Shown here: one piece after another, positions 1 to 64,000 of the stretch
How the letters are laid out: each line of letters begins with the position of its first letter
Numbering within the stretch: the stretch's first letter is position 1
DNA from: Candidatus Caldarchaeum sp.
GTDB lineage: Archaea > Thermoproteota > Nitrososphaeria_A > Caldarchaeales > Caldarchaeaceae
Direction of reading: 5' to 3'
Assembly (NCBI GenBank): GCA_038885755.1
Contig: JAVZZH010000001.1
Coordinates: 96,001 to 160,000, forward strand
Length of the DNA: 64,000 nt
The notes under the pieces: generated by a model
Seen by the model: the letters and a program-made list of their open reading frames with translations, nothing else
The model's database searches: none
What the model was told of the DNA's origin: nothing
Program-made: the position numbers and the translations under genes

Positions 1-1
1 T

Positions 2-961
2 ACGCCTGTCGACAGAACACCGCACCATACAAGGTACGTCAAGAATATGATGGATGAAAGAATGGCCGACGAAACCCGGCTTCTCAAGGCTTTCCTCATG
101 AACGATGGTCTATACGGGGCCGAGATTAGGGTTCGTGGCTTCAGCGGCTACGTGTGCGAGCTTCTGACGATCAAGCACGGCTCCTTCCAAGCGTTGCTGG
201 AGAAGGCCGTCGGCTGGAGGCCCCCCGTAGTCCTTGACGGCGATGCGTCGGAACACCGAGAAGCCGTCATGATCCTGCCGGACCCCGTCGACAGGTCTAG
301 GAACGCAGCTGCAGCCGTCTCGCTGACCTCTCTCTCCAAGTTCATCATGAAGACCAAGCTGTTTCTCAGAAAGCCGGCCAAGTCGTTCTTCACAGACAGA
401 GCACACGACGGGGTCAGGCTGGATGGCCGCCGGTTCATGGGCTTGGTGTTCGACCTGCCTGAAAGGCCTCCTGACGTGCTTTGGGGCGAGCTCCACAAAA
501 CCATGAACGGGCTGGGAAAGGCCTTGACGACCCACGGCTACCGACTCCTGAGGATGGATTGCTGGTTAGAGGGCCTTAAAGCAGTCATTCTGTATGAGCT
601 CGAAGCGCTGTCTCTGCCGGCGGTCTACTTGCACGTAGGGCCTCCGGTATGGAGCAGGAGCGCCGTTGAGTTTGTTGAGGAGCAGGCTAAGAAGGAAGAC
701 CTTGCAGCCTGTCCTTGGGTGTACGGCGACAGGCTCTACTCCCTCCGTAGAAGAAAACACACCAACGCCGTGGACTTTGTGAGGCACGTGGTCGAGCAGG
801 ACCTTGCAGCGGTCTCGAAGGAGCTGAAGCCCTACCTCAAGAACATGACAGCAACCACAGACCTCCAGCAGATTACTCTGTCGCAGGACGGTAAACGCTT
901 CCTCGAGGAGTTTACACGAGCATGTCCGAACTTCATAGCCCTGTACAATTTATCGCGCTAG
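2..961 (+). CDS. cca: Archaeal (class I) CCA-adding tRNA nucleotidyltransferase, 5'-truncated by the window edge
   Basis: Frame is open from base 2 (TPVDRTPHHT); motifs YGAEIRVRGFSGY, DPVDRSRNAAA and HVGPP are typical of archaeal CCA enzymes. Confidence 0.93.
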   Translation, partial: TPVDRTPHHTRYVKNMMDERMADETRLLKAFLMNDGLYGAEIRVRGFSGYVCELLTIKHGSFQALLEKAVGWRPPVVLDGDASEHREAVMILPDPVDRSRNAAAAVSLTSLSKFIMKTKLFLRKPAKSFFTDRAHDGVRLDGRRFMGLVFDLPERPPDVLWGELHKTMNGLGKALTTHGYRLLRMDCWLEGLKAVILYELEALSLPAVYLHVGPPVWSRSAVEFVEEQAKKEDLAACPWVYGDRLYSLRRRKHTNAVDFVRHVVEQDLAAVSKELKPYLKNMTATTDLQQITLSQDGKRFLEEFTRACPNFIALYNLSR

Positions 962-1692
962 ACGAACTGGTTCAAACGCGCGTTGACTTAGGCGTGCTAG
1001 CTTATCCGTCAGCGTCGCCAGACCAAGTTCTTGAAAGAGTTTCAGCCATGACGGATCTGGGTGTTTCAGCTCTGGCCGTCAAGCTTGCCGGCGAGAAGCG
1101 TGTCCTGCATCTTGTTGGGAAAGGGGTTAGGGGAGTCGTCGTGCTCGGGCTTATGGAGGGCTGCAGGGTTGCGGTGAAGCTTCTCAGGACTGACGCGTCG
1201 GTGAAGAGCATGGAGCGGGAGGCGGTGATGCATTCCAAGGCAAACAGCGTAGGCGTGGGCCCGCGATTGTACAGCTGGAGCCGGATTATGACGGTCATGG
1301 AGTACGTGGAGGGATCCAGCCTAGGGCAGCTTGTATCGGCGACGCCCAGAAATCAGCTGAAGTCTGTGTTTGAAGAATGTCTTAACCAAGCCTACATCCT
1401 AGACTCGCATGGAATAGACCATGGCCAGCTTTCAAACGCCTCAGACCACGTGATGGTCTCATCATCGGGAGCAACATACATCATCGACTTCAGCCACTCC
1501 TCGGTCTCAAGAAAACCCGCCAACCTCACCTCAATCATCTCCTACCTGTTGAACGTCGCAGCCAAAAACAAGGCTAGAGACCAGCCGCTCTTCTCCCTGC
1601 TAAAACTCTACAAACAGCTATACTCAAGGGCCTTATTTGACCAGGTTAAAAGCCGTGTCCTCCACCTCGTCATGGAAGAGCCTATTTACTAG
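922..1692 (+). CDS. RIO/Bud32-like Ser/Thr protein kinase (archaeal COG2112 type)
   Basis: GKGVRGVV Gly loop, VAVK, HGQLS catalytic loop, IIDF; overlaps the cca 3' end. Confidence 0.8.
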   Translation: MSELHSPVQFIALDELVQTRVDLGVLAYPSASPDQVLERVSAMTDLGVSALAVKLAGEKRVLHLVGKGVRGVVVLGLMEGCRVAVKLLRTDASVKSMEREAVMHSKANSVGVGPRLYSWSRIMTVMEYVEGSSLGQLVSATPRNQLKSVFEECLNQAYILDSHGIDHGQLSNASDHVMVSSSGATYIIDFSHSSVSRKPANLTSIISYLLNVAAKNKARDQPLFSLLKLYKQLYSRALFDQVKSRVLHLVMEEPIY

Positions 1693-1701
1693 TGCGTAGG
1701 T

Positions 1702-3090
1702 GTGTTTTTGATGCTTGACGACGAGGGTCTCGAAAAGCTTAGGTCGTCTCTCTGCTGCGGCAAGCTCATGACAGACCCGGACACGCTTGAGAGATACTCG
1801 AGGGACATGGGCGGGTTCTACAGAAGGCCCTCTGCTGTCGCAGTAGCTGGATGTGTCGAGGACGTCAGCCGTGTGATGCGGTTCTGCAACGAGAGGAGAA
1901 TCCCGGTCACAGCGTGGGGCGCGGGGTCGAGCCTCACCGGGGCTGTTGTCTCTGACAGCCTCATCCTCGACCTTTCAAGGCTGGACAGGATCCTGAAAAT
2001 CGACACGACGAACTACTACGTCCACGTAGAGGCGGGCGTGGTTCTTGAGAACCTCAACAGAGAGCTGGAGAAACACGGCTTCTTCTTCCCACCCGACCCA
2101 GCCAGCAGCTTCATATGCACGGTGGGCGGAGCGGTTGCCGAGGGCTCCGGAGGCCTGAGATGCGTCAAGTACGGTACGGTCAAGGACTGGGTTTTGGCGT
2201 TGAAAGTCGTGCTGGCGGACGGAAGCGTAGTCGTCGTTGGCGAGCCTCTGGCGAAGAACAGAGCGGGATACAACCTCGTCCAGCTTTTCGTCGGCAGCGA
2301 GGGAACGCTGGGAATAATCGTGGAGGCATGGCTGAAAATAGCTCCTTTACCCGACGTCGCGCTGAGAAGGGTTTACGCCGTTTTCGACAGCTGGGTTGAC
2401 GCAGGAAACACGATACTCGAGGTCCGCAGAAGCAGGATAGTGCCGAGGATGCTGGAGTTCTTCGATAACGTAGGAATTGAAGCAGCCAACAAACTTCACG
2501 GGGTCCAACTACCCTACGGCGAAGCGATGCTGCTGATAGACGTCGAGGAATACAGAGGAAACGAGTTGCCAACCCTCCTAAACATACTTAAGAAGAACAA
2601 GGCACGAGAAATAAGAGTTGCAGAGTCTGACGAGGAGGCTGACAAACTCCTGCAGATAAGAACAACCATGTACCTCGCAATAAACAACTTGTCTAAGGCG
2701 AGGATGGTTGAAGACGTATGCGTTCCCATAGACAAGATCATAGACTACTTGACGAAGGTCAAAGAGCTGTCCCAAAAATATGGATTGACAATCGCCATGA
2801 ACGGCCACGCCGGAGACGGAAACATTCATCCCAGCATCCTCTACGACCCAGACAACCCTGAGGAGGTAGCTAAGGCTAACAAAGTAGTCGACGAGCTTAT
2901 TAGATACTCGACCGAAATAGGTGGAACAATAACAGGCGAACACGGTATAGGGCTGCAGAAGATGCATCATCTCGCTCAGCAGCTGAACCTACACAACGGC
3001 CCACAAGTCCTCAGTCTGATGAAGGGTTTGAAGAAGCTTTTCGACCCGAACAACATACTTAACCCCGGGAAATACATCGACCAGTCATGA
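1702..3090 (+). CDS. FAD-linked oxidase (GlcD/D-lactate dehydrogenase family)
   Basis: WGAGSSLTG, PPDPAS, TVGG, GSEGTLG, GHAGDGNIH, GEHGIG, FDPNNILNPGK. Confidence 0.92.
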   Translation: MFLMLDDEGLEKLRSSLCCGKLMTDPDTLERYSRDMGGFYRRPSAVAVAGCVEDVSRVMRFCNERRIPVTAWGAGSSLTGAVVSDSLILDLSRLDRILKIDTTNYYVHVEAGVVLENLNRELEKHGFFFPPDPASSFICTVGGAVAEGSGGLRCVKYGTVKDWVLALKVVLADGSVVVVGEPLAKNRAGYNLVQLFVGSEGTLGIIVEAWLKIAPLPDVALRRVYAVFDSWVDAGNTILEVRRSRIVPRMLEFFDNVGIEAANKLHGVQLPYGEAMLLIDVEEYRGNELPTLLNILKKNKAREIRVAESDEEADKLLQIRTTMYLAINNLSKARMVEDVCVPIDKIIDYLTKVKELSQKYGLTIAMNGHAGDGNIHPSILYDPDNPEEVAKANKVVDELIRYSTEIGGTITGEHGIGLQKMHHLAQQLNLHNGPQVLSLMKGLKKLFDPNNILNPGKYIDQS

Positions 3091-3977
3091 AAACGATAGC
3101 CGTCGACTTCGGCGCAACGATGCTCCGGTTCGCCGTAGTGGAGAAGTTCAGGATTGTCAGGAGAATTGTCTGCACGACACCCAAGACGCTGGCGGAGCTC
3201 AGGCGTGTCTTCCGAAACTCCTTCAACATGCTGTATAGTATGGGTGTTTCGAGGAACGCTCCAGTCGGCATAGCCTCGATAGGGCCTTTCGAACACGAGG
3301 GCGTCGTCAGGGCAACCAACATCGGCGGGTTGAGGATAAACCTCCGCAAAATCGTTGAGGAGACGCATGGGGGGAAAATAACCATACTCAACGACTGCAC
3401 CGCAGCGGCCTTGGCTGAAAAAACCATAGGTCCGTGGAAAGCCCTCAAAAACCTCGTTTACGTCACGATCAGCACCGGGATAGGAGGAGGAGCTGTCGTC
3501 GACGGCCACCTGCTGATAGGCAAGGACGGGAACGCCGCCGAGATAGGACACATGGTTGTAGATTATCAAAGCAGTGTCGAATGCGGCTGCGGCGGGGTTG
3601 GGCACTGGGAGGCTTTCTGCTCGGGGGTTGGGCTGCCTAAGCTCGCACGTCAAGTAGTCGGCAGAGCTACGTGGGCTGACTCTAGGCAAGTCTTCGAAGC
3701 TGCTAGGCGGGGGGATAGGAGAGCCTTGACCGTGCTGAACAGGATGGCTCATTTCAACGCTGTGGGCTTCTCGAACGTCATGAACGTCTACGACCCAGAA
3801 ATCGTCATAGTGGGGGGAAGCGTGGCCCTCAACCATCCAGTCGAAACGGTCGAGAAGCCCAGACGCCTGCTCGATAAATACTCGATGCTCAGAAGCCCGC
3901 TGGTTCTAACATCCTTGGGCCACGACGGGCCTCTGCATGGCGCTGCAGTCGCCGCCCAGACGGAACACGAAAGTTAA
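3087..3977 (+). CDS. ROK family sugar kinase (glucokinase-like)
   Basis: VDFGAT, LND, STGIGGG, EIGH, CGCGGVGHWE zinc motif. Confidence 0.9.
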   Translation: MKTIAVDFGATMLRFAVVEKFRIVRRIVCTTPKTLAELRRVFRNSFNMLYSMGVSRNAPVGIASIGPFEHEGVVRATNIGGLRINLRKIVEETHGGKITILNDCTAAALAEKTIGPWKALKNLVYVTISTGIGGGAVVDGHLLIGKDGNAAEIGHMVVDYQSSVECGCGGVGHWEAFCSGVGLPKLARQVVGRATWADSRQVFEAARRGDRRALTVLNRMAHFNAVGFSNVMNVYDPEIVIVGGSVALNHPVETVEKPRRLLDKYSMLRSPLVLTSLGHDGPLHGAAVAAQTEHES

Positions 3978-4004
3978 TATATTTACAAGAAGCCTAATCA
4001 GCTA

Positions 4005-4508
4005 ATGAAAGCTTTTGTTCTAGGAACTGTTGGGACGAGGAGCGGCTTGACCGAGACGCTCGCTGCCGTGAGGTCCGACAAAAACATAGAGGAATCCTAC
4101 TTAATCTGGGGCCCGTACGACACTGTGTCAAAAGTAAGCTGTGAATCCCTCAAGCATCTCAACCAAGTTCTCGACGTGATGAGGGAGCATGGAGTCGTCG
4201 ACACAAACACGCTCATCGTAAACGAGGGAGGCCTGTCTTTCGAGAAGGAGAACTGCGGAAAAACCCGTAAATGCGCCTACATCTTCATAAAGATGAGGAG
4301 GCCGTCGGCCCCGAAGCTCTGGGAAAAATACCTGATGTCGATAGAAGAGGTCCTTGAAGGACATGAATTGTTCGGCATGTGGGACGTGGTCGTCAGCGTG
4401 GCTGAGGAGGCTAGGGACGACTTCTTCAACAGGGTTTTCAAAAGGCTGTGGCTACTGACCGAGGTGAACATGACCTCGACGCACACCATGTTCACTGTGA
4501 AGGAGTAG
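4005..4508 (+). CDS. Lrp/AsnC ligand-binding (RAM) domain protein with two tandem domains and no HTH
   Basis: Two repeats of the pattern AF/YI...GPYD or GMWD...T-N/H-T-L/M. Confidence 0.65.
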   Translation: MKAFVLGTVGTRSGLTETLAAVRSDKNIEESYLIWGPYDTVSKVSCESLKHLNQVLDVMREHGVVDTNTLIVNEGGLSFEKENCGKTRKCAYIFIKMRRPSAPKLWEKYLMSIEEVLEGHELFGMWDVVVSVAEEARDDFFNRVFKRLWLLTEVNMTSTHTMFTVKE

Positions 4509-4551
4509 AAGTATCATAGTTAATAATACTCTAGCGGCTGGGGCATCAATA

Positions 4552-5028
4552 ATGACAAGCCTCAGGGAGTTCATGCGGAGAGTTCCACAGTGTGTGACGG
4601 TTGTGGCAACTTGTCATGAGGGCAAGCCGCATGGAATGACTGTAAGCTCGTTTGCTTCGGTTTCACTCAACCCTCCGCTGGTCGTCGTTTCTCTTGAGAG
4701 GAACACCATGACCTGCAGTAAGGTGCAAATGTCGAAGAAGTTCGCCGTAAACTTGCTGGGGCAGGATCAGTCGATGCTTTCGGACATTTTCGCGTACGTG
4801 GACCACGACGAGAGGTTTAAACGAGTCAAGTTCAGGATTGAGAAAGAGGTTTTTCCTGTTCTGGATGACGTGGTGGGAGTCCTGTTCTGCACGGTTGATA
4901 AGGCTTACGAGGCAGGAGACCATCTGCTCGTTGTCGGCAGGGTTGAAGAATGTAAAATCTACTCCGACAACCTTCCTCTCGTTTATCATCAGCGTCAGTA
5001 CTTCACAGTCGGACCGATTAGGGAGTAA
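4552..5028 (+). CDS. Flavin reductase family protein (DIM6/NTAB)
   Basis: GMTVSSFASVSLNPP, FAVNLL, AGDH, PLVY. Confidence 0.9.
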   Translation: MTSLREFMRRVPQCVTVVATCHEGKPHGMTVSSFASVSLNPPLVVVSLERNTMTCSKVQMSKKFAVNLLGQDQSMLSDIFAYVDHDERFKRVKFRIEKEVFPVLDDVVGVLFCTVDKAYEAGDHLLVVGRVEECKIYSDNLPLVYHQRQYFTVGPIRE

Positions 5029-6343
5029 GCCTGAACCTGTCCCTCGGAAACAGAATTACTTCCCTTATGTTGGTTATGCGTGTAAGCACCATCATCAACC
5101 TCTCAAACCCAAGCCCCCACCCCGCGTGGACGGGCATACCGTACTCAAACACCTTGAGATGGTCCTCGAACTGCTTCGGGTCCAAGCCTTTCTGAACAAG
5201 CCTATCCCTCAGAACGCTTTGCTGGTGTACACGAGTCCCTCCAGACGCTAGCTCGAGCCACTGATACATCAAGTCGAAAGACTCCGAGATGGATGGGTTA
5301 GTGGCTGACGGCTGTATGTAGAAAGGCTTGGTCTCGGTGGGGAAGCCTGTTATGAAGTAGTAGCCGTGGAAGTGTTTTGCGAGAGCTCTGAGATGCGGTG
5401 TGCTGAAATCCTCGCCCCACTCAACCTTTACACCATCATTTTCGAGAATCTTTACCGCTTCGTCGTAGCTCAGCCTCGTGAAAGGAGTTTTAGGAACCTT
5501 TAGAGAAACACCCAACACGTTAAGCTCTCTCTGGTGCTCGTTCAGCAAACGCTCGTAGACATGAACAACAGCTTTTTCAAGAACGCTCATGACGTCCTCC
5601 ATGTCGGCGAAAGCCTGCTCGATGTCAACCGACGTAAACTCGCTCACATGTCTCCTAGTGTGGGACTCCTCCGCCCTGAAGAACGGCCCTATCTCAAACA
5701 CTTTCTCGAAAACAGTAGTCAGCTGCTCTTTGTACAGCTGGGGACTTTGAGCAAGGTATGCAGTCCTGTCAAAGTACTTTACTTCGAAAAGCTCGGCTCC
5801 TCCCTCCGTAGCCGAAGCTATAATCTTCGGAGTTCTCACCTCTATGTATCCATTCTCATAGAAGAACTCCCGAAGCACTTTAAGCACCGCGCTCCCAAGG
5901 ATAAAGATCGACTTGATTTTTTGCCTGCGTAGGTCGAGTATTCTGTGCTTTAGCCTCACGTCTATGCTGGCTGGGACCTTCTCAGTCGGGTCGTATTCAA
6001 GCCTACTCGCGGCCTTCGACAAGACCTCGATCGTCTCGCCGACAACCTCCACCCCTCTCCTAGACTTCGGCTGACGAGCCACGTAGCCGTGGACAAAGAC
6101 AACCGATTCATTGGACAGCCCGTCAAGCTCCTGTGCTACCTTGCCGTCAAGCCCGTCTCGCCTGAACACTATTTGACAATCGCCTGACACGTCTCTCAAG
6201 ACTATGAACACAAGCTTGCCCAAGTCGCGGACTTCATGAACCCATCCGAAGAGGTTTACATGCTTTCCGTCGAGAGACTCGCTTATCTCCGCCGCATGGA
6301 CTCTCTTCGAAAACTCCTTCTTCAGCCTCTCGTCTAACAACAT
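5018..6343 (-). CDS. aspS: Aspartate-tRNA ligase (archaeal type, probably non-discriminating)
   Basis: OB fold GWVHEVRDLG, LAQSPQLYK, FRAE, HAGWGLGFER, LFPRD. Confidence 0.95.
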   Translation of the reverse strand: MLLDERLKKEFSKRVHAAEISESLDGKHVNLFGWVHEVRDLGKLVFIVLRDVSGDCQIVFRRDGLDGKVAQELDGLSNESVVFVHGYVARQPKSRRGVEVVGETIEVLSKAASRLEYDPTEKVPASIDVRLKHRILDLRRQKIKSIFILGSAVLKVLREFFYENGYIEVRTPKIIASATEGGAELFEVKYFDRTAYLAQSPQLYKEQLTTVFEKVFEIGPFFRAEESHTRRHVSEFTSVDIEQAFADMEDVMSVLEKAVVHVYERLLNEHQRELNVLGVSLKVPKTPFTRLSYDEAVKILENDGVKVEWGEDFSTPHLRALAKHFHGYYFITGFPTETKPFYIQPSATNPSISESFDLMYQWLELASGGTRVHQQSVLRDRLVQKGLDPKQFEDHLKVFEYGMPVHAGWGLGFERLMMVLTRITNIREVILFPRDRFRLTP

Positions 6344-6346
6344 TCA

Positions 6347-6883
6347 TCACCTAAATGTTGACGGCCTCCTTCTCTGAGGCTCGAAGCTTACGTCAACGCC
6401 TTTAAACTCTTTCACAAAACGCGAGAGGATGGTCGGAGGGGCTCGGAGCTTCCTCTCTTCATCCACGACAGCCTTCATCTCAACCGACTGGTCTGGGAGC
6501 CACGTCTTGTTGACGGCTAGAAGCCGGGCCGGGCTCACAAGGCTTTGGAGGAACTTGTTGAAGTCCTTGAACCCCTCAACCACCTCAGCCTTCAGCTTGA
6601 ACCTCTCCGACAACTCCTGTCTAACCTGGGCGAGAATCTCCTGCCCTAGGCTTGAGGTGCTCCGCTCGCCGAAGACGACAAAAATATAGTCGTTGACCCT
6701 GACGCTCTTCAAGTAGGTCAGCGACGAAAGCGGCTGGATTTTCTTCTCCAACTCCAGAAGAAAACGCATCACATCAAAATCTAGGGGTGAGAGCTCGCCC
6801 CGGCTCAGCTTTTCCTCGCATCTCGAGCAGAGAATACCGGTCCTCAGGTCGAACGTACAAACCGGAAACTCCAACGCATGCAC
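6347..6883 (-). CDS. Archaeal NusA-like KH protein with N-terminal Zn-binding motif
   Basis: PVCTFDLRTGILCSRC N-terminus and NKTWLPD motif of the archaeal NusA-like family. Confidence 0.7.
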   Translation of the reverse strand: MHALEFPVCTFDLRTGILCSRCEEKLSRGELSPLDFDVMRFLLELEKKIQPLSSLTYLKSVRVNDYIFVVFGERSTSSLGQEILAQVRQELSERFKLKAEVVEGFKDFNKFLQSLVSPARLLAVNKTWLPDQSVEMKAVVDEERKLRAPPTILSRFVKEFKGVDVSFEPQRRRPSTFR

Positions 6884-6904
6884 CTAGAGGCTGCCATGCA
6901 GCTG

Positions 6905-7186
6905 TCAGCCTTGTCCAATAACTATTTCTATTGTGCTTACGTTCAGAGTCCGGTTCTGCTCGTCAGTTATCTGCTCCGTCCCAAGCCTGATGTCCTTGAT
7001 GGTCACGTTTGAGATGAACCTGTTCTTGACTATCTGCACGACGTCGACTGCTCTGCTAATAGCTCTTCCACGGGCCTTCACGATGATGTCGCTGGACCCT
7101 GTCTGGAAACCTGTCAAGCAGGCCAGGACGTAGCTCATCACCGGCTTCTTACCCACCAGAACCGTAGGCGTTATCTGCTTCGACAC
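6905..7186 (-). CDS. albA: DNA/RNA-binding chromatin protein Alba
   Basis: [29 protein letters not shown]. Confidence 0.96.
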
Positions 7187-7309
7187 CCATCATCACCTTT
7201 ACTAATCAGCAAATAAGGTCAATGACGTGCAATAAATAGGTTTCTAGGGCAACCAGCAACACCCAACGATAACATATAAATTCGGTCGAGGGACAGAATG
7301 CCGTCGAAA

Positions 7310-7471
7310 ATGCCGATAAGAGACCCGGCCTTACTCCAGCTGGCTCAGCGTCGAAGACTGCTGGTAAAGATATGCAGGGAATGTGGCGCACGGAACTCTA
7401 GGACAGCCGTGAAATGCAGAAAGTGCCGCAGCTACAACCTTAGGTGGAAGAGGAGGGAGATTAAGAGGTAG
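7310..7471 (+). CDS. rpl40e: 50S ribosomal protein L40e (not in the ORF track; an alternative in-frame ATG lies at 7298)
   Basis: Manual translation MPIRDPALLQLAQRRRLLVKICRECGARNSRTAVKCRKCRSYNLRWKRREIKR; TAG at 7469-7471; TATA-like ATATAAA near 7274. Confidence 0.93.
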   Translation: MPIRDPALLQLAQRRRLLVKICRECGARNSRTAVKCRKCRSYNLRWKRREIKR

Positions 7472-7544
7472 GGCCGGTGGTCTAGCCTGGTAGGACGCTG
7501 CTCTTACGAAGCAGAGGTCGGCGGTTCAAGTCCGCCCCGGCCCA
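7471..7544 (+). tRNA. tRNA-Val(TAC), intronless, CCA not encoded
   Basis: Acceptor GGGCCGG/CCGGCCC, anticodon arm CTGCT-CTTACGA-AGCAG, T arm GGCGG-TTCAAGT-CCGCC. Confidence 0.96.
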
Positions 7545-7699
7545 CATACTACATAAACAATGACTTAGGATGGTATGATGGGATTGTTTGGCCGGCGGCG
7601 TCAGCAGACCTCTCTTGGTAGGTTATTGCTCCAGCCTCTGCTGGTTGTGAAGCCTGCATGGTTGTAGAATGTCAGCCGGCGACTGGCGGGAACGTGGAG

Positions 7700-7990
7700 A
7701 CGGTAAACACCTCATGGTATGATTTTCGAGGCCGTCGTCTCCGCCATACGTATCCAGCAACAACGCCTATAACATACGCAGGCTCCTTAGACGGTTTCAG
7801 AAACCCTGAAGGTATCCTTACACCGTTGAGCGGGCTGTGAAGCCCTCCAGCCCGGTGGCTGATGTGTGATTTCCACAACCCTACACCATGCTTCTCCCTT
7901 CAACGATTCTGCTGTAGGACAGCCCCCGGGCTTCTAAGCCTCCCAACTTCCTCGTAGAACCTAACCCTCAGCTCCCTCGGCAGTAATTGC
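7700..7990 (-). pseudogene. Frameshifted remnant of a free-standing LAGLIDADG homing endonuclease with N-terminal HTH
   Basis: Spliced across three frames: LPRELRVRFYEEVGRLR / GLSYSRIVE / KHGVGLWKSHISH..GLHSPLNGVRIPSGFLKPSKEPAYVIGVVAG.YV; the LAGLIDADG-like helix AYVIGVVAG lacks the DG; truncated. Confidence 0.6.
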
Positions 7991-8149
7991 CTAACTCTCC
8001 CGAGAGGCTTATAAACCTCTTTACAGAGCTGTTGTCGCTGTTTCTCTTCCAACCTCTCCACAACCACCGTCATAATGTTGCTGGGTTTAATCATAGCCGT
8101 AGCCATAACCTCGCCTAGCGGGAACAGCGCTGTATTAGTCGCGGTTGCC

Positions 8150-8265
8150 AGGAAAGCCACCGACTTCAGCGTGGCCTGAGGGCCGTAGATTGTGTTAGTT
8201 TTCCCGCGGCCCATTCTCCGCCCAGAAGCCTGTCCAGCGCTTCCACCGCTGTCGGAATCCGCAGA
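8150..8265 (-). pseudogene. Remnant of a RecA-superfamily (RadB/KaiC-like) ATPase N-terminus
   Basis: RIPTAVEALDRLLGG, then a frameshift to RGKTNTIYGPQATLKS (degenerate Walker A). Confidence 0.5.
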
Positions 8266-8419
8266 GATAACGCTGCTCTCCTCCGTTGCAAGCCTCCTGC
8301 TCTCATCCGCCGGCCTTGCTTTGCTATTCTACAGGCTTGGAGAAAAAATTTCTGAAGCCGATAGAGTCCGGCTGGCCAGCGTTATGGTTTAAAGTTAGTC
8401 TTGGACGACTACTCAGGGG

Positions 8420-9310
8420 TTGTCGGGTCTGGAATGTCTGTTCAGGGCGGGTGAAGTGGCTAGGGCTGTGAAGGCCTCTCTGCCGGGGTTGGTAAGCCCC
8501 GGCATGCGCCTAGTCGACCTCGCGGAGAAGGTGGAGGGCCTCATCAGGGAGAGGGGCTGCAGGCCTGCCTTCCCGTGCAACATCTCCATAGACGGCGTCG
8601 CGGCCCACTACTCTCCGCCACCCGGAGACCTCTCAACGCTTCCCCGAAATTCGGTGGTGAAGCTTGACTTCGGCGTCGTGGTCGACGGCTACATAGCGGA
8701 CACGGCTTTAACGATAACAGACACGTCTTGGGGAGAGGTGTTGAAGCAAGCCGTCGAGGAGTCGTTGAAGGCTGCTCTGAAAGTCGTCGAGGCCGGGGTG
8801 AGGGTTTCGGAGGTGGGGGCAGCTGTTTACAGCACTCTGATGAAATACGGCGTCAAGCCCATCAGAAACCTTACAGGTCACGAGATACAGCGCTACAACC
8901 TTCACGCTGGAGTCTCAATACCCAACATCCCCGTAGGCGACGGAGCTAAGCTTCAGGAAGGGCATGTCTACGCGATAGAGCCGTTCGCAACCCTGCCCGA
9001 CGGAGCCGGCGAGGTGACAGACAAACATCCCGCAACGATCTACAGGCTGGAGCCCGTCAGACCAAGGCAGAAGCTCGCTGAAGCAGAGCAGGCTCTGGTT
9101 AAAACCATCGAGGAAAGGTTTGAAGGTCTTCCCTACAGCCTTAGATGGCTGAAGGACATGGGGGATGAAGCCCTAGGCCTTCATCAGAAGCTCGTCAAGC
9201 AAGGCGGGGTAAAAGCCTACCCCATGCTCGTCGAGAAAACCGGGAAGCCGGTGGCCCAGGCCGAGCACACGGTCTTGGTTGAGAAGGGGGGATGCGTCGT
9301 AATCACTTAG
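8420..9310 (+). CDS. map: Methionine aminopeptidase type II
   Basis: AFPCNIS, AAHY, KLDFG, GYIADTA, NLTGH, AIEPF, AQAEHT. Confidence 0.96.
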   Translation: MSGLECLFRAGEVARAVKASLPGLVSPGMRLVDLAEKVEGLIRERGCRPAFPCNISIDGVAAHYSPPPGDLSTLPRNSVVKLDFGVVVDGYIADTALTITDTSWGEVLKQAVEESLKAALKVVEAGVRVSEVGAAVYSTLMKYGVKPIRNLTGHEIQRYNLHAGVSIPNIPVGDGAKLQEGHVYAIEPFATLPDGAGEVTDKHPATIYRLEPVRPRQKLAEAEQALVKTIEERFEGLPYSLRWLKDMGDEALGLHQKLVKQGGVKAYPMLVEKTGKPVAQAEHTVLVEKGGCVVIT

Positions 9311-9524
9311 GCTCCTTCCTGTCGGGCACGTAGATGTTCACGATCCTGCTGACGGAGCCGCCGCATTTAGGGCATTTCTCCGAGTTGACTACCTTGAAGA
9401 CGTAGTCCTCCTCCCTGAAAGGCCTCGAGTTCTCTGTGCCGCACGTCGAGCACTTGAGGAAGGTGAGGGGCTGTGGGTATTTCTCACGCTGCCTCGGGCC
9501 GAAAACCAGCGCCGGCTCGGACAT
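9303..9524 (-). CDS. Small zinc-ribbon protein
   Basis: CSTC...RPFREEDYVFK...CPKC; starts directly after the DUF1512 stop codon. Confidence 0.75.
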   Translation of the reverse strand: MSEPALVFGPRQREKYPQPLTFLKCSTCGTENSRPFREEDYVFKVVNSEKCPKCGGSVSRIVNIYVPDRKEPK

Positions 9525-10670
9525 TCAGCCTCCAACCCCCACCGTGTTCCCTATCCCGGCGACCACAGCGATCTCACCGCCCTCAACCTTCTCGAGAATA
9601 AGCTTCTTGACACGGGCCAGGACAACGTCTGCAGCCTTCGCTATCGACTCCTTCATCGGCGTGATGGCCTCCGTGATCGACTCAAACACCACGAATGCGT
9701 AGAGCGGTATGTTCCTGCTCTTAGCCAGCTCCTCTATCTTGTATTTGTCGACGCCGGGTCCGCCGATCGCGACACCAACCCCTTCGGCGACCTTGCCGCT
9801 CTCCTCTCCCTCGAGCTTGAGGGCCGCGTCGATTGTTATGATGATCTTCGGGTTGCTGGGAAGCTTCTCTACAAGCTGCTTCACAGCTTCACCCGGCCTG
9901 CCTACGGTTCCCCCCGGTCCGGCTGCCCTGATAACGTAAACCTTCCTGCCCTCCAGCTCAATCTCCTGAACGATGGTGTCCTTGGCTATCTCGTACCTTG
10001 TCTTCTCAAGCCCGTCAGCCAGCTTCGCAGCCACCAGCACGCCTACTCCATCGCCGATAGGCTGTCCCTTGCTGAAAGCCACGGCAGCTTGCCTGTAGGA
10101 CTCGGCGATCTCGATGAGCATGGGGATGACCATCTGGATCTGGAGCACCATGTAGATGTTCGAAGTCTTCCTGCCGAGCAAGTAGTAGTGTCTGACGACA
10201 CGGTAAAGCGTGTTTATTCCCCTCAGTATCTCCACGAGGTTTGTGAGCGTCTTGAGCTGGGTCTCGGTGGCGTGAGGCGCTATGGCAGCAACCTCCTTCT
10301 CATAAGTCGTCTCACCCGTCTCCAAAATGTGCTCCAGCTTGAAAACCAAGCCGTACGGGTCCATCGACTCAGGCTGTATGAGGAAGAACTCGCTCAGCCT
10401 CTCCAGCTCTTTGGAGGGGTCTGAGTCTGGCTTTCCAACCCGTTTGATGGTGTCGACGGCGACTTGGTTTATCTCGTCTCTAATCAGCTTTAGTCTCTGC
10501 AGCTTGCGCTCCAAGTCCCTCAGCATGTACGACAGCTGCATCCTCTGCCCGAGCGAGGGGTAAAGGAAGAAGATCATCAGGAAGGCTATCCAGACGAGCG
10601 ACAGTAGGAACGACAGCAGGTTATCGCTTCCTGCAGCGGGGTTGAGCAACGCAACGAAAGACACAGCCAT
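9525..10670 (-). CDS. DUF1512 family membrane-anchored protein
   Basis: N-terminal TM helix; PIGDGVG, GPGGTVGRPG, IDAALKLEGE, GIGNTVGV; located next to map as in other TACK archaea. Confidence 0.85.
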   Translation of the reverse strand: MAVSFVALLNPAAGSDNLLSFLLSLVWIAFLMIFFLYPSLGQRMQLSYMLRDLERKLQRLKLIRDEINQVAVDTIKRVGKPDSDPSKELERLSEFFLIQPESMDPYGLVFKLEHILETGETTYEKEVAAIAPHATETQLKTLTNLVEILRGINTLYRVVRHYYLLGRKTSNIYMVLQIQMVIPMLIEIAESYRQAAVAFSKGQPIGDGVGVLVAAKLADGLEKTRYEIAKDTIVQEIELEGRKVYVIRAAGPGGTVGRPGEAVKQLVEKLPSNPKIIITIDAALKLEGEESGKVAEGVGVAIGGPGVDKYKIEELAKSRNIPLYAFVVFESITEAITPMKESIAKAADVVLARVKKLILEKVEGGEIAVVAGIGNTVGVGG

Positions 10671-10695
10671 TTTTCCAGCAAATAGAAAAAACTGT

Positions 10696-12489
10696 TTATT
10701 TATAAGTTTGCCTAGGTTTCCTATAACTTTTCACGCCAACCTTCACAGCCTTCCTCTGCATCTCCACGACGGCCGAGGCCAGAAGGCTTGATATCTCGTC
10801 TATTCGGCTCAAACAAGTCTTTAAAAGCTCCTTGTAAAGGCTCAAGCTCTTTTCCAAGCTTTCCGACAGCCCGGCCTCGCCCCTCTCTATCTTCTCCATG
10901 TAATCCTCGACCATCCTCCGGGTCTCCGGCGAGACGAGGCGGTTGTCGGCGGCTGACAGGGCCTCTATCAGCTTCATTCCAAGCGGCGTGGGACGTAGCT
11001 GTCTCCCGTTCTTCGCGGCATAGTTTCTCTCCACTATGAGCTGTGGGTAGATTGCTCTCGTTGCGTCGGTGCCTATGCCATGCTTCTCCATAAGCCTGAG
11101 AAGCTCGGCCTCCGTCAGCCGCGGCGGCGGCTTCGTCTGGTCCTCGACGAGCTCTGTCTTGATGACCCGTAGGACCTGGCCTTTCTCCAACCGCGGGAGT
11201 GGTTTGTCAGCTGGCTTGAAGTAGCTGAAGTAGGTGTAGAACCCGGGCTTGACGATAGACGAGCCCTCCGCGCTGAAGCCTATCCTGCCAAGCCTCACAA
11301 CGGCTTTCTGCTGAAGCTGGGTAGCGTCCTCGGCGTAGGAGTTGGCGTAAAACCTTCTAGCCACGTATTCCCAGACCTTCATCTTCAAACCGCCTCCCCT
11401 GAATGCTGCAGTAGGATAGATTGGAGGATGCGCCCCGTCGTCCCTGACCCCGTTCCGGGCCCTCGGCTCGGCTGAGCCCGCCACCTCCTTCAAGACTCCC
11501 GACTCCTCGACAGCCCTCTTTGATGCTTCAAAGTCGAAGGAAGGCCTGTACTTGTTTGTGTCGGTTCTCGGGTAGCTGATGTACCCCTCCGAGTAAAGCT
11601 CCTCCATCACGGAAAGCAGCTTGCTGGCGCTCACTCCCGTTATCCTGTTCAACTCCCTCAAGGCGTCGTCGGTCCTGATGGGTAGGGGCCGCTGCAGCGT
11701 CTTCTCGGCCTCGACGTAATCCTCCACGAAACCCTGCTTGAGGCCGGCGACCTCTTGATAGGCCTGCACGGCTTGAGCCTCCTCCCAGAAGACGTCGCTT
11801 GACGCTGTAAAACTGCTGCCTTCACCCGTCTCAAGCACCGCCTTGACGACCCAGTACTTCCTCGGCTTGAAGGACATGATCTCTCGCTCTCTTTCGACGA
11901 CGAAGTTGAGCGTCGGCGTCTGGCACGACCCCCAGCTAACCAGCCTAACTCGGGCCTTTTTCCTAGTCGACTCAGTCAGAAGCCTCGTGAACGCCGCTCC
12001 AGTTATGAGGTCGAAGACCTGCCTGAACCTTGCTTTGTCAACCCACCGCCAGTTGAGGCCATTCTCAAGTTTTCTCAAGCTGGCTAACAGTTCACGTCTC
12101 TCAAGCGAGTTGAACCGCATCCTTAGGCATGAAGCGTCTTCGCCGCGCAGTCTACGATAGACCTTGAGTATTTCAAGCCCTATCAACTCACCCTCCGAAT
12201 CGTTGTCGGTAGCCACCACGAGAACCCCGCCTTCCTTGAAAACCCTGACCAGGTAATCGAAGGTCTTGCCGTCCGAAACCCTGTCCAACACATGCCTCAG
12301 GTCCATTATCTCCAAAGGATGCTTCAACCCCCATTCATAACCCTCAGGCAGGTCGGCCTCCATAAGATGGCCTCTGACGGAGGCGACAGCTGCGTTAACC
12401 CGAGCCGCTTCGACGACGCCTCTGATCGCCTTCGCCACGCTGGCCTTCTCAGCCACGATTATGTATCTTTCAGCGTTCATCCTCCCCAA
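10696..12489 (-). CDS. topA: Type IA DNA topoisomerase (archaeal TopA/Topo III-like), no C-terminal Zn ribbons
   Basis: AEKAS, GHL, ATDNDSEGE Toprim motif, catalytic GYISYPRTD, AHPPIYPT, GIGTDATR. Confidence 0.94.
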   Translation of the reverse strand: MGRMNAERYIIVAEKASVAKAIRGVVEAARVNAAVASVRGHLMEADLPEGYEWGLKHPLEIMDLRHVLDRVSDGKTFDYLVRVFKEGGVLVVATDNDSEGELIGLEILKVYRRLRGEDASCLRMRFNSLERRELLASLRKLENGLNWRWVDKARFRQVFDLITGAAFTRLLTESTRKKARVRLVSWGSCQTPTLNFVVEREREIMSFKPRKYWVVKAVLETGEGSSFTASSDVFWEEAQAVQAYQEVAGLKQGFVEDYVEAEKTLQRPLPIRTDDALRELNRITGVSASKLLSVMEELYSEGYISYPRTDTNKYRPSFDFEASKRAVEESGVLKEVAGSAEPRARNGVRDDGAHPPIYPTAAFRGGGLKMKVWEYVARRFYANSYAEDATQLQQKAVVRLGRIGFSAEGSSIVKPGFYTYFSYFKPADKPLPRLEKGQVLRVIKTELVEDQTKPPPRLTEAELLRLMEKHGIGTDATRAIYPQLIVERNYAAKNGRQLRPTPLGMKLIEALSAADNRLVSPETRRMVEDYMEKIERGEAGLSESLEKSLSLYKELLKTCLSRIDEISSLLASAVVEMQRKAVKVGVKSYRKPRQTYK

Positions 12490-12994
12490 CCATTCCGAGT
12501 AGACGCTTCAAAGCCATGTCCCTCCTGTACTCGCCCAACGTCTGGACGGCCACTATCTTCTTGCCCGTCGGCAGGTCGGCCACGTGAACCACTCCCCGGC
12601 TGTTCAAAAGCTTCTCAGCCTTCTTGACAACGTTGCTGGACAAGGCTGGAGCCGAGATGTACTTGTTGGCGGCAACGCCGGTGATTATAGCCTGTCGGTC
12701 ATCACCCATCTTGACGAACGCGAGCTCCAAGCTATCGACCTCCACCGCCCTGGCAGGCTGCAACTCCTTCGAAGCACTCATGTCCTGCAGCTGGTAAGAA
12801 TCCTCCGTCTTGACGGCGTTTCCTTGAATGGAGGAGCCTACGAACAACCATCCGGGAGGATGCCTCACCTTGACCATGTACTCCTCTCCCGAGACTGTTG
12901 AAACCGTCAAAGTATACGCCACGCCCTCCTTGACAGGCCTCGCAGCTATGTTCGACACATAGCCGACCAGCTGCTTGACACTTGCCCCCGACAT
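12470..12994 (-). CDS. Hypothetical beta-rich protein, possibly tandem OB folds
   Basis: 174-aa ORF with host-like codon usage that overlaps the topA start; alternating hydrophobic beta-strand pattern. Confidence 0.6.
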   Translation of the reverse strand: MSGASVKQLVGYVSNIAARPVKEGVAYTLTVSTVSGEEYMVKVRHPPGWLFVGSSIQGNAVKTEDSYQLQDMSASKELQPARAVEVDSLELAFVKMGDDRQAIITGVAANKYISAPALSSNVVKKAEKLLNSRGVVHVADLPTGKKIVAVQTLGEYRRDMALKRLLGMVGEDER

Positions 12995-13441
12995 CCAGCC
13001 CCCAGAACATCAAACACACGTATTTAGGGCATATCCAGCCCAGCAACCTTCAGCATTCATGTAGATGAAAACCGCGTGCATGCTTTCGGCTCGGCAAAAA
13101 ATGTTTATAAAGGCTGCTGGGCCCCGGTCTGGTTTTAAAGCCACTAGGGAGGGCTGATGGCTCCGATTAAACGTTGCGGGTTTTGGAATCAGAAAGCCGC
13201 GGGAGGATATGAAACTACATCGCTCCGGGTTAGACCTGCTTCGTGCCATGAGAGCTGAGACGCATCCAGCTTCTTACCTGCAGCTGGACGGGATGAACCA
13301 TCCATCGGCCATGCTTCCGCTGAAAGGAGGACGAGGAACAAGACTTCAAGCTGGTCTGGGTAAAGCGCTTCCACTCGTTGGCCGTCGTGACGTGTTTCTT
13401 TCCCTAAAGATAAATAAAGGCTAGCGATTGTTAATTTCTGC

Positions 13442-13515
13442 GCCCCGGTAGCGCAGGCTGGGAGCGCGTCCGGCTGAAGACCGGAGTGTCGGCGGTTCAA
13501 GTCCGCCCCGGGGCA
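13442..13515 (+). tRNA. tRNA-Phe(GAA), intronless
   Basis: Acceptor GCCCCGG/CCGGGGC, anticodon arm TCCGG-CTGAAGA-CCGGA, T arm GGCGG-TTCAAGT-CCGCC. Confidence 0.96.
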
Positions 13516-13751
13516 TGGGATATTGGTTTAGTCGTTTTTCTAATGTTGGGCGTTTACTCATTTTAAAATACGCTGTCATGCATCCGGGACAATATCCAAC
13601 TGCTATGGTCTCCACAGCTGTGTGAGGCTTAGAGAGGCTCCTGTCTTTCACCACATCTCCGCCTGAGCAACGACCAGTGGTTCTCCATTCCTCTCTTGTG
13701 CGTGTGCGACCATTAGGTGCGTTGCCACTATTGACTGGAAGAGGTTTCTGT

Positions 13752-15728
13752 TTACTCGCCTTTGAACTCGGGCTTTCTTTTCGAGAAGAAAGCTGATACG
13801 CCTTCCATGAAGTCTTTGGTGAATATGAGGTCTGCGAAGAGTTTTCTCTCGACGGCCAGCCCCCTGCTGAGTGGGGCTTCTCTGGCTAGGAGGACGGCTT
13901 GCTTTACGGCTGCTACCGCAAGAGGAGGCTGTGAAGCCAGTCTTTCAGCAAGCTTCCTAAGCTCTTCGTCAAACCTCTCCGGCGGGTAGACTCGGTTGAC
14001 CAATCCTATCCGATAGGCTTCCTCGGCTGGTATCCTGTCGCCCAGCAACTCCAGCTCAAGGGCTTTAGCCACGCCGACTAGACGAGGAAGCCTCTGCGTA
14101 CCTCCAGCCCCCGGGAGGAGCCCGAGGTTTATCTCGGGCTGGCCCAGCTCGGACCGCGTCGTGGCGACACGAATGTCGCAGGCCTGAGCCAGCTCAAGCC
14201 CGCCGCCTAAGGCGTAGCCGTCAATCGCCGCGACGACAGGCTTGGGCATCGCCTCTATGATGTTCATCACTTCCTGAAACTCGCGTAGAAACTCTTCGGC
14301 GTCGGCCTTCGTTTTGACGGCTGTGAAAGCCGAGATATCGGCCCCGGCTGAGAACGCTCTGTCGCCTGCTCCCCTGACGACGACAACGCGCACCTCGTTG
14401 TCCTTCCAAGCTTTCAGCAAGGCGTCTGTGAGCTCTTTGATCATGGTGGGAGTGATTGTGTTGAGGCGGTGGGGTCTGTTGAGTATTATCCACGCGACCG
14501 GCGGCCTGCGGTCGTAAAGCACTTCGGTGTATGCTGACGTCTCGGCCGTGGAGTAGGTGTGGAAGCCGGCGCCGGTCTTCTTGCCCAGCCTACCGTTCCT
14601 CACATGCTGCAGAAGCAGCTGGTCAGGCTCGTAGAAGCTGCCGTGGATTCGGGCCAGCTCCTTCAAGGCGTCGACGACTTTATCGAGCCCCAGCTCGTCG
14701 CCATACTCGAGAACGCCCTTAGGCCAGCCCAGCCCGAGCTTTACCGCTGTCTCAACGTCCTCCAGCGAGGCGACGCCGTTGCTCACGAGCCATGAGGCTG
14801 CGTTGATGCTGGGAGCAAGAACTCGAACTAGGTCAACCCGCTCACCGGCCTCTCTCGGAATGTTCGGCCTCTCATACTGCGCGCCGCCGTACTCGTAAAA
14901 CCCTTTGCCCGACTTCTGCCCGAGGCTGCCTTTCTCGTAGAGCTGCTTTATCAGCGGGCATGGCTGGGGCGGGTTGGGAGTCCTCTCGAGGACGGAGGCT
15001 CCGGCTAGGTAAGCGACGTCCAGGCCGACGTAGTCGGCCAGCTCGAAAACCCCCATAGGCAGGCCGGCCCTGTACTTGACAGCAGAGTCTATCTCCAAAA
15101 CAGACGCCTCGTCCCTAGCAACCATCCAGCAGGCGTTCTCTATCAAGGGGATGAGTATTCTGTTGACTATGAAGCCTGGAACGTCTTTCCTGCAGACGAC
15201 AACCGTCTTCCCCATCCTCCTACCGACGTCGATGGACTTCGAAAGCGTCTCTTCGCTTGTTCTGTCTCCCTTTATCACTTCTAGGAGCGGCATGAGAGGC
15301 GGCGGGTTGAAGAAATGCATGCCCACAACCCTTTCGGGATGAGATGCGGCTGAAGCTATCTCCGTTATGGGTAGAGTGCTGGTGTTGGTGGCTAGAATCG
15401 CCGTCGAAGGAGCGGCCTTGCCGAGACGGCTGAATATTTCCTGCTTGAGGCTGAGCTTCTCCGGCACAGCTTCTATGACCAGGTCAGCGTCTGCGACTGC
15501 CGTCTCCAGCTCGAGCGATGTCCTGATGCGGCTGAGAGCCTGCTCGGCTTGCTCACGGCTGATCCTTTTCTTCTCGACAAACTTCTCCAAGCTCCATCTA
15601 ATCTTCTCAACCCCTTTGCGGAGAAGTTCTTCAGAGACGTCGACCATCGTGACTTCAAACCCTGCCAGCGCCGCCACCTCGGCGACGCCGTGGCCCATCA
15701 CACCGGCTCCTACGACAACTATCTTCAA
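13752..15728 (-). CDS. Bifunctional 3-hydroxyacyl-CoA dehydrogenase / enoyl-CoA hydratase
   Basis: GAGVMG, EAVPE, NTST, GMHFFNP, followed by a crotonase domain with AFSAGADI, ALGGGLE, PEINLG. Confidence 0.93.
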   Translation of the reverse strand: MKIVVVGAGVMGHGVAEVAALAGFEVTMVDVSEELLRKGVEKIRWSLEKFVEKKRISREQAEQALSRIRTSLELETAVADADLVIEAVPEKLSLKQEIFSRLGKAAPSTAILATNTSTLPITEIASAASHPERVVGMHFFNPPPLMPLLEVIKGDRTSEETLSKSIDVGRRMGKTVVVCRKDVPGFIVNRILIPLIENACWMVARDEASVLEIDSAVKYRAGLPMGVFELADYVGLDVAYLAGASVLERTPNPPQPCPLIKQLYEKGSLGQKSGKGFYEYGGAQYERPNIPREAGERVDLVRVLAPSINAASWLVSNGVASLEDVETAVKLGLGWPKGVLEYGDELGLDKVVDALKELARIHGSFYEPDQLLLQHVRNGRLGKKTGAGFHTYSTAETSAYTEVLYDRRPPVAWIILNRPHRLNTITPTMIKELTDALLKAWKDNEVRVVVVRGAGDRAFSAGADISAFTAVKTKADAEEFLREFQEVMNIIEAMPKPVVAAIDGYALGGGLELAQACDIRVATTRSELGQPEINLGLLPGAGGTQRLPRLVGVAKALELELLGDRIPAEEAYRIGLVNRVYPPERFDEELRKLAERLASQPPLAVAAVKQAVLLAREAPLSRGLAVERKLFADLIFTKDFMEGVSAFFSKRKPEFKGE

Positions 15729-15783
15729 TCCTCTTCGTCAGGGATGCTATGCGACCTATTTAAAAACATGAGGCGCTTGCCGG

Positions 15784-16074
15784 CTAAGCCTTCACCAGCC
15801 TTTTTTCTACGGCCTCGGCTATCTCGTCAGCGGTTGGAAACCGTCTCTCCTGATGGCGGGAGAACACCTTTTCGTCGTCGACGTAGACATCGAAGGTTCC
15901 GGCGTCCGAGGTGTCAAGCGTAACCGAGAAGTTTTTGTTCAGCCGTTGCCCGTAGCGGCTGAGGAGGTTTTTGGCCAGCTCGATCGCCTGCGGCAGATGG
16001 CCGCATGGCACGCAGTAGACGATTCTAACGTTCACGTTTCTCAGGCTTGACGGAGTGGAATTTAACGATTGCAT
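15784..16074 (-). CDS. Rdx (SelT/SelW/SelH) family protein, Cys form
   Basis: IVYCVPCG, GTFDV, RFP motifs; start codon uncertain. Confidence 0.85.
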   Translation of the reverse strand: MQSLNSTPSSLRNVNVRIVYCVPCGHLPQAIELAKNLLSRYGQRLNKNFSVTLDTSDAGTFDVYVDDEKVFSRHQERRFPTADEIAEAVEKRLVKA

Positions 16075-16127
16075 AGCTACGCCCGGTCATGGATACAGTA
16101 ATCAATAGCCGTTAAGGCTGTCTATGC

Positions 16128-16544
16128 ATGGATTACAGATGGTTTGTGGCGGTCTTGCTGGCTCTCGTGGTCTGGGGTGTTTGGGGTGTAGTCACTAGGG
16201 TTGCTTCCTCGTCCCTGGGATGGAGGGATACGACGGCGATAGCGGCGGTTGGCCATATGTCGGTAGCCATCGCATACATCATCCTCTCCCGGGCGGCTGT
16301 CCTGCCTCAGGGCTCAGCATGGTACATGGCTTTGCTCGCCGGAGCGCTTGGGTTCCTCGGGGCGCTGCTGTTCTACGTAGCACTAGACCTTAACCCTTCG
16401 TCGATAGTGGTTGTCGCGACCTCATTGTACCCTGTCGTGACGATCCTGCTGTCGACGCTTTTTCTGGGAGAGTCGATATCCATCAGGCAGGCTGTCGGAG
16501 TCGTTCTCGCCATAGCTGCTCTAGTCCTGATCTCCAGTAGATAA
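16128..16544 (+). CDS. EamA/DMT small transporter (single EamA repeat)
   Basis: Five hydrophobic segments; WGVW, YPVVTILLS..FLGE. Confidence 0.85.
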   Translation: MDYRWFVAVLLALVVWGVWGVVTRVASSSLGWRDTTAIAAVGHMSVAIAYIILSRAAVLPQGSAWYMALLAGALGFLGALLFYVALDLNPSSIVVVATSLYPVVTILLSTLFLGESISIRQAVGVVLAIAALVLISSR

Positions 16545-17432
16545 CACGAGCTCGACTCCGTTTCCGTCAAAGTCTTCAACCGTCGCTCCCTCAAACCCCG
16601 GCACCCCGCTCACAAGCCCCTCGCGTATAGAGCATCCCTCACCGACCAGCCTGTCGACTAGCCTAGACAGAGCCTCCCTCCTCACCACGTTGATGGCGAA
16701 GCTGCGGAGGCTGGCGTGCTCGTCCGACGGAGGCGGGGCGTCTACACCCGCCCAAGTGTTGACGCCGATGTGGTGATGATACCCGCCTGCGGACATGAAC
16801 AAAGCCGACCCCATTCTGAACACGATGTCGAAGCCCAAGAGCCTGTGGTAGAAGCTTTCAGCCTTCTCAAGCCTCGACACGTGTAGGTGGATGTGGCCCA
16901 GCCTTGCACCCGTCCCGAGCCTCCAAGACTCGTCTAAAGCTTTTCCCGTACCCTCGCCACGTAGCTCGGCAAGCAGAGAGTCTAGGTTCAGCGGAAGCGT
17001 CGCCATTCGGATTCGCCCGTCAGCGGCCCTAGGCCATGCCTCCCGAGGCCTGTCGTGGTAAACCTCTATCCCGTGTCCGTCGGGGTCTCGGAGATAGACA
17101 GCCTCGCTCACCAAGTGGTCTGAAGCGCCTTCCAGCTCCCAGAACTCGCCGAGCCTCACGAACATACGGGCGAGGTCCTTCCTAGAAGGCAGCAGTAGGG
17201 CGAAGTGGTAAAGCCCTCTTCTGTCCGGCGGCTTGGGCATGGTTCCTTTCTTTTCTACGAGAATGACCAGAGTGTTTTTGGGCGGCGTGCCCAGCGCCTG
17301 GCCGCCTTCCCATTCATACAAGCTGGTCAGACCCATCACTTGTTTGTAGAACCTGCTGGACGATTGGAGGGATGAGACGGTGAGCGAGACCCACTGGACA
17401 GTCGTCCGGGGGTCTAGGGACGGGGTTGTCAA
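16521..17432 (-). CDS. VOC family protein (CatE-like catechol 2,3-dioxygenase/glyoxalase)
   Basis: GLYHFALLLP, DHLVSEAVYLRDPDGHGIE, GHIHL, GGYHHH. Confidence 0.88.
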   Translation of the reverse strand: MTTPSLDPRTTVQWVSLTVSSLQSSSRFYKQVMGLTSLYEWEGGQALGTPPKNTLVILVEKKGTMPKPPDRRGLYHFALLLPSRKDLARMFVRLGEFWELEGASDHLVSEAVYLRDPDGHGIEVYHDRPREAWPRAADGRIRMATLPLNLDSLLAELRGEGTGKALDESWRLGTGARLGHIHLHVSRLEKAESFYHRLLGFDIVFRMGSALFMSAGGYHHHIGVNTWAGVDAPPPSDEHASLRSFAINVVRREALSRLVDRLVGEGCSIREGLVSGVPGFEGATVEDFDGNGVELVLSTGDQD

Positions 17433-17519
17433 GGCTTCCCCGCCTGTCTGGGCCCTCGGGGGTATTTATCCTGTGTTCTTGGACGGAGTACGTAGTGTTC
17501 TAGTTTCTGGGTTTAATTT

Positions 17520-18305
17520 GTGGCGTGGATGTTTGCTGGTGTGGTGAAAGGTTTGGACAAACAATACGTGGTTTTGCTGGCTCTATCGGTCGCCCTAGTC
17601 GCTTTGGCAGCCTCGTTCGCAGCAGTCGTTTTGGCTGACGGAGGTTCGGTCAACTTACAGCAGGAGAGGGATGTGTCTGAGGATGTCTTGTCAATCGCGG
17701 GCAGCGCTGAAGCTAGTATAACCCCGGACCAGGCAACTATATTGTTCACGGTTGAGGAGAGGGCTGCCACTCCGTCCGAGGCTCTCGCCCTCGTATCCGC
17801 AGCCTCCCAGAACGTTGTGTCGACGCTTCTCCGTCGAGGCCTCACTCCTGAAGAGGTGAAGACAACCAGTCTCAACGTCTACCCGCAGTACGTCTACAAG
17901 GAGGGAGAGCCGCCGATTATTGCTGGGTACGTAGCCTCATACACAGTCGAGGTTAAGACTAAGAAGATAGCTGAGGCGGGGGCTTTGATCGAGGAGGCGG
18001 TCAAAGCCGGAGCCGACCACGTCAGCGGGGTTTACTTCAGCCTATCCACCGAGAAGTACAGGGAGATTTATAGACAGCTGTTGGGGGCGGCGGTTGCTGA
18101 TGCCCAGATGAAGGCTGACGCGCTTCTCTCTCCGTTGGGGCTCAAGACAACCCGTGTGAAGTCCGTGTCCATTACGGAGTTGACGCCTATTCCTTTCGCT
18201 AGAGCGGCTGAAGCTGCCGGGTCTCCTGAAGGCCCTCCGATAATGCCTGGCACGGCCACGGTCAGAGTCTCGGTCAGCATCGTCTACGCGATAGGGCCTA
18301 GCTAA
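17520..18305 (+). CDS. SIMPL domain (DUF541) protein
   Basis: N-terminal TM or signal segment; GSAEASITPDQA, AVADAQMKA, PIMPG. Confidence 0.88.
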   Translation: MAWMFAGVVKGLDKQYVVLLALSVALVALAASFAAVVLADGGSVNLQQERDVSEDVLSIAGSAEASITPDQATILFTVEERAATPSEALALVSAASQNVVSTLLRRGLTPEEVKTTSLNVYPQYVYKEGEPPIIAGYVASYTVEVKTKKIAEAGALIEEAVKAGADHVSGVYFSLSTEKYREIYRQLLGAAVADAQMKADALLSPLGLKTTRVKSVSITELTPIPFARAAEAAGSPEGPPIMPGTATVRVSVSIVYAIGPS

Positions 18306-18325
18306 ACCATCACCATCTTTTTTTC

Positions 18326-19204
18326 TTGGATTTTCATCCTCCAAAGACGATGGGAAGGCTTCCTTACCTCGTTCAGGGGGCTGCGGCCGGGTTCTTCTTC
18401 GGGACGGCGGCCGTCTTCGTCCGCTACCTCGCTTCCCTAGATGCATTCACCATAGCTTTCGGAAGAGTTTTGATAGCGGGGCTTGTGATGGTCTTCCTAG
18501 GGCTTCTGGCTTACCGGTCCAACTACGTTGACGACGTCTCGAGGAACTGGAGGAGGTATCCTCCGCTGGGATTATTTCTGGGGCTTCACTTCATCTTCTT
18601 CACGCTCGCTGTCCAGAACACATCGGTCGTCAACGCCACAACCCTCGTAAACACAACCCCCGCCATGGCAATGGTCTTAGGCTGGAGCCTCAAACAGATA
18701 AAGCCGTCGACCCTAAACATAGTGGGGTTGTTGATGACTTTCCTAGGCTCTGCATCGATGACCTTCGGCGAGCTCTCCTACAACCCTTCACAGATATACG
18801 GCGACGTCTTCGCCTTGACAGGAGCTCTGGCGTGGGCTGTCTACCTTGTCGTGGGTAAGGGCGTGAGGGAGGGGGGAAACGTGCTGGCTGCAGCGGGCCC
18901 CATCTATCTGTCTGCGGCCGTGGCGACCGGGCTGGCGGCATTGATTGTCGGCGGGCTCAGGCAGCCGGGGGGCGATGAGATACTCCCCCTGCTGGCGCTG
19001 GCGTTCTTCCCCACGGTTCTCGGCCACTCACTCCAGTTCTCCTCGCTCAAAAAACTATACCCGTATGAGGCCTCTGCGCTTGCTCTGCTGGAGCCCGTCG
19101 TCGCCACGCTCCTCGCAGCCGCGGTCCTGAACGAGGTCGTCGAGCCGGCTTTCTACCTCAGCGCGGCGGTGATCATAACAGGGATCTACATGGTTGTCAG
19201 GTAG
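18326..19204 (+). CDS. DMT/EamA family permease (two repeats)
   Basis: About ten TM segments; LLEPVVA motif. Confidence 0.88.
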   Translation: MDFHPPKTMGRLPYLVQGAAAGFFFGTAAVFVRYLASLDAFTIAFGRVLIAGLVMVFLGLLAYRSNYVDDVSRNWRRYPPLGLFLGLHFIFFTLAVQNTSVVNATTLVNTTPAMAMVLGWSLKQIKPSTLNIVGLLMTFLGSASMTFGELSYNPSQIYGDVFALTGALAWAVYLVVGKGVREGGNVLAAAGPIYLSAAVATGLAALIVGGLRQPGGDEILPLLALAFFPTVLGHSLQFSSLKKLYPYEASALALLEPVVATLLAAAVLNEVVEPAFYLSAAVIITGIYMVVR

Positions 19205-20148
19205 TCCAGCAAGGCTTTCGAGACGGCGGCGTCCTGCACGGCTAGGCCGACGCTCTTGAACAACGTTATCTCGCGGTCGTCCTCCCTACCGGCCTTCAGC
19301 CCCGCCACCACCTCACCGATCTCGGCGTGGATCTTCTCACTCGTCATCAGGCCTAGCCGTATCGGCTCGAGTATGTCTCCAGCCTCCTCCATCACAGCTT
19401 CACGCGAGTCGACGACCAGCTTGGACTTTGCGGTAAGCTTCGGGTCTATCTCAACCATCTCGGGCGTGTATCCTCCTATCGCAGAGATATGAACCCCCTC
19501 CCTGACCCATTCATCCATGACGACAGGTGTCCTCGACGTCGTGACCGTGATGACCACGTCCGAAGTCCTGACCAGTTCTTCAGCTGAGCGAGCCGGCTCG
19601 ACCGTGAAGCCCTCTCTCCTCATAGAGTCAACGAAGCTTTTCATCCTGCCTCCGTCGATGTCGAAAACAGTGAACTCTACGTCGGGGTGGAGGCCGCCGA
19701 CCACCCGGACCTGCCAGCTGGCTTGGTAGCCGCATCCAACAACCCCCACCCTTGAAAAACCCTTACGAGCTAGGTGTTTGATGGAGACTGCGGAAGCCGC
19801 TGCTGTCCTGAGTCCCGTGAGTGCTCTGGCTTCGGAAACCAGCTTGGCGACTCCTGTCTCTGCGTCGAGAACCACTACAAGGGCGTTGATCGTCGGCAGC
19901 CCTCGAGCCGTGTTCCTAGGATATACTGTCACCAGCTTGAGGCTGAAGATGTTCATGGCAGGTACGTAGCACGGCATCAAAAGAATGTCCCCCGTTTTCT
20001 CCCGAGCCTCGATCCGTGTACGCACAGGCATCACAACCTGTCTGAGGCTGTAGAGCTTGTAGGCTTCCTCGACGACTTCGACAGCCTTCCTAGCGTCTAC
20101 TATCCTGGCAACATCCTCGTCCGATAGATACTTCACGTCATTCTCCAC
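19186..20148 (-). CDS. Ornithine cyclodeaminase/mu-crystallin/archaeal alanine dehydrogenase family protein
   Basis: LMP, LRTAAAS, GCGYQA, FKSVGLAVQD. Confidence 0.92.
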   Translation of the reverse strand: MENDVKYLSDEDVARIVDARKAVEVVEEAYKLYSLRQVVMPVRTRIEAREKTGDILLMPCYVPAMNIFSLKLVTVYPRNTARGLPTINALVVVLDAETGVAKLVSEARALTGLRTAAASAVSIKHLARKGFSRVGVVGCGYQASWQVRVVGGLHPDVEFTVFDIDGGRMKSFVDSMRREGFTVEPARSAEELVRTSDVVITVTTSRTPVVMDEWVREGVHISAIGGYTPEMVEIDPKLTAKSKLVVDSREAVMEEAGDILEPIRLGLMTSEKIHAEIGEVVAGLKAGREDDREITLFKSVGLAVQDAAVSKALLDYLTTM

Positions 20149-20234
20149 GGATTATTTTATGTTTAAGTCTTTCCCGTCAACGTCGTAGAGTAAAACGCAT
20201 ATTAACTGAAACAATTCCATCCCCTTGGTGGGGG

Positions 20235-22529
20235 TTGATAGCCGTCCTCATGCTGCTGCCGCTGCTGGTCTTCTCAGCAGTGGCGCCGTATCCATTCCAA
20301 GCAGGTCTCGAGCTAGTTGACGTGATCATAGAAAACAGCCCCAGCCTAGCTGCCTACTCAGCGTTCATCGACGCCGAGGTGGGTGGCATAGCCACGGCTA
20401 GGCTGCCTTTCAGGCTGTTGAGGATGCTCGAGGAGGATGGTGCGGCGGTCTACAGGCCGAGACTGCTCAGGCCGATGCTGGACGTCAGCATGGCCGAAAT
20501 AGGTGTAAACCTTCTCGGCAACCTGTCCGGCCTCAACGCTCCATCCGTCGACGGCACCGGGGTCTTGATAGCCTTCGTCGACACCGGGGTCGACTACAAA
20601 CATCCAGCCTTCAGGTCGAAGAACGGAGGCAACCGCATCCTGTACATCTGGGACCAGACCGTCGAGGGTAGGAAGCCGGAGGGGTTCGGCTACGGCCATG
20701 AATGCCTTCCGAGAGAGATAGCGGAGGGGTCGTGTCCGCAGAGGGATATTTCGGGGCACGGTACCTTGATAGCTTCCATCGCCGCTGGAGAGGTTTTCGA
20801 CGAGACGGGTCGCCGTGGTGTCGCTCCCGGAGCCGAGCTCATCGTGGTCAAGAGCGGTGGACCCGCATGCACGGACGGAAGGTGGTTCTTCACGGAGAAA
20901 GGGTTGATCGACGGTGTTGCGTATGCTGTTGAGAAGGCCCGTCTTCTCGGCAGACGGTTGGTGGTTGTGCTGAGCGTGGGCACGGACATAGGGGGGCATG
21001 ATGGAAACTCTCCTCTGGAGAGGGCGTTGGACGGCTGGGCTGATGAGGGGGTTGTGTTCGCAGTAGCTGCGGGAAACTCCGCCAACGACAACAGACATGC
21101 AACTGGAGTGCTGACACCCGGCCGGAACACCATGCTTTCATGGACGGTTCCTCAGGACACAACGCAGGCCAGCGTGTCGCTGGTCATCGGCCCCGATGAC
21201 TGGATAGAGCTCCAAACAACTTCTCCCAGAGGCGGCTCAGTAGTCTTGAGAGCCAACGAGACCGTCTCCACCGCCGACTTCACCGTCGAGACAAGCGTTT
21301 GGCGGAGAAACGCCCTGACCGAGCTGCTGCTGGAGTTCAACTTCAGCTCACGATTGACTGGAACTTGGAGGCTTACTCTATCACCCACAACCGTAAGGTC
21401 GGGCGTCTGGCACGCGTGGGTCGAGACAAACACCTGCAGCAACCAGTCGGAGTACTTCCAGCCTTCGCCCGATTACTCGCTCAGCCGGGAAGCGACGGTG
21501 ACAATACCGGGGACCGCTAAGAACGTGCTCACAGTAGGGGCCTACACGACCCGAGTAAGGTGGCAGGCCTCTGGGACGACATGGAGCGTAGACGGAACGG
21601 TCGGCGAGCTGGAGTACTACAGCGGCAGGGGCCCTACGTCGGACGGAAGGGTCAAGCCCGATATAACGGCTCCCGGGGGAGTGGTTCTCGCAGCCGGGTC
21701 GGCCGATGCTAGGCGTCAGCCGTACAACCCAGGCGGGCTGGTGGCCGTCAGCAGGGGAACCAGCATGGCGACGCCTCACGCGGCGGGAGTGGCTGCGCTG
21801 ATACTTCAGCTAGCCCCCAACCTGACTGCGAGGCGGGTGATAGAGGTGATGAAGGACAACGCCCGGGTTGACGACCGGACGGGGCCTGTTCCAGCCGGCG
21901 GCTCCAACTCATGGGGGTGGGGAAAGCTTACAGCCAACATCGCGTACCTGGTTCAGGTAGCGGTTTCTGGAGCTGTCAACGAATCCAAGCCTGTTCTCGT
22001 CATCGACGGAGCAGGCTCGTACGCCTTACAGTCAGCCAGCGCAGACATAGTCCTCGTCCGAAACAATCCCACGCAGCTCTCGCTCAAAACTCGTCAGACC
22101 GAGGACAGCAGGTACACCGTCCAGCCTCAGCAGGTATCTGCAGCCGGAGAGACGACAAGAGCACTGTTCACTGTACGTGCAGAGCATAGGCTGAGGATTC
22201 TCAGCCCGCAGGGCAGCGTTCTAAGGGATGTTTGGGGCTTGGAGAACAGCGTGTTCAGGCTCAGCGAGTTGCTGCGGGACGTCCCGCTAGGGGGATTTAT
22301 CTCGGGATACGTCGTTGACGGGGTTGAGTCTAGGGGTGATTCGCTGCAGCTTACACGGCCGATGACAGTGGTCTTGATAATCTCAAGCGTCCGGGAGGAC
22401 GGCAACCCCTTGGTTCCGGCGACGGGGCTGGCGTTCGCCTCGATTCTGGCAGCCGCCTCGATGATGCTGCTCAGATGGATACGGAGGCAGAGGAACCTCT
22501 CGAAACAGGCCGCTGCAGCTGCTCCATGA
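20235..22529 (+). CDS. Secreted, membrane-anchored subtilisin-like S8 serine protease with an inserted domain
   Basis: Signal peptide; DTG, HGT, AAGN and GTSMA catalytic motifs; ILYIWDQT; C-terminal TM segment followed by a basic tail. Confidence 0.92.
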   Translation: MIAVLMLLPLLVFSAVAPYPFQAGLELVDVIIENSPSLAAYSAFIDAEVGGIATARLPFRLLRMLEEDGAAVYRPRLLRPMLDVSMAEIGVNLLGNLSGLNAPSVDGTGVLIAFVDTGVDYKHPAFRSKNGGNRILYIWDQTVEGRKPEGFGYGHECLPREIAEGSCPQRDISGHGTLIASIAAGEVFDETGRRGVAPGAELIVVKSGGPACTDGRWFFTEKGLIDGVAYAVEKARLLGRRLVVVLSVGTDIGGHDGNSPLERALDGWADEGVVFAVAAGNSANDNRHATGVLTPGRNTMLSWTVPQDTTQASVSLVIGPDDWIELQTTSPRGGSVVLRANETVSTADFTVETSVWRRNALTELLLEFNFSSRLTGTWRLTLSPTTVRSGVWHAWVETNTCSNQSEYFQPSPDYSLSREATVTIPGTAKNVLTVGAYTTRVRWQASGTTWSVDGTVGELEYYSGRGPTSDGRVKPDITAPGGVVLAAGSADARRQPYNPGGLVAVSRGTSMATPHAAGVAALILQLAPNLTARRVIEVMKDNARVDDRTGPVPAGGSNSWGWGKLTANIAYLVQVAVSGAVNESKPVLVIDGAGSYALQSASADIVLVRNNPTQLSLKTRQTEDSRYTVQPQQVSAAGETTRALFTVRAEHRLRILSPQGSVLRDVWGLENSVFRLSELLRDVPLGGFISGYVVDGVESRGDSLQLTRPMTVVLIISSVREDGNPLVPATGLAFASILAAASMMLLRWIRRQRNLSKQAAAAAP

Positions 22530-23160
22530 CACGGAGAGCGACGCCGTCCGAAACCCTACACCTGCCGCTCTCGTCAACCTCATCCACGACGAACAAAGAA
22601 TGATACTTGTCGGCAGGTATCTTCGACGGCGGCGGGAAACCGGCGAACGCAAGGTCGAGAATCACGTAGCATCCAACAACTTTCAACCCGCATCGCTCGA
22701 GGAGACCCACCGCGGCGTTCAGGGTCTTCGACGACCGCCTAATGTCGTCTATGAGCAACACGTTGCTAAACCCGGACACAGCCGACCCATCCAAGTGGAG
22801 AGCCACGTCCCTGCCCTCCGTCGCCGACCTCTCAACGACGGACACAGGACTCTCGAAGACAACTTTGAAACCCTTGTAAATCGAGAAGTAAGGCTTGTTC
22901 AACTCGTAGGAGACAGCCACGCCGTACTTGGCTCCCGACGTCTCGACCGAGGCGACGGCGTCGAAGACGTAGCCCCTGCTCGCCACATCTAACGAGATAC
23001 ATCTGGCCAAGGCTCTGTACACCTCGGGGTCGTGGACGATGTTGAGCCAAGATATGCGGAGTATTCTTTCTTCTCCTCTCCTGAAAACTTTAACCGAGGA
23101 ACCGGTTCGGAGGCCTTCGACGAGCGTGGAGAGTGTTTTCAGAAGCCTGTCATCATCCAT
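22471..23160 (-). CDS. Type I phosphoribosyltransferase-fold protein
   Basis: VETSG and LLIDDIRRSSKT (PRPP loop variant). Confidence 0.7.
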   Translation of the reverse strand: MDDDRLLKTLSTLVEGLRTGSSVKVFRRGEERILRISWLNIVHDPEVYRALARCISLDVASRGYVFDAVASVETSGAKYGVAVSYELNKPYFSIYKGFKVVFESPVSVVERSATEGRDVALHLDGSAVSGFSNVLLIDDIRRSSKTLNAAVGLLERCGLKVVGCYVILDLAFAGFPPPSKIPADKYHSLFVVDEVDESGRCRVSDGVALRVMEQLQRPVSRGSSASVSI

Positions 23161-23185
23161 AGAAGCGGTTGAGGCGGGTTTCTTA

Positions 23186-24331
23186 TTAGTTTGCCGTGGA
23201 CAGGGAAACCCTGCTGGCGGGAATCCTCGAAACCAATGCAGCTGAAACGAATGGGGCGAAGGAGACGACCGCGAAGACCGGGGCGTAGCCGTAGACGTCT
23301 ATCGCGAGCCCTATAACCGGAACCACCACGTTGACCATTCCGAACGTGAACCCGTAAATAAGGGCTGAAGCAAATCCCAGATTGTTGGGAAGCATGTCGT
23401 GGGATATTGCTACGAGAAGCGGGTGGGCGGCTAGGGCGGCGAGGCCGAAGAGCGAGACGGGCACGAGAATGTACTGGGGCGGGGCCACGGTTGTCAGGTA
23501 GGCGAACAGCGTCGACGACAGGAGGAGAATAATAACCACTCTCCTCTTACCCATCCGGGAGGCTATTATTCCGGCGCTCACCATCCCGACGGCACCAGCC
23601 AAAAGCATCAACGTAAGTCCTCCGCCGGCTTGAGCAAGAGCATAGCCCTGGGAAGCTAAGTAGAGAGGCAGGTAGGTGATCATGCTCATCACAGCCACTC
23701 CTCTCAGCATGGCCGCGGCGACCAAGATGTATATGTAGCGGAGGCCCACAGCCCTCACGGCGGCTCCCAACTCCTGCCCTCTAACAGCCTGATGCTGGAA
23801 CTGATCCCTAGCCAGCAACAAGGCTGTCAAAACTGGAAGGACTAGCAGGAGGGAGGTCCCCTTCAAACCTATCGCAGCCACCGCCAGAGAGCAGACTAGA
23901 GACCCCAGCGCGAGGCCTAGGTCGCCTCCCGTCATAAACAGCGAGACTGAAAGAGACCTCCTGCCCGAGACGGAGCTCGCTGAGGTGGCTACGGGGTGGA
24001 ACAGAGCCGACCCGACTCCTCCCAGCAAGGCCAGGAGGTAGATTAGGAGATAGTCTTCGACGAAGCCGACGGCCGCTACCGCGAAGCCGCCGATCAGAAG
24101 GCCGGCCGGCATGAAGGCGTAGACCTGTCTCCTGTCGTAGATGTAGCCCGTGGCCACTTGCAGGAACGAGGCTGTGATCATGTAGACGGCGGGGATGAGG
24201 CCGAGGGCTGCTATGGACAGGTTGTGGTGCATGGCCAGGACGGGAAGCAGTGGAGGCAGGGCTGAGTAGAGCATGTCGTTGGCCATGTGGCCCATGAACA
24301 GCTTCGCCGCCCGGCTCATCGCGGACAACAT
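23186..24331 (-). CDS. MFS transporter (Fsr-like)
   Basis: HMANDM..LPPLLP, GSALFHP; about 12 TM segments. Confidence 0.9.
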   Translation of the reverse strand: MLSAMSRAAKLFMGHMANDMLYSALPPLLPVLAMHHNLSIAALGLIPAVYMITASFLQVATGYIYDRRQVYAFMPAGLLIGGFAVAAVGFVEDYLLIYLLALLGGVGSALFHPVATSASSVSGRRSLSVSLFMTGGDLGLALGSLVCSLAVAAIGLKGTSLLLVLPVLTALLLARDQFQHQAVRGQELGAAVRAVGLRYIYILVAAAMLRGVAVMSMITYLPLYLASQGYALAQAGGGLTLMLLAGAVGMVSAGIIASRMGKRRVVIILLLSSTLFAYLTTVAPPQYILVPVSLFGLAALAAHPLLVAISHDMLPNNLGFASALIYGFTFGMVNVVVPVIGLAIDVYGYAPVFAVVSFAPFVSAALVSRIPASRVSLSTAN

Positions 24332-24407
24332 TCATGCTGGAGCCTCTATATAGGTTCCATCCATCCAAGCGTCTAGCTTAAAACCATCCAAGAGGAAGAC
24401 ACGCCGC

Positions 24408-25544
24408 ATGAACCCGGCGGAGATTGTGAAGGACCTGCCCAGAGTCTTCCCCCCGTCCTACTGGCTGGACAAGAGCGAGAGGGAGGAGTTCCCGACAGAG
24501 TTTTGGCGTGAATGCATGAGGCTAAGGCTTCCAGGCTTCCTGACGCCTGAGAAGTACGGAGGTCTTGGGCGGAGCCTCGAGGACTTGGTCAACGTAGTCG
24601 TCTACCTCGGCGAACACGGGTTCGGCACAGGGGTTTACCCGCTTCTCAGCAACAACATGTCATCCCTGGTCCTGCTTAACTCGGGAGACGAAAGGCTTGC
24701 AGAACTGTTCCTCCCCAAGCTCGCCAGCGGAGAGTACGTCATGGGGCTGGCGATAACGGAGAGGGCGTCAGGGTCGGACGTCCTGTCGATCACAACCATG
24801 GCAGAGGACAGGAACGGCGTGTACGTCGTCAACGGCGAGAAGATGTTCGTCAACAACATCGACGCAGCCACGCATATGCTCCTCGCAGCCAGAACAACTC
24901 CCGCCGACAAAGCCGGCAAGCGGAGCGAAGGTCTCACGCTCTTCATCCTAGACCTCAAACAGGAAGGTGTATGGTTCCAGCCTCTGCCCAAGACTGGTAC
25001 GAACTACTACAAGACAGGGTTGATGATGCTCAAGAACGTGGAGATAAGTAGGGAGCGTGTTGTGGGCCCCGTCGGAAAGGGCTGGAGAACGCTGACCACA
25101 GCCCTGAACCCCGACAGAATAGTTTACGCGGCTCTGGGAGTTGGGTCGGCGCTCTACGCGGTGAAGACAGCCGCAGCCCACGCCGCCGAGAGAGTAGTCT
25201 TCGGCAGACTGATTGGAAGCTATCAGGGGATACAGCTACCCCTAGCTGAGAACTACACCTTGGCGGAGGCGGCGAGGCTGCTGTGCGTCGAGGCGGCTAG
25301 GGCTTACGACCGTGGTGAACGGGCTGACGTCCTCGCATGCATGGCGAAGTACGTGGCTTCGGAGGTTGCCGTGAAATCGCTGACCCACGCCATGCAGGTT
25401 TTAGGCGGGTACGGATACCTGAAGGAGAGGCATCTGGAGAGGGTTTTGAGGGATATGCTGCTGCTCAAGTCTGGGCCGATTACTCAGGAGCTTGCTCTCG
25501 CATACGTTGCTGAGAGAGGACTTGGGCTTCCACGCTCCTACTAG
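24408..25544 (+). CDS. Acyl-CoA dehydrogenase
   Basis: AITERASGSD, NGEKMF, FGRLIGSYQ, QVLGGYGY. Confidence 0.93.
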   Translation: MNPAEIVKDLPRVFPPSYWLDKSEREEFPTEFWRECMRLRLPGFLTPEKYGGLGRSLEDLVNVVVYLGEHGFGTGVYPLLSNNMSSLVLLNSGDERLAELFLPKLASGEYVMGLAITERASGSDVLSITTMAEDRNGVYVVNGEKMFVNNIDAATHMLLAARTTPADKAGKRSEGLTLFILDLKQEGVWFQPLPKTGTNYYKTGLMMLKNVEISRERVVGPVGKGWRTLTTALNPDRIVYAALGVGSALYAVKTAAAHAAERVVFGRLIGSYQGIQLPLAENYTLAEAARLLCVEAARAYDRGERADVLACMAKYVASEVAVKSLTHAMQVLGGYGYLKERHLERVLRDMLLLKSGPITQELALAYVAERGLGLPRSY

Positions 25545-26515
25545 ACCTCTAGGACAAGGCCTACTCCATCCCTTTCAGCCTTCTTCAGCACGGCTGAGGC
25601 AAAGTAGAGGTCGATGGCTGCGAACCCCACGGACTTGAGAAGCGTTATGGTTTCTTCATTCCGCCCAACAGGCCTGCCCTTGACTATCTCATGCAGCTCC
25701 ACGACATCATCAGGCTTAACCACTCCGGCGTTGATGCCTGCAATCAGGTCGCCGGCTTCTCTCAGAACCATCTCCTTGAGGTCGGCTGCGATAGCACCTG
25801 CGCGTCTAAACGTCTCGACGTCAAGCTCACGCCTCGTAGGCAGCACTCCGAAGCTGTTGACGTGAACGCCGTCAGCCAGCCACGCCCCGGAGAATACAGG
25901 CTCAGACGAGTTCGTTGCAGCCAGCACAACGTCCACGTTCTCCACAGCCTCCCTAGCGGAGTCAACGGCCCTCGAGTCTAGCCCGAGCTCCCTCCCCGCC
26001 CTCTCAGCCAGCCTTCTTCTATTCTGAGCCGTCGGGCTGTAGACCTTGAGCATTCGTATGTTCCTCACCGCTTTCAAAGCAGCCAACAGCGCCCACGCAA
26101 TTCTTCCGCTCCCCACAAGCCCAACGGATTCAACATCGCTCCTAGCCATGTGTTTGGCGCCGACTCCGCCTATCCCACCTGTTCGAAGGGCCGTCAGTTG
26201 AACAGAGTCGATGAGCCCCATGAGCCTTCCCGTCTCGAGGTCGAAGAACAAAACCAATCCGCTGGCCGTCTCAAGCCCGTGCTTGGACGGGTTCTGTCTA
26301 TACTCGTTGATGACCTTCACGATGAATCCTTGATGGTCGAGGCTGTAGGCCGGCATGTTGAGCCAGACGGCGTCCTTCTCGGCGACTGGAGATATGATTC
26401 GGGCCGGTGCGACGTATTTGCCGGGGCTGTAGTCCCGGTAGAACTCCTCCACGATCTCGACGGATGTCCCGATGTCAAGCCATTCTTCGAGGTCTCTACC
26501 TGTTATGAGCCGCAT
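25541..26515 (-). CDS. Ornithine cyclodeaminase/mu-crystallin family protein
   Basis: NMPA, LRTGG, GSGRIA, LKSVGFAAID. Confidence 0.9.
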   Translation of the reverse strand: MRLITGRDLEEWLDIGTSVEIVEEFYRDYSPGKYVAPARIISPVAEKDAVWLNMPAYSLDHQGFIVKVINEYRQNPSKHGLETASGLVLFFDLETGRLMGLIDSVQLTALRTGGIGGVGAKHMARSDVESVGLVGSGRIAWALLAALKAVRNIRMLKVYSPTAQNRRRLAERAGRELGLDSRAVDSAREAVENVDVVLAATNSSEPVFSGAWLADGVHVNSFGVLPTRRELDVETFRRAGAIAADLKEMVLREAGDLIAGINAGVVKPDDVVELHEIVKGRPVGRNEETITLLKSVGFAAIDLYFASAVLKKAERDGVGLVLEV

Positions 26516-26523
26516 CGATCCAC

Positions 26524-27852
26524 CTAGCTCCGCATGTCAAGGACCCGCTTGGCCTTCCCAACTTCCTGACGCTGAAGGGTCATGGGCTCCACCAGCTCCA
26601 CCTCCACCCCCGTCATCAGCGTTTCGCGGAGGTCTTCCTCAAGCTTTCTCCTCAAACGGTTCAAGTCTGCCGGCTTGAAGTCTCTACTCAGTTCAGCCAC
26701 GACCCTGACCCTGTCCCGGCCATCCTCACGGGAGACGACGATCTGATACTCGACGCCCAGCTCGGGATATTTGAGCAAAACCGTCTCGACGGCGCTCGGC
26801 CAGATGGAGACGCCCGATACCTTAATCATGTCGTCCACCCTCCCGCTTATGTATCCAATCCTCCTGTGAGTCCTTCCGCAGTCGCATGAGGTTGAGTCAT
26901 ACATGTAAGAGATGTCTCGGCACCTGTACCTTATGACGGGCGAAGCCTCCTTAGTCAAAGTGGTGAAGACGAGCTCTCCTTTCTCCTCGGGCTCGACAGG
27001 CTCTCCTGTCTTGGGGTCGACGACCTCGGCGTAGAAATGATCCTCCCAGAGATGCAGCCCGTCGTGAAGATGGCAGTCGTTGGCAACCCCCGGCCCGCAC
27101 AGCTCCGTGAACCCGTAGATGTCGTAAACATCCATGTCCCACGCATCGGCAACCCGTTTCTTCATCTCCTTCGTCCACATCTCCGACCCGAAGACACCCT
27201 TCCTGACCAGCGTATCCCTCCTCGGGTCGACGCCCATCTCTAGAGCGGTCTCTGTGAGCCTCAGGACGTAGGAGACGACTGCGCAGACCATCGTAGTGCC
27301 AAAATCAATCATGTACTGTATCTGGCGTCGGCTGAAGCCCGCGCCCGTCGGAACAACCATCGCGCCAACACGCCTAGCGCCGTAGTAGAACCCGAACCCG
27401 CCTGTGAACATTCCGAAGCTCGGCGTTATCTGGAGGATGTCTTTCTTCGTCAACCCCGACATCGTCAGGCAACGGGCTGAGACCTCGCCCCACACATCTA
27501 TGTCGTTCTGCGTGTAGAAGCCCAGCGTCGGAACCCCAGTAGTTCCCGACGTAGCGTGTACTTCTAAGAGCTCGGTCCGGGGAACGGCTAGAATACCGTA
27601 GGGGTAGAGAGAGCGGAGGTCGTCCTTGGTCGTGAACGGGAGCTTGCTCAGGTCGCTGGCTGTCTTGACGTCGTCCGGCCTGACTCCTGCACTGTCGAGC
27701 TTTCTCCGGTAGAAAACGTTGTTCTCGTATGCATGCCTAACAGTCCATCTGATCCTCTGGTCTCTGACCGCTTCAATCTCCCGCCGAGGCATAGTCTCCA
27801 ACTGCCTGTTGAAGAACCGGGCCTCTTTCATAGCTTCTAACGCCGCATTCAT
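26524..27852 (-). CDS. paaK: Phenylacetate-CoA ligase family protein
   Basis: PFTTKDDLR, TSGTTG, YG.TE, GRVDDM, GKAKRV. Confidence 0.85.
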   Translation of the reverse strand: MNAALEAMKEARFFNRQLETMPRREIEAVRDQRIRWTVRHAYENNVFYRRKLDSAGVRPDDVKTASDLSKLPFTTKDDLRSLYPYGILAVPRTELLEVHATSGTTGVPTLGFYTQNDIDVWGEVSARCLTMSGLTKKDILQITPSFGMFTGGFGFYYGARRVGAMVVPTGAGFSRRQIQYMIDFGTTMVCAVVSYVLRLTETALEMGVDPRRDTLVRKGVFGSEMWTKEMKKRVADAWDMDVYDIYGFTELCGPGVANDCHLHDGLHLWEDHFYAEVVDPKTGEPVEPEEKGELVFTTLTKEASPVIRYRCRDISYMYDSTSCDCGRTHRRIGYISGRVDDMIKVSGVSIWPSAVETVLLKYPELGVEYQIVVSREDGRDRVRVVAELSRDFKPADLNRLRRKLEEDLRETLMTGVEVELVEPMTLQRQEVGKAKRVLDMRS

Positions 27853-27911
27853 GCTAAATAACTTTGCTAAGGCAGGCCTCTTGATGTAAACTATAAAGAT
27901 ACCTCGTTGCG

Positions 27912-28889
27912 ATGATAATTGAAATGAAGCTGGCTACTTTTCATAACCCATACCTGCGCAAGCCTAGGCTGGGTCTTGTCTTCGGCGAGCACGTGATAGA
28001 CTTGTCCGGGGCGTACACCTCGCTTCTGATCGAGGAGGGGGAGGAGGATGCTGAGGTTCTCGGCGAGGCGCTTCTCCCCAGCAGCATGATCGCTTTTCTT
28101 AGGAGAGGCAGGAGGGCTAGGGAGGCTGCTGACAGGGTGTTGTTCAAGGCCCGCAGCTTTATCAACAAAGAGTACGGCGACGGGCTGGCTTTCAAGCTCT
28201 CAGAGGTAAGGCTTTACGCACCGGTGCCAAGACCCGGCAAGATAATACACACGGCGGGCAACTTCAGGGAGCATGCTAAGGAGGCTGAGAAAGCCAAGTG
28301 GGAGTTTCCCATACCCCAGTGGATCTCCTTCCTGAAAAGCCCTTCAGCAGTTGTAGGCCCGTACGACGACATAGTCCGGCCCAAGTTCGTCAAGGAGCTC
28401 GACTACGAGCTTGAAATGGCCATAGTGATCGGAAGGAGGGGTAAGTACATCTCCAGGGAGAGGGCTTTCGACTACGTCGCGGGCTTCATGGTCTTCAACG
28501 ACCTCACGGCTAGGGACATTCAGCGGGAGGAGATGAAGAACGGCCTGCTCAACTTCGGTAAAAACTTCGACAGTTTCGCCCCGATGGGGCCCTACCTCGT
28601 GACGAAGGACGACGTCAACGACCCCCACAACCTGAAGATGGAGCTGAGGGTCAACGGAGAGGTCCGGCAGTCAGGGAACACAAACCGACTCTCAGTATCC
28701 CTCCAAGAAATCATAGAACACTACTCGTGGGTGGTTCTCGAGCCCGGAGACGTCATAACGACTGGGACGATCTCCGGAGTGGCCGCTTTTAGGGAGAACC
28801 CGGAGAAATACTACCTCAAGCCCGGCGACGTCATGGAGTCGGAGATAGAGCAGCTTGGAACCATGAGGAACAGAATTGTGGGAGAGTGA
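27912..28889 (+). CDS. Fumarylacetoacetate hydrolase family protein
   Basis: DYELE, NDLTARD, KNFD, LEPGDVITTGT. Confidence 0.92.
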   Translation: MIIEMKLATFHNPYLRKPRLGLVFGEHVIDLSGAYTSLLIEEGEEDAEVLGEALLPSSMIAFLRRGRRAREAADRVLFKARSFINKEYGDGLAFKLSEVRLYAPVPRPGKIIHTAGNFREHAKEAEKAKWEFPIPQWISFLKSPSAVVGPYDDIVRPKFVKELDYELEMAIVIGRRGKYISRERAFDYVAGFMVFNDLTARDIQREEMKNGLLNFGKNFDSFAPMGPYLVTKDDVNDPHNLKMELRVNGEVRQSGNTNRLSVSLQEIIEHYSWVVLEPGDVITTGTISGVAAFRENPEKYYLKPGDVMESEIEQLGTMRNRIVGE

Positions 28890-30100
28890 TTAGCTTGTCT
28901 CCAGAACCGTGGAGAGGCGAGAAGCACTGGGTAAGCCCGTTCAACTTCTCGGAAAACGTTTTGAGCGGCATGAGCTTCCCCGAAAAGATCGAGATACACG
29001 ACGTGACTCTCAGGGATGGTGAGCAGGCTCCCGGCATAGTTCTGAGGTCTGATGAGAAGCTGGAGATTGCGAGGGCTTTGGACATGCTTGGGGTTCACAG
29101 GATCGAGGCGGGGATGCCTGTGGTGTCGCAGGAGGATTTCAAAGCGGTCAAGCGGATAGCCGCCGAAGGGTTGAAGGCCCGGGTTTTCGGCTTTTCAAGA
29201 CTCGTCAAACAGGACATCGACGCAGCTGTGCAGGCAGACGTCTCAGGCATCGTGGCCGAGGGCCCCGTAGGTGTTCCCAAGCTGATGCAGTTCGGCTGGA
29301 AACCGGAGGACGTTGTGGAGAAGGCGCTGGAGCATGTTGACTACGCAAAAGACCACGGGCTTTACACCGTCTTCTTCGGAGTCGACGGGACGAGGGCGGA
29401 CCTCTCATTCCTCAAACACCTGTACAGCAGGGTTGTGAAGGAGGCTAAGGCCGACGCCGTGGCGGTCGTCGACACGATGGGATGCGCAAGCCCTGAAGGC
29501 TTCCGAAGCCTCGTCAGGGAGGTCGTCAAGACCGTGAACGTGCCTGTCGAGGTCCACTGCCACAACGACTTCGGCTTGGGTCCGGCGGTAAGCATAGCGG
29601 GGCTTTCAGCTGGAGCGAGCGTGGTGCATGTCTCCGTCAACGGCATAGGCGAGAGAGCGGGGAACGCCAGCCTAGAAGAGGTGGCTCTCAGCCTCGAGCT
29701 ACTCTACGGAAGAAAGTTGGGCCTGAAGTATGAGATGCTTGTCGAGGTCTCTAGGCTTGTGGAGAGGCTCACGGGCTTCAAGATGGCTGCCAACAAACCC
29801 ATAGTGGGCGAAAGAGTCTTCACGAGGGAGTCTGGAATATCGGTCGCCGGCTGGATAAAGTATCATCTCGGCTCCGAGTCGTTCCTGCCTGAGCTCGTGG
29901 GCAACAAACACAACGTCCTCGTAGGCAAGAAGAGCGGCCGCCACTCTCTGGAATGGAAGCTCAAATCCCTAGGAGTAGAAGCCAAGCCGGAGGACATCGA
30001 CGCGCTCGTAGAAAGAGTCAAGCAGAAATCGATAGAGAAGAAGGGCCCCCTCACCGACGAGGAGTTGCTGGAATGTCTTCAAACAGCCACTCAGAGGTAG
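28886..30100 (+). CDS. DRE-TIM metallolyase (homocitrate/isopropylmalate synthase-like, no regulatory domain)
   Basis: DVTLRDGEQ, HCHND, NGIGERAGNA, GKKSG. Confidence 0.85.
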   Translation: MISLSPEPWRGEKHWVSPFNFSENVLSGMSFPEKIEIHDVTLRDGEQAPGIVLRSDEKLEIARALDMLGVHRIEAGMPVVSQEDFKAVKRIAAEGLKARVFGFSRLVKQDIDAAVQADVSGIVAEGPVGVPKLMQFGWKPEDVVEKALEHVDYAKDHGLYTVFFGVDGTRADLSFLKHLYSRVVKEAKADAVAVVDTMGCASPEGFRSLVREVVKTVNVPVEVHCHNDFGLGPAVSIAGLSAGASVVHVSVNGIGERAGNASLEEVALSLELLYGRKLGLKYEMLVEVSRLVERLTGFKMAANKPIVGERVFTRESGISVAGWIKYHLGSESFLPELVGNKHNVLVGKKSGRHSLEWKLKSLGVEAKPEDIDALVERVKQKSIEKKGPLTDEELLECLQTATQR

Positions 30101-31149
30101 GGTTTCTGCAGGTACTCGACCCCGAGGGCGTGCTGGTGGGGGAGCCGGACCCAACCCTCACCAACGACCTTCTAGTGGCGATGATGAGGGACATGGTTAG
30201 GGCGCGTCTCTTCGACGAATGGATGCTGAAGATACATCCCTTGGGAATGGCTTCCCGGTATGCTCCCTGCGAAGGGCAGGAGGCCTCCATGGTCGGCAGC
30301 GTTTACAGCACTTCTAGCAACGACTGGCTCTTCCCGACATACCGTGAATACCCCGTAGCTCTGGCCCGCGGAGTCCCGTTGACGGACATAATGCACAGGA
30401 TGTTCGCCAACAGCAAAGACCTCTTGAAAGGACATGAGATCACGCTCTTCGGCGACAGAAGATACAGAATAGTGATAGGCGCTGGGGGCGTGTCGTTGAT
30501 GGCGCCCGTCGCAGTCGGCATGGCTATGGCCTCAGCCATGAAGCGTGAAAAAGATGTTTTCCTAGTATACATAGGCGACGGAGCGACCTCTAAGGCTGAT
30601 TTCCACGAGGCTATCAACTGGGCTGGAGTGTTCAAGACCCCTGTTGTCTTCTTCTGCCAGAACAACCAGTGGGCGATCTCTGTACCATTCTCCCGTCAGA
30701 CAGCTTCCTCCAGCATAGCGGTTAAGGCGAAAGCCTACGGCATCCCCGGCTTGAGGGTTGACGGAAACGACGTCATGGCCGTCTACACAGCGTGTAAGAA
30801 AGCTGTGGACAGAGCTAGGGACGGCTCAGGCCCCACGCTCGTGGAGGCGGTGACGTACAGGATGGGGCCTCACACGACTGCAGACGACCCGTCGAGGTAC
30901 AGGTCGGAGGAGGAGGTTGCTTTATGGAGGCAGCGAGACCCGTTGAAGCGGATGAGAAACTACCTGAGCAGGAACGGATTATGGCGGGAGACCGACGAGA
31001 AACAACTCGCTGAAGACTTCAGGAAAGCCCTTAGGCAGGCTACTGAAGAAGCTGAGAAGACCCCTCCGCTGAAGCCTTCAGCAATCTTCGAGGATGTTTA
31101 TTCAAGCCCTCCATGGCATCTAGTTGAAGAGATGGAAGAGATCGCTTGA
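30073..31149 (+). CDS. pdhA: 2-oxoacid dehydrogenase E1 alpha subunit (TPP-dependent)
   Basis: GQEA, TYRE, TPP motif GDGATS...NNQWAIS, HTTADDP; start moved to ATG 30073. Confidence 0.88.
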   Translation: MSSNSHSEVGFLQVLDPEGVLVGEPDPTLTNDLLVAMMRDMVRARLFDEWMLKIHPLGMASRYAPCEGQEASMVGSVYSTSSNDWLFPTYREYPVALARGVPLTDIMHRMFANSKDLLKGHEITLFGDRRYRIVIGAGGVSLMAPVAVGMAMASAMKREKDVFLVYIGDGATSKADFHEAINWAGVFKTPVVFFCQNNQWAISVPFSRQTASSSIAVKAKAYGIPGLRVDGNDVMAVYTACKKAVDRARDGSGPTLVEAVTYRMGPHTTADDPSRYRSEEEVALWRQRDPLKRMRNYLSRNGLWRETDEKQLAEDFRKALRQATEEAEKTPPLKPSAIFEDVYSSPPWHLVEEMEEIA

Positions 31150-32000
31150 GCCTCGAACCACGACGCTTAACCCTGGCCGACGTCTCATCGCTTAAGCCGC
31201 ACGAACAATCAATCCAACATTTAGTAGACAGGCTTGCTCACGAAATCAAAACCTCCGGAAGAATAATCCATCCCGTAGTCGTCGACGCTAAAACCGGGCT
31301 GGTGGTTGACGGCACACACAGAGTCGAGGCCGCAAGGCAGCTGGGCCTCCGATACATTCCGGTCTACAGGGTTGACTATCTTTCGGAAAGCGTTGTTCTA
31401 GACGGCTGGGGCAGGGTTTTGAGGAGAGAGGTCGTCCCTGAGAAAGTTTTTCAGACAGCCTTGGACGAGGGCTTCAAGCCCGTTGAAGCCGGAACACAGG
31501 AAACAGCGCTATGCTTCGTTGAAAACTCCGGCCGGAAAACATGCTTTTCCCTAGACGAGCCGGACCTGCAAAGGCTTTACGGCAGATTGTCGAGGCTTGA
31601 AAGACTCCTGTCCGTTTACGACGTCTCCTACCTCCCCGAGCCCGAGCTGGCGTCCTATCTCAGGAGCGGCGGCTTCCGCATGGGCTACACGATACGCAGG
31701 CTGCGGAAACCCGAGGTCCTCGACTTCGTCGAGAAAGGGTTTAGGCTCCCGCCCAAGTCAACCCGACACCTAGTCGACAGAAGGCCGATGTTTGTGCTCT
31801 GCCCTCTGGGGCTGCTGGGCGAGGATGATGCTGAACGGTTGTTTGAGGAATGGTTGGAGAAAGGCGTCTGGGTTGACTTGGGAAGCGGCGTCGTCATAGA
31901 CCGAAGATACGATGAAAAAGTCCTCCTCTACTTTAGGCGGGATTTACGCAGCCTCTACCCCGAGAACGTGCTGAAGCTGGTTGAAGCCGTCAAGGTTTGA
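31146..32000 (+). CDS. ParB/Srx-domain protein, SerK/SbnI-like free-serine kinase candidate
   Basis: PHEQ, VVDGTHR and C-terminal PPKSTRH resemble SerK motifs. Confidence 0.65.
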   Translation: MSLEPRRLTLADVSSLKPHEQSIQHLVDRLAHEIKTSGRIIHPVVVDAKTGLVVDGTHRVEAARQLGLRYIPVYRVDYLSESVVLDGWGRVLRREVVPEKVFQTALDEGFKPVEAGTQETALCFVENSGRKTCFSLDEPDLQRLYGRLSRLERLLSVYDVSYLPEPELASYLRSGGFRMGYTIRRLRKPEVLDFVEKGFRLPPKSTRHLVDRRPMFVLCPLGLLGEDDAERLFEEWLEKGVWVDLGSGVVIDRRYDEKVLLYFRRDLRSLYPENVLKLVEAVKV

Positions 32001-32916
32001 GGGCTTCAATTATCTTGGCGGCCAGCATCCTTCCAGCTGCTTCCTGAGCCTCGTAGGTCTGCGCTCCAACATGCGGGGTGGCGACTACGTTGTCGAGCAG
32101 AAGGAGTTTGCTGCCCGTCGGAGGCTCACGCTCGAAAACATCGAGGCCGGCTCCAGCCAGCCTTCCCGTCGATAATGCTTCGTACAGAGCCTCCTCGTCA
32201 ACAACCTCGCCCCTAGAGGCGTTCACCAAGATGGCTGAAGGCTTCATCATCGCTATCCTCTCCGAGTTTATGAAGCGCCTCGTCTCCTGCGTAAGCGGCA
32301 CGTGAAGGGTGATGACGTCGGAGTTCCTCAGAACGTCCTCGAGCGATGTCAGCCTAGCCTCAGCCTCCTTAAGAACCTCGGCCGGTATGGGTATCACGTC
32401 GTAGGCCAGAACCCTCATCCCCATAGCATGCGCTATCCTAGCCACAGCCCTGCCTATCCGTCCGTAGCCCACGACGCCGAGCGTTTTACCGGCCAGCTCA
32501 ACACCCATGGCCTCGTGCTTGGGCCATTTACCCATCCTCATCATCCTGTCGCACCAAGCAACCTTCCTGGCGACCGCGATCATCAACCCGACCACAAGCT
32601 CTGCGACGCTGTTTGTCGGAGCCTCAGGCGTGTTCAAAACCTTCACGCCGTGTCTCGAAGCAGCCTCGACGTCGACGTTGTCAAGCCCCACTCCAGCCCT
32701 GCCGACAACCCTCAGAGTAGGCAGCCCACTCTCAATAACCCTCGCCGTCACCTTCGTGCGACCGCGGACGACTAGGGCGCTGCATCCCTTGACCGCTTTC
32801 TCGAGGTCTGAGGCCGAGATGTCAGGCCTGTAGTCAACCTCGAAACCCGCCTCCGAAAGCATCTTGACCGAGGCCGGGTCAATCGGGTCAGCAATCAGAA
32901 CACGCAACCCCATCAC
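31990..32916 (-). CDS. serA: D-3-phosphoglycerate dehydrogenase / D-2-hydroxyacid dehydrogenase
   Basis: RAGVGLDNVD, GYGRIG, NASRG, TPHVGA. Confidence 0.85.
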   Translation of the reverse strand: MMGLRVLIADPIDPASVKMLSEAGFEVDYRPDISASDLEKAVKGCSALVVRGRTKVTARVIESGLPTLRVVGRAGVGLDNVDVEAASRHGVKVLNTPEAPTNSVAELVVGLMIAVARKVAWCDRMMRMGKWPKHEAMGVELAGKTLGVVGYGRIGRAVARIAHAMGMRVLAYDVIPIPAEVLKEAEARLTSLEDVLRNSDVITLHVPLTQETRRFINSERIAMMKPSAILVNASRGEVVDEEALYEALSTGRLAGAGLDVFEREPPTGSKLLLLDNVVATPHVGAQTYEAQEAAGRMLAAKIIEALKP

Positions 32917-32989
32917 TCAACCAAGTTTTGGGGCGTATTTAAGTCAGAGACAAACATTTTTTACAAGGGATTACGACGACATAGCCAGC

Positions 32990-33274
32990 ATGCCTTTCAA
33001 GAGGAAGAGCAGGGGAAGGTCGAAAGGAGCAAAAGGCAAGGAAGCGACTGTCCAGTGCGACAACTGCGGCGCATACGTTCCACGCAGCAAGGTTCAGAGG
33101 GTGACTCGCAGGGTTTCGCTCGTCCGTGGAGACCTTGCCCGTGAGCTGAAGCAGGCGGGTGCATACCTTGCGGAGAACATAGTTGTGAAGAACCTCTGTA
33201 TCAGCTGCGCCATCCACTACGGAGTTCTCAAGGTCAGGGCTAGGCAGGAGAGGAAGCCGGAGCAGTTCATCTAA
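32990..33274 (+). CDS. rps26e: 30S ribosomal protein S26e
   Basis: MPFKRKSRGR, CDNCG, CISCAIH; start moved to ATG 32990. Confidence 0.95.
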   Translation: MPFKRKSRGRSKGAKGKEATVQCDNCGAYVPRSKVQRVTRRVSLVRGDLARELKQAGAYLAENIVVKNLCISCAIHYGVLKVRARQERKPEQFI

Positions 33275-33337
33275 GGTTTATTCTGGGAATGGTTTAATAA
33301 AAAGAACCGCCGTAGTTGTCTCCAGAGGTGATTTGTT

Positions 33338-34306
33338 TTGGAAGCAGCTTCTCAGAGGGCTAGGATGTCGCTTGTCAAGCTACGGATAGCCATGCTGGGG
33401 ACGTGGGCGCTCATAACGGCGCTGGCATCTCTGCTGTTCGTAGCCGTCCTCTCCTTCCTAAGGATTCCGCTTCTGAACTTCTACACCATCATAGGCTTCG
33501 TCGTCTTCTTCCACGTATTCCAGTGGCTGATAGGACCCTACATCATCAACGCCGTCTACCGTGCAAAGCCCGCATCCGAGGCAGGCTTGGCTTGGGTTGA
33601 GGAGGCGGTGAACCGTTTGAGCATCTCGGCAGGCATGGAGAAGCCGCCCAAGGCCTACGTGGCTGAGATCGACATACCCAACGCCTTCGCCTACGGAAGC
33701 CCTCTGACAGGCCCGATGGTAGCCGTCACGCGGAGGCTTGCTGAATCGCTGCCGCCTGAGGAGGTCGAGGCTGTGATAGGTCATGAGCTAGGCCACATCA
33801 AGCACAGGGATGTTTTGTTCATGATGGCTGTGAGCATCATTCCAGCGATCATCTACTACCTAGGGTATACGTTGTTTGTTTCAGGCGCCTACGGCGGACG
33901 GAGGGATGGAGGAGCCTACGTCTTCCTCGTCGGCTTAGTGTTGATGGCTTTCAGCTTCGTGTTCAACCTTTTCGTCTTCTACCTCAGTCGCCTACGTGAA
34001 TACTACGCCGACTACTTTGCAGCCAAGACTGTCAGGAGCGGCGCACGCAACCTTCAGCGGGCGCTGGTGAGGATAATGATGCTGTCTGGCCGTATTAGAA
34101 GGGAGGAGGCGGCTCATTTCGAGCAGTTCAAGGCCTTCTTCATAGCCGACCCCGAGGTAAGCATTCAGTCGTTCGGCGACGTCGACTCCATCGTCGAAAG
34201 GGTCAAGAGCATGAAATCCAGCGGAATCGTCGAGCTGTTCAGCACGCATCCAGACCCCGCCAAGCGTTTGAGGGCCCTGGACAACTACATCTACAGCCCT
34301 GCGTAG
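33338..34306 (+). CDS. htpX: Zinc metalloprotease HtpX (M48)
   Basis: PNAFA, HELGH, SRLREYYAD, STHP. Confidence 0.94.
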   Translation: MEAASQRARMSLVKLRIAMLGTWALITALASLLFVAVLSFLRIPLLNFYTIIGFVVFFHVFQWLIGPYIINAVYRAKPASEAGLAWVEEAVNRLSISAGMEKPPKAYVAEIDIPNAFAYGSPLTGPMVAVTRRLAESLPPEEVEAVIGHELGHIKHRDVLFMMAVSIIPAIIYYLGYTLFVSGAYGGRRDGGAYVFLVGLVLMAFSFVFNLFVFYLSRLREYYADYFAAKTVRSGARNLQRALVRIMMLSGRIRREEAAHFEQFKAFFIADPEVSIQSFGDVDSIVERVKSMKSSGIVELFSTHPDPAKRLRALDNYIYSPA

Positions 34307-34327
34307 CCCGCATCATGCTTTTATACC

Positions 34328-34906
34328 ATGGCGTCCGCCTATCTGTCGGCTATGTCTTCAGCCAACGCCTCAATCCAGGCGACGCAGGGTATACTCCGGT
34401 GTAAACACGCCCTTCCAATCCTTTCAGCAATATACCCGCGCCCCCAGAGGTTCTCGGAGATATGCCATAGGCTGGGCATACACGACAAAGTGCTGGTGAG
34501 GAAGCTCGAGGCCCTCATGTCGCACGGGTTGGTCATGCCCACGTCAGGCGGGTATGCTTTGACGGAGAGCGGGCGTCGCTTCATGGATTCTCTCCAGCCT
34601 GTGATGAGCAAGGTTGAGCCCGAGGTCTTGGCTGAGGTTCTTAAATGTAAGTGGTCGAAAGAGATTCTCAAGAAGCTCGTCGATGGCCCGAGGTACAGCG
34701 TGGAGGTTGTTGACGGGATCGCCGGGCTGAGCTGGAAGGTTGCTTCAGAGAGGTTGAAGAAGCTTCAGAGGCTGGGGTTGGTGAGTAGGACAGTAGTTTC
34801 GGAGCAAAGCCCCGTCCGTGTGCTGTACGGTCTAACTAGGAAGGGTATGGTTGTAGCATGGTGGGTTGATGTTTTGACGACCGCCGTGGGCGGGGGGTTG
34901 CCGTAG
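34328..34906 (+). CDS. HxlR-family transcriptional regulator with duplicated wHTH domain
   Basis: Two repeats of the pattern L.CK[HW]...IL...P.R...Y.LT..G. Confidence 0.8.
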   Translation: MASAYLSAMSSANASIQATQGILRCKHALPILSAIYPRPQRFSEICHRLGIHDKVLVRKLEALMSHGLVMPTSGGYALTESGRRFMDSLQPVMSKVEPEVLAEVLKCKWSKEILKKLVDGPRYSVEVVDGIAGLSWKVASERLKKLQRLGLVSRTVVSEQSPVRVLYGLTRKGMVVAWWVDVLTTAVGGGLP

Positions 34907-34942
34907 AGTATATATAAAGCCTGTTCTCGCTAGCGCTGGATC

Positions 34943-35368
34943 ATGTCGGAACGCTACGAGGTGCCCGATGACCTCCTCTACACGAAGGAGCATGAATGGG
35001 TCCGGCAGGAGAAGAAGAAATACGCAGTAGTAGGTATAACAGACTACGCTCAGAGGAAGCTCCGAGAAATCATCTACATAGAGCTGCCTCACATCAACAC
35101 GAAGGTCAGGACGAGAGACGTTCTCGGAACTGTCGAGTCAGTCAAGTCCACGGCCGACATCTTTTCACCCGTCTCTGGGAAAATAGTCGAGGTCAACTCA
35201 ACGCTGCTAGACCATCCCGAGATGCTTAACGAGTCGCCTTACACCGATGGGTGGATAGCCAAGGTTGAGCTCAGCGACCCGGCTGAGCTCGACAAGCTGA
35301 TGGACGCCGACGAATACAGGAGGTATCTCGAGGAACTCGAGGAGGAGAAGACAGAGGAAGAGATGTGA
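34943..35368 (+). CDS. gcvH: Glycine cleavage H / lipoyl carrier protein
   Basis: HEWV, GITDYAQ, lipoyl-lysine motif VESVK, PY..GW. Confidence 0.95.
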   Translation: MSERYEVPDDLLYTKEHEWVRQEKKKYAVVGITDYAQRKLREIIYIELPHINTKVRTRDVLGTVESVKSTADIFSPVSGKIVEVNSTLLDHPEMLNESPYTDGWIAKVELSDPAELDKLMDADEYRRYLEELEEEKTEEEM

Positions 35369-35445
35369 AGACCAGCCGGCCACAGCATGCATAAGAATAT
35401 ATAGCTCTGGAGCGTATGTGTGGCTTACTAGTTCAAGGAGAGTGT

Positions 35446-35799
35446 TTGGTCGTGGTTTTGGTCAAGGTTCAGAGGATCACAAGCTACACAGATCCGGAGA
35501 CGCTGAGGCCCGGGAAGATCATCGAGCTCGTCGAAGTTAGACGCGGTGGTGGTTTTCAGGCCGTCGGCATGGGGGAGGAGTCGGTCATGGTTCAGCGGAT
35601 GCTTCAGACCGCCATGCTCCAGCTCCAGTCCATGGGGTTGATGCCTGTCTCACGTGAAAACTTGTTTCCGAAAATCATCCTCTACGTGACGGAGCAGGAG
35701 TACGACATGCTCAACGTAAAGCTGGAGGTCAACGAGGTTTACGAGGTCAGCTTCAACGACGGTTCTATCGTCTTCAAGAGGCCTCAGGGAATAGGCTAG
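35446..35799 (+). CDS. Arcadin-1-like protein
   Basis: Recognised from recall of the family pattern GK.IELVE ... LQSMGL.P ... PKI.LY.TE.EY.ML...EVNEVY; TTG start after GGAG. Confidence 0.65.
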   Translation: MVVVLVKVQRITSYTDPETLRPGKIIELVEVRRGGGFQAVGMGEESVMVQRMLQTAMLQLQSMGLMPVSRENLFPKIILYVTEQEYDMLNVKLEVNEVYEVSFNDGSIVFKRPQGIG

Positions 35800-36254
35800 T
35801 CAGAGCTCCTCCGCTGCCAGAGCTGTTTGAACCAAGAAGGCACTCTGGGTTCTTCTACGACGTCGTAATAGTCGTAAGGCTTGACGTCGAGAACAGGCGT
35901 GGATGTGTAGGCGTCGAGGCCCAGAACCTTCAAACCTTCCTCAAACACCTCGACAAGCCTGCAGACAGCCAAGCCTATCGGGTTGGGCCGTGCAGGACCT
36001 CTCGAAGCGAACACACCGACTTCAGGCAGGTCGGGACGGCCCCTCGGCCTGACAACCAGCTCAGCACGCTTCTCCAGATGGAGGTAGAAAATCACGAAGA
36101 TGTGGCTGTATTCCTCAAGACCCTTCAACCCCGGGCGGTATTCTTCGAAGATCTCTATTGTCGAGACATCTCTCCACCGGTTCCACTCCACCGTCTTGTC
36201 CAGCGGCATGCCCTCCTTCACACGCCCGACCGGCTTAAGCACAACTATGTCCAA
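35796..36254 (-). CDS. tsaA: tRNA (m6t6A37) methyltransferase TrmO/TsaA family
   Basis: GLEEYSHI, GVFASRGP.RPNPIGL, TPVLDVKPY. Confidence 0.9.
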   Translation of the reverse strand: MDIVVLKPVGRVKEGMPLDKTVEWNRWRDVSTIEIFEEYRPGLKGLEEYSHIFVIFYLHLEKRAELVVRPRGRPDLPEVGVFASRGPARPNPIGLAVCRLVEVFEEGLKVLGLDAYTSTPVLDVKPYDYYDVVEEPRVPSWFKQLWQRRSSD

Positions 36255-36257
36255 GAC

Positions 36258-36857
36258 CTAATCCCTCAACGCCACAGCTGTAGCCCAGACACGCTGAACA
36301 ACTGTGATGAATGAAACGACTGAGATGAAAACAGCTGAGACGTAAAGCATCAGAGGGTTTAGGTATGCGAGGAACGTGCCGAGGATGGCTGCGACAACCC
36401 TCACGGCTCTCTCGCCTATCCCTACTTCTTTGAGGCTCACGCTGAGGGACTCGCCCCGGGCCCTGACGTAGCTGACCAGCATGGATGAAGCCAGCATCAC
36501 GACAGCCAACAACCCGTCGACGTATCCAGTGACCATGAAGCCCACGACTATCAAGCTGTCCGAAACCCGGTCGGAGACCGAGTCGACGAAAGCCCCCATC
36601 CTCGACTGGCTTCCAGTCAACCTTGCCAGAGAACCGTCAAGCCCGTCCAGTAGTGCGCCGAGAGACAGGACAAATCCAGCCGCCAGAAAATAAACACGCT
36701 CGACGCGGGCAAGCCCGTAGAAGGCTAGAGACAGAGAGGTCAAGCCAACGCCTGCAGCCGTCAAGACATTGGGCGAGATACCCGCCTTGGCGAACAGCTT
36801 AACAACAGGCAGGGCTGCATTCTCGAATAAAGCCCGGCCACGTCTGCTCACAGCCAC
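36258..36857 (-). CDS. CDP-alcohol phosphatidyltransferase (archaetidylinositol phosphate synthase-like)
   Basis: PNVLT, DGLDGSLAR...GAFVDSVSD, SYVRARGE. Confidence 0.9.
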   Translation of the reverse strand: MAVSRRGRALFENAALPVVKLFAKAGISPNVLTAAGVGLTSLSLAFYGLARVERVYFLAAGFVLSLGALLDGLDGSLARLTGSQSRMGAFVDSVSDRVSDSLIVVGFMVTGYVDGLLAVVMLASSMLVSYVRARGESLSVSLKEVGIGERAVRVVAAILGTFLAYLNPLMLYVSAVFISVVSFITVVQRVWATAVALRD

Positions 36858-36937
36858 GAATGTCCACAGCGTTCTCCTGATTTATGTTTACCTCAAGGCG
36901 ACAGGTTTATATCATGTTAACGGCGATCCTCTAGCTG

Positions 36938-37291
36938 ATGGCTGCAGACGAGGCTTTGATGCAGGCGATGAGGCTCGTCGAAGCTGCGAAAACCAACCCC
37001 GAAATATCCAAGAAAGCATCAGGGTGGAGCAAGGTCGTGCAGTTCAAGCCAAGCGACGGCAAGCCGTTCTACATCCACTCGACGGCCGGAGCACTCGCTG
37101 TAAGCGAGGGGCTTCACCCCACCCCTTCGGCCTCGATCGAGTCAACTCACCAAGACCTTGTCTCAATCCTGAAAGGCGAGATGGACGCCGTCAAAGCTTT
37201 CTTCTCGGGAAGGATAAAGATCAAGGGAGATGTCTTCGCAGCACAGGAGCTTAACTCCATCTTCACGTCGCTGTTAAAGGGCGGTCAGTAG
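36938..37291 (+). CDS. SCP2 sterol-binding domain protein
   Basis: G.MDAVKAFFSGRIKIKGD. Confidence 0.85.
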   Translation: MAADEALMQAMRLVEAAKTNPEISKKASGWSKVVQFKPSDGKPFYIHSTAGALAVSEGLHPTPSASIESTHQDLVSILKGEMDAVKAFFSGRIKIKGDVFAAQELNSIFTSLLKGGQ

Positions 37292-37645
37292 GCTCTCGAT
37301 GGCTTCAACGGTGTTGATTCCCAGCTTCTTCAAAACCCTCAGCCTTCGGTGGTAAGAGTCGTCAACCCTGTACCCAGAACCGGTAAGCTGTTTGTACAGC
37401 CTGGCCGTGTTCTTCATCCCCTCTCTGTCGAAGTCTAGAAGAAGAATCACACGGGTTGTCGGCGGAACCCTGATCAACTCGGTGCGTAGACGACTCTGAA
37501 GAATTATCCTCCCCCTGAACCCCATCTTCCTAAGCGTCCTCACGTCCCTGACTCCCTCCACCAGAACAACCGTCTCTTCGTCTGACTCATCCACAAGCCT
37601 CTTCAGAATCTTTCTAACTTCCTCGTAAACCTCCTCCCTCGACAA
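37274..37645 (-). CDS. Stand-alone Toprim domain protein
   Basis: VLVEGVRD and LLDFDREG; probable TTG start at 37645. Confidence 0.85.
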   Translation of the reverse strand: MSREEVYEEVRKILKRLVDESDEETVVLVEGVRDVRTLRKMGFRGRIILQSRLRTELIRVPPTTRVILLLDFDREGMKNTARLYKQLTGSGYRVDDSYHRRLRVLKKLGINTVEAIESLLTAL

Positions 37646-37826
37646 GCCGATTCCCCTTACCCAAGTAGTGATAACATTATAGATATTGCTAAACATTTCT
37701 ATTCATCTTACGATTGAGAGGATTCTGAAAATCCGTCGGAAAAAGCCTGAAAACCATACGGACGTATTACCTTTAGTTATAACCATCCAACAACGCAGAG
37801 AAGCCAACGCGAGGTGAAGAAAAGAA

Positions 37827-37973
37827 ATGAAAGTTGTAACGGTGCATCTACCCGAGCCATACCTCCAAGCGATAGACGAGCTGGTGCGACGCAGGCTGTA
37901 CCCCAACAGGGCTGAGGCCATACGGATGGCGCTCCGAGACTTCATCAGGTCGGAGGTACAGATAAGTGAGTGA
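37827..37973 (+). CDS. Ribbon-helix-helix regulator, CdrS-like (not in the ORF track)
   Basis: Manual translation MKVVTVHLPEPYLQAIDELVRRRLYPNRAEAIRMALRDFIRSEVQISE; GAGGTGA SD upstream; overlaps the ftsZ start. Confidence 0.88.
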   Translation: MKVVTVHLPEPYLQAIDELVRRRLYPNRAEAIRMALRDFIRSEVQISE

Positions 37974-39045
37974 GGAATACTTCCTCAACCCTGAGGACAT
38001 CCGCATCAAGCTGATAGGCGTCGGAGGAGCAGGCTGCAACACAGTAAACCGACTCGTCTCCGCCGGGATGACGGGAGTTTACACAGTGGCCGCAAACACA
38101 GACCTACAGCACCTCGACATGGTGAGGTCTGACAGAAAACTGCTGCTCGGAAAAACCGTGACTAGGCTACGTGGAGCTGGAGGAGACCCGGCTAGGGGTC
38201 GGAAAGCGGCCGAGGAGTCTGAGGAAGAGATAAGAAGGGCCCTAGAGGGCTCCGACATAGTCTTCATAGCCGCCGGCCTGGGAGGAGGAACGGGAACTGG
38301 AGGAGCGCCTGTGATTGCAAGGGTCGCTAGGGAGGAGGGAGCAACCGTCGTCGGAGTGGTCTCGCTGCCCTTCGCCTTCGAGGGACAGGTGAGGAAGAGG
38401 ATAGCCATGCAGGGTCTCGAAGAGCTGAAGAAATACACGAACACGTCGGTCGTCATCGACAACAACAAGCTTCTAGACCTCTATCCACAGCACGGTCTAA
38501 GAAGAGCCTTCAGCTTAGCCGACGAGGTGATCAGCAACATGATTCAGAGCATAACCGAGTCCATAGCCAAGCCCGGTCTGATAAACATAGACTACGAAGA
38601 CTTCAAAACAATCGTCTCGAGGGGCAAGCTGGCGTCGCTGGGCATAGGCAGGTCCTCGTCGGCCAACAAAGCCGAGGAAGCCACCTTCAACGCCCTCCAG
38701 ACCCCGCTCCTCGACGCAACCTACGAAGGCCTGTCGGGAGCCATCGTCCACGTCTGCGGCGGCGAGGACATGCAGCTGGCTGAAGCCGCGAGACCAGCCG
38801 AGATCGTGTCAGAGCTTATGGGAGAAGACGGCCTAGTCATCTGGGGAGCCAGGATCGACGACTCGTACAGCTCGACGATGCAGGTCTCACTGATACTCAC
38901 AGGCCTGTCTTCGGCGGAGCAGGTGGTCGAGATCAACGAGATAACACCCACCATAATTGACCAGAAAATAGCAGAGGAGTCCAGCGAGGAAGTCGACAAG
39001 ATCCTCGAACAGCTCGGCATAAAGCCCGTGGCATCCTACCATTAA
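37966..39045 (+). CDS. ftsZ: Cell division GTPase FtsZ
   Basis: GVGGAGCN, NTD, GAGGDP, GLGGGTGTG, PF..EG, T7 loop INIDYED. Confidence 0.95.
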   Translation: MSEEYFLNPEDIRIKLIGVGGAGCNTVNRLVSAGMTGVYTVAANTDLQHLDMVRSDRKLLLGKTVTRLRGAGGDPARGRKAAEESEEEIRRALEGSDIVFIAAGLGGGTGTGGAPVIARVAREEGATVVGVVSLPFAFEGQVRKRIAMQGLEELKKYTNTSVVIDNNKLLDLYPQHGLRRAFSLADEVISNMIQSITESIAKPGLINIDYEDFKTIVSRGKLASLGIGRSSSANKAEEATFNALQTPLLDATYEGLSGAIVHVCGGEDMQLAEAARPAEIVSELMGEDGLVIWGARIDDSYSSTMQVSLILTGLSSAEQVVEINEITPTIIDQKIAEESSEEVDKILEQLGIKPVASYH

Positions 39046-39056
39046 GCAAATATCCA

Positions 39057-39072
39057 TCCTTTTTTATTTTTA
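39057..39072 (+). terminator. Oligo-T archaeal terminator-like tract after ftsZ
   Basis: T-rich tract (TTTTTATTTTT) about 15 nt after the stop codon. Confidence 0.4.
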
Positions 39073-39077
39073 GCTCG

Positions 39078-39851
39078 TTGAAGAGAATAGTGGAGCAGAG
39101 CACTATCGGTTTAATCTTTTCCAGAAGGTCTATCAGGAGATTCCGCAAAACCGAGATGGATGAGGATACTCTATCGGTGATTGTTGAGGCCGGGCAGGCG
39201 GCGCCAGCCTACCTTCAGGCATACTCAATAATATGGGTTAGGGATGAAAAAACCGTCGAAGAACTCTCCAGAGTATGCGAGTCCGAGGTTGTCAAGCAAG
39301 CCTCGGCCGTCCTACTGGTCTGCCTGGATTTCAACAGGCTCTCAACCCTGCTGCAGAACATCACCAACGAGCATTTTCTAAAGCTCGACTCATATCCGGC
39401 CGAGGTGTTGCTCAGCGTTTTCGAAACAGGCCTTGTTGTCATGAATATGATAACTGCTTCAGAGGCTTATGGGTACGGCTCTCTACTCCTCGACTGCGGG
39501 CTGTTCGAGTGCGAGAAGCTGGTTGAGCTTTTCAAGCTGCCTCACGGAGTAGTTCCGCTTGCCATACTCCTCATCGGCGAGAAGGACGAGAACCCTCCCA
39601 GAAGACCTCGGTGGGGGTTGAAGAACATCCTCCACGTCGACAGCTACAAGCCCGCCGACCAAGACGATGTCATCGAGTATCTGTCAACAGCTGAAAAAAC
39701 ACTATCGTCTGAAGGATACCTCATGAAGTACGCTAACTTCGCAGGCAGCTACGTCGAATACCTAGCTGAGAGGCTCAGGGCTTCGAAGGATGTTAAACAA
39801 TCCTACGAACAGCTTTCAGCCTTCCTCAGAAAAAGAGGCCTGAAGGTCTAG
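39078..39851 (+). CDS. Nitroreductase family protein
   Basis: RRSIRRF, AGQAAP, RRPR. Confidence 0.85.
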   Translation: MKRIVEQSTIGLIFSRRSIRRFRKTEMDEDTLSVIVEAGQAAPAYLQAYSIIWVRDEKTVEELSRVCESEVVKQASAVLLVCLDFNRLSTLLQNITNEHFLKLDSYPAEVLLSVFETGLVVMNMITASEAYGYGSLLLDCGLFECEKLVELFKLPHGVVPLAILLIGEKDENPPRRPRWGLKNILHVDSYKPADQDDVIEYLSTAEKTLSSEGYLMKYANFAGSYVEYLAERLRASKDVKQSYEQLSAFLRKRGLKV

Positions 39852-39896
39852 CCCGTCCTTACAGTCTTAAATTCTCCCCCTCAACCATAGCCGTGG

Positions 39897-40958
39897 ATGA
39901 GCTTAGAGGAGGAAGTTGTCGCTATCCTCAACCAGTACGCCTCCTACGTGGAAAAGGCTGTCGAGAACCATGTGCCGAGAGTTTTCGAGGAAGATTACTT
40001 ACAGTATGAGTATGGAGCTTCCCGTTTCCGCTACCATCCCGCCTCTCTCACCGAAGGGTTGTCCAAGCCTTTCTGGGAGCTGTTCAGCCGTGGGGGGAAA
40101 CGATGGAGACCAGCCCTGACCGTCCTCACCTACGAGGCTTTGGGAGGAGAGGCTGGAGAGATCGTATACGCTGCAGCTGTGCCCGAGATTATCCACAACG
40201 CCACGCTGATGGTCGACGATGTGGAGGACTCCAGCCTGATGCGGAGGGGGAAGCCCTGCATCCACCACATCTACGGTGTCGACATAGCTGTGAACGCAGG
40301 CAACGCCCTCTACTACCTCCCAATCTACCTCCTTACGAAGAGAGTCGATGAGCGTAAAGCATGCCAGCTGTTGAGAAAATACGTCGAGATGATGGTAAGG
40401 CTCAGCCTAGGCCAGACCATGGACATAGTATGGCACAGAGGGCTTTTTGACGACATTACGGAGGCGAACTATCTGCAGATGGCTTCCTTCAAGACGGGAG
40501 CTCTGTCGAGGTTCTCCGTGGAAATAGCATGCATCTATGCGGGGAGGTATGATTTGATCGAGGTTGTTGGGGATTTCGGCGAAGCCGTGGGAACGGCTTT
40601 CCAGATACAGGACGACTACCTGAACATCTTCGGCGAGGAGGAGAGGTACAGGAAGGAGATCGGCGGGGACATCACTGAGGGTAAGTATACTTTGATGACC
40701 GTTTACGCACTACGACACCTGCCGGCTGACAAAAGCAGAAGGCTTCGAGAAATACTGGCGTCCCACACAACCGACAAGGCGAGGATCCAAGAAGCCATAC
40801 AGCTGATCAAGGAGTCTGGCGCAGGCGAGCTAGCTAAATCAACTTCGAGAAGTCTCGTCGAGAAGGCTTGGACGAGAATCAACAACATCCTGCCGGAGTC
40901 GGAGGCCAAGGCCATGCTCGGAAAGCTTGTCAGGTTCCTCGTAGACCGGACGCTGTAA
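39897..40958 (+). CDS. Geranylgeranyl diphosphate synthase (polyprenyl synthetase)
   Basis: GGKRWRP, DDVED..RRG, GQ.MD, KTG, FQIQDD. Confidence 0.93.
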   Translation: MSLEEEVVAILNQYASYVEKAVENHVPRVFEEDYLQYEYGASRFRYHPASLTEGLSKPFWELFSRGGKRWRPALTVLTYEALGGEAGEIVYAAAVPEIIHNATLMVDDVEDSSLMRRGKPCIHHIYGVDIAVNAGNALYYLPIYLLTKRVDERKACQLLRKYVEMMVRLSLGQTMDIVWHRGLFDDITEANYLQMASFKTGALSRFSVEIACIYAGRYDLIEVVGDFGEAVGTAFQIQDDYLNIFGEEERYRKEIGGDITEGKYTLMTVYALRHLPADKSRRLREILASHTTDKARIQEAIQLIKESGAGELAKSTSRSLVEKAWTRINNILPESEAKAMLGKLVRFLVDRTL

Positions 40959-40992
40959 AAACCTTATCAAACCCCTTTCACCAGTATAATCC

Positions 40993-41484
40993 ATGTCCTC
41001 GATGAAGCTTGAAGTCGTCGACGTGAAGATCCCTGAGGGCTGCAACGTTGTTTTCGGAGTCTCTCATTTCATCAAGACCGTTGAAGACCTGTATGAAGCC
41101 GTGGTCAACACCGTTCCCGGAGCCAAGTTTGGGCTTGCTTTCATGGAGGCGAGCGGGCCCTGCTTAGTGCGCCACGAAGGCACAGACCAAGAATTGAGGA
41201 AGCATGCCGCCGAAACCATGCTCAAAATCGGATGCGGCCACACATTCATACTGTTCATCAAAGGCTTCTACCCCATCAACATCATGCAGAGGCTTAAGGA
41301 CGTTCCAGAAGTATGCACGATACTAGCTGCGACAGCCAACCCTCTTCAGATAATCGTCGTCGAGACAGAGCAGGGACGTGGAGTGCTAGGAGTCGTCGAC
41401 GGCCACAAGCCAAAAGGAGTAGAGGACGAGAAACACATCGAGGAGAGGAAACAATTCCTCCGCAAGATAGGATACAAACTCTAA
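40993..41484 (+). CDS. Adenosine-specific kinase family (DUF355)
   Basis: [36 protein letters not shown]. Confidence 0.9.
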
Positions 41485-41500
41485 AAAATCAAGAACTCCA

Positions 41501-42028
41501 TCACAACATTTTTCTCAACCTCTTGACGAAGCTGCGGTACATCCTTGGGTTGTCGAAAACCCATGAATTGACTCCGTTGATCCTGACCGGCTCAGTCTCA
41601 AGCACCTCGATAACCTCCTCACGGGGAAAAACTCTGACGTAATGCTTAGGGTTTTTGATGAGCAGGATGCGTCGGTATTCGACTTCGTGCAGATGAGTCA
41701 CGGGTGTGCCCGGCTCCTTTTCAACCATCTGGATATATCGCTGGATGTCGTCTAGGTTGATGGAATTCTGTTTTCCCCGTCTTTTCCATTCGTCGACGCA
41801 TGCGTGGAAGAAGCCGACGACGTCGTCGATGTACGGCTTACCATCGTTGAAGTAGAGCAGGACAATTGGATGAGAAAGCCACCCCCTCAAACCATCCCGT
41901 ATTAGGCCGAGCTTCCGGAAAAAGGCGTTGAGAACCTGCTTCGCCTCGACACGCTGCTTGCCCAGCCTCAGGTCGTCGAGGACTGACGCAGACCTCGCCC
42001 AATCAACGTACGGCCGGAAGACCTGCAT
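41501..42028 (-). CDS. Pyrimidine dimer DNA glycosylase / T4 endonuclease V-like protein
   Basis: MQVFRP, LDDLRLGKQRVEAKQ, HP, EWKRRG, H...L..KNP..Y. Confidence 0.8.
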   Translation of the reverse strand: MQVFRPYVDWARSASVLDDLRLGKQRVEAKQVLNAFFRKLGLIRDGLRGWLSHPIVLLYFNDGKPYIDDVVGFFHACVDEWKRRGKQNSINLDDIQRYIQMVEKEPGTPVTHLHEVEYRRILLIKNPKHYVRVFPREEVIEVLETEPVRINGVNSWVFDNPRMYRSFVKRLRKML

Positions 42029-42053
42029 CGATCCGGTCGTTGGCCGCTGGAAT

Positions 42054-42926
42054 TTAAGCTAGCGGCGGGAAAAAGGGAATGATTTTATGGTTGACCAGCC
42101 CCAGCCAGAGCGTTCCCCCTAGCGTGGTGTTGATGTATGGCAGAAGCCAGTAGACACGGTTGATGTCTCTTTTGAAGAGAAGCACGGACAGCGGCACCGC
42201 TGGGTAGATGAGTGTGAGGATGCTGAGTGGATGGTAGTTGGTGAGTGTTATGGCGAGGTAGACGAGGCCCGTCCAGAAGACCGCGACGAGGATGAGGGCG
42301 GGTGTTCTTCCGATGACTACAGGTGTTGTCTTGATGCCGACGCTGCGGTCGTATTCGATGTCTGGGACGGCTGAGAAGATATGCATCGCCGCTATGTGGA
42401 GGAATCCGGCCAGCAGGATAGGGGCTGCGGGCAGAGTGCCCGAAGCTATGTAGTGGCCGAACACTCCCGGCATGATGTAGAGGTAGTTGGAGGCGAAGTC
42501 GATGAAGGGCTTGCTTTTGAAGCGGAGAGGCGGGGCGCTGTAGAAAACTGCGAGGAAGAGGAATCCTCCGAACAGCAGACGGGCCACGCTGTCCTGAGTA
42601 AGCATTAATAGCAGGCTCAGCACGAGGATGAAAATCAGCAGCCGTCCCAGTCTACGCCTCTCACCTCCCAATACACGGACTTCCTTCGAATCCTTCTTCG
42701 GGTTCAGCAAATCGGTTTCCGTGTCGAAGTAGTCGTTGATTCCGTAGATCAGTATGTTAGCGGGTATGAAGAAATAGAGCAGGTAGACATAGTACTCGAG
42801 TTTGAGAAAGTCGTTGAAACCGGAAGCTCCGAGGGTGTATCCTACGACGTACGGGCCGGCTGCGTAGATCCAGAACCTAAACCGGGAAATCTTCAGAATG
42901 TTTTTGACGGACTGGGTTAGAACCAC
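42054..42926 (-). CDS. UbiA-family prenyltransferase, lycopene elongase (LyeJ/CrtEb)-like
   Basis: SR..FW.Y..GP, YGINDYFD..TD..NPKK, YSAPPLRFK, SAVPDI..DR; lies in the crt operon. Confidence 0.8.
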   Translation of the reverse strand: MVLTQSVKNILKISRFRFWIYAAGPYVVGYTLGASGFNDFLKLEYYVYLLYFFIPANILIYGINDYFDTETDLLNPKKDSKEVRVLGGERRRLGRLLIFILVLSLLLMLTQDSVARLLFGGFLFLAVFYSAPPLRFKSKPFIDFASNYLYIMPGVFGHYIASGTLPAAPILLAGFLHIAAMHIFSAVPDIEYDRSVGIKTTPVVIGRTPALILVAVFWTGLVYLAITLTNYHPLSILTLIYPAVPLSVLLFKRDINRVYWLLPYINTTLGGTLWLGLVNHKIIPFFPPLA

Positions 42927-43801
42927 GGCAGTCCACCGAGGGGAAACTTGAATCGAATGGTTCGGATGAAGTTGAAGTTGGCGTTGAAAATGATGCGGGT
43001 TTTATTCGGCTTGACTTTGTGGAGGAAGACGATTGACGGAGTTCTGTAGATTGTTTTCGCGGTCCACTTGTACATGTCAGCTGCGGTTTTGATCGGGATT
43101 AGGTAGCGGTAGGGGATGTATCTGTATCCCTTTTCAGCGATCTTCTGCCATTCGAGGTATCTGAGGATTTGACGGCGGATGAAGCTATGAAACGACCGGG
43201 TCTTCGGGCAGATGATGTAAGGGTCAAAGCCCTCGATTCCATATTCCCTTAACTCCTGTAGGGGCAGGTACTGTCTACCGAGGATGAAGTCCTCACGGAT
43301 GTCGCGGATGAAGTTGATGTACTGCATGGCTCTGCCAAGATAACGTGCGTAGATGTATGATTCCTCGCTGAGGCCGAGTATCTTAGCCATGAAGAGTCCA
43401 ACTACTTCTGCGGAGCCATACATGTATTTGCAGAGTTCGTCGATTGTTTCGTAGGTTTTATGATAGAGGTCAGACTGCATCGCGTCTAGGAAGGCTTCAA
43501 CCCACGCTGGCTCGAATTTCTTCTCGTTTGACAGGGCGACGAACTCCCGGACAACTACGTCGGATGTTGGGTAGCCGTTGACGGCTTTTTCGTATTCTTC
43601 GCGGAATTGGAAGAACCCGTCCACGTCTTGGGGCATGACGTCGACGAAGTTGTCAGCTTTACGGAGGAAAGCATAGAGGCGGAAAACCTCGGCCCTCACC
43701 TGCGGTGGGAAGAAGAGCGTGCTGTTGAAGTAAGTCATGCTGCCGCGTTTAAACAACTTGTAGACCTCCGGCTCCACTTCAACGGTTTTATTGAACAGCA
43801 T
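42917..43801 (-). CDS. crtB: Phytoene synthase
   Basis: LYAFLRKADNFVD, YMYGSAEVVG, QYINFIRDIRED. Confidence 0.92.
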   Translation of the reverse strand: MLFNKTVEVEPEVYKLFKRGSMTYFNSTLFFPPQVRAEVFRLYAFLRKADNFVDVMPQDVDGFFQFREEYEKAVNGYPTSDVVVREFVALSNEKKFEPAWVEAFLDAMQSDLYHKTYETIDELCKYMYGSAEVVGLFMAKILGLSEESYIYARYLGRAMQYINFIRDIREDFILGRQYLPLQELREYGIEGFDPYIICPKTRSFHSFIRRQILRYLEWQKIAEKGYRYIPYRYLIPIKTAADMYKWTAKTIYRTPSIVFLHKVKPNKTRIIFNANFNFIRTIRFKFPLGGLPWF

Positions 43802-45271
43802 TTACATCAACTCCCTCTTGATTTTGTCGCGTATTATGTGGGCTGATATGAGGACCATGGGGAGGCCGATGCCTGGATGTGTGTACTGGCCAGTGTAGTA
43901 GAGGTTTTTGACTCTGCGGCTTCTGTGGCGAGGACGCCAGAACGCAGTCTGTCTAAGGGTGTGAGCGAGGCCGAGGGCCGACCCCTTGTAGGAGCTGTAC
44001 CTCCCTGTGAAATCCCTCACGCTGAAAAACTGTTTAAAGACGATGGCGTCATATACTTTCTCGCCTGTTTTGTATTCGAAGTCCCTGACTATGACGTTGA
44101 ACAGTTTTTCACGCTTCCGGTCGTCGTCCGCCAGTCCAGACGCAACGGGGATGAGGAAGAACACGGCTTCACCGCCTGGGGGCGCGGCGGTTCTGTCGGT
44201 CTTCGAAGGGACGTGCACGTAGTATGAGGCGTATTCGGGCCATTCACGGCGGCTGGGGTTGAAGACCTGCTGGAAGTTTTCGCCCCAGTCTTTTTCGAGG
44301 AAGACGTTGTGATGGACCGCGTTGTCGAGCTTTCGGTCCAGACCTACGTAGGCGATGAGGGCCGACGGCGTGAACAATTTTCTGTCCCAGTAGCCGGCGT
44401 CGTACGTGCGGTATTTGGGGTCGAGGAGGTTTGTCTCCACGTATGCGTAGTCAGCGTTGATGACAAATGCGTCTGCTCTAATGGATTTTCCGTCGGCGAC
44501 TACCCGAGTGGCCAAGCCGTTCTCCACCTCGATTTTACTGACCTCGTGGTCGAGCAAAAATTCAACACCCTGCGACTTGGCCAAGCTATACACCGCCTCG
44601 ACAGCCTGCCTGATTCCTCTTTCCGGGAAGTAGACGCCTTGAGCGATTTTAACGTAGTTGAGGATGGTGTAGAAAGATGGTGCTTTGGCTGGCGGCGTTC
44701 CCACAAACCCCACGGAGTAGAGAAGAATCTTGTGGGCCTTGTCGCTGCTGAACCACTTCTTGACGTATGCTTCAACGGATTCAAGTATGTTGATTTTCAT
44801 GCCCTGAGAGAGAATTTCCCACTTGAGGAAGCTGAAAGGTGAATCGAGGTCGAGGTACAGGGTTTTCATTATGCTTCTGTAGAGCTTTTCGCATTTTGCG
44901 AGATATCGGCGGAGTTTCTCGCCGCCGTTGGGTTCGAGTCTGTCGAAGAGTTGGATGTTTTCATCCATTCTGGGCGTGATTTCCGCGGTTTGCCCGTCGT
45001 CGAAGAAGACGCGGAAGCTTGGGTCGAGTTTTATTAGGGTGTAGAAGTCCGACGTCTTCTTCCCGAACTCGCTGAAATACCGGTCGAAAACCTCTGGCAT
45101 CAAATACCACGTCGGGCCCGTGTCGAAGACGAAGCCGTCTCGGCTGAAGACGCCGGCTCGGCCGCCCACGTTCCCGTTCTTCTCGACCACTACAACTTCA
45201 TGCCCATCCTTCGCCAGTAATGCAGCGGCCGCAAGCCCGCCGAACCCAGCACCGACAACGGCTATCCTCAT
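43802..45271 (-). CDS. crtI: Phytoene desaturase / carotenoid desaturase
   Basis: GAGFGGL, GGRA, FDTGPTWYLMP, LAHTLRQT, HPGIGLPM; start moved to ATG 45271. Confidence 0.9.
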   Translation of the reverse strand: MRIAVVGAGFGGLAAAALLAKDGHEVVVVEKNGNVGGRAGVFSRDGFVFDTGPTWYLMPEVFDRYFSEFGKKTSDFYTLIKLDPSFRVFFDDGQTAEITPRMDENIQLFDRLEPNGGEKLRRYLAKCEKLYRSIMKTLYLDLDSPFSFLKWEILSQGMKINILESVEAYVKKWFSSDKAHKILLYSVGFVGTPPAKAPSFYTILNYVKIAQGVYFPERGIRQAVEAVYSLAKSQGVEFLLDHEVSKIEVENGLATRVVADGKSIRADAFVINADYAYVETNLLDPKYRTYDAGYWDRKLFTPSALIAYVGLDRKLDNAVHHNVFLEKDWGENFQQVFNPSRREWPEYASYYVHVPSKTDRTAAPPGGEAVFFLIPVASGLADDDRKREKLFNVIVRDFEYKTGEKVYDAIVFKQFFSVRDFTGRYSSYKGSALGLAHTLRQTAFWRPRHRSRRVKNLYYTGQYTHPGIGLPMVLISAHIIRDKIKRELM

Positions 45272-45429
45272 CCTAACCGCTGGAAAAATGTTTTTAATAT
45301 AACCCTTTGCCAGCAACAATCAATTCAGAACGGGTATTGTCATCACAGATCAGAAATACCCGCTCTCATCACGGTGATGGTTGCAGCCGGTTGTTTTTAA
45401 GGATGCTGCCGGCTGATGCGAAGAACTTG

Positions 45430-45790
45430 CCGTAAACGTGGTCAGCTCTGATGCTTTGTGGAGGGAGGTTGGGCAGCATGTTCCAGACGAGGGGGTGCGC
45501 GGTGCGCCGACGACGGAGGCGCCGGCGGCTGCGTTGTTTCACCGGTCAAGCAGAGGTATCCGGGACATGCTGGTTGGAGCTTGCTGCGGCATGTAGAACC
45601 GGTGCTTACGCAGGGAGGTTCGTTTGTGTGGGCTGATACTAACCTGTGCGACCCTTAGTTCGTGGATGCACGGACAGCTTCTTCAACCCGCTGCTCGAAC
45701 CCGGAGGAAGCACAGGAGGGAGAAACTACGAACACAACAGCCGTAAGCGCCTTCGAAGCTTCCCAACCGGCTCCGAGCGTCATGCCGTGC
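45430..45790 (+). pseudogene. Frameshifted remnant of a UbiD-family decarboxylase C-terminal region
   Basis: Fragments in different frames: ALWREV..VPD, VKQRYPGHA, AACRTGAYAGRFV, WA....CDP. Confidence 0.55.
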
Positions 45791-45870
45791 GTATAATAAA
45801 TTTGTGGAGTTGTTTGTCGAAGACCGGGATGTTCGGTAAACTCTATTAGCGTGGCGGCGGGCTTCCCGCC

Positions 45871-46332
45871 ATGGTTAGAGAGGGAGAAAAAGCTCCGGAC
45901 TTCTCCTTGCCGTCGACGCGCGGCGACGTGGTGCAGCTCGAGAAGCTGAGGGGGCGTAGGGTTGTTCTGCTGTTCTACCCCAAGGACGGGTCGCCTGGAT
46001 GCACTCGTGAAAACTGCTTGTTGAGGGACATGCTGCCGGAGTTCGAGAAGCACGGAGCCGTGGTCCTGGGCATAAGCCGGGACAGCTTGGACAGTCATAA
46101 AAAGTTCTCTGAGAAGCACAACCTTACTCACCTTCTTCTAAGCGACGTCGACGGAGATGTTTCTAGGAGATACGGGGCTCTGGGCCTTCTCGGGATGAGT
46201 AAGAGGAAGACCTTCGTGGTCGACGAGAACGGGGTGGTTTTGAAGGTTGTGGAGGGGTTGATGCCCGACAAGCACGTGAGGGAAGCTCTGAAAACGCTCA
46301 AGGAGATGGGGCCGCTTAAAACAAGTATATAG
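45871..46332 (+). CDS. bcp: Peroxiredoxin (BCP type)
   Basis: FYPKDGSPGCTRENC, LLSD, R.TFVVD. Confidence 0.92.
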   Translation: MVREGEKAPDFSLPSTRGDVVQLEKLRGRRVVLLFYPKDGSPGCTRENCLLRDMLPEFEKHGAVVLGISRDSLDSHKKFSEKHNLTHLLLSDVDGDVSRRYGALGLLGMSKRKTFVVDENGVVLKVVEGLMPDKHVREALKTLKEMGPLKTSI

Positions 46333-46387
46333 GTTTTTCCGAAGCTAGGCCACCTCAAAACTAAATAACCAACCACTCCAGCTAACT

Positions 46388-46699
46388 TTGGTGTCTCACA
46401 AGAGGATGCCAGAGAGGCAGGACCTCGTCCTATCGAAGCTAGTTCTGGATGTCCTGAAGCCGCACAAGCCCGACATGGTTAACTTCGCCCAAGCCCTCAC
46501 AAGCCTCAAGGGAGTCTCGAAAGTCGAGGTCTCCATAATCGAGGTTGACGCAGACACCGAAACAGTCAAGCTCACGGTGGAGGGGCACTCGATAAACTAC
46601 GACGACGTCGCCGACGCAGTGAAGCAGCTGGGTGCAGCCGTACACAGCATCGACCAAGTGACGTTCGCGTCAACAACGCACGAGACGCAGAAAAAATAG
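46388..46699 (+). CDS. DUF211 family protein
   Basis: LVLDVLKPH and G.AVHSIDQV. Confidence 0.85.
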   Translation: MVSHKRMPERQDLVLSKLVLDVLKPHKPDMVNFAQALTSLKGVSKVEVSIIEVDADTETVKLTVEGHSINYDDVADAVKQLGAAVHSIDQVTFASTTHETQKK

Positions 46700-46814
46700 C
46701 AAGACCGTATCAGAGAGCTGAACACGATGAACTCTGCAAAAACACGAGATATTTAAATGTTGAAAACCGACTCGGCGAAAAGTAGATAAAACCAGGAAAA
46801 CAACCATTGAGTGT

Positions 46815-46887
46815 AGCCCCGTCGTCTAGCGGCCAAGGATGCAGGGCTTTGGACCCTGCGACGTGGGTTCAAATCCCACCGGGGCTA
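46815..46887 (+). tRNA. tRNA-Gln(TTG), intronless
   Basis: Acceptor AGCCCCG/CGGGGCT with the A1-U72 pair typical of archaeal tRNA-Gln; anticodon arm CAGGG-CTTTGGA-CCCTG; T arm GTGGG-TTCAAAT-CCCAC. Confidence 0.96.
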
Positions 46888-47194
46888 AGAGAAACAGCAT
46901 GGCCTAAAACCCACCGAATACCTAGGTGTCTATGCACCCTGCTGGGGGGACTAATCTTTTCGGATAGGGCTACGCTAAGCCATGTTCCACCACTTGGAAA
47001 AGAAGAGCGGCTACCAGGGCCCTCTACAACGGGCCAGCAGCCGATCCCGAGTTTTATTGCGGCCGGAGCAATGATCTCAATCCTCTGCAGTCTTTTTCAC
47101 CACCACAGATGTATTAAGGTTTCAAAGCCTTCCCGTTCTGAAAATAGACCTATCACCCACCCACGTATAGCCAAGCACGTGTATCGCTAGCGGT

Positions 47195-47461
47195 ATGGTC
47201 TGGAGAACCCAGTATGACTGCGGACATGTTGACTATGGGCTACCGCTGGTTCGGGGTTTCCATAGACTCGTCGCAGTAACGGGACCGGCGGACATATGGC
47301 AGGTGGGCCTCCCCATCATAGTCTATGACCTTGTCTTCTGGCTGGCGTTATTGGTTGTGGGGAGCTGGTGGGGTGGGCTGAGTCTAGGAGAAAAGGATAA
47401 TTTCCATGCTGGTCTCTGCAACTGTGGTTGCCTGTGGCTCAGAAGCTGGGGATTAGGATAG
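47195..47461 (+). CDS. Small hypothetical membrane protein, possibly degraded
   Basis: HVDYGLPL..., one hydrophobic segment (YDLVFWLALLVV). Confidence 0.3.
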   Translation: MVWRTQYDCGHVDYGLPLVRGFHRLVAVTGPADIWQVGLPIIVYDLVFWLALLVVGSWWGGLSLGEKDNFHAGLCNCGCLWLRSWGLG

Positions 47462-48183
47462 TTGAGTTGGGCGACGTGGGATCCACGATGGCTGAGGCGA
47501 GAAACTTAGGCGCCGTGGATGAGGGGACGGTTTTGGTGGCTAGAAGCCAGACAGCTGGTGTGGGAAGGCTGGGACGTAGGTGGTACTCACCAACCGGCGG
47601 ACTATGGTTCACGATGATAATATACCCGAGGCAGAGCGCAACCACATCACCGCTGCTAACGCTGATGGCCGCGCTAGCCGTCAGCAGGGGAATAGCCCTA
47701 ACCACAGGCCTCCAGCCAACCATAAGATGGCCTAACGATGTCTACCTCCGCGGCCGGAAGGTGGCCGGCATACTTGCTGAGATGGATGTGGTGGGAGATA
47801 TTGCGACTAGGGCGCTGGTGGGTGTGGGTGTCAACGTCAACTTCAACATTGAGGAGCTTCCACCCGACGTCAGGGGCGAGGCCACCACGCTCATGCATGA
47901 GTTGGGCTCCGAGGTCAGCCTCGAGCTGCTGCTGGCCAATATATTATCGGAGTTTGGAAAGCTCTACGACTCTTTCAAGGCGGGCAGGAGGGTTGAGATA
48001 ATGAAGGATGTTAAGCATGCTATGCAGATGTTGGGCGAGACTGTGAACGTAACCCTTTCACATGGCACCCGGCTGAAAGGTGTTATGGAGGATTTGGATG
48101 AGCTGGGCAGGGTGGTTTTGAAGTTGGACCAAGGTAGGATGTTCCTCTCTCCAGGCGACATTGAGAGGATAGCCACGCTCTAG
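47428..48183 (+). CDS. birA: Biotin-protein ligase (class I, no HTH)
   Basis: QTAGVGRLGRRW, WPND, KVAGIL, GVGVN. Confidence 0.93.
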   Translation: MPVAQKLGIRIVELGDVGSTMAEARNLGAVDEGTVLVARSQTAGVGRLGRRWYSPTGGLWFTMIIYPRQSATTSPLLTLMAALAVSRGIALTTGLQPTIRWPNDVYLRGRKVAGILAEMDVVGDIATRALVGVGVNVNFNIEELPPDVRGEATTLMHELGSEVSLELLLANILSEFGKLYDSFKAGRRVEIMKDVKHAMQMLGETVNVTLSHGTRLKGVMEDLDELGRVVLKLDQGRMFLSPGDIERIATL

Positions 48184-48344
48184 AAACGTTTCTGAGCAGG
48201 TTATGCTGCGGTGAATCCATGCGTGAGCCACAGCATCTAGGGATGTGGAACAGCGGGTTGTAGTTGCCGGAGGTCCAGCCCGTGTGGTCTATACGCTAAG
48301 AAAATGATTTATATAAGGGTCTCGCGATCCTAGCCGCGAGCGAA

Positions 48345-49652
48345 TTGAAAGAAGACGACCTATCTCGCCTCAGGAAGTATGTGAGCTCGGGAATATCACC
48401 ACTTCATCCAATAGTTTTATCCAAGGCCTCCAACGCAATAGTCCAAGACACTGCTGGGAGGCGGTACATAGACTTCACAAGCGGCATAGGCGTAACCAAC
48501 CTGGGCCACGCCAACCCTGAGCTAGTTCAAACCCTGAAGGAGCAGGCTGAGAAGCTGTGGCATATGGCAATACCGGTTGCGGCCTACGAATCAGTTATAA
48601 ACCTTGCAGCAAGCTTAACAGAGATAGCTCCAGGAGCATATCAGAAGAAGGCCGTGTTCTTCAACAGCGGTGCAGAGGCTGTGGAGAATGCGGTGAAAGC
48701 AGTCAGAAAGGCGACCAAACGGCAGATAATCATAGCTTTCGAAAACTCCTTCCACGGCAGGACAGCTCTCACCATGGCCCTCACTGGAAAGTACATGCCT
48801 TACAAGGTTGACTTCGAACCCTTCGCACCCGGTGTGGAGCTGGTCCCCTATCCTTACTGCTACCGATGCCCCTTCGGCCACGAGTATCCACCCTGTTGTA
48901 TGCAGACAGTGGAATATCTTAGGAATCATTTTGTACACACCAGGGTTCATGGTGATAAGGTAGCCGCTGTTATAGCTGAGCCTATTCAGGGCGAAGGCGG
49001 ATTCATAGTTCCGCCTGACAACTTCTTCAAGGAGTTGAAATCCTTTCTTGACGAGTATGGCATCAAGTTGATTGTTGATGAGGTGCAGACCGGGTTTGGG
49101 AGGACTGGGAAGATGTTTGCGGTGGAGCATTTCGGAGTAGAGCCCGACCTGATTACTGTGGGGAAGGCTATAGCCAACGGCCTTCCGTTATCTGGTGTTG
49201 TTGGGAGAGCTGAGATTCTTGACAGCCTGCATCCCGGCGGGTTTGGCGGGACTTACGTGGGCAACCCCGTGGCCTGCGCTGTAGCCACGAAGGTCATTGA
49301 GATTTTCAGGCGTGAAAGACTCCATGAGAGGGCGGCTAGACTTGGCGCTTTAGCTGAGAAGAAGCTCCGTGAGATGTTCGACGAGTATCCGCTGATAGGC
49401 GATGTGCGGGGGAAGGGGCTGATGCTGGCCATGGAGCTGGTCGCGGACAGGCGGTCAAAGAAGCCGGCCGAGAAAGCAACGAGGCTGGTTGTGGAGAAGG
49501 CGAGGCAGAGGGGTCTGCTGCTGCTGAAAGCCGGTCTCTATAACAACGTCATCCGTCTCCATCCACCTATAACAATAGAGGATGAGACGTTTGCGAGTGG
49601 GTTGGACATACTGGAGGAAACGGTCAAGGAAGTTTCCAAAGAAGAAAGCTAG
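48345..49652 (+). CDS. gabT: Class III aminotransferase (4-aminobutyrate / beta-alanine aminotransferase-like)
   Basis: NSGAEAVENA, FHGRT, EPIQGEGG, DEVQTGFGRTG, GK, GGT. Confidence 0.85.
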   Translation: MKEDDLSRLRKYVSSGISPLHPIVLSKASNAIVQDTAGRRYIDFTSGIGVTNLGHANPELVQTLKEQAEKLWHMAIPVAAYESVINLAASLTEIAPGAYQKKAVFFNSGAEAVENAVKAVRKATKRQIIIAFENSFHGRTALTMALTGKYMPYKVDFEPFAPGVELVPYPYCYRCPFGHEYPPCCMQTVEYLRNHFVHTRVHGDKVAAVIAEPIQGEGGFIVPPDNFFKELKSFLDEYGIKLIVDEVQTGFGRTGKMFAVEHFGVEPDLITVGKAIANGLPLSGVVGRAEILDSLHPGGFGGTYVGNPVACAVATKVIEIFRRERLHERAARLGALAEKKLREMFDEYPLIGDVRGKGLMLAMELVADRRSKKPAEKATRLVVEKARQRGLLLLKAGLYNNVIRLHPPITIEDETFASGLDILEETVKEVSKEES

Positions 49653-50221
49653 GCGGGGCCGACATATCTACTCACCGCATCTACTATTTGACGCCTAGTC
49701 GAGACGTAGACCGCTACCACGGCCTTCACCGCATCCCACACTAGAAATGGTATCATGCCAAGGGCAGCTGCCTGAGAAAGACTATCCATGGCCGGCAACC
49801 CCCTGCTGAGGGCTAGCCATGCGGCCAGCCATGGGACACCAACTAAGTATATCAGGGCCTCGGCGGCCGCAGCGCCAGCCACCGCTCCCACAATCTTCCC
49901 CAGTCCTATGCGCCGGTAGACGTAGCCCGATAGGGCTGCGGCAAAAGGGAAAGCTAGGAGATACCCGCCGGTGGGCCCTAGGAAGACACCCCACCCGCCC
50001 CTGAAGTTAGCGAAGACGGGAAGCCCAACAGCGCCCATCAGTAGGTAGACTACGATTGATAAGAACCCTACACGCGGACCGCCAACCATTCCTGCCAAGA
50101 GAATGAAGAGTGTCTGAAATGTGAAGGGTACGGTCGATGTGGGGATAGAAAGCGGGGACGCGGCAGCGGTCAAAGCTGCGAAAAATATGGACAAGACAAG
50201 CTGTTGTCTTCTCAGAGTCAA
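49649..50221 (-). CDS. bioY: Biotin transporter BioY
   Basis: VPFTFQ, GLPVF, GPTGGYL, PF..D. Confidence 0.93.
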   Translation of the reverse strand: MTLRRQQLVLSIFFAALTAAASPLSIPTSTVPFTFQTLFILLAGMVGGPRVGFLSIVVYLLMGAVGLPVFANFRGGWGVFLGPTGGYLLAFPFAAALSGYVYRRIGLGKIVGAVAGAAAAEALIYLVGVPWLAAWLALSRGLPAMDSLSQAAALGMIPFLVWDAVKAVVAVYVSTRRQIVDAVSRYVGPA

Positions 50222-50387
50222 CTCGACAGGAGCGCACGAGGGATGTATATAGATTTTTCAGAGTATTATCGGTGTTCCGCAGATTTTATTAACGTTTGTT
50301 AAAATCCATCGAGCTATGTAATGGCATATCTAGCGTGGGGGAGATTTGTCAAAATGCTTATATATCTTCTATTAACCCTTAAACACG

Positions 50388-51905
50388 ATGGTTAGGAAAA
50401 AGTTCGAATATCACATATCCAACGCATCCGAAGTTTCAGCTGCATCGACAGATCCCGCCTCATACACACCGCCTGTAGCCAGAGTTAGCAGGAGAACAGT
50501 CTTGGGGATTGGAGCCGCAGCTGCTGTGGTGGCGGTTGCTGGAGGCGTGGCGGCGTTCTTGGCATCGCGTCCACCAACCCAACCCACGACACAGACAACA
50601 CCAACAGCTACTACGCCAGCCCAGATAACGCTAAGGACCAACGAACAGTCATACATGGTGGATGAGAACAAGATAAAGGCCTTCAAAGAGCAGGTGGGCA
50701 TTCAGCTGGAGGCAGATATACGACCAATAGATGAGGCTCGCGCGATAATGCTGGACCCAGCCAACGCCTCAAAATACGATATCTACGGCATAGACACCAG
50801 CAGCCTCTTGGCGATAAAAGCTGCTGGCGTTACGAAAAACTATCCCCCCAGCGATGTTCCGAGGTGGGTTAGGGGCCCCATTGATCCAATATTCACCGCA
50901 CCAGAGACCAACATAGGAACTAAGGTGCCTCCACCAATCGGCCCAACAGGCGAATACATAGCCAAGAGTATGATGTATCCAACCATGTGGGCTGCCTCAC
51001 CAGATGCGACCAACAAGATGGATGACTATGGAATGAAGGACAAGCTCTTCTTCATATCTCCGATTGACTGGAACTACGACTCGGTGCTCTGGAATCCCAA
51101 GTATATCAACCTACCTTATGACCCGGCCACAGGCATATCCACTGGCTCTTGGGGGGTTCTTGTTGACCGCCAGTACAAAGGCAGGGTTGGCTTCCAAGAC
51201 ATTCCAACGATCTCCACCAACCATTACATACTGATAATGATAGCAAACAAGCTGATAGAGCCACTGGAACGGGGACCAAACGACTTAACCCCCGCTGAGA
51301 TTAAGAAGCTGGTGGACTGGCTTATCGACCACAAGAAGGCGGGCCAGTTCAGGGTATTCTGGAACGACTTCGCCCAGATAGTGAGCCTCCACGTGCAGGA
51401 GGAGATCTGGGTTTCCGACGGCTGGCAGCCAGTTGAGATGTATGTACGCAACAGCGGCGGCATAGGGTTCTACCTAGAGCCCAACGAAGGATACCGGAAC
51501 TGGCTGGATGGCGTCGCACCGACGATAGCTACACCCAACTACGCCGCAGTCATGAATTACATCGACTGGAAGTACAGCGGATGGTTCGCCCAGTATAAGG
51601 CTAAGTGGCTTGGCTACTATACTCCAAACTGGGAGTCGGATGAGGTTAAGCAGACGATGGGGCCGGAGCACTGGGGCTGGTTCTACAAAGCCGACCCAAC
51701 CTTCATAGAAGTGCCTGTGGAGGAGCATGCGGCGTTCGACCCTGTTTCCTACGATTGGAAGATGTCCGGCTCACCCAACCCCAAGGGATATAGGCGGGAC
51801 GGCGGAGACATCAAAAGGCATAACGAGAGGGTTTCCACTTGGCAGCGGTGGCCTCACGACGCTGACGCCTATATAAAGGAGTGGACTAGGCTCAGAGCTG
51901 CTTGA
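50388..51905 (+). CDS. PotD/PotF-like ABC substrate-binding protein with Tat signal
   Basis: Twin-arginine SRRTVL plus hydrophobic helix and Thr/Pro linker; EGYRNW, RDGG; heads the ABC operon. Confidence 0.85.
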   Translation: MVRKKFEYHISNASEVSAASTDPASYTPPVARVSRRTVLGIGAAAAVVAVAGGVAAFLASRPPTQPTTQTTPTATTPAQITLRTNEQSYMVDENKIKAFKEQVGIQLEADIRPIDEARAIMLDPANASKYDIYGIDTSSLLAIKAAGVTKNYPPSDVPRWVRGPIDPIFTAPETNIGTKVPPPIGPTGEYIAKSMMYPTMWAASPDATNKMDDYGMKDKLFFISPIDWNYDSVLWNPKYINLPYDPATGISTGSWGVLVDRQYKGRVGFQDIPTISTNHYILIMIANKLIEPLERGPNDLTPAEIKKLVDWLIDHKKAGQFRVFWNDFAQIVSLHVQEEIWVSDGWQPVEMYVRNSGGIGFYLEPNEGYRNWLDGVAPTIATPNYAAVMNYIDWKYSGWFAQYKAKWLGYYTPNWESDEVKQTMGPEHWGWFYKADPTFIEVPVEEHAAFDPVSYDWKMSGSPNPKGYRRDGGDIKRHNERVSTWQRWPHDADAYIKEWTRLRAA

Positions 51906-51933
51906 AATCCACCATCCTCCCCTTTTTCGGGTT

Positions 51934-53052
51934 TTGCCAATGTCCAACAGTGTGGAAGCTGAAAACCTGACAAAGAGATTTGGAAAAACAGTTGCCGTGA
52001 ATAACGTATCCTTTAAGATCAGGAAGGGCGAGTTCTTCTGCATCATAGGGCCGAGCGGATGTGGTAAGACGACAACACTCAGGCTTGTGGCCGGCCTTAT
52101 ACGGCCCGACAGCGGCAAGATATACATAAATGGCGTGGACTACACCAACGTCCCAACACACAAGCGGCCACTGTCAATGGTTTTCCAGACATGGGCGCTT
52201 TTCCCCCACATGACGGTTTATGAGAATGTTGAGTTCGGCCTCAAGATGCGTAATTTAAGCGAGGCCGAGAGGAGGGAGGCCATCAAGTGGGCTTTAGGAC
52301 TTGTTAAGATGGAGGATTTCGCCCACCGGAAGCCTAGAGAGCTTAGCGGGGGGCAGCAGCAACGCGTGGGTATAGCGAGGGCATTGGTGGTCAGGCCTGA
52401 GATACTGTTGTTGGACGAGCCCCTGGGCAACCTCGACTTCAAGCTCCAGCTATGGCTACAGGAGGAGTTGAAGCGGATTCACAAGGTTACTGGCGTTACA
52501 TTCCTGTATGTCACGCATGACCAGAGACAGGCTATGGCGATGGGTGACACGATTATGGTTATGAACATGGGTGTTATCGAGCAGATGGGAACACCTATTG
52601 AACTCTACTCAAACCCCAGCAGTGTGTTTGTAGCCAAGTTCGTGGGCGAGTCCAACATACTCGAGGGAATGGTGAGAGCGGTCGAGGGTGGAAAAGCCTT
52701 GGTGGAGACCCCGCTCACTAACTTTCATCTCCCCAACAACGAGGTTAAGACCGGTGACAGGGTCTGGGTCTTCTGGCGGCCAGAGGACACTTACTTAGGA
52801 CGGGACGCTGAGAGCTCTGAATACAAGTTCAACGGCGAGGTTGTGGACGTGACTACGGCCGGGTCGGTCACAAACTATAAGATTTCAGTCGGCGGACATT
52901 TATTGAAAGCAACGGTTAAGGGTCTCCCGATGGACGGCGTGGAAGCAGGTTCCAAGATACTGCTGGGATGCAAGAATTCATGCCTGAAGCTGATCACTAA
53001 GGCAAGCTCCAGCGGCTTGGCAGATGTTGAGCGGATAATATTGGGCGAGTGA
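51934..53052 (+). CDS. ABC transporter ATPase (PotA-like, with TOBE domain)
   Basis: GPSGCGKT, LSGGQQQR, LLLDEP, VTHD. Confidence 0.95.
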   Translation: MPMSNSVEAENLTKRFGKTVAVNNVSFKIRKGEFFCIIGPSGCGKTTTLRLVAGLIRPDSGKIYINGVDYTNVPTHKRPLSMVFQTWALFPHMTVYENVEFGLKMRNLSEAERREAIKWALGLVKMEDFAHRKPRELSGGQQQRVGIARALVVRPEILLLDEPLGNLDFKLQLWLQEELKRIHKVTGVTFLYVTHDQRQAMAMGDTIMVMNMGVIEQMGTPIELYSNPSSVFVAKFVGESNILEGMVRAVEGGKALVETPLTNFHLPNNEVKTGDRVWVFWRPEDTYLGRDAESSEYKFNGEVVDVTTAGSVTNYKISVGGHLLKATVKGLPMDGVEAGSKILLGCKNSCLKLITKASSSGLADVERIILGE

Positions 53053-53055
53053 AAG

Positions 53056-53922
53056 ATGGGTGAGGCTGCCGCACGACAGAGAACGATAACCCCATACCTG
53101 CTGATGGGGCCTATGTTGGCGACGATAATCGTCTTCCTAGTCGTCCCCTTGGTGATGGTTGGGATTGTCAGCTTCTACACACCCACGGGAACAGGCTACG
53201 CACCCGTTGTGAACGTGGCCAGCTATGTCAGGTTTTTCACTGATCCTACCATATACGGGATTCTCCTCAACACACTAGCCTATTCAGCAATAGTGACGGT
53301 TATGGCCTTCATACTGGCCTACCCGATCGCATACTTCCTGACCATGAAGGTCAGGACCTTCAGGGCCAAGACAATACTGCTGATAGCCATGCTGATACCG
53401 TTCTGGATAGACTTCACAACCCGAGCCCTCTCATGGATTCCATGGCTGGGGATACAGGGAATCATCAACCAAGTTCTGATAAGACTCGGAATACTCCAGG
53501 AGCCCTCACCCATATTCCTCTTCTCACCATTCGCCATGCTCCTCGTCATGATTCAGGGCTATACTCTATTCATGATAGCCCCTATCTTCATAGTTATGAG
53601 CAAGATAGATCCAATACTGTATGAGGCCGCTAAAGTCCTCGGAGCATCACCTATAAAAACCTTCTACCACATCAACCTGAGACTCTCACTGCCCGGAATC
53701 GGTGTGGGAACAGTCTTCGTCTTTCTGTCCGCCGTTGCCGATTTCGCAACCCCACGGTTGATAGGCGGCCTGGTCACGAGCATAGGCCAGGTTATCAGGG
53801 ACCAGGTCGTCTTCCTTAACTTACCGCTCGCCTCCGCAATATCCGTGGTCCTCACTATGATTGCGTTAGCTATAGTGATGACGGTGTTCAAGCTCATGAA
53901 TATTAGGCAGGTATTCGAGTAG
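53056..53922 (+). CDS. ABC permease (PotB-like)
   Basis: Six TM segments; EAAKVLGAS loop. Confidence 0.92.
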   Translation: MGEAAARQRTITPYLLMGPMLATIIVFLVVPLVMVGIVSFYTPTGTGYAPVVNVASYVRFFTDPTIYGILLNTLAYSAIVTVMAFILAYPIAYFLTMKVRTFRAKTILLIAMLIPFWIDFTTRALSWIPWLGIQGIINQVLIRLGILQEPSPIFLFSPFAMLLVMIQGYTLFMIAPIFIVMSKIDPILYEAAKVLGASPIKTFYHINLRLSLPGIGVGTVFVFLSAVADFATPRLIGGLVTSIGQVIRDQVVFLNLPLASAISVVLTMIALAIVMTVFKLMNIRQVFE

Positions 53923-53933
53923 GAGGGGCTGGC

Positions 53934-54728
53934 ATGGCTAGGGACGTATCGAAGATAATACTCGCCCTCTACACCGCTGGCATGGTCTTCTTCATATACG
54001 CACCGATAATCACCATGGTACTCTTCTCATTCAACGGCTCGCCTAGGACTGTACCACCGTTCGACGGGCCAAGCCTGAGATGGTACGAGGTACTCTTCAG
54101 TCAGAAGGTTGTATTGCTGGAGGCCTTCACTAGGTCGATCCTGCTAGCTATCCTGACGATGGTGATAGCAACGCCGCTATTCACTTTTGCAGGACTAGCC
54201 TATAGGAAGCGGTTCAAGGGTGATGAGTTTGCCTTCTACCTGGTTACTATAGGCATAATCATGCCCGGGATAACCTACAGCCTAGGCGTCCTGATATTCT
54301 ATAATACCCTGGGAATGAACGTGTCTCTTTGGACAGGGCTCCCAGTCCACCTCGTCTGGTCTGTCCCATGGGGTCTAATACTAGTGAGGGCTATGATAGA
54401 CCCAAACATCATATATTATGAGGAGGCGGCCAAGACCTTGGGCGCCAGCGACTGGCAGATCTTCAGAAGAATAACCCTCCCCCTCTTCATCCCAGCTATA
54501 TTGGGTGGAGCCCTGTTCGCCTTCACCCTCTCGTTTACAGAGCTCATACGAAGCATCTTCGTAGTATCACCTAATACGCTGCCCTTACAAGTCTTGGCTG
54601 AGGTGACTGTCTGGGGTGTCTCACCCTACATATTCGCCATCGGAAGCCTCATAGTAATCATCTCCCTGGCACTTCTCCTGTTGGCCGGCTTTCTGTTGAG
54701 GGGCGTTTTTGAGAAGCTCCAGATATGA
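53934..54728 (+). CDS. ABC permease (PotC-like)
   Basis: SLRWY, EEAAKTLGAS, FTLSF. Confidence 0.92.
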   Translation: MARDVSKIILALYTAGMVFFIYAPIITMVLFSFNGSPRTVPPFDGPSLRWYEVLFSQKVVLLEAFTRSILLAILTMVIATPLFTFAGLAYRKRFKGDEFAFYLVTIGIIMPGITYSLGVLIFYNTLGMNVSLWTGLPVHLVWSVPWGLILVRAMIDPNIIYYEEAAKTLGASDWQIFRRITLPLFIPAILGGALFAFTLSFTELIRSIFVVSPNTLPLQVLAEVTVWGVSPYIFAIGSLIVIISLALLLLAGFLLRGVFEKLQI

Positions 54729-54767
54729 GATCCACTCAATGGGTCAGAGGCTTGGGTTGAGGTCCAG

Positions 54768-56549
54768 ATGTCTAGGGTGAGACCGACCGACATACCTTCC
54801 GAAAGCCAGATGATAGTATCCTCCATCATCAAGGAGCAGCTGGAACAAGAAAAGGTCAAGTATACTGGTTTCCAGAGGGGTACGATTCTAAAGGACTATG
54901 CTAGGGTTGTGGAGAAAGACCCCGTCCTATTCCACAGCGAATACGTCGTAAGGTTCACGTATGACATGGTGAGGACCGCCATCGGCCCTTTCGGACAGGA
55001 TAAGATGGTCTCAAAAGATTTAGGGGACTCTCCGCCCACGAGGCATGTCTTCATCACCAACGACATATACGAGTTCTTAAGCCTCCTCGAGTTTAAGCAT
55101 CCCATAGCTAAGATTGTGGTGGACTTGGCCAAGTCAGTTGACTCTGAGGTGGGCGACGGTGTGGCAACTTCGGTCCTGCTGGGTTGCTCGCTCGTCCTTC
55201 GTGGATGTGAGCTAGTTAGACATGGCCTGCATCCCACAACGGTTGTTGACGGCTATGCCAGGGCCCTTAAATTAAGCTTGTTAAGCTTGGAGAGAAACTC
55301 AGTAGCAGTCTCTATGCATGATGAGCGGCTCCTAGAGTCTGTCGCATCCTCGGCCATAAGGAACAAGTCCGCCGAAGGTATAGAGCCCGACGTGGTCAGG
55401 CGTGTAGTTAAAGTCTTCAACAATCTTAGAAACTCTGCCGGTAGCTATCTCGACCTAGCCAATCTGAAGATTGAAAGGACCATAGGGTCATCCCTTGAGG
55501 AGACAATTTTCGTTGACGGCGTGATTCTAAGGAATGAGGTTATACATGATGGTATGCCCAAGAGGGTAGTGGACGGGAAAGTAGCCCTCATATCCAAGCC
55601 GATAGTCACCCGCGACTTTAACAAGCCCATAGGCTATGACGATGTAGTGTTTGAGTTTGAGGAGCCAACCGCATATAGAAGCTATTCGAGTTATAGGGAG
55701 AAAGTTCTCAGAGAGGCTGCCAGCCATATCATCGCCTCGGGTGCAAGCGTCCTTTTCCTCAGTCAGGGGATAGATGAGATAGCTATAGACCTTCTGGTGA
55801 AGAAGGGTATTCTAGCGGTTAGGAGGATAGTCCCCGAAGACATGGAAAGGCTGGCGAGAGCCACCAAAGGCATAATAGTGGCAACTCCATCCCAGCTCAG
55901 GCCCGAGCATCTTGGGAGGGCCCGGCTTGTGGAGGAGAAGAAGATAGGTGATAGCGAGTGGGTCTTCGTCGTTGGTGTGGGTGGTGGAGGTCCACAATCC
56001 ATACTGTTGACAGCCCCTCACGATGAGTATGCCAGGGATGCTGAGCACCTGTTGATGAATTCGCTGAGGGCGCTGGCAAGCCTCCAGAGGGAGCCACGTG
56101 TTGTTGCGGGTGGCGGAGTAGCTCTCTTTGACGCTGCGGTGAATTTGAGGGAATGGGCTTGGAGTGAGGCGGGTAAGACCCCGCTTGCTGTGGAGAAGTT
56201 TGCAGATGCTTTGGAGGATGTCCACAAATCCATTGTGGAGAACGCCGGATATGACGCATTAGAGGTAGCTGCCGAGGTGAGGCGGATGCATGCTGCCGGA
56301 GTCCATGATTATGGGTTTGATGTGATGACGGGCCAGTACGCCCGCTTCATATCAGAGGGTATTCTAGATCCGCTCCCTGTTGTTAGGCAGGCCTTGGTCG
56401 CGGCTTTCGAGTTCGCTGTTCTTGTCCTGAGGACAGACGGCATATACTACATACCGAGGACGAGGAGAGAACTGATGGAGAAGAGAAAGGCTGAGAGGAA
56501 GAGGAAGGGGAAGAGGCCTGGAGACTGGGTTGAGGAGAAACAGTACTAA
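54768..56549 (+). CDS. Divergent group II chaperonin (thermosome-like subunit)
   Basis: GP.G.DKM, ITND, HP.AK, EVGDG, G.HPT, MPKRV, GI.AVRR, VAGGG, ENAG, GILDP. Confidence 0.9.
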   Translation: MSRVRPTDIPSESQMIVSSIIKEQLEQEKVKYTGFQRGTILKDYARVVEKDPVLFHSEYVVRFTYDMVRTAIGPFGQDKMVSKDLGDSPPTRHVFITNDIYEFLSLLEFKHPIAKIVVDLAKSVDSEVGDGVATSVLLGCSLVLRGCELVRHGLHPTTVVDGYARALKLSLLSLERNSVAVSMHDERLLESVASSAIRNKSAEGIEPDVVRRVVKVFNNLRNSAGSYLDLANLKIERTIGSSLEETIFVDGVILRNEVIHDGMPKRVVDGKVALISKPIVTRDFNKPIGYDDVVFEFEEPTAYRSYSSYREKVLREAASHIIASGASVLFLSQGIDEIAIDLLVKKGILAVRRIVPEDMERLARATKGIIVATPSQLRPEHLGRARLVEEKKIGDSEWVFVVGVGGGGPQSILLTAPHDEYARDAEHLLMNSLRALASLQREPRVVAGGGVALFDAAVNLREWAWSEAGKTPLAVEKFADALEDVHKSIVENAGYDALEVAAEVRRMHAAGVHDYGFDVMTGQYARFISEGILDPLPVVRQALVAAFEFAVLVLRTDGIYYIPRTRRELMEKRKAERKRKGKRPGDWVEEKQY

Positions 56550-56557
56550 CTGATACC

Positions 56558-56853
56558 GTCAAGTTATCTTTAGGGGGGTTTGTGAAGCCGCTTTTTGTAG
56601 GTGGTGTTCATCAGGTGGCTTAAAGCTCTTGAGAATAGTGGTAAGGGCCCCGGGATTGCTGAAGCCCTTAAGCCCCCGCCTTAACAGATTCGTAGAACCT
56701 TCGGCGAGAGCAACAGCGTTGAAAGATGGTTTAGAGGCCATGACTGGACGCTTCTCCAACAACTTCCTAGTTAAGGCTCTTCATCTAATGGTGTAGCTTC
56801 ATGAAGCCGCATCAGAACCCTGAAAAGGTCGATAGCAACGCCAATCACTTGAT
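56558..56853 (+). mobile_element. Internally deleted IS6-family remnant (MITE-like)
   Basis: Residual transposase peptide RTFGESNSVERWFR..(fs)..RFSNNF; imperfect inverted ends TCAAGTTAT (56559) and ATCACTTGA (56844). Confidence 0.6.
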
Positions 56854-56889
56854 AACGCTTAAATATTACACGTATACTCCTAATAATAT

Positions 56890-57771
56890 ATGGCTGAGAA
56901 GGAGATATTTGTTGGTTTTGGGGTTGACGTGGATGCCGTTGCTGGTTGGATAGGCTCCTACGGAGGTGAGGACTCGCCGTCAGACATACAACGTGGCATC
57001 TTCGCGGGTGAAGTTGGGACGCCGCGGCTTTTGAAGCTCTTTAAAAAGGTTGGGTTGAAGACAAGTTGGTTTTGGCCAGGACATTCGATAGAGACGTTCC
57101 CCGAGCAGTTCAGGATGTGTGTCGATGAGGGGCATGAGATAGGAGCCCACGGATACACACATGAGAACCCGATAGCTATGACGCCCGAGCAGGAGGAGGC
57201 GGTTCTGGCCAAGTGTGTATCGCTCATAAAAGCTGAGACAGGTAAGAGCCCCCGCGGCTATGTGGCTCCGTGGTGGGAGATGTCTAACAACACTATAGAC
57301 CTACTGCTGAAGTATGGCTTCAAATACGACCACAGTCAGCACCATCATGACTTCCAGCCCTACTACGCTAGAAGGAGGGACACATGGACAAAGATAGACT
57401 ATTCGAAGCACCCCGATACTTGGATGAAACCGCTCATTAGAGGGGCTGAGGTTGACCTCGTGGAAATACCCGGCAACTGGTATATGGATGACCTGCCGCC
57501 CATGATGTTCATAAAGAAAGCGCCCAACAGTCATGGGTGGGTAAGCCCGAGAGATATCGAGATTTTGTGGAGAGACCAGTTCGACTGGGTTTACCGGGAG
57601 TATGACTACGCAGTCTACTGTTTCACAATACATCCCGATGTCAGCGGCAGGCCTCAGAACCTTCTGATGCTCGAGAGGCTGATAAGATACATCAACAAAC
57701 ATAGGGGCGTTATCTGGGCTACGATGGAGGAGATAGCTGAAGATTTTCGAAGGAGACATCCACGTAAGTGA
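56890..57771 (+). CDS. Polysaccharide deacetylase (CE4) family, HP0310/PgdA-like; putative cyclic imide/amide hydrolase
   Basis: [49 protein letters not shown]. Confidence 0.9.
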
Positions 57772-57789
57772 GCTTCATCTTTTTTCTTT

Positions 57790-58629
57790 CTATGTTTGCT
57801 GGACTAGCTCGCTGTATAGCTCGGGCGACCTATCCCTCAGAAACGGTGCATATCTGCGTCTCTCCCTTACAAAATCAAGGTCCAGTTCATGGACCAGGAC
57901 ATACTCCTCACTGGGTGCAATGGCAAGCCGTTCTCCCTTAGGATTGAATATGCAGCTTTTTCCAAAATACGTGGCTGGCTGCTCTGGAAACTCTCTCCCA
58001 CACCTGTTAACGCCGCAGACATATATTGTGTTGAATGCGGCGTGGGCTGCCAGCTCCAGCTCCCACAGCTCTGGATAAAGGCCGGTGCATGTTGGTACGA
58101 AAACTATTTCCGCTCCCTTAACAGCCATTATCCGGGGTCCTTCGGGGAAGTGCCTGTCATAGCAAATTATCACGCCAAACCTAACACCCTGGTCTTGGAA
58201 GACTGGGTATCCTAAGTTGCCCATCCTGAAGTAGAATTTCTCACTGTATCCGATGAGCTGGGGTATGTGGGTCTTCCGATACTTCCCGATAAGCTCGCCC
58301 CTGTGGCTGATTATGGCTGCGGTGTTGTAGAAGGTTCCAGGAACAGTTGTGTCCTCTTCAAACATAGGAGCTATGACTGTGACACCGTATTTATTGGCCG
58401 CCTCAGCCAGCTTGGCTGTGGTGGGTCCGGGTATAGGTTCGGCCAGTGAGAAGAACTCGATCCTCTGCTGCACGGCGAAGTATTGAGAGAAGAATAGCTC
58501 CTGCAGACATACGATCTTGGCGCCCTTTCCAGCAGCCTCACCTATGAGACCCACCGCCTTATCCACGTTCCTCTCCTTCTCCTTCTCCGCGTTCATCTGG
58601 ATGAGTCCTACCTTGACTGTGCGGCCCAT
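57790..58629 (-). CDS. Nitrilase-superfamily amidohydrolase (beta-ureidopropionase/N-carbamoylputrescine amidase-like)
   Basis: Glu-Lys-Cys triad in LQELF, YRKTHIP and ICYDRHFPE; EKFYF. Confidence 0.9.
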   Translation of the reverse strand: MGRTVKVGLIQMNAEKEKERNVDKAVGLIGEAAGKGAKIVCLQELFFSQYFAVQQRIEFFSLAEPIPGPTTAKLAEAANKYGVTVIAPMFEEDTTVPGTFYNTAAIISHRGELIGKYRKTHIPQLIGYSEKFYFRMGNLGYPVFQDQGVRFGVIICYDRHFPEGPRIMAVKGAEIVFVPTCTGLYPELWELELAAHAAFNTIYVCGVNRCGREFPEQPATYFGKSCIFNPKGERLAIAPSEEYVLVHELDLDFVRERRRYAPFLRDRSPELYSELVQQT

Positions 58630-58633
58630 TGTG

Positions 58634-59662
58634 TCAACTCATTTTAGGCTGATATTTATAACTGTCGGATATCTCGCCAGCAATGTTAGAGAGCATAAGG
58701 CTTCTCACATCCCCTCCCTGCCCCAAACACCACATGAGTTTGACCAGGGCGGTTTCCGGCAGCATGTCAGAAGTTGGAATGATGTTTTTGACGGCTAGAA
58801 TCTTCTTATCCAGAGCATATACACCCAGCTTCTCACCACCGTAGAGGCATTGTGTGGTAATGACGACAGGCCTCCCATAGTCCTCCACCACACCGATGAA
58901 TTTATCGTCGCTCTTTATGTGGCCGAGTCCGGTGCCCTCCACCACTACACCGTCGTAGAGTGATAAGATTTTAGCCATAGCCTCGTCTGTTAGGGATGGA
59001 GTCATTTTTATCAGCCCCACGTTGGGGTTGAGCTCCGTCTTCAGATATGCTCTGCTCTCCCCCCTTCTGACTCTTTTCTTCACATCGAGATGTATGGTCT
59101 CACCCACCACATGTCCGAGAGGTTCCTCATTTACGCTGGCGAATGCGTTTAAAGCGTGGGAGTGGATCTTCTTGGCCCTCGTCCCCTTGATGATCACTTT
59201 TCTCCCTCCGAACGCGTCCTCTGAGAAGACCACGCAAACATGGCCCAGATCTGCATACGCTGCAACTCTTAGAGCTGCCTTGACATTACCCGGTCCATCG
59301 CTGCCTGGGTTGCCTCCCGGTATCATAGCACCTGTCAAGACAACCGGGACCTCTGGATATCCCAGCATGAAGCTGAGGGCGGAGGCCGTATACTGCAGAG
59401 TGTCGGTTCCATGTAAGACCACCACACCGTCCACACCCTCTTGGAGAGATTTGTAGACAGAATTGGCCACGGCCTGCCAGTCGCTAGGTGTGAAGTCGAA
59501 GCTGGCCTTCACCATTATCTCCCGTATCTCATAGTCCACGCCCTCCACGGATATTTCAGGGAATGTCTGCTTGTAGGATAGTATCTCGGCGCCTGCCTTG
59601 GCGTCAAATGTCTTAGACAGTATGGTCCCGCCGGTGGCTAGGACATGTACATGCTTGGCCAT
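58634..59662 (-). CDS. L-asparaginase-family (type I/GatD-like) amidohydrolase
   Basis: ATGGTI, HGTDT, K.HS, GTGLGH, DM.PETA.VKL.W; start moved to ATG 59662. Confidence 0.88.
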   Translation of the reverse strand: MAKHVHVLATGGTILSKTFDAKAGAEILSYKQTFPEISVEGVDYEIREIMVKASFDFTPSDWQAVANSVYKSLQEGVDGVVVLHGTDTLQYTASALSFMLGYPEVPVVLTGAMIPGGNPGSDGPGNVKAALRVAAYADLGHVCVVFSEDAFGGRKVIIKGTRAKKIHSHALNAFASVNEEPLGHVVGETIHLDVKKRVRRGESRAYLKTELNPNVGLIKMTPSLTDEAMAKILSLYDGVVVEGTGLGHIKSDDKFIGVVEDYGRPVVITTQCLYGGEKLGVYALDKKILAVKNIIPTSDMLPETALVKLMWCLGQGGDVRSLMLSNIAGEISDSYKYQPKMS

Positions 59663-59679
59663 GGCTATGAAAAACTCAC

Positions 59680-59697
59680 TAACAATATTTATTGTTA
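59680..59697. promoter_or_regulatory. Perfect inverted repeat in the divergent promoter region
   Basis: TAACAAT-ATTT-ATTGTTA between the asparaginase-like and cyclodeaminase-like genes. Confidence 0.4.
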
Positions 59698-59762
59698 AGT
59701 GTGCCGGCGCCAAAGCCATATATCAACGCCGCGGCAGCCCACCCGCGACGGATTGGCAGCAT

Positions 59763-60725
59763 ATGATTGTTAGCGGTGATGAGATGAAGGGTCTTGTCTC
59801 CATGGATGAGGTGATATCTCTTGTGGAGCAGGCTTATGCTGCTCATGCAAGGGGGCTATGTATCATGCAGCCGAAGACCCAGCTAATCATAGAGAAGTAC
59901 TCTGGCGAGTGGGAGGCCATGCCATCCTATCTAGGAGAGCCGGAATCATCAGCATGTAAGTGGGTGGCTATCAGGGAGAGGAATAGGGAGAGTTTCGGAC
60001 CCCCCACAGTCATGTCCACCGTAGTATACACTGACCCGGAGACGGGATACTCGCTGATGATTTGTGACGGCACCTATCACACAAATATGCGGACAGAAGC
60101 CGCTGCGGCGGTCTCAGCTAAGTGGATGGCGAGGCGGGACTCCAAAGTGGCTGTCGGAACACTTAGGGCCCTGAATAGCTTGAACATGTTTAGGAAAGTG
60201 CTGGTGTGGAGTGGGAATAGGGAGAATGCTGACAGCTTCGTCGAACGTATGCAGGCGGAGGTGTCGATGGAACTTGCAGTTGTTAACAGCGTCCGCGATG
60301 TGGTGGCTGACTCGGATGTGGTTGTTACCCAGACACCCGCTACTGAGCCGGTGGTTAAGGATGAGTGGGTGCGGGAGGGGACACATATCGCAGTCATGGG
60401 TGCCGACATGGAGGGTAAGCAGGAGCTTGAGGGTAAGCTGCTGAAGAGGAGCCGTATCTTCGTGGACGACTTGAGTCAGTGTATTAGGGACGGGGAGATT
60501 AATGTCCCGCTCAGGAAGGGTGAGGTCAGGGTTGAGGACGTGGCGGGAACCATCGGCGAGATAATAATAGGTAGGAAGATAGGAAGGCTCTCCCAAGACG
60601 ATATCACTGTCTTCGACTCCACTGTAATAGCTCTGCGGGACGCCGCTGTAACCACGCTTGAGTATAAACGGGCTAGGGAAAGGGGTGTGGGCGTGGAGAA
60701 GAGGATGATCGTATCGCAAACCTAG
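59763..60725 (+). pseudogene. Alanine dehydrogenase/ornithine cyclodeaminase-like gene with in-frame loss of the Rossmann motif
   Basis: The ORF is intact but reads ARRDSKV-AVGTLRAL with no GxGxxA; RTEAA and FDSTVIALRD replace RTGAA and FDSTGLA.QD. Confidence 0.65.
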
Positions 60726-61960
60726 GAAGCCAGCTGGAGGATAGTGTGTAGGAGAACGTTGGCTCCCGCTTCAACGTCTCTAGGCTCGGTCCACTCATCA
60801 GGCGCATGGCTGACTCCATCACGGCTCGGAACAAATATCATGCCCACATCAGCTATCCTAGCCATGTTCTGGGTATCGTGAACAGCGCCGCTTGGCATCA
60901 ACCTGTGGCTGATACCCAGCTTCTCCACAGATGCCAGTATCGCCTCCATCACTGTTTTAGACATAGGTGTCGGCTCCAGTCTCGCCCGCTCAGTAACGGT
61001 GTAGGATAGTCCAAGCCCCTTGAGGGTCTCGTCCACATACTCCAAAATCCTCTTCCTAGACTCGCTGAGGCGCTCCCGCGATATATCCCTGAAGTCGATG
61101 CTCATCTCAGCCTTGTTGGATATCACGTTGATGGCGGAGGGATATACTCGGATCAAGCCTACAGTGCCGAAAACACCCGCCCCAGCCTCCCTAGCCATTC
61201 TATTGATCTCGAGAGCAATCCTAGAGACGCCTATCACCGGGTCTCTCCTGAACTCCATGGGAGTTGTCCCCGCATGGCCCGACCTTCCGACAATCTCCAG
61301 CAGCCACTGGCTTATCCCGGCGATGCCTTGAACAACCCCGATACTTTCCCCCTTGCTGTGAAGCAATGGTCCCTGCTCTATATGTAGCTCGACCCAGGCC
61401 TTGAACTCACCCCGCCTTCTCACCGGCTCCGATAGATGCTCCGGTTCCAGCCCACCCCTTCTCAGAGCCTCCAAGTATGTGATTCCTGAGTCATCTGTTT
61501 GGCTGTAAGCCTCTTCAAGCTTCAGGCTCCCTGTGGCAACCCTGCTGCCAGTCATGAGGGGGAACCTGACACCCTCCTCATTACTGAACGATATGAGCTC
61601 CAGGGGATGTCTAGTGGTTATGTTGTAAGCGTTCAGCGTCCTTATCACTTCAAGTCCTGAGAGGACGCCTAGACAGCCGTCGAACATTCCGGCGTTGGGC
61701 ACAGTGTCTATGTGGGAGCCTAGCCCCACCACGGGCAGGGAGTTATCCTCTCCCTTCCTACGTCCTAATATGTTGCCCGCTCTGTCTATGCGGACTTCGA
61801 GCCCCGCTTCACGCATCTTGGATATTAGGAGGCTCCTAGCCCTGTGGTCCTCCATGCTGAGCGCGAGCCTCGTCCTACCCCCTCCCGCTGTCTCACCTAT
61901 CTTACTGAACTCAATCAGGTCTGACCAGATCCTGTCTAGGGAAACCCTGGGATCGGTCAG
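60722..61960 (-). CDS. Zn-dependent M20 N-carbamoyl-amino-acid amidohydrolase (HyuC/beta-ureidopropionase type), probable CTG start
   Basis: GSHIDTVP.AG.FDG..G, NEEG.RF, ELHIEQGP, HAGTTPM, SGA.HD, SH.PDE; family-like N-terminus (RIWSDL..FS.IG...GG.TRLALS) extends upstream of ATG 61855. Confidence 0.88.
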   Translation of the reverse strand: MTDPRVSLDRIWSDLIEFSKIGETAGGGRTRLALSMEDHRARSLLISKMREAGLEVRIDRAGNILGRRKGEDNSLPVVGLGSHIDTVPNAGMFDGCLGVLSGLEVIRTLNAYNITTRHPLELISFSNEEGVRFPLMTGSRVATGSLKLEEAYSQTDDSGITYLEALRRGGLEPEHLSEPVRRRGEFKAWVELHIEQGPLLHSKGESIGVVQGIAGISQWLLEIVGRSGHAGTTPMEFRRDPVIGVSRIALEINRMAREAGAGVFGTVGLIRVYPSAINVISNKAEMSIDFRDISRERLSESRKRILEYVDETLKGLGLSYTVTERARLEPTPMSKTVMEAILASVEKLGISHRLMPSGAVHDTQNMARIADVGMIFVPSRDGVSHAPDEWTEPRDVEAGANVLLHTILQLAS

Positions 61961-61966
61961 CGTTGT

Positions 61967-63376
61967 TCACCTAGCGCTGTTGAGGACTTGCTCATCTATC
62001 TTGGCCTTCACAAACCGTCCTATGCCAGGCCTCCCCAGGAACTGTTCGTTATCCACTATTATTTCACCACGGAGGATGGTCATGGACGGCCAGCCTTTAA
62101 CCCTCATACCCTCGTAAACACTTAGGTCAGTCCCCATGTGTAGATTCTTGGCGTCTAAGGAGTGCTCCCTGTTGGGATCTATTATGACTAAGTCCGCGTC
62201 CGCGCCGGGAGCTATCACACCCTTCTGAGGATAGAGGCCGAATATCTTGGCGGCGTTTGTGCTTACCACATCAACAAATCGTGTTAGGGTCATCCCACGC
62301 CTGATCACCCCCTCGTAGAACATGAGTGGGACGCGTACTTCCGAGCCTGGGAACCCATTGGGTATCTTGGTGAATATTCCAGCGAACTCCTCCTTCTGGC
62401 TCTTGGTGAATGCCACGTGGTCGGAGCCTATGGTCTGGATCTTGCCTCCCATCACAGCCCGCCATAACGCCTCCACATCCTCTTTCTTCCTTAGAGGTGG
62501 GCTGCACATGTAGTATATTCCCCTCTCAGGTGGTTCGAACGTTTCATCCGTTAACACTAGGTAGTGGGGACAAGTCTCCACGAAGACAGGCAGCCCTTTC
62601 AAACGGTACTGGGCCACTATCTCATGCCCCTCACGAGTGGATTGGTGGACAATGTATGTTCTCGCACCTGTTATCTCAGCTATGTTCATCGCCATTAGAA
62701 TAGCTAGGTTCTCCACCATATTGGGCTTGGCTTGGCCGTGGTATCTGGGCTCTACCCTCCCCCCATTCACGAACTCCTCCTGCATCCCCTCACCTATGAA
62801 GCCGTTCTCAGCATGAATAGTGACGACGCCTCCCAGCTCCCTCGCCCTACGCATCACTTGGAAGAGAATCCAGTCATCAGCCATCCAGCCCTGATGCCTG
62901 TATATCATGAAGACCTTGAAACCTGGGACACCATAGTCCATGGCCTCCTTCATACCCTTCATCACCCTGCCCATGTCTGAGAAGTCGCTGATGATCGGCT
63001 TTGTGGTGAAGTCTATCACTGAGAGCTGTCCAGCCCTCTCCATCTGCTTCTTGGTGGCGTCGAGCAGGGACTCGCCCTTCTCCTGGGGTGCAAAGTCGAT
63101 CGTAGTTGTCGTACCGCCGATGGCAGACGCTATAGTACCGATATCCCATGTCTCCCGAGGCTTCGCACCCATAAAATACAGCTCATAGTGGGTGTGGGGA
63201 TCTATCCCGCCGGGTATGACTATTTTGCCACGGGCGTTGACAGTCTTCTCAGCGCTAGCCGAGGCAAGACTACCCACATGAACGATTTTTCCATCTGAGA
63301 CGCCAATATCTGTTTCAGCAACCCATCCGGGACCGACTACAGTTCCCCCGGATATGACCAAATCCAGTCTAGACAA
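61967..63376 (-). CDS. hydA: Dihydropyrimidinase / D-hydantoinase
   Basis: PGGIDPHTH, GGTTT..DF, FKVFM, HAEN, ETCPHYL, SPPLR, GSDH, IPNG. Confidence 0.92.
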   Translation of the reverse strand: MSRLDLVISGGTVVGPGWVAETDIGVSDGKIVHVGSLASASAEKTVNARGKIVIPGGIDPHTHYELYFMGAKPRETWDIGTIASAIGGTTTTIDFAPQEKGESLLDATKKQMERAGQLSVIDFTTKPIISDFSDMGRVMKGMKEAMDYGVPGFKVFMIYRHQGWMADDWILFQVMRRARELGGVVTIHAENGFIGEGMQEEFVNGGRVEPRYHGQAKPNMVENLAILMAMNIAEITGARTYIVHQSTREGHEIVAQYRLKGLPVFVETCPHYLVLTDETFEPPERGIYYMCSPPLRKKEDVEALWRAVMGGKIQTIGSDHVAFTKSQKEEFAGIFTKIPNGFPGSEVRVPLMFYEGVIRRGMTLTRFVDVVSTNAAKIFGLYPQKGVIAPGADADLVIIDPNREHSLDAKNLHMGTDLSVYEGMRVKGWPSMTILRGEIIVDNEQFLGRPGIGRFVKAKIDEQVLNSAR

Positions 63377-63769
63377 GATAACTCGCCACTAATTAGAGGG
63401 ATCATATAAAAACTTTATGTTCGCGTCAGACGGTAGTGTCCAGCTGTCAGGCCTGCGGCCAAGCTTGCATACTTAGGCTTTCCGAAAACAAGCGGAGTCT
63501 ACTTTTCCCTAGCTTATGGGAATGCTTCCGGCCCATTAGTTTTCGGCCACGTTGCAGACATCGTAGGCTGCTGGGTTGAAGTTATATGTGTTAGCGGTCT
63601 ACCTCAGCTCCCTGGCCTTCTTTTTCGCATGGCTGTTGCAGACAAAGCATAGCATGCGATTTTCACCATAGCCTTCAAGCAGAAGTCTGCTCATTTTCTG
63701 TTTTAACGTAAGGCGGCTTCTCAGAACAGAGAACATCCTCGTCAGACCAGCTTTCCACGACGTCTTATG

Positions 63770-63945
63770 TTGCCGGGTCAAACCTTCTTCTCAGCCTGTC
63801 TCAGCCGGCTGTAAACAAGATCTTTCCACGCTTTCCCGACCACGAAAGTCCTGTAATAGCATGATTTGTAACCGTTCAAACTGAATTTAAAAAATCTGCG
63901 TATACAACATCTCCTGGCCTTATTCTCCTGCCGCTAAACGGGCGT
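63770..63945 (-). pseudogene. Remnant of an M24-family (Xaa-Pro peptidase/creatinase-like) gene
   Basis: SGRRIRPGDVVYAD, frameshift, NGYKSCYYRTFVVGK, then an internal stop. Confidence 0.55.
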
Positions 63946-64000
63946 GAGTTGTCCTTAGTCCACGTGTGCAGACCTAACACCATGAACCATCCGTAAGTGC

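Follow-up and report, generated by a model that had tools for sequence, protein, structure and literature searches.

The 11 genes at positions 50388-63376 of the window (the whole 64,000 nucleotide stretch of Caldarchaeum DNA that was analysed) are probably an accessory catabolic unit, in which a cyclic amide or ureide would be imported and its nitrogen removed by stepwise hydrolysis, together with a chaperonin that is linked to the importer; the neighbouring biotin genes would be related to the unit by position. The substrate may be a small hydantoin-, dihydropyrimidine- or lactam-like cyclic amide or ureide. The original prediction, made from the sequence alone, had proposed an island for cyclic amide and ureide catabolism bundled with biotin supply genes. 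It is partly supported: the coherent block and its theme stand, but the biotin bundling does not hold at this locus.

The extent of the unit is set by conserved gene order. In a relative (G014) the 11 genes are colinear, with proteins 64-90% identical to those of this Caldarchaeum genome (G000, assembly 86.5% complete), and the comparison supports a coherent accessory unit that looks transferable. Identity is 80-90% for ten of the genes and 64% for the chaperonin paralog, whereas 17 other G014 genes that were compared have a median of 60%; constraint instead of transfer could account for this contrast (85 vs 60). In a second relative, G017, five block genes are located on a short contig (80-93% identical). 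G017 is uniformly close to G000 and thus gives no identity contrast. One metatranscriptome library contained contig pieces identical to the genes for the binding protein, potA/B, the paralog, the CE4 hydrolase, the CN-hydrolase and the hydantoinase, which documents presence only.

Table 1. Genes of the conserved block and the three genes next to it.
Feature	Position	Strand	Support
birA, biotin-protein ligase; neighbour outside the conserved block	47428..48183	+	TIGR00121 154.7 bits vs 83.1
Class III aminotransferase, GABA-aminotransferase-like	48345..49652	+	PF00202 431 bits; TIGR00700 502 vs 506.65, just under
bioY, BioY biotin transporter S component; neighbour outside the conserved block	49649..50221	-	PF02632 135.8 bits
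Substrate-binding protein, small PotD/PotF-fold family	50388..51905	+	profile and AF2 model
ABC ATPase, PotA-like, with TOBE domain	51934..53052	+	PF00005 130.6 bits; NF006987 PotA 350.7 vs cut-off 482
ABC permease, PotB-like	53056..53922	+	NF007044 124.9 bits vs cut-off 348
ABC permease, PotC-like	53934..54728	+	NF007047 137.2 bits vs cut-off 326
Divergent group II chaperonin (thermosome) paralog, 593 aa	54768..56549	+	PF00118 371 bits
CE4-family amidohydrolase, close HP0310 counterpart	56890..57771	+	PDB 3qbu; PF01522 68.2 bits
Nitrilase-superfamily amidase or carbamoylase (CN_hydrolase)	57790..58629	-	PF00795 202 bits; AguB model 227.6 vs 410
Type I asparaginase-like amidohydrolase	58634..59719	-	PF00710 and PF17763; TIGR00519 244.6 vs 260.5; PDB 5ot0 200 bits
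OCD/mu-crystallin family (AlaDH-like) dehydrogenase	59760..60725	+	PF02423 242 bits; TIGR02371 292.6 vs 409
M20 N-carbamoyl-amino-acid amidohydrolase	60722..61966	-	TIGR01879 401.6 bits vs 204; PDB 3n5f 317 bits
D-hydantoinase/dihydropyrimidinase	61967..63376	-	TIGR02033 445.3 bits vs 393.25; PDB 1k1d 364 bits

All genes named in the original prediction were confirmed at the coordinates given there, with Pfam/NCBIfam support, and it counted the five C-N hydrolases correctly, but the thermosome-like gene between potC and the CE4 gene had been overlooked. The hydrolase genes of the block use both strands. The start of the OCD-family gene (approximately 59760) was taken from the position where the models begin. 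The first ATG of the M20 gene is at 61855, but the conserved N-terminal segment is encoded further upstream, in the same frame as the stop codon that ends the preceding gene. The CN-hydrolase, the asparaginase-like enzyme, the OCD-family protein, PotA/B/C and the aminotransferase all score below curated equivalog cut-offs, and their exact reactions are therefore putative. Top PDB matches of the CN-hydrolase are N-carbamoylputrescine amidase and beta-ureidopropionase; the OCD-family protein is nearest to archaeal alanine dehydrogenase (PDB 1omo 217 bits, 6t3e 185 bits).

From these gene identities we propose the following order of steps. The substrate would be taken up by a membrane-anchored Tat-type binding protein with PotD/F fold together with PotABC, and its ring would be opened by the D-hydantoinase/dihydropyrimidinase. 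Decarbamoylation by the M20 and/or the nitrilase-type enzyme would follow and release an amino acid, CO2 and NH3. A further small-molecule amide may be hydrolysed by the HP0310-type CE4 protein and the asparaginase-like enzyme, and the AlaDH-like enzyme would handle the amino-acid product. The reductive pyrimidine route runs from dihydropyrimidinase to beta-ureidopropionase and then an aminotransferase. The block resembles this route and the bacterial hyu clusters in that a D-hydantoinase/dihydropyrimidinase scoring above its equivalog cut-off adjoins an M20 carbamoylase, with a nitrilase-type carbamoylase candidate in addition. It differs in that it encodes neither hydantoin racemase nor dihydropyrimidine dehydrogenase, and in having the CE4 gene, the asparaginase-like gene and the thermosome paralog. 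While a secondary permease is usual in hyu clusters, the importer here is of the ABC type, and its PotD/F-like binding protein is novel. The earlier remark that no biotin enzyme and no dihydropyrimidine dehydrogenase is visible is true for the window, for the next 20 kb and for the assembled genome, which has one strong DHO_dh match (209.8 bits, a single 341-aa frame).

The predicted likeness of the CE4 protein to Helicobacter pylori HP0310 (HpPgdA; PDB 3qbu/4ly4) is real and very strong: the match to 3qbu is full length (E 2.7e-146, 489.7 bits, residues 3-293, 291 residues) and H-x3-H, D-x-D and the APWWE loop align. The host here is an archaeon, and the neighbouring genes suggest a small cyclic compound or an amide as substrate. 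To our knowledge archaea have no murein, therefore a peptidoglycan substrate is implausible here. According to a 2011 study, HP0310 has no polysaccharide groove and is inactive on GlcNAc, chitotriose, acetyl-polyamines (N-acetyl putrescine, spermidine, cadaverine), acetyl-dipeptides and allantoin (PMC3084791); the kind of substrate suggested by the neighbours here is outside the compounds tested in that study, which also reports clustering of HP0310 homologues with 'polyamine importers'. In another study, acetyl-esterase and deacetylase activity of HP0310 on pNP-acetate, acetylxylan, chitin and chitosan is reported (PMC3688963).

Comparison across genomes strengthened the cyclic amide/ureide theme. 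We gathered 19 related loci with a profile of the binding protein and compared them. A thermosome-like gene is present in 15; of the remaining four, two are bacterial and two lie on archaeal contigs that stop short of that position. The CE4 hydrolase (11/19) and the asparaginase-like protein (10/19) are the importer partners that recur most often across phyla, and M20 and/or hydantoinase genes are found in five loci. Relatives also encode more distant binding-protein copies with 25-28% identity, which adjoin a thermosome-like gene in 13 of 14 distinct loci. Four of these loci (17-20 kb each) all contain potA-potB-potC, the binding protein and the paralog. Ten unlabelled flanking frames from three of the four include hydantoin racemase, Hydantoinase_A and S-Me-THD-like genes as well as two Glu/Leu/Phe/Val-type dehydrogenases; one frame has no family. 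The pairing of paralog and importer spans Nitrososphaerota, a Hecatellales genome and Halobacteriales, and in Halobellus loci HyuB is located approximately 5-6 kb from the paralog. Three kinds of ring-opening neighbours were found: D-hydantoinase with M20 carbamoylase; HyuA/HyuB, hydantoin racemase and S-Me-THD-like proteins; and PxpABC-type enzymes. The importer family adjoins hydantoin- or lactam-opening enzymes across archaea.

A different reading, which we consider unlikely although it fares best among the alternatives, treats the block as one part of a broader pathway that includes a biotin-dependent step, either of the urea-carboxylase or of the PxpABC-plus-biotin-carboxylase type, with birA and bioY placed beside it to supply that enzyme. 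Genes of such systems do occur in the family. In four of the 19 related loci, all from one haloarchaeal subclade, a BC-BCCP-AHS2-AHS1 set is embedded: L038, L045 and L046 contain biotin carboxylase (BC; 447 aa), a BCCP-like gene (101 aa, ...GVMKS...), AHS2 and AHS1 inside the locus, followed by a class III aminotransferase and, in L045, accompanied by a LamB-like gene; in L043 the contig stops and just the end of the BC gene is visible. The block-bearing G014 and G017 each have one separate BC-BCCP-LamB/PxpA-AHS2-AHS1 operon elsewhere in the genome; in G014 this operon shares a contig with the aminotransferase-bioY pair, at a distance of approximately 13 kb. Against this, no BC/AHS genes were seen in the DNA examined of the other 15 loci. 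In G000, PF02785 had no match in the assembled genome, in which at 86.5% completeness an operon may be unassembled, and tblastn with haloarchaeal and G014 proteins found no BC, BCCP, LamB or AHS1/2. The three Biotin_lipoyl matches in G000 were rejected as BCCP: one is an E2-sized frame, and the other two are small proteins whose ETEKAA motif is lipoyl-like. The predicted biotin-dependent step therefore has partial support in the family as a whole and none at this locus. The suggested link of binding protein, CE4 hydrolase and biotin carboxylase exists in haloarchaea and was not seen in the two bacterial loci found.

The biotin genes themselves are not conserved neighbours. In G017 (92% identical) and G014 (71%) birA and the block are located on separate contigs. 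Among five relatives searched with the G000 protein, bioY was found in one, on another contig; the aminotransferase-bioY pair is preserved on contig C11 of G014, away from the block. The aminotransferase is thus a partner of bioY and not of the block. Neither birA nor bioY had a match within approximately 10 kb in any of the 19 related loci (tblastn, E <= 0.05). The three genes adjoin the block only in G000, and the relation is probably positional rather than functional.

The importer of the proposed unit is of the PotABC type, and its binding protein has no Pfam or NCBIfam match. The protein carries an N-terminal 'RKKFEY' tail, a twin-arginine motif (SRRTVL), a hydrophobic anchor without cleavage and a Thr/Pro-rich linker; the RR pair is kept in at least 90% of the alignment rows. 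The C-terminal motif quoted in the original prediction (RDGG...W......Y...W..L.AA) turned out to be a hallmark of the family. A search of 1.84 billion representatives returned 286 matches with E<=1e-3, of which 19 reached E<=1e-30, and a sample of 301 genomes of the phylum contained full-length members in only 12. The profile matches PotD/PotF (PotD E 5.5e-19) and the AF2 model (pLDDT 82.6) has a Foldseek TMt of 0.75-0.80 to both. While fold, ATPase and permeases are those of polyamine importers, the identity to PotD/PotF is just 14-17%, the folded part is approximately 100 residues longer, a Tat-type anchor is present and no Pfam binding-protein model is matched.

A cluster for uptake and breakdown of polyamines, agmatine or N-carbamoylputrescine, in which the importer would be of the PotABCD type, the amidase of the AguB type and the aminotransferase of the GABA type, is suggested by the top NCBIfam names (PotA/B/C, N-carbamoylputrescine amidase, GABA transaminase) and by the fold of the binding protein; we hold it to be quite improbable. 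The binding protein retains the residues aligned to W229, W255 and D257, which are polyamine contacts in PotD, but has neutral residues at the positions of D168 and E171, two acidic polyamine contacts of PotD. All Pot, N-carbamoylputrescine amidase and GABA transaminase matches are below the cut-offs, the block showed no agmatine deiminase, and in different lineages the importer is accompanied by enzymes of the hydantoin and lactam type. The reported inactivity of HP0310 on the three acetyl-polyamines (PMC3084791) likewise speaks against it.

The thermosome-like gene in the importer operon encodes a group II chaperonin that scores below all three thermosome NCBIfam cut-offs and is 33-35% identical to the two canonical thermosomes of G000 (634 and 600 bits, the paralog 371 bits). 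Its fold is complete (TMt 0.87-0.90 to thermosomes), with the three domains and lid region of archaeal thermosomes, BBS6/10/12 and bacterial group III chaperonins; in contrast to these it is encoded within an ABC importer operon and has lineage-specific terminal extensions, here roughly 60 aa at the N-terminus and a basic C-terminal tail. The GDGTT motif is changed to GDGVA and the invariant Asp to Asn. The TT of GDGTT is missing from every transporter-linked copy examined, and the Asp is Asn in 8 of 9 TACK and Lys in 11 of 11 haloarchaeal copies. In 25 canonical sequences 84 columns are near-invariant; the TACK-linked copies retain 36 of these and the haloarchaeal copies 39. The linked paralogs formed two clades in a 46-row tree and one clade (support 64) in a 24-row tree (AU test p 0.347).

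That an ordinary stress chaperonin subunit came to lie by chance in a chance run of unrelated hydrolases is very improbable: the complete fold, the several thermosome subunits common in archaea and the use of both strands would fit, but G000 already has two canonical copies, the paralog accompanies the importer in nearly all loci compared (15/19, 13/14 and 4/4), its key ATP-site residues are lost and the 11-gene order is preserved in G014.

The paralog with its degenerate ATP site thus belongs to the importer operon of the catabolic unit, a pairing for which no description was found in the literature searched. Judged from its motifs, it probably acts without normal ATP hydrolysis. Eukaryotic BBS chaperonin-like proteins, too, combine a degenerate ATP site with a specialised role. 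The paralog may hold or help to assemble one specific client, either the Tat-exported binding protein or the transporter; alternatively, it may join the host thermosome as a specialised subunit. The unexpected part of the unit is this altered chaperonin copy that accompanies the importer family.

Gene calls were made from an ORF listing combined with family scans, and every gene named in the original prediction was recovered where it had been placed. The Cpn60/TCP-1 paralog was absent from that gene list. We consider the conserved pairing of the importer with this chaperonin paralog, which has a degenerate ATP site, the most interesting element of the eleven-gene block that runs from the binding protein to the hydantoinase.

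Positions in the window of the genes of the block and of its neighbours
Feature	Position	Strand	Remark
birA	47428-48183
class III aminotransferase	48345-49652
bioY	49649-50221	minus
binding protein, 505 aa	50388-51905		no Pfam match
PotA-, PotB-, PotC-like genes	51934-54728
Cpn60/TCP-1 paralog, 593 aa	54768-56549		starts 39 bases downstream of potC
CE4 hydrolase	56890-57771
nitrilase-superfamily amidase (CN-hydrolase)	57790-58629	minus
type I asparaginase-like gene	58634-59719	minus
OCD-family gene	about 59760-60725
M20 carbamoylase	60722-61855	minus
D-hydantoinase/dihydropyrimidinase	61967-63376	minus

The studied genome contains three Cpn60/TCP-1 genes, two canonical ones (634 and 600 bits) and the paralog (371 bits). 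Orthologues of the paralog were found in nine clusters with 49-80% identity; canonical thermosomes reach 37% at most, which leaves a wide gap between the two groups. Altogether, 19 related loci were found with the binding-protein profile, and in 15 of them a homologue of the paralog adjoins the importer; of the other four, two are bacterial and two lie on contigs that break off before that position. The same arrangement was found for distant copies of the binding protein in relatives (13 of 14 distinct loci), and four larger loci all contain potA-potB-potC, the paralog and the binding protein. Five haloarchaeal genomes each encode three or four Cpn60/TCP-1 copies with high scores (502-625 bits) plus a single copy with a low score (305-347 bits), which is the importer-linked one.

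The paralog scores below the curated thermosome cut-offs (380.4 vs 400 for the beta subunit, 370.7 vs 450 for the alpha subunit and 357.8 vs 671 for TIGR02339). Its AF2 model (pLDDT 81.4) has the complete three-domain thermosome fold, with Foldseek TMt values of 0.87-0.90 to thermosome structures, and a search of the ESM Atlas returned generic Cpn60/TCP-1 clusters only. Among 84 near-invariant columns defined from 25 canonical sequences, 36 are retained in the TACK-linked copies and 39 in the haloarchaeal-linked copies. The GDGTT motif is changed to GDGVA in the studied paralog and in eight of the nine TACK-linked copies, and to [P/Y/T/F]DG[V/I][T/S] in the haloarchaeal ones; the paralogous clusters show other variants, none with Thr-Thr. 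An invariant Asp is replaced by Asn in the studied paralog and again in 8/9 TACK-linked copies, and by Lys in all 11 haloarchaeal copies; it is retained in the Hecatellales copy and in one copy of the related genome G014. This column presumably corresponds to the hydrolysis Asp D386 of Mm-cpn, for which PDB titles name D386A as the pre-hydrolysis mutant.

In a tree of 46 rows the linked copies fall into two clades, and in one of 24 rows into a single clade with a support of 64; the AU test did not reject the single clade (p 0.347). These trees neither demonstrate nor reject that all linked paralogs had one origin. G014 encodes six Cpn60/TCP-1 genes, four of them divergent, and the relative G009, which is without the binding-protein family, has one divergent copy (389 bits).

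No thermosome paralog tied to hydantoin genes or an ABC importer is described in the portions of the literature returned by our search. Tentatively, and with rather more doubt than confidence, we propose that archaea have an undescribed class of group II chaperonin paralogs, degenerate in their ATPase, which serve as dedicated components of one ABC importer family with a Tat-type PotD/F-like binding protein for hydantoin- or lactam-type compounds. Such a paralog might be a private holder or assembly factor for the transporter or for the Tat-exported binding protein; alternatively, it might be a client-selecting subunit of the host thermosome. For haloarchaea genetic tools exist.

The binding-protein family is small, with 286 representatives at E <= 1e-3 among 1.84 billion, and its profile matches PotD and PotF. 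The AF2 model of the studied protein (pLDDT 82.6; residues 1-76 disordered) superposes on PotD/PotF with TMt values of 0.75-0.80 at 14-17% identity. With D168, E171, W229, W255 and D257 of PotD presumed to be the polyamine contacts, the positions aligned to W229, W255 and D257 are retained, whereas the family profile has neutral residues at those aligned to the acidic D168 and E171, so that the acidic set is incomplete. The transporter genes likewise stay below the equivalog level of the PotABCD spermidine/putrescine importer (350.7 vs 482 for PotA, 124.9 vs 348 for PotB and 137.2 vs 326 for PotC). A twin-arginine pair is present in at least 90% of 20 aligned family members. The TACK members carry RRKxFEY in a cytoplasmic N-terminal tail and have an anchor that is not cleaved; the haloarchaeal members are Tat lipoproteins. 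The RRKxFEY tail was considered as a general docking site for the paralog and dropped, since the haloarchaeal lipoproteins are without it.

The hydantoinase passes the equivalog cut-off of TIGR02033 (445.3 vs 393.25 bits), which places it with the dihydropyrimidinases, and its best solved relatives are D-hydantoinases. The M20 enzyme passes TIGR01879 (401.6 vs 204), a family model that is not specific for beta-ureidopropionase, and is nearest to N-carbamoyl-L-amino-acid hydrolase. Nearest to the CN-hydrolase are N-carbamoylputrescine amidase and beta-ureidopropionase, the structures of the latter being matched non-specifically with 129-140 bits. The OCD-family gene is nearest to the Archaeoglobus alanine dehydrogenase and a pyrroline-2-carboxylate reductase. 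No dihydropyrimidine dehydrogenase (PreT/PreA or DPD) was recognised by a PF01180 search of the 86.5% complete genome, which gave one strong match (209.8 bits, a single 341-aa frame at C1:252366-253199) and four weak ones. Compared with a hydantoin-utilisation cluster, the block has the hydantoinase and the carbamoylase but no racemase.

For the substrate class, comparative context is the strongest argument. Genes for Asp/Glu/hydantoin racemases are found in three related loci (L032, L114 and L115). One locus of a soil Thaumarchaeota MAG combines M20, hydantoinase, importer, paralog, CE4, a racemase-family gene and asparaginase; Halorientalis brevis has asparaginase, CE4, importer, paralog, hydantoinase and M20. 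HyuB lies near the Halobellus loci; in relatives, hydantoin racemase, Hydantoinase_A and S-Me-THD-like genes flank the paralogous importer clusters. One importer family is thus accompanied by ring-opening enzymes of three unrelated kinds, which fits a hydantoin-, dihydropyrimidine- or lactam-like cargo. Both the island and its cyclic-amide theme, as first proposed, hold.

Several further observations concern these enzymes. A second cyclic-amide locus may exist on contig C2 of the studied genome, where a region of less than 15 kb (34077-48865) contains a HyuB-like gene, an Asp/Glu/hydantoin-racemase-like gene and another hydantoinase paralog. Further OCD-family paralogs are located in the window at 19222-20127 and 25556-26509, with 34% and 28% identity to the G014 counterpart of the block's gene. 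Directly after the hydantoinase stop codon TGA (61967-61969), 37 open codons in the same frame encode the conserved N-terminal segment of M20, in which no ATG, GTG or TTG precedes the ATG at 61855 (start region: window 61855-61969; 20530-20647 in locus L031). G014 has the identical in-frame arrangement, but there a TTG is available. The M20 gene could have a non-canonical start, be read through as a fusion or encode an N-terminally shortened enzyme. Eight haloarchaeal loci (L036-L039, L043, L045, L046 and L048) contain a short-chain dehydrogenase with 70-77% identity among loci, and a second, weaker match (37-44% identity) is present in all of them but L048, where the contig stops within the binding-protein gene. 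The block of the studied archaeon contains no short-chain dehydrogenase.

The CE4 hydrolase matches HP0310 of H. pylori over its whole length (residues 3-293, 489.7 bits, E 2.7e-146) with the metal and catalytic motifs aligned, and is therefore of the HP0310 type. According to the 2011 structure paper, HP0310 lacks a polysaccharide groove and showed no activity on GlcNAc, chitotriose, N-acetyl polyamines, N-acetyl dipeptides or allantoin; its homologues lie in gene clusters with "polyamine importers", and its natural substrate was not found (PMC3084791). In a second paper, the enzyme is reported to act as an esterase and deacetylase, with pNP-acetate, acetylxylan, chitin and chitosan as substrates (PMC3688963). 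Among the matches listed for literature mentioning HP0310, the excerpts name no natural small-molecule substrate.

The studied assembly comprises 1.33 Mb on 10 contigs and is 86.5% complete; the window corresponds to C1:96001-160000. Among the relatives of the binding-protein locus are "Archaeon HR01" (G014) and a bin of Nitrososphaerota from a hot spring. Orthologues of the chaperonin paralog carry the label Candidatus Caldarchaeum, and the stretch was found in DNA runs from hot-spring metagenomes. In G014 all eleven genes are present in unchanged order. Ten of them are 80-90% identical to those of the studied genome and the chaperonin paralog 64%, and 17 other G014 genes with a counterpart show 37-80%. 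Median identity is 85.1 in the block and 60.0 in the other genes, with genes being non-independent samples. The relative G017 has five block genes on a 13.6-kb contig with 80-93% identity, which gives no identity contrast because this genome is simply a close relative (BirA 92% identical). On the binding-protein flank, both G014 and G017 have a MaoC-type hydratase, a family III CoA-transferase, an aldehyde dehydrogenase and a PNPOx-like gene, and no bioY, aminotransferase or birA; past the hydantoinase, G014 continues with Nop56 and fibrillarin. The binding protein was found in none of 12 genomes bearing the same genus label, which is no guide to closeness here because their BirA is only 45-47% identical. 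Full-length family members (290 bits or more) occur in 12 of 301 sampled genomes of the phylum. In our reading, the block is an accessory unit that is placed differently in different genomes; its transfer between lineages is suggested, not proven.

Past the hydantoinase, a 4.4-kb stretch (window 63376-64000 and on; L004 1376-5829, C1:159376-163829) contains frames of at most 196 codons and has a lower G+C content (45-49% vs about 54%). Its sole content is a fragment of an HpcH/C-C-lyase-like gene, and it may represent decayed genes at the block edge; a repeat search of this ORF-poor stretch gave short chance-level matches only. An Rfam search over 45000-64000 (E <= 0.1) returned one tRNA and no riboswitch, and another over 20 kb past the window nothing. 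A tRNA-Gln (TTG) gene is located upstream of birA at 46815-46887, within the mechanical ORF 46807-47190. Over the following 23 kb, this region is not repeated at a length of 12 nt or more, and accordingly there is no sign of an att-like site. One metatranscriptome library covers parts of the aminotransferase, binding protein, potA/B, paralog, CE4, CN-hydrolase and hydantoinase genes with identical contig pieces, which indicates presence, not transcription; 16 of 24 pieces are at least 99% alike. Other parts of the block have no cover in the RNA libraries, and runs X8, X10 and X11 show small shares, from which we draw no conclusion.

The original prediction had bundled biotin supply with the block, which the relatives do not bear out. 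Co-location of birA or bioY with the block was seen neither in G014 nor in G017, where birA is on a contig other than that of the block, and neither gene was matched at E <= 0.05 in the 19 related loci. With the studied protein as query, bioY was found in one of five relatives. In G014 it is paired on contig C11 with an aminotransferase that is 80% identical; the aminotransferase-bioY pair is therefore native, yet outside the block. Downstream of the window (L004 5829-12878, C1:163829-170878) follow another class III aminotransferase and an aldehyde dehydrogenase, and then an ECF T component (CbiQ family) and a fused double ABC ATPase, two proteins that could energise BioY.

A biotin-dependent step had been predicted as well. 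In the studied genome (86.5% complete), PF02785 (BC) gave no match, and tblastn with the BC, BCCP, AHS1, AHS2 and LamB proteins of relatives found nothing. Biotin_lipoyl gave three matches, which we read as lipoyl-type: one frame of 388 aa and two stand-alone domain proteins of 81-97 aa that have an ETEKAA motif in common (C1:327769-327978 and C3:105293-105502). One of the two small proteins adjoins 2-oxoacid dehydrogenase E1 genes, and the neighbours of the other are an aldehyde dehydrogenase and a luciferase-like monooxygenase. A carboxyltransferase (PF01039, 322 bits; C1:274242-275567) stands alone, with no BC or BCCP partner in the assembly; therefore no acceptor protein for birA is visible in the assembled genome. 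The predicted step is not supported at the studied locus but is real as an optional partner module in related clusters. In L038, L045 and L046, BC, a 101-aa biotinyl-type protein, AHS2 and AHS1 directly adjoin the set of importer, paralog, CE4 and asparaginase, and a class III aminotransferase comes next, with a LamB-like gene in L045; in the truncated L043 only the end of the BC gene is visible. G014 and G017 have a BC-BCCP-LamB/PxpA-AHS2-AHS1 operon elsewhere in the genome, in G014 adjoining HyuB. In the studied genome this operon may have been lost or may lie within the unassembled 13.5%. Beside it in both relatives (L084 on G014:C11, L085 on G017:C81), another divergent chaperonin paralog was observed (525 aa, GDGGKI, Lys in the Asp column). 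AHS-type proteins reportedly bind a mycobacterial carboxylase, according to a preprint. Biotin genes adjoining a catabolic block can mislead, though related clusters do contain a biotin-dependent module.

The binding proteins define a small and previously unmodelled family tied to hydantoin-/lactam-type catabolism in archaea, and the block offers a concrete list of candidate substrates for the HP0310 family. If a dedicated paralog indeed serves a hydantoin/lactam importer, this orphan family would act on an imported small amide and not on the cell wall. The importer and the thermosome paralog form a recurring gene pair and, if their coupling is functional, the paralog would be a rare example of a protein with the chaperonin fold that is dedicated to a single transport system.

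Follow-up and report, generated by a model that had tools for sequence, protein, structure and literature searches.

BBS6 (MKKS), BBS10 and BBS12 are thought to serve one specific assembly rather than to act as general foldases. Together with CCT8L, these group II chaperonin paralogues are described as combining degenerate hydrolysis motifs and a conserved Gly-Pro with a much faster evolution than that of the canonical subunits (PMC2846930). Archaeal group II paralogues, according to a 2017 review, all form the hexadecameric thermosome as far as is known (PMC5220055). The chlamydial GroEL2 and GroEL3 are likewise additional chaperonins whose ATP sites are altered and whose roles are presumed to be specialised. 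Dedicated cytoplasmic factors are also found among the Tat REMPs (TorD, DmsD, NarJ), which are encoded with a Tat-exported client and have been proposed to retain it until it is ready for export; REMPs are small and all-helical, and their clients are cofactor enzymes whose signal peptide they bind.

Here we compare these systems with a pseudo-chaperonin gene found in a window of 64,000 nucleotides, the whole stretch of DNA that was analysed. With the solved archaeal thermosomes (Thermococcus KS-1 alpha, 1q3r/1q2v; M. maripaludis Mm-cpn, 3rus/3kfb; T. acidophilum, 1a6d) its product is predicted to share the three-domain architecture and built-in lid (TM 0.89-0.93), and the two have 31-37% identity and the GP, DKM, TND, P-loop Asp, GGG and DP motifs in common. 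It differs from them in lacking both Thr of GDGTT and the catalytic Asp, in its stem-loop and lid insertions, N-terminal extension and conserved basic tail, in being encoded in an ABC importer operon, and in a distribution that is patchy rather than universal. It resembles BBS6, BBS10 and BBS12 in its degenerate hydrolysis site, retained Gly-Pro and accelerated evolution, while its origin is independent (from an archaeal thermosome here, CCT8-related for those proteins and CCT8L) and its candidate client is named by the operon. We know of no link between the pseudo-chaperonin and a CCT-like co-assembly. Co-encoding with a twin-arginine solute-binding protein (SBP) is REMP-like, and binding of the signal peptide is putative; the 65-kDa chaperonin fold, by contrast, is not the small all-helical fold of TorD, and the candidate client is an SBP without cofactor. 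The chlamydial copies differ in being group I, bacterial and without a fixed transporter context, and the chlamydial-type GroEL models of NCBIfam (NF038369, NF038370) matched the pseudo-chaperonin weakly. Searching the literature outside subscription journals and bioRxiv supplements, we found no paper that links a thermosome paralogue with either an ABC importer or Tat. One MAG study (PMC10547907) lists an 'archaeal chaperonin' among the heat-tolerance genes of regions predicted to be prophages, with N-methylhydantoinase A and hydantoin racemase in the same table; this gene may possibly belong to the present family.

Fold and ATP site of the pseudo-chaperonin

The gene and its altered parts lie at the following positions:

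54768..56549, + strand: thermosome-like pseudo-chaperonin of 593 aa (P0001), clade A (ORF, Pfam, alignment, AF2, Foldseek)
54768..54872, + strand: family-specific N-terminal extension, about residues 1-35, with a predicted helix at 12-27 (profile alignment, AF2)
55029..55046, + strand: six-residue insertion at residues 88-93 of the equatorial hairpin, flanked by LGD and V.ITND, one of the best-conserved stretches in clade A (alignment)
55152..55169, + strand: degenerate P-loop GDGVAT, with Val and Ala for both Thr of GDGTT (alignment; clade A invariance)
55611..55658, + strand: remodelled lid stretch RDFNKPIGYDDVVFEF, residues 282-297, with a five-residue insertion, conserved in clade A and of low AF2 confidence
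56058..56060, + strand: Asn431 in place of the catalytic Asp of the intermediate domain (alignment; clade A invariance)
56445..56546, + strand: conserved basic (Lys/Arg-rich) C-terminal tail, residues 560-593, ending in ...PGDWVEEKQY, where conservation within clade A is highest

The ORF is real, starts with ATG and matched the Cpn60_TCP1 domain of Pfam (PF00118) over its whole length, at residues 66-559 and with 371 bits. All thermosome cut-offs of NCBIfam were missed (thermosome_beta, 380 vs 400; thermosome_alpha, 371 vs 450; thermosome_arch, 358 vs 671), and the CCT models scored lower, with 167-237 bits against 358-380 for the thermosome models. The best relatives were archaeal thermosomes (316-321 bits), and the tree placed the protein among archaeal sequences rather than as a descendant of eukaryotic CCT subunits; an ESM Atlas search returned generic Cpn60_TCP1 clusters only. 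Upon modelling with AF2 (pLDDT 86, pTM 0.80), Foldseek gave a TM of 0.93 to the Thermococcus KS-1 chaperonin (1q3r), and the three domains with a helical-protrusion lid were all present, including a lid helix at residues 300-324, whereas the loop at 281-300 that carries the five-residue insertion was predicted with low confidence. As modelled, the pseudo-chaperonin thus keeps the group II chaperonin fold. This agrees with the initial annotation, which had called the gene a full-length thermosome-fold gene with a remodelled lid and a Lys/Arg-rich C-terminal tail; the tail contains a helix at 566-579 in the AF2 model. The N-terminal extension that it had reported is also present, but comes to ~30-35 aa rather than ~40 aa, since profile position 25 aligns with residue 60. 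Within clade A, which comprises sequences of 49-80% identity to the window protein, conservation was 0.76-0.84 in the C-terminal tail, 0.76 in the stem-loop insertion and 0.61-0.73 in the apical domain, and lower (0.48-0.59) in the C-terminal equatorial half.

The residues for ATP turnover were compared with those of solved chaperonins (9rwp ACII; Thermococcus KS-1 1q3s/1q2v) aligned by phmmer. Where these have GDGTTT, TNDGATIL and ...IDDAL/LEDAV..., the pseudo-chaperonin has GDGVAT, TNDIYEFL and ...LMNSL, respectively, as had been claimed from the sequence at exactly the right coordinates (G129-T134 at 55152-55169; N431 at 56058-56060). The P-loop therefore departs from the GDGTT(T/S) of group II chaperonins, and Asn431 occupies the place of the catalytic Asp in the intermediate-domain helix (ER..xDA motif); a proper alignment did not restore the Asp. 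GDGVA and N431 were invariant in 10/10 clade A members found at 49-100% identity, indicating that these degenerate-site features are not due to chance, while the deeper members P0127 and P0128 showed Asn and Lys at the catalytic position. Judged from these replacements, the residues by which chaperonins turn over ATP are gone from the pseudo-chaperonin. Nucleotide binding or a nucleotide-regulated role may still occur, because clade A retains GP, DKM, TND, the P-loop Asp, the sensor-loop Lys, GGG and DP. Clade B, the other main branch of these chaperonin-like genes, which adjoins a paralogue of the PotABCD-like importer described below, is far more degenerate: its P-loops read GDGAVY, GDHSVY, GSGAVS, GGGAAS and so on, most rows lack the Asp of MDKM, and Asp or Glu is kept at the catalytic position in 6/15 rows, the other nine having H, S, N, C, G (twice), R, S and L.

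These features bear on the question of whether the protein could be a third thermosome subunit that co-assembles with alpha and beta and equips the housekeeping ring with an apical domain specific to one client, which we regard as very unlikely. CCT rings can hold subunits of unequal ATP use, the full thermosome fold is found with both AF2 and Foldseek, and the window genome, with three chaperonin-family matches in all, encodes two canonical thermosome subunits, which would be in favour of such a role. The stem-loop and termini of thermosome subunits form an intra-ring sheet, however, and in the pseudo-chaperonin the stem-loop carries an insertion and both termini are altered. Furthermore, in the T. 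acidophilum thermosome, mutating the last Thr of GDGTT to Val blocked ATP binding and excluded the mutant from hetero-oligomers, and a binding block in one subunit type stopped the ATPase of the whole complex, while refolding was still aided without ATP (PMC5983026). Being obtained at the same P-loop position, these mutant data weaken the earlier suggestion of a specificity subunit of the thermosome; an ordinary gamma-type subunit was rejected on the same grounds.

We found the gene to be under purifying selection. As dS was saturated for most pairs, dN/dS could be used for two, yielding 0.10 (window vs locus L027) and 0.07 (L029 vs L030), compared to 0.03-0.13 for the neighbouring genes. A decaying or neutral duplicate without a function of its own would be consistent with a dN that is 2-4 times that of the neighbours and with an identity across loci of 63-80%, against 77-93% for the neighbours. 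Yet the dN/dS of ~0.1, the intact frame at every locus read, the fact that the family-specific features are the best conserved ones, and the persistence of the family along with the importer over deep divergence make such a duplicate scarcely credible, and a pseudogene was rejected on these data.

The importer operon and its catabolic surroundings

The genes and signals around the pseudo-chaperonin gene are:

46814..46888, + strand: tRNA-Gln(ttg), left edge of the accessory island (ARAGORN; synteny)
50388..51905, + strand: SBP of 505 aa, of a PotD-derived divergent family, first gene of the operon (translation, profile search)
51934..53052, + strand: ABC ATPase, ABC_tran and TOBE_2, PotA-like (Pfam)
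53056..53922, + strand: permease 1, BPD_transp_1 (Pfam)
53934..54728, + strand: permease 2, BPD_transp_1 (Pfam)
54759..54763, + strand: Shine-Dalgarno-like GAGGT, 4 nt before the ATG, within the 39-nt spacer (sequence)
56591..56598, + strand: T-tract CTTTTTGT, 42 nt past the stop, a putative archaeal terminator (sequence)
56890..57771, + strand: CE4 polysaccharide-deacetylase-like gene (Pfam, sequence)
57790..63376: catabolic genes of the island, namely CN hydrolase (-), asparaginase (-), ornithine cyclodeaminase-like (+), M20 peptidase (-) and cyclic amidohydrolase (-) (Pfam)

The pseudo-chaperonin gene starts 39 nt past the last permease on the same strand, confirming its earlier assignment as the fifth gene of an operon with the order SBP, ATPase, permease 1, permease 2 and chaperonin-like gene. 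From the Shine-Dalgarno-like GAGGT, and from the 39-nt spacer in which no AT-rich TATA-like box was seen, we infer an operon-internal gene. The CE4 gene, on the other side of a 340-nt gap in which Rfam found nothing, has an AT-rich TATA-like box of its own (~56859-56867) and is probably a separate transcription unit. Scans for sigma-70 promoters (7 found vs 7.2 expected) and intrinsic terminators (5 vs 5.8) gave background counts, with models that are unsuited to archaea. RNA library X1 contained identical contigs over parts of all five operon genes, including two pieces of the pseudo-chaperonin gene, which is weak evidence as DNA carry-over is possible; no contig in this run bridged 54728-54768 and parts of the pseudo-chaperonin gene were uncovered. 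Run X2 gave no contig over the region. Assembled contigs of this kind are uninformative on co-transcription or expression level. Synteny at the DNA level with three genomes of the same genus (~70% nucleotide identity) reaches through tRNA-Gln and then ends; neither an integrase in the genome nor an att-like repeat of the tRNA-Gln end was found. The catabolic genes at 57790..63376 recur in identical set and order in related loci.

The first four genes encode an importer of the PotABCD type, the spermidine/putrescine system, with which they share an ATPase with ABC_tran and TOBE domains, two BPD_transp_1 permeases and a PotD-related SBP. Compared to PotABCD, the SBP is ~150 aa longer, lies below Pfam thresholds (a sub-threshold SBP_bac_6 match only) and carries a Tat signal, and the neighbouring enzymes suggest, in contrast to PotABCD, a cyclic amide or ureide as the substrate. 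To our knowledge, no described Pot system includes a chaperonin-like gene as its fifth member. The SBP profile matched PotD (1pot/8y5h) with an E-value of 2.7e-11 over ~165 positions; an AF2 model built from a 10-row alignment was unusable (pLDDT 32). The protein has a twin-arginine signal (SRRTVLG and an h-region) followed by a Thr/Pro linker, with R35 and R36 invariant in 10/10 members of the SBP family, and TatC is present in the window genome. Since 5/11 other SBPs of this genome also have a twin-arginine motif with h-region, the predicted Tat signal alone is not distinctive for the operon SBP. No chaperonin-family gene was found near any of these 11 other SBPs; the only three such matches of the genome lie elsewhere.

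Linkage to one importer family

Asking whether the clade travels with the same SBP and ABC cluster, as had been proposed as a check, gave a positive answer: the five-gene order was kept in 5/5 clade A loci, which come mostly from close relatives whose neighbouring genes are 77-93% identical. The deeper clade B genes adjoin permease 2 and/or lie tail-to-tail with the SBP of a paralogous importer in 9/9 loci read, in three arrangements, and the parts of that importer have 24-43% identity to those of the window. Where both modules are present (G014, G017), each has its own chaperonin-like gene. Across 60 Caldarchaeales genomes, the chaperonin-like and SBP families occurred in the same 14 and neither occurred in the other 46; the two genes were adjacent in 13 of the 14, and both at contig ends in the last. 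Outside the order, genome G382 has SBP, permease 1 and permease 2 convergent with a 576-aa chaperonin-like gene. In G054, which is 91% complete, the SBP family was found on a 5.3-kb contig and no chaperonin-like gene of the family type was found. Scans of genome and metagenome contigs added only two and three further loci, respectively, all close relatives. For P0010 and P0298, and for P0128 and P0299, the one indication of a shared context is that the contigs have equal lengths (16051 and 15413, respectively), which may be coincidental. A quick tree with long branches put clades A and B on one side of a branch with an SH-aLRT of 86, and hhalign of their tails and N-terminal extensions aligned only canonical helices (probability 64% and 59%). 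A match of YY.PRT with YY.KRT seen by eye was unsupported by hhalign.

From this adjacency and co-occurrence at the loci read, we conclude that the chaperonin-like lineage is a fixed accessory gene of one PotABCD-like importer family. The importers are encoded within catabolic clusters for cyclic amides (hydantoin/creatinine-type), both in Caldarchaeales and in one or more further lineages of Thermoproteota. Clade B genes neighbour HyuA-like hydantoinase, S-Me-THD and hydantoin racemase, and modules elsewhere neighbour creatininase, isochorismatase and creatinase-like M24 enzymes. With all modules lying among cyclic-amide enzymes, including amidohydrolase, CN hydrolase and M20 in the window, the protein could be conceived as a chaperone dedicated to the catabolic enzymes of its cluster (cyclic amidohydrolase, hydantoinase and so on). 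We hold this to be improbable: the metallo-amidohydrolase clients considered in the initial annotation are weakened because enzyme sets vary between modules while the ABC parts are constant, and in the window the genes for CE4 and the remaining enzymes are probably transcribed separately or lie on the opposite strand.

The arrangements of the loci also bear on an accessory or regulatory role in the importer itself, in which the protein would be a cytoplasmic subunit on the ATPase/TOBE or the permeases, perhaps sensing ligand through its remodelled nucleotide pocket, and not a chaperone of the SBP. Clade A and the clade B genes of family f1 do follow permease 2 co-directionally, at most 39 nt away and in some cases overlapping it, most nucleotide-contacting motifs of clade A are kept in a fixed altered state, and the conserved charged tail could serve for docking. 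In four genomes (G328, G345, G020, G023), however, the gene lies tail-to-tail with the SBP and is not co-directional with the ATPase and permeases, which are ~4 kb away in G328 and G345; no homologue of the importer ATPase was found within the 20 kb read in G382, and the nucleotide pocket is not conserved across clade B. We consider this role unlikely.

Proposed role and significance

Our preferred reading, which we hold with evenly balanced confidence, is that of an ATP-independent holdase or assembly factor dedicated to the importer, with the SBP precursor as its likeliest client, acting alone rather than within the thermosome. The chaperonin-like protein would work without an ATP cycle as a binding factor for one importer, through an interface formed by the conserved apical domain, the lid and the termini, and the large, divergent SBP precursor would be folded in the cytoplasm ahead of its Tat export. 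It would more likely be a homo-oligomer or a monomer than a subunit mixed into the housekeeping thermosome. Each paralogous importer copy has its own paralogous chaperonin-like gene. The core idea of the initial annotation, a conserved, ATPase-impaired and pathway-dedicated pseudo-chaperonin, is supported by the linkage, the dN/dS of ~0.1 and the missing catalytic Asp, while the three roles that it offered fared unequally, service to the Tat-exported SBP appearing to fit best. More tentatively, and with some doubt, one may picture a thermosome-derived ring or subunit free of a nucleotide cycle as an obligatory fifth component of the importer, a Tat escort that would capture the oversized PotD-like precursor, allow it to fold and release it to TatC, with a private chaperonin that would have co-evolved with each importer paralogue.

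The clade A gene follows a permease and lies three genes from the SBP, and the partner could thus be another part of the transporter.

Genes of this kind are an annotation trap, as they are labelled 'thermosome subunit beta' or 'GroEL'. Archaeal group II paralogues are generally treated as interchangeable thermosome subunits, whereas here a whole lineage appears to have given up the ATP machinery while staying under selection and firmly linked in the genome to a single importer family, every paralogue of which has a private copy. Rarely does a genome point in this way to the likely client of a chaperonin-like protein, and two or three recombinant proteins from a thermophile would suffice to study what a chaperonin fold does in the absence of ATP cycling and why a given client depends on a chaperonin. 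In evolutionary terms, the lineage parallels the BBS pseudo-chaperonins of eukaryotes independently, and, if the Tat-escort reading is true, it would be the first client-dedicated pseudo-chaperonin of a prokaryote, an archaeal parallel to BBS6, BBS10 and BBS12.

An altered ATP site in a thermosome-like protein

We found the chaperonin-like gene (CPN) to be a real ORF at 54768-56549 on the forward strand, encoding 593 aa. The Pfam model Cpn60_TCP1 spans the full-length protein (371 bits, residues 66-559), and the score lies under every NCBIfam thermosome cut-off (beta, 380 vs 400; alpha, 371 vs 450; thermosome_arch, 358 vs 671). The host genome assembly (1.33 Mb, 10 contigs, 86.5% complete) carries two canonical thermosome genes at 634 and 600 bits with the same Pfam model, CPN being the third match. 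An AF2 model of CPN was confident (pLDDT 86, pTM 0.80) and matched the chaperonins of Thermococcus KS-1 and M. maripaludis in superposition (TM 0.92-0.93). Confidence was low for the lid loop (281-300), for the linker that follows the N-terminal helix and for the nine residues at the C-terminus. Residue-by-residue phmmer alignments with solved chaperonins bore out the motif changes read in the initial annotation: the P-loop GDGTTT is GDGVAT at 55152-55169, TNDGATIL is TNDIYEFL, and the second Asp of the ...IDDAL/LEDAV... helix is Asn431 (56058-56060). The lid stretch, described there as remodelled, indeed carries five extra residues, and a six-residue insertion follows LGD. The C-terminal tail is basic, as had been listed, and the N-terminal extension is present, with a length nearer 30-35 aa than the 40 first estimated.

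At the ATP site, the last Thr of GDGTT corresponds to Ala133 and the preceding Thr to Val132, while the P-loop Asp is retained. The intermediate-domain Asp, which serves Mm-cpn and GroEL as catalytic base, is Asn in CPN; titles of matched PDB entries name a D386A pre-hydrolysis state. In the T. acidophilum thermosome, changing the last Thr of GDGTT to Val stops ATP binding, destabilises the subunit and leaves it unable to form alpha8beta8 complexes; one binding-dead subunit type abolishes the ATPase of the whole complex, and the thermosome without ATP still helps refolding by holding unfolded chains (PMC5983026). From the altered Thr pair, the Asn and these mutants, we infer that CPN would lack an ATP cycle. 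By analogy with the same mutants, mixing of CPN into the housekeeping ring, which the initial annotation had considered, appears unlikely.

An importer operon within an accessory island

CPN is the fifth gene behind SBP-ATPase-Perm1-Perm2, a PotABCD-like ABC importer with its solute-binding protein (SBP), and the intergenic gaps in the operon are 28, 3, 11 and 39 nt. The 39-nt spacer ahead of CPN contains GAGGT four bases upstream of the ATG and, upon sequence inspection, no AT-rich box; a T-tract lies downstream of the CPN stop codon, and the polysaccharide-deacetylase-like gene CE4 starts 340 nt after CPN, with its own AT-rich box ~25 nt before the ATG. These features together suggest that the importer operon ends with CPN and that CE4 is probably a separate transcription unit. 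In the RNA library X1, contigs of identical sequence cover stretches of all five operon genes, with two such pieces within CPN, which shows presence in an RNA library and not co-transcription. The CPN-CE4 spacer (340 nt, 56550-56889), in which no Rfam match was found, differs in length among loci, being ~50-60 nt in L028/L029 and ~750 nt in L030/L031.

The importer/CPN region is accessory. Synteny at the DNA level with three genomes of the same genus stops directly after tRNA-Gln (46814-46888), G+C falls to 0.51-0.52, and CPN and SBP were absent from 12/12 same-genus genomes searched. The island starts directly after this tRNA and reaches to at least 64000, with its right-hand edge beyond the window; it contains biotin genes (BPL, BioY), a class III aminotransferase, the importer and amidohydrolases. 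No integrase was found in the host genome, nor any repeat of the tRNA-Gln end.

A profile of the SBP aligns with PotD across about 165 positions (E 2.7e-11), and the SBP itself is about 150 aa longer than PotD. All 10 aligned SBPs share an invariant twin-Arg motif (S/T-R-R-x-F/V-L/I), an h-region and a Thr/Pro linker, and TatC is present in the host genome. The Tat signal of the importer SBP is not distinctive, and a twin-Arg motif with h-region occurs in 5 of 11 other host-genome SBPs (2 SBP_bac_5 and 9 full-length Peripla_BP_6), none of which lies near any of the three chaperonin-family matches of the genome.

Two CPN clades, each with its own importer

Searching 5.8 billion proteins with a word index recovered 10 that share 49-100% identity with CPN. 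They form the clade of the window's CPN (clade A) and bear names from Caldarchaeales/Aigarchaeota; identity then drops to 37% for ordinary thermosomes. The clade A alignment keeps GDGVA, Asn431, TND, GP, DKM, the sensor-loop Lys, GGG and DP invariant. Five related loci (two from genomes and three from metagenome contigs, with 99% similarity between two of them) were compared, and the suspected dedication of CPN to this operon was supported by the order SBP-ATPase-Perm1-Perm2-CPN in 5/5. CE4 comes next in all 4 loci that extend past CPN (L027 stops inside it), the further-reaching ones carrying the same catabolic genes. Across these loci the neighbours are 77-93% identical and the CPN protein 63-80%.

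Pairwise identity within clade A per 20-residue window (mean 0.61)
C-tail: 0.76-0.84
Stem-loop insertion: 0.76
Apical domain: 0.61-0.73
C-terminal equatorial half: 0.48-0.59
Intermediate domain: 0.37-0.48

Nei-Gojobori dN/dS, with dS saturated outside the window-L027 and L029-L030 pairs, was 0.10 for CPN between window and L027 (dS 1.15) and 0.07 between L029 and L030, speaking against the decaying copy that the initial annotation had weighed; neighbouring genes gave 0.03-0.13. As CPN dN is 2-4x that of the transporter genes, CPN is constrained yet fast-evolving. Between L029 and L030, dS reached ~1.9 in CPN and CE4, against 0.26-0.85 in the four transporter genes and 0.40 in a CN hydrolase, a contrast suggesting that the CPN-CE4 segment was swapped between lineages by recombination.

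Distant SBP homologues (24-32% identity to the window's) occur in 10 of 40 relatives, and exactly these 10 genomes carry, as its neighbour, a second thermosome-like gene that has diverged far more strongly (clade B; 22-28% identity, 593-622 aa). The accompanying ABC parts are homologous to those of the window (ATPase 36-43%, Perm1 35-39%, Perm2 30-36%), and two genomes, G014 and G017, hold both modules, each with its own CPN.

Arrangements at the clade B loci read
Family f1: nitroreductase-DUF6092-S-Me-THD-hydantoinase A-racemase-ATPase-Perm1-Perm2-CPN on one strand; SBP convergent
Family f4: CPN convergent with ATPase-Perm1-Perm2-SBP
Family f2: CPN tail-to-tail with SBP; ATPase and permeases 4 kb off

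The clade B active site is more eroded than that of clade A, with P-loops GDGAVY, GDHSVY, GSGAVS or GGGAAS and the MDKM Asp lost in most proteins; Asp or Glu survives at the catalytic position in 6 of 15 rows, the other 9 having H, S, N, C, G, G, R, S and L. At L044-L049, L079 and L080, the distance between the convergent CPN and SBP ends ranges from a 29-nt gap to an 8-nt overlap, so that the 3' ends of the two transcripts probably overlap. A phage-type integrase (L045:4257-5351, G013) lies ~3 kb from a clade B module, and importer/CPN modules may move on integrative elements. At G031:C15:42396-43487, an SBP homologue with an in-frame TGA, which could be a broken gene or a sequencing error, adjoins an intact 611-aa CPN frame.

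Among 401 evenly sampled Thermoproteota genomes (60 within Caldarchaeales, 341 outside), the CPN family at >500 bits was found in 14, all of the order; absences here mean 'not found', because three candidates were scored per genome. The SBP family has that same distribution within the order, plus 2/341 genomes outside it, and the two genes are adjacent in 13/14, both lying at contig ends in the remaining genome, G035. One outside genome, G382, has SBP-Perm1-Perm2 convergent with a 576-aa CPN of only 383 bits, so the threshold misses distant members; in the other, G054, the SBP borders the end of a contig of 5.3 kb, and a CPN of the family type was not found. A profile search of 1.84 billion representatives gave about a dozen full-length family-type matches above or among canonical thermosomes, one labelled Hecatellales. 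A family-type CPN (P0133, WP_455367899.1) and an SBP-family protein (P0303) are both labelled [Eubacterium] cellulosolvens, explained either by archaeal sequence contaminating a bacterial assembly or by transfer to a bacterium. Two representative-library proteins of ~1050 aa (P0124, P0125) each matched the chaperonin profile twice and thus look like tandem fused group II chaperonins.

In a quick IQ-TREE analysis of core columns (55 rows, 490 columns, long branches present), clade A had 100% support, and clades A and B plus one row labelled canonical split from 30 canonical or other paralogues with an SH-aLRT of 86, which is not strong. Relatives also carry a further thermosome paralogue class without tails (about 530-545 aa, 28-32% identity to the window's CPN; for example G024:C50:20065-21558, G018:C1:1467081-1468571, G009:C1:643521-645014, G054:C13:13862-15547); the G054 match runs across two stops, a 544-aa frame covering most of it, and in G054, where this was looked at, it does not adjoin the importer.

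A putative binding module and its likely client

Selection has conserved the apical domain, lid and termini and relaxed the equatorial machinery, a pattern that fits a binding module, and CPN may act as one without an ATP cycle. Because the importer genes are the only constant partners across all arrangements and SBP is the nearest neighbour in 3/4, gene order points to the SBP precursor as the most likely candidate client. The main alternative is that CPN acts on the cytoplasmic side of the importer.

Closest in kind are BBS6/10/12 and CCT8L of eukaryotes, which share fast evolution, a retained Gly-Pro and degenerate hydrolysis motifs with the CPN family (PMC2846930); they arose independently of it. 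A 2017 review (PMC5220055) counts one to five group II subunits per archaeal species and holds that, so far as is known, every one of them forms the thermosome. Our literature search found no description of the CPN family or its importer linkage. In a MAG paper (PMC10547907), genes of predicted prophage regions include one labelled 'archaeal chaperonin', called a heat-tolerance gene there, together with N-methylhydantoinase A and hydantoin racemase. The present work contributes clade A, the pairing of importer and CPN paralogues, the SBP's Tat signal and the co-occurrence counts.
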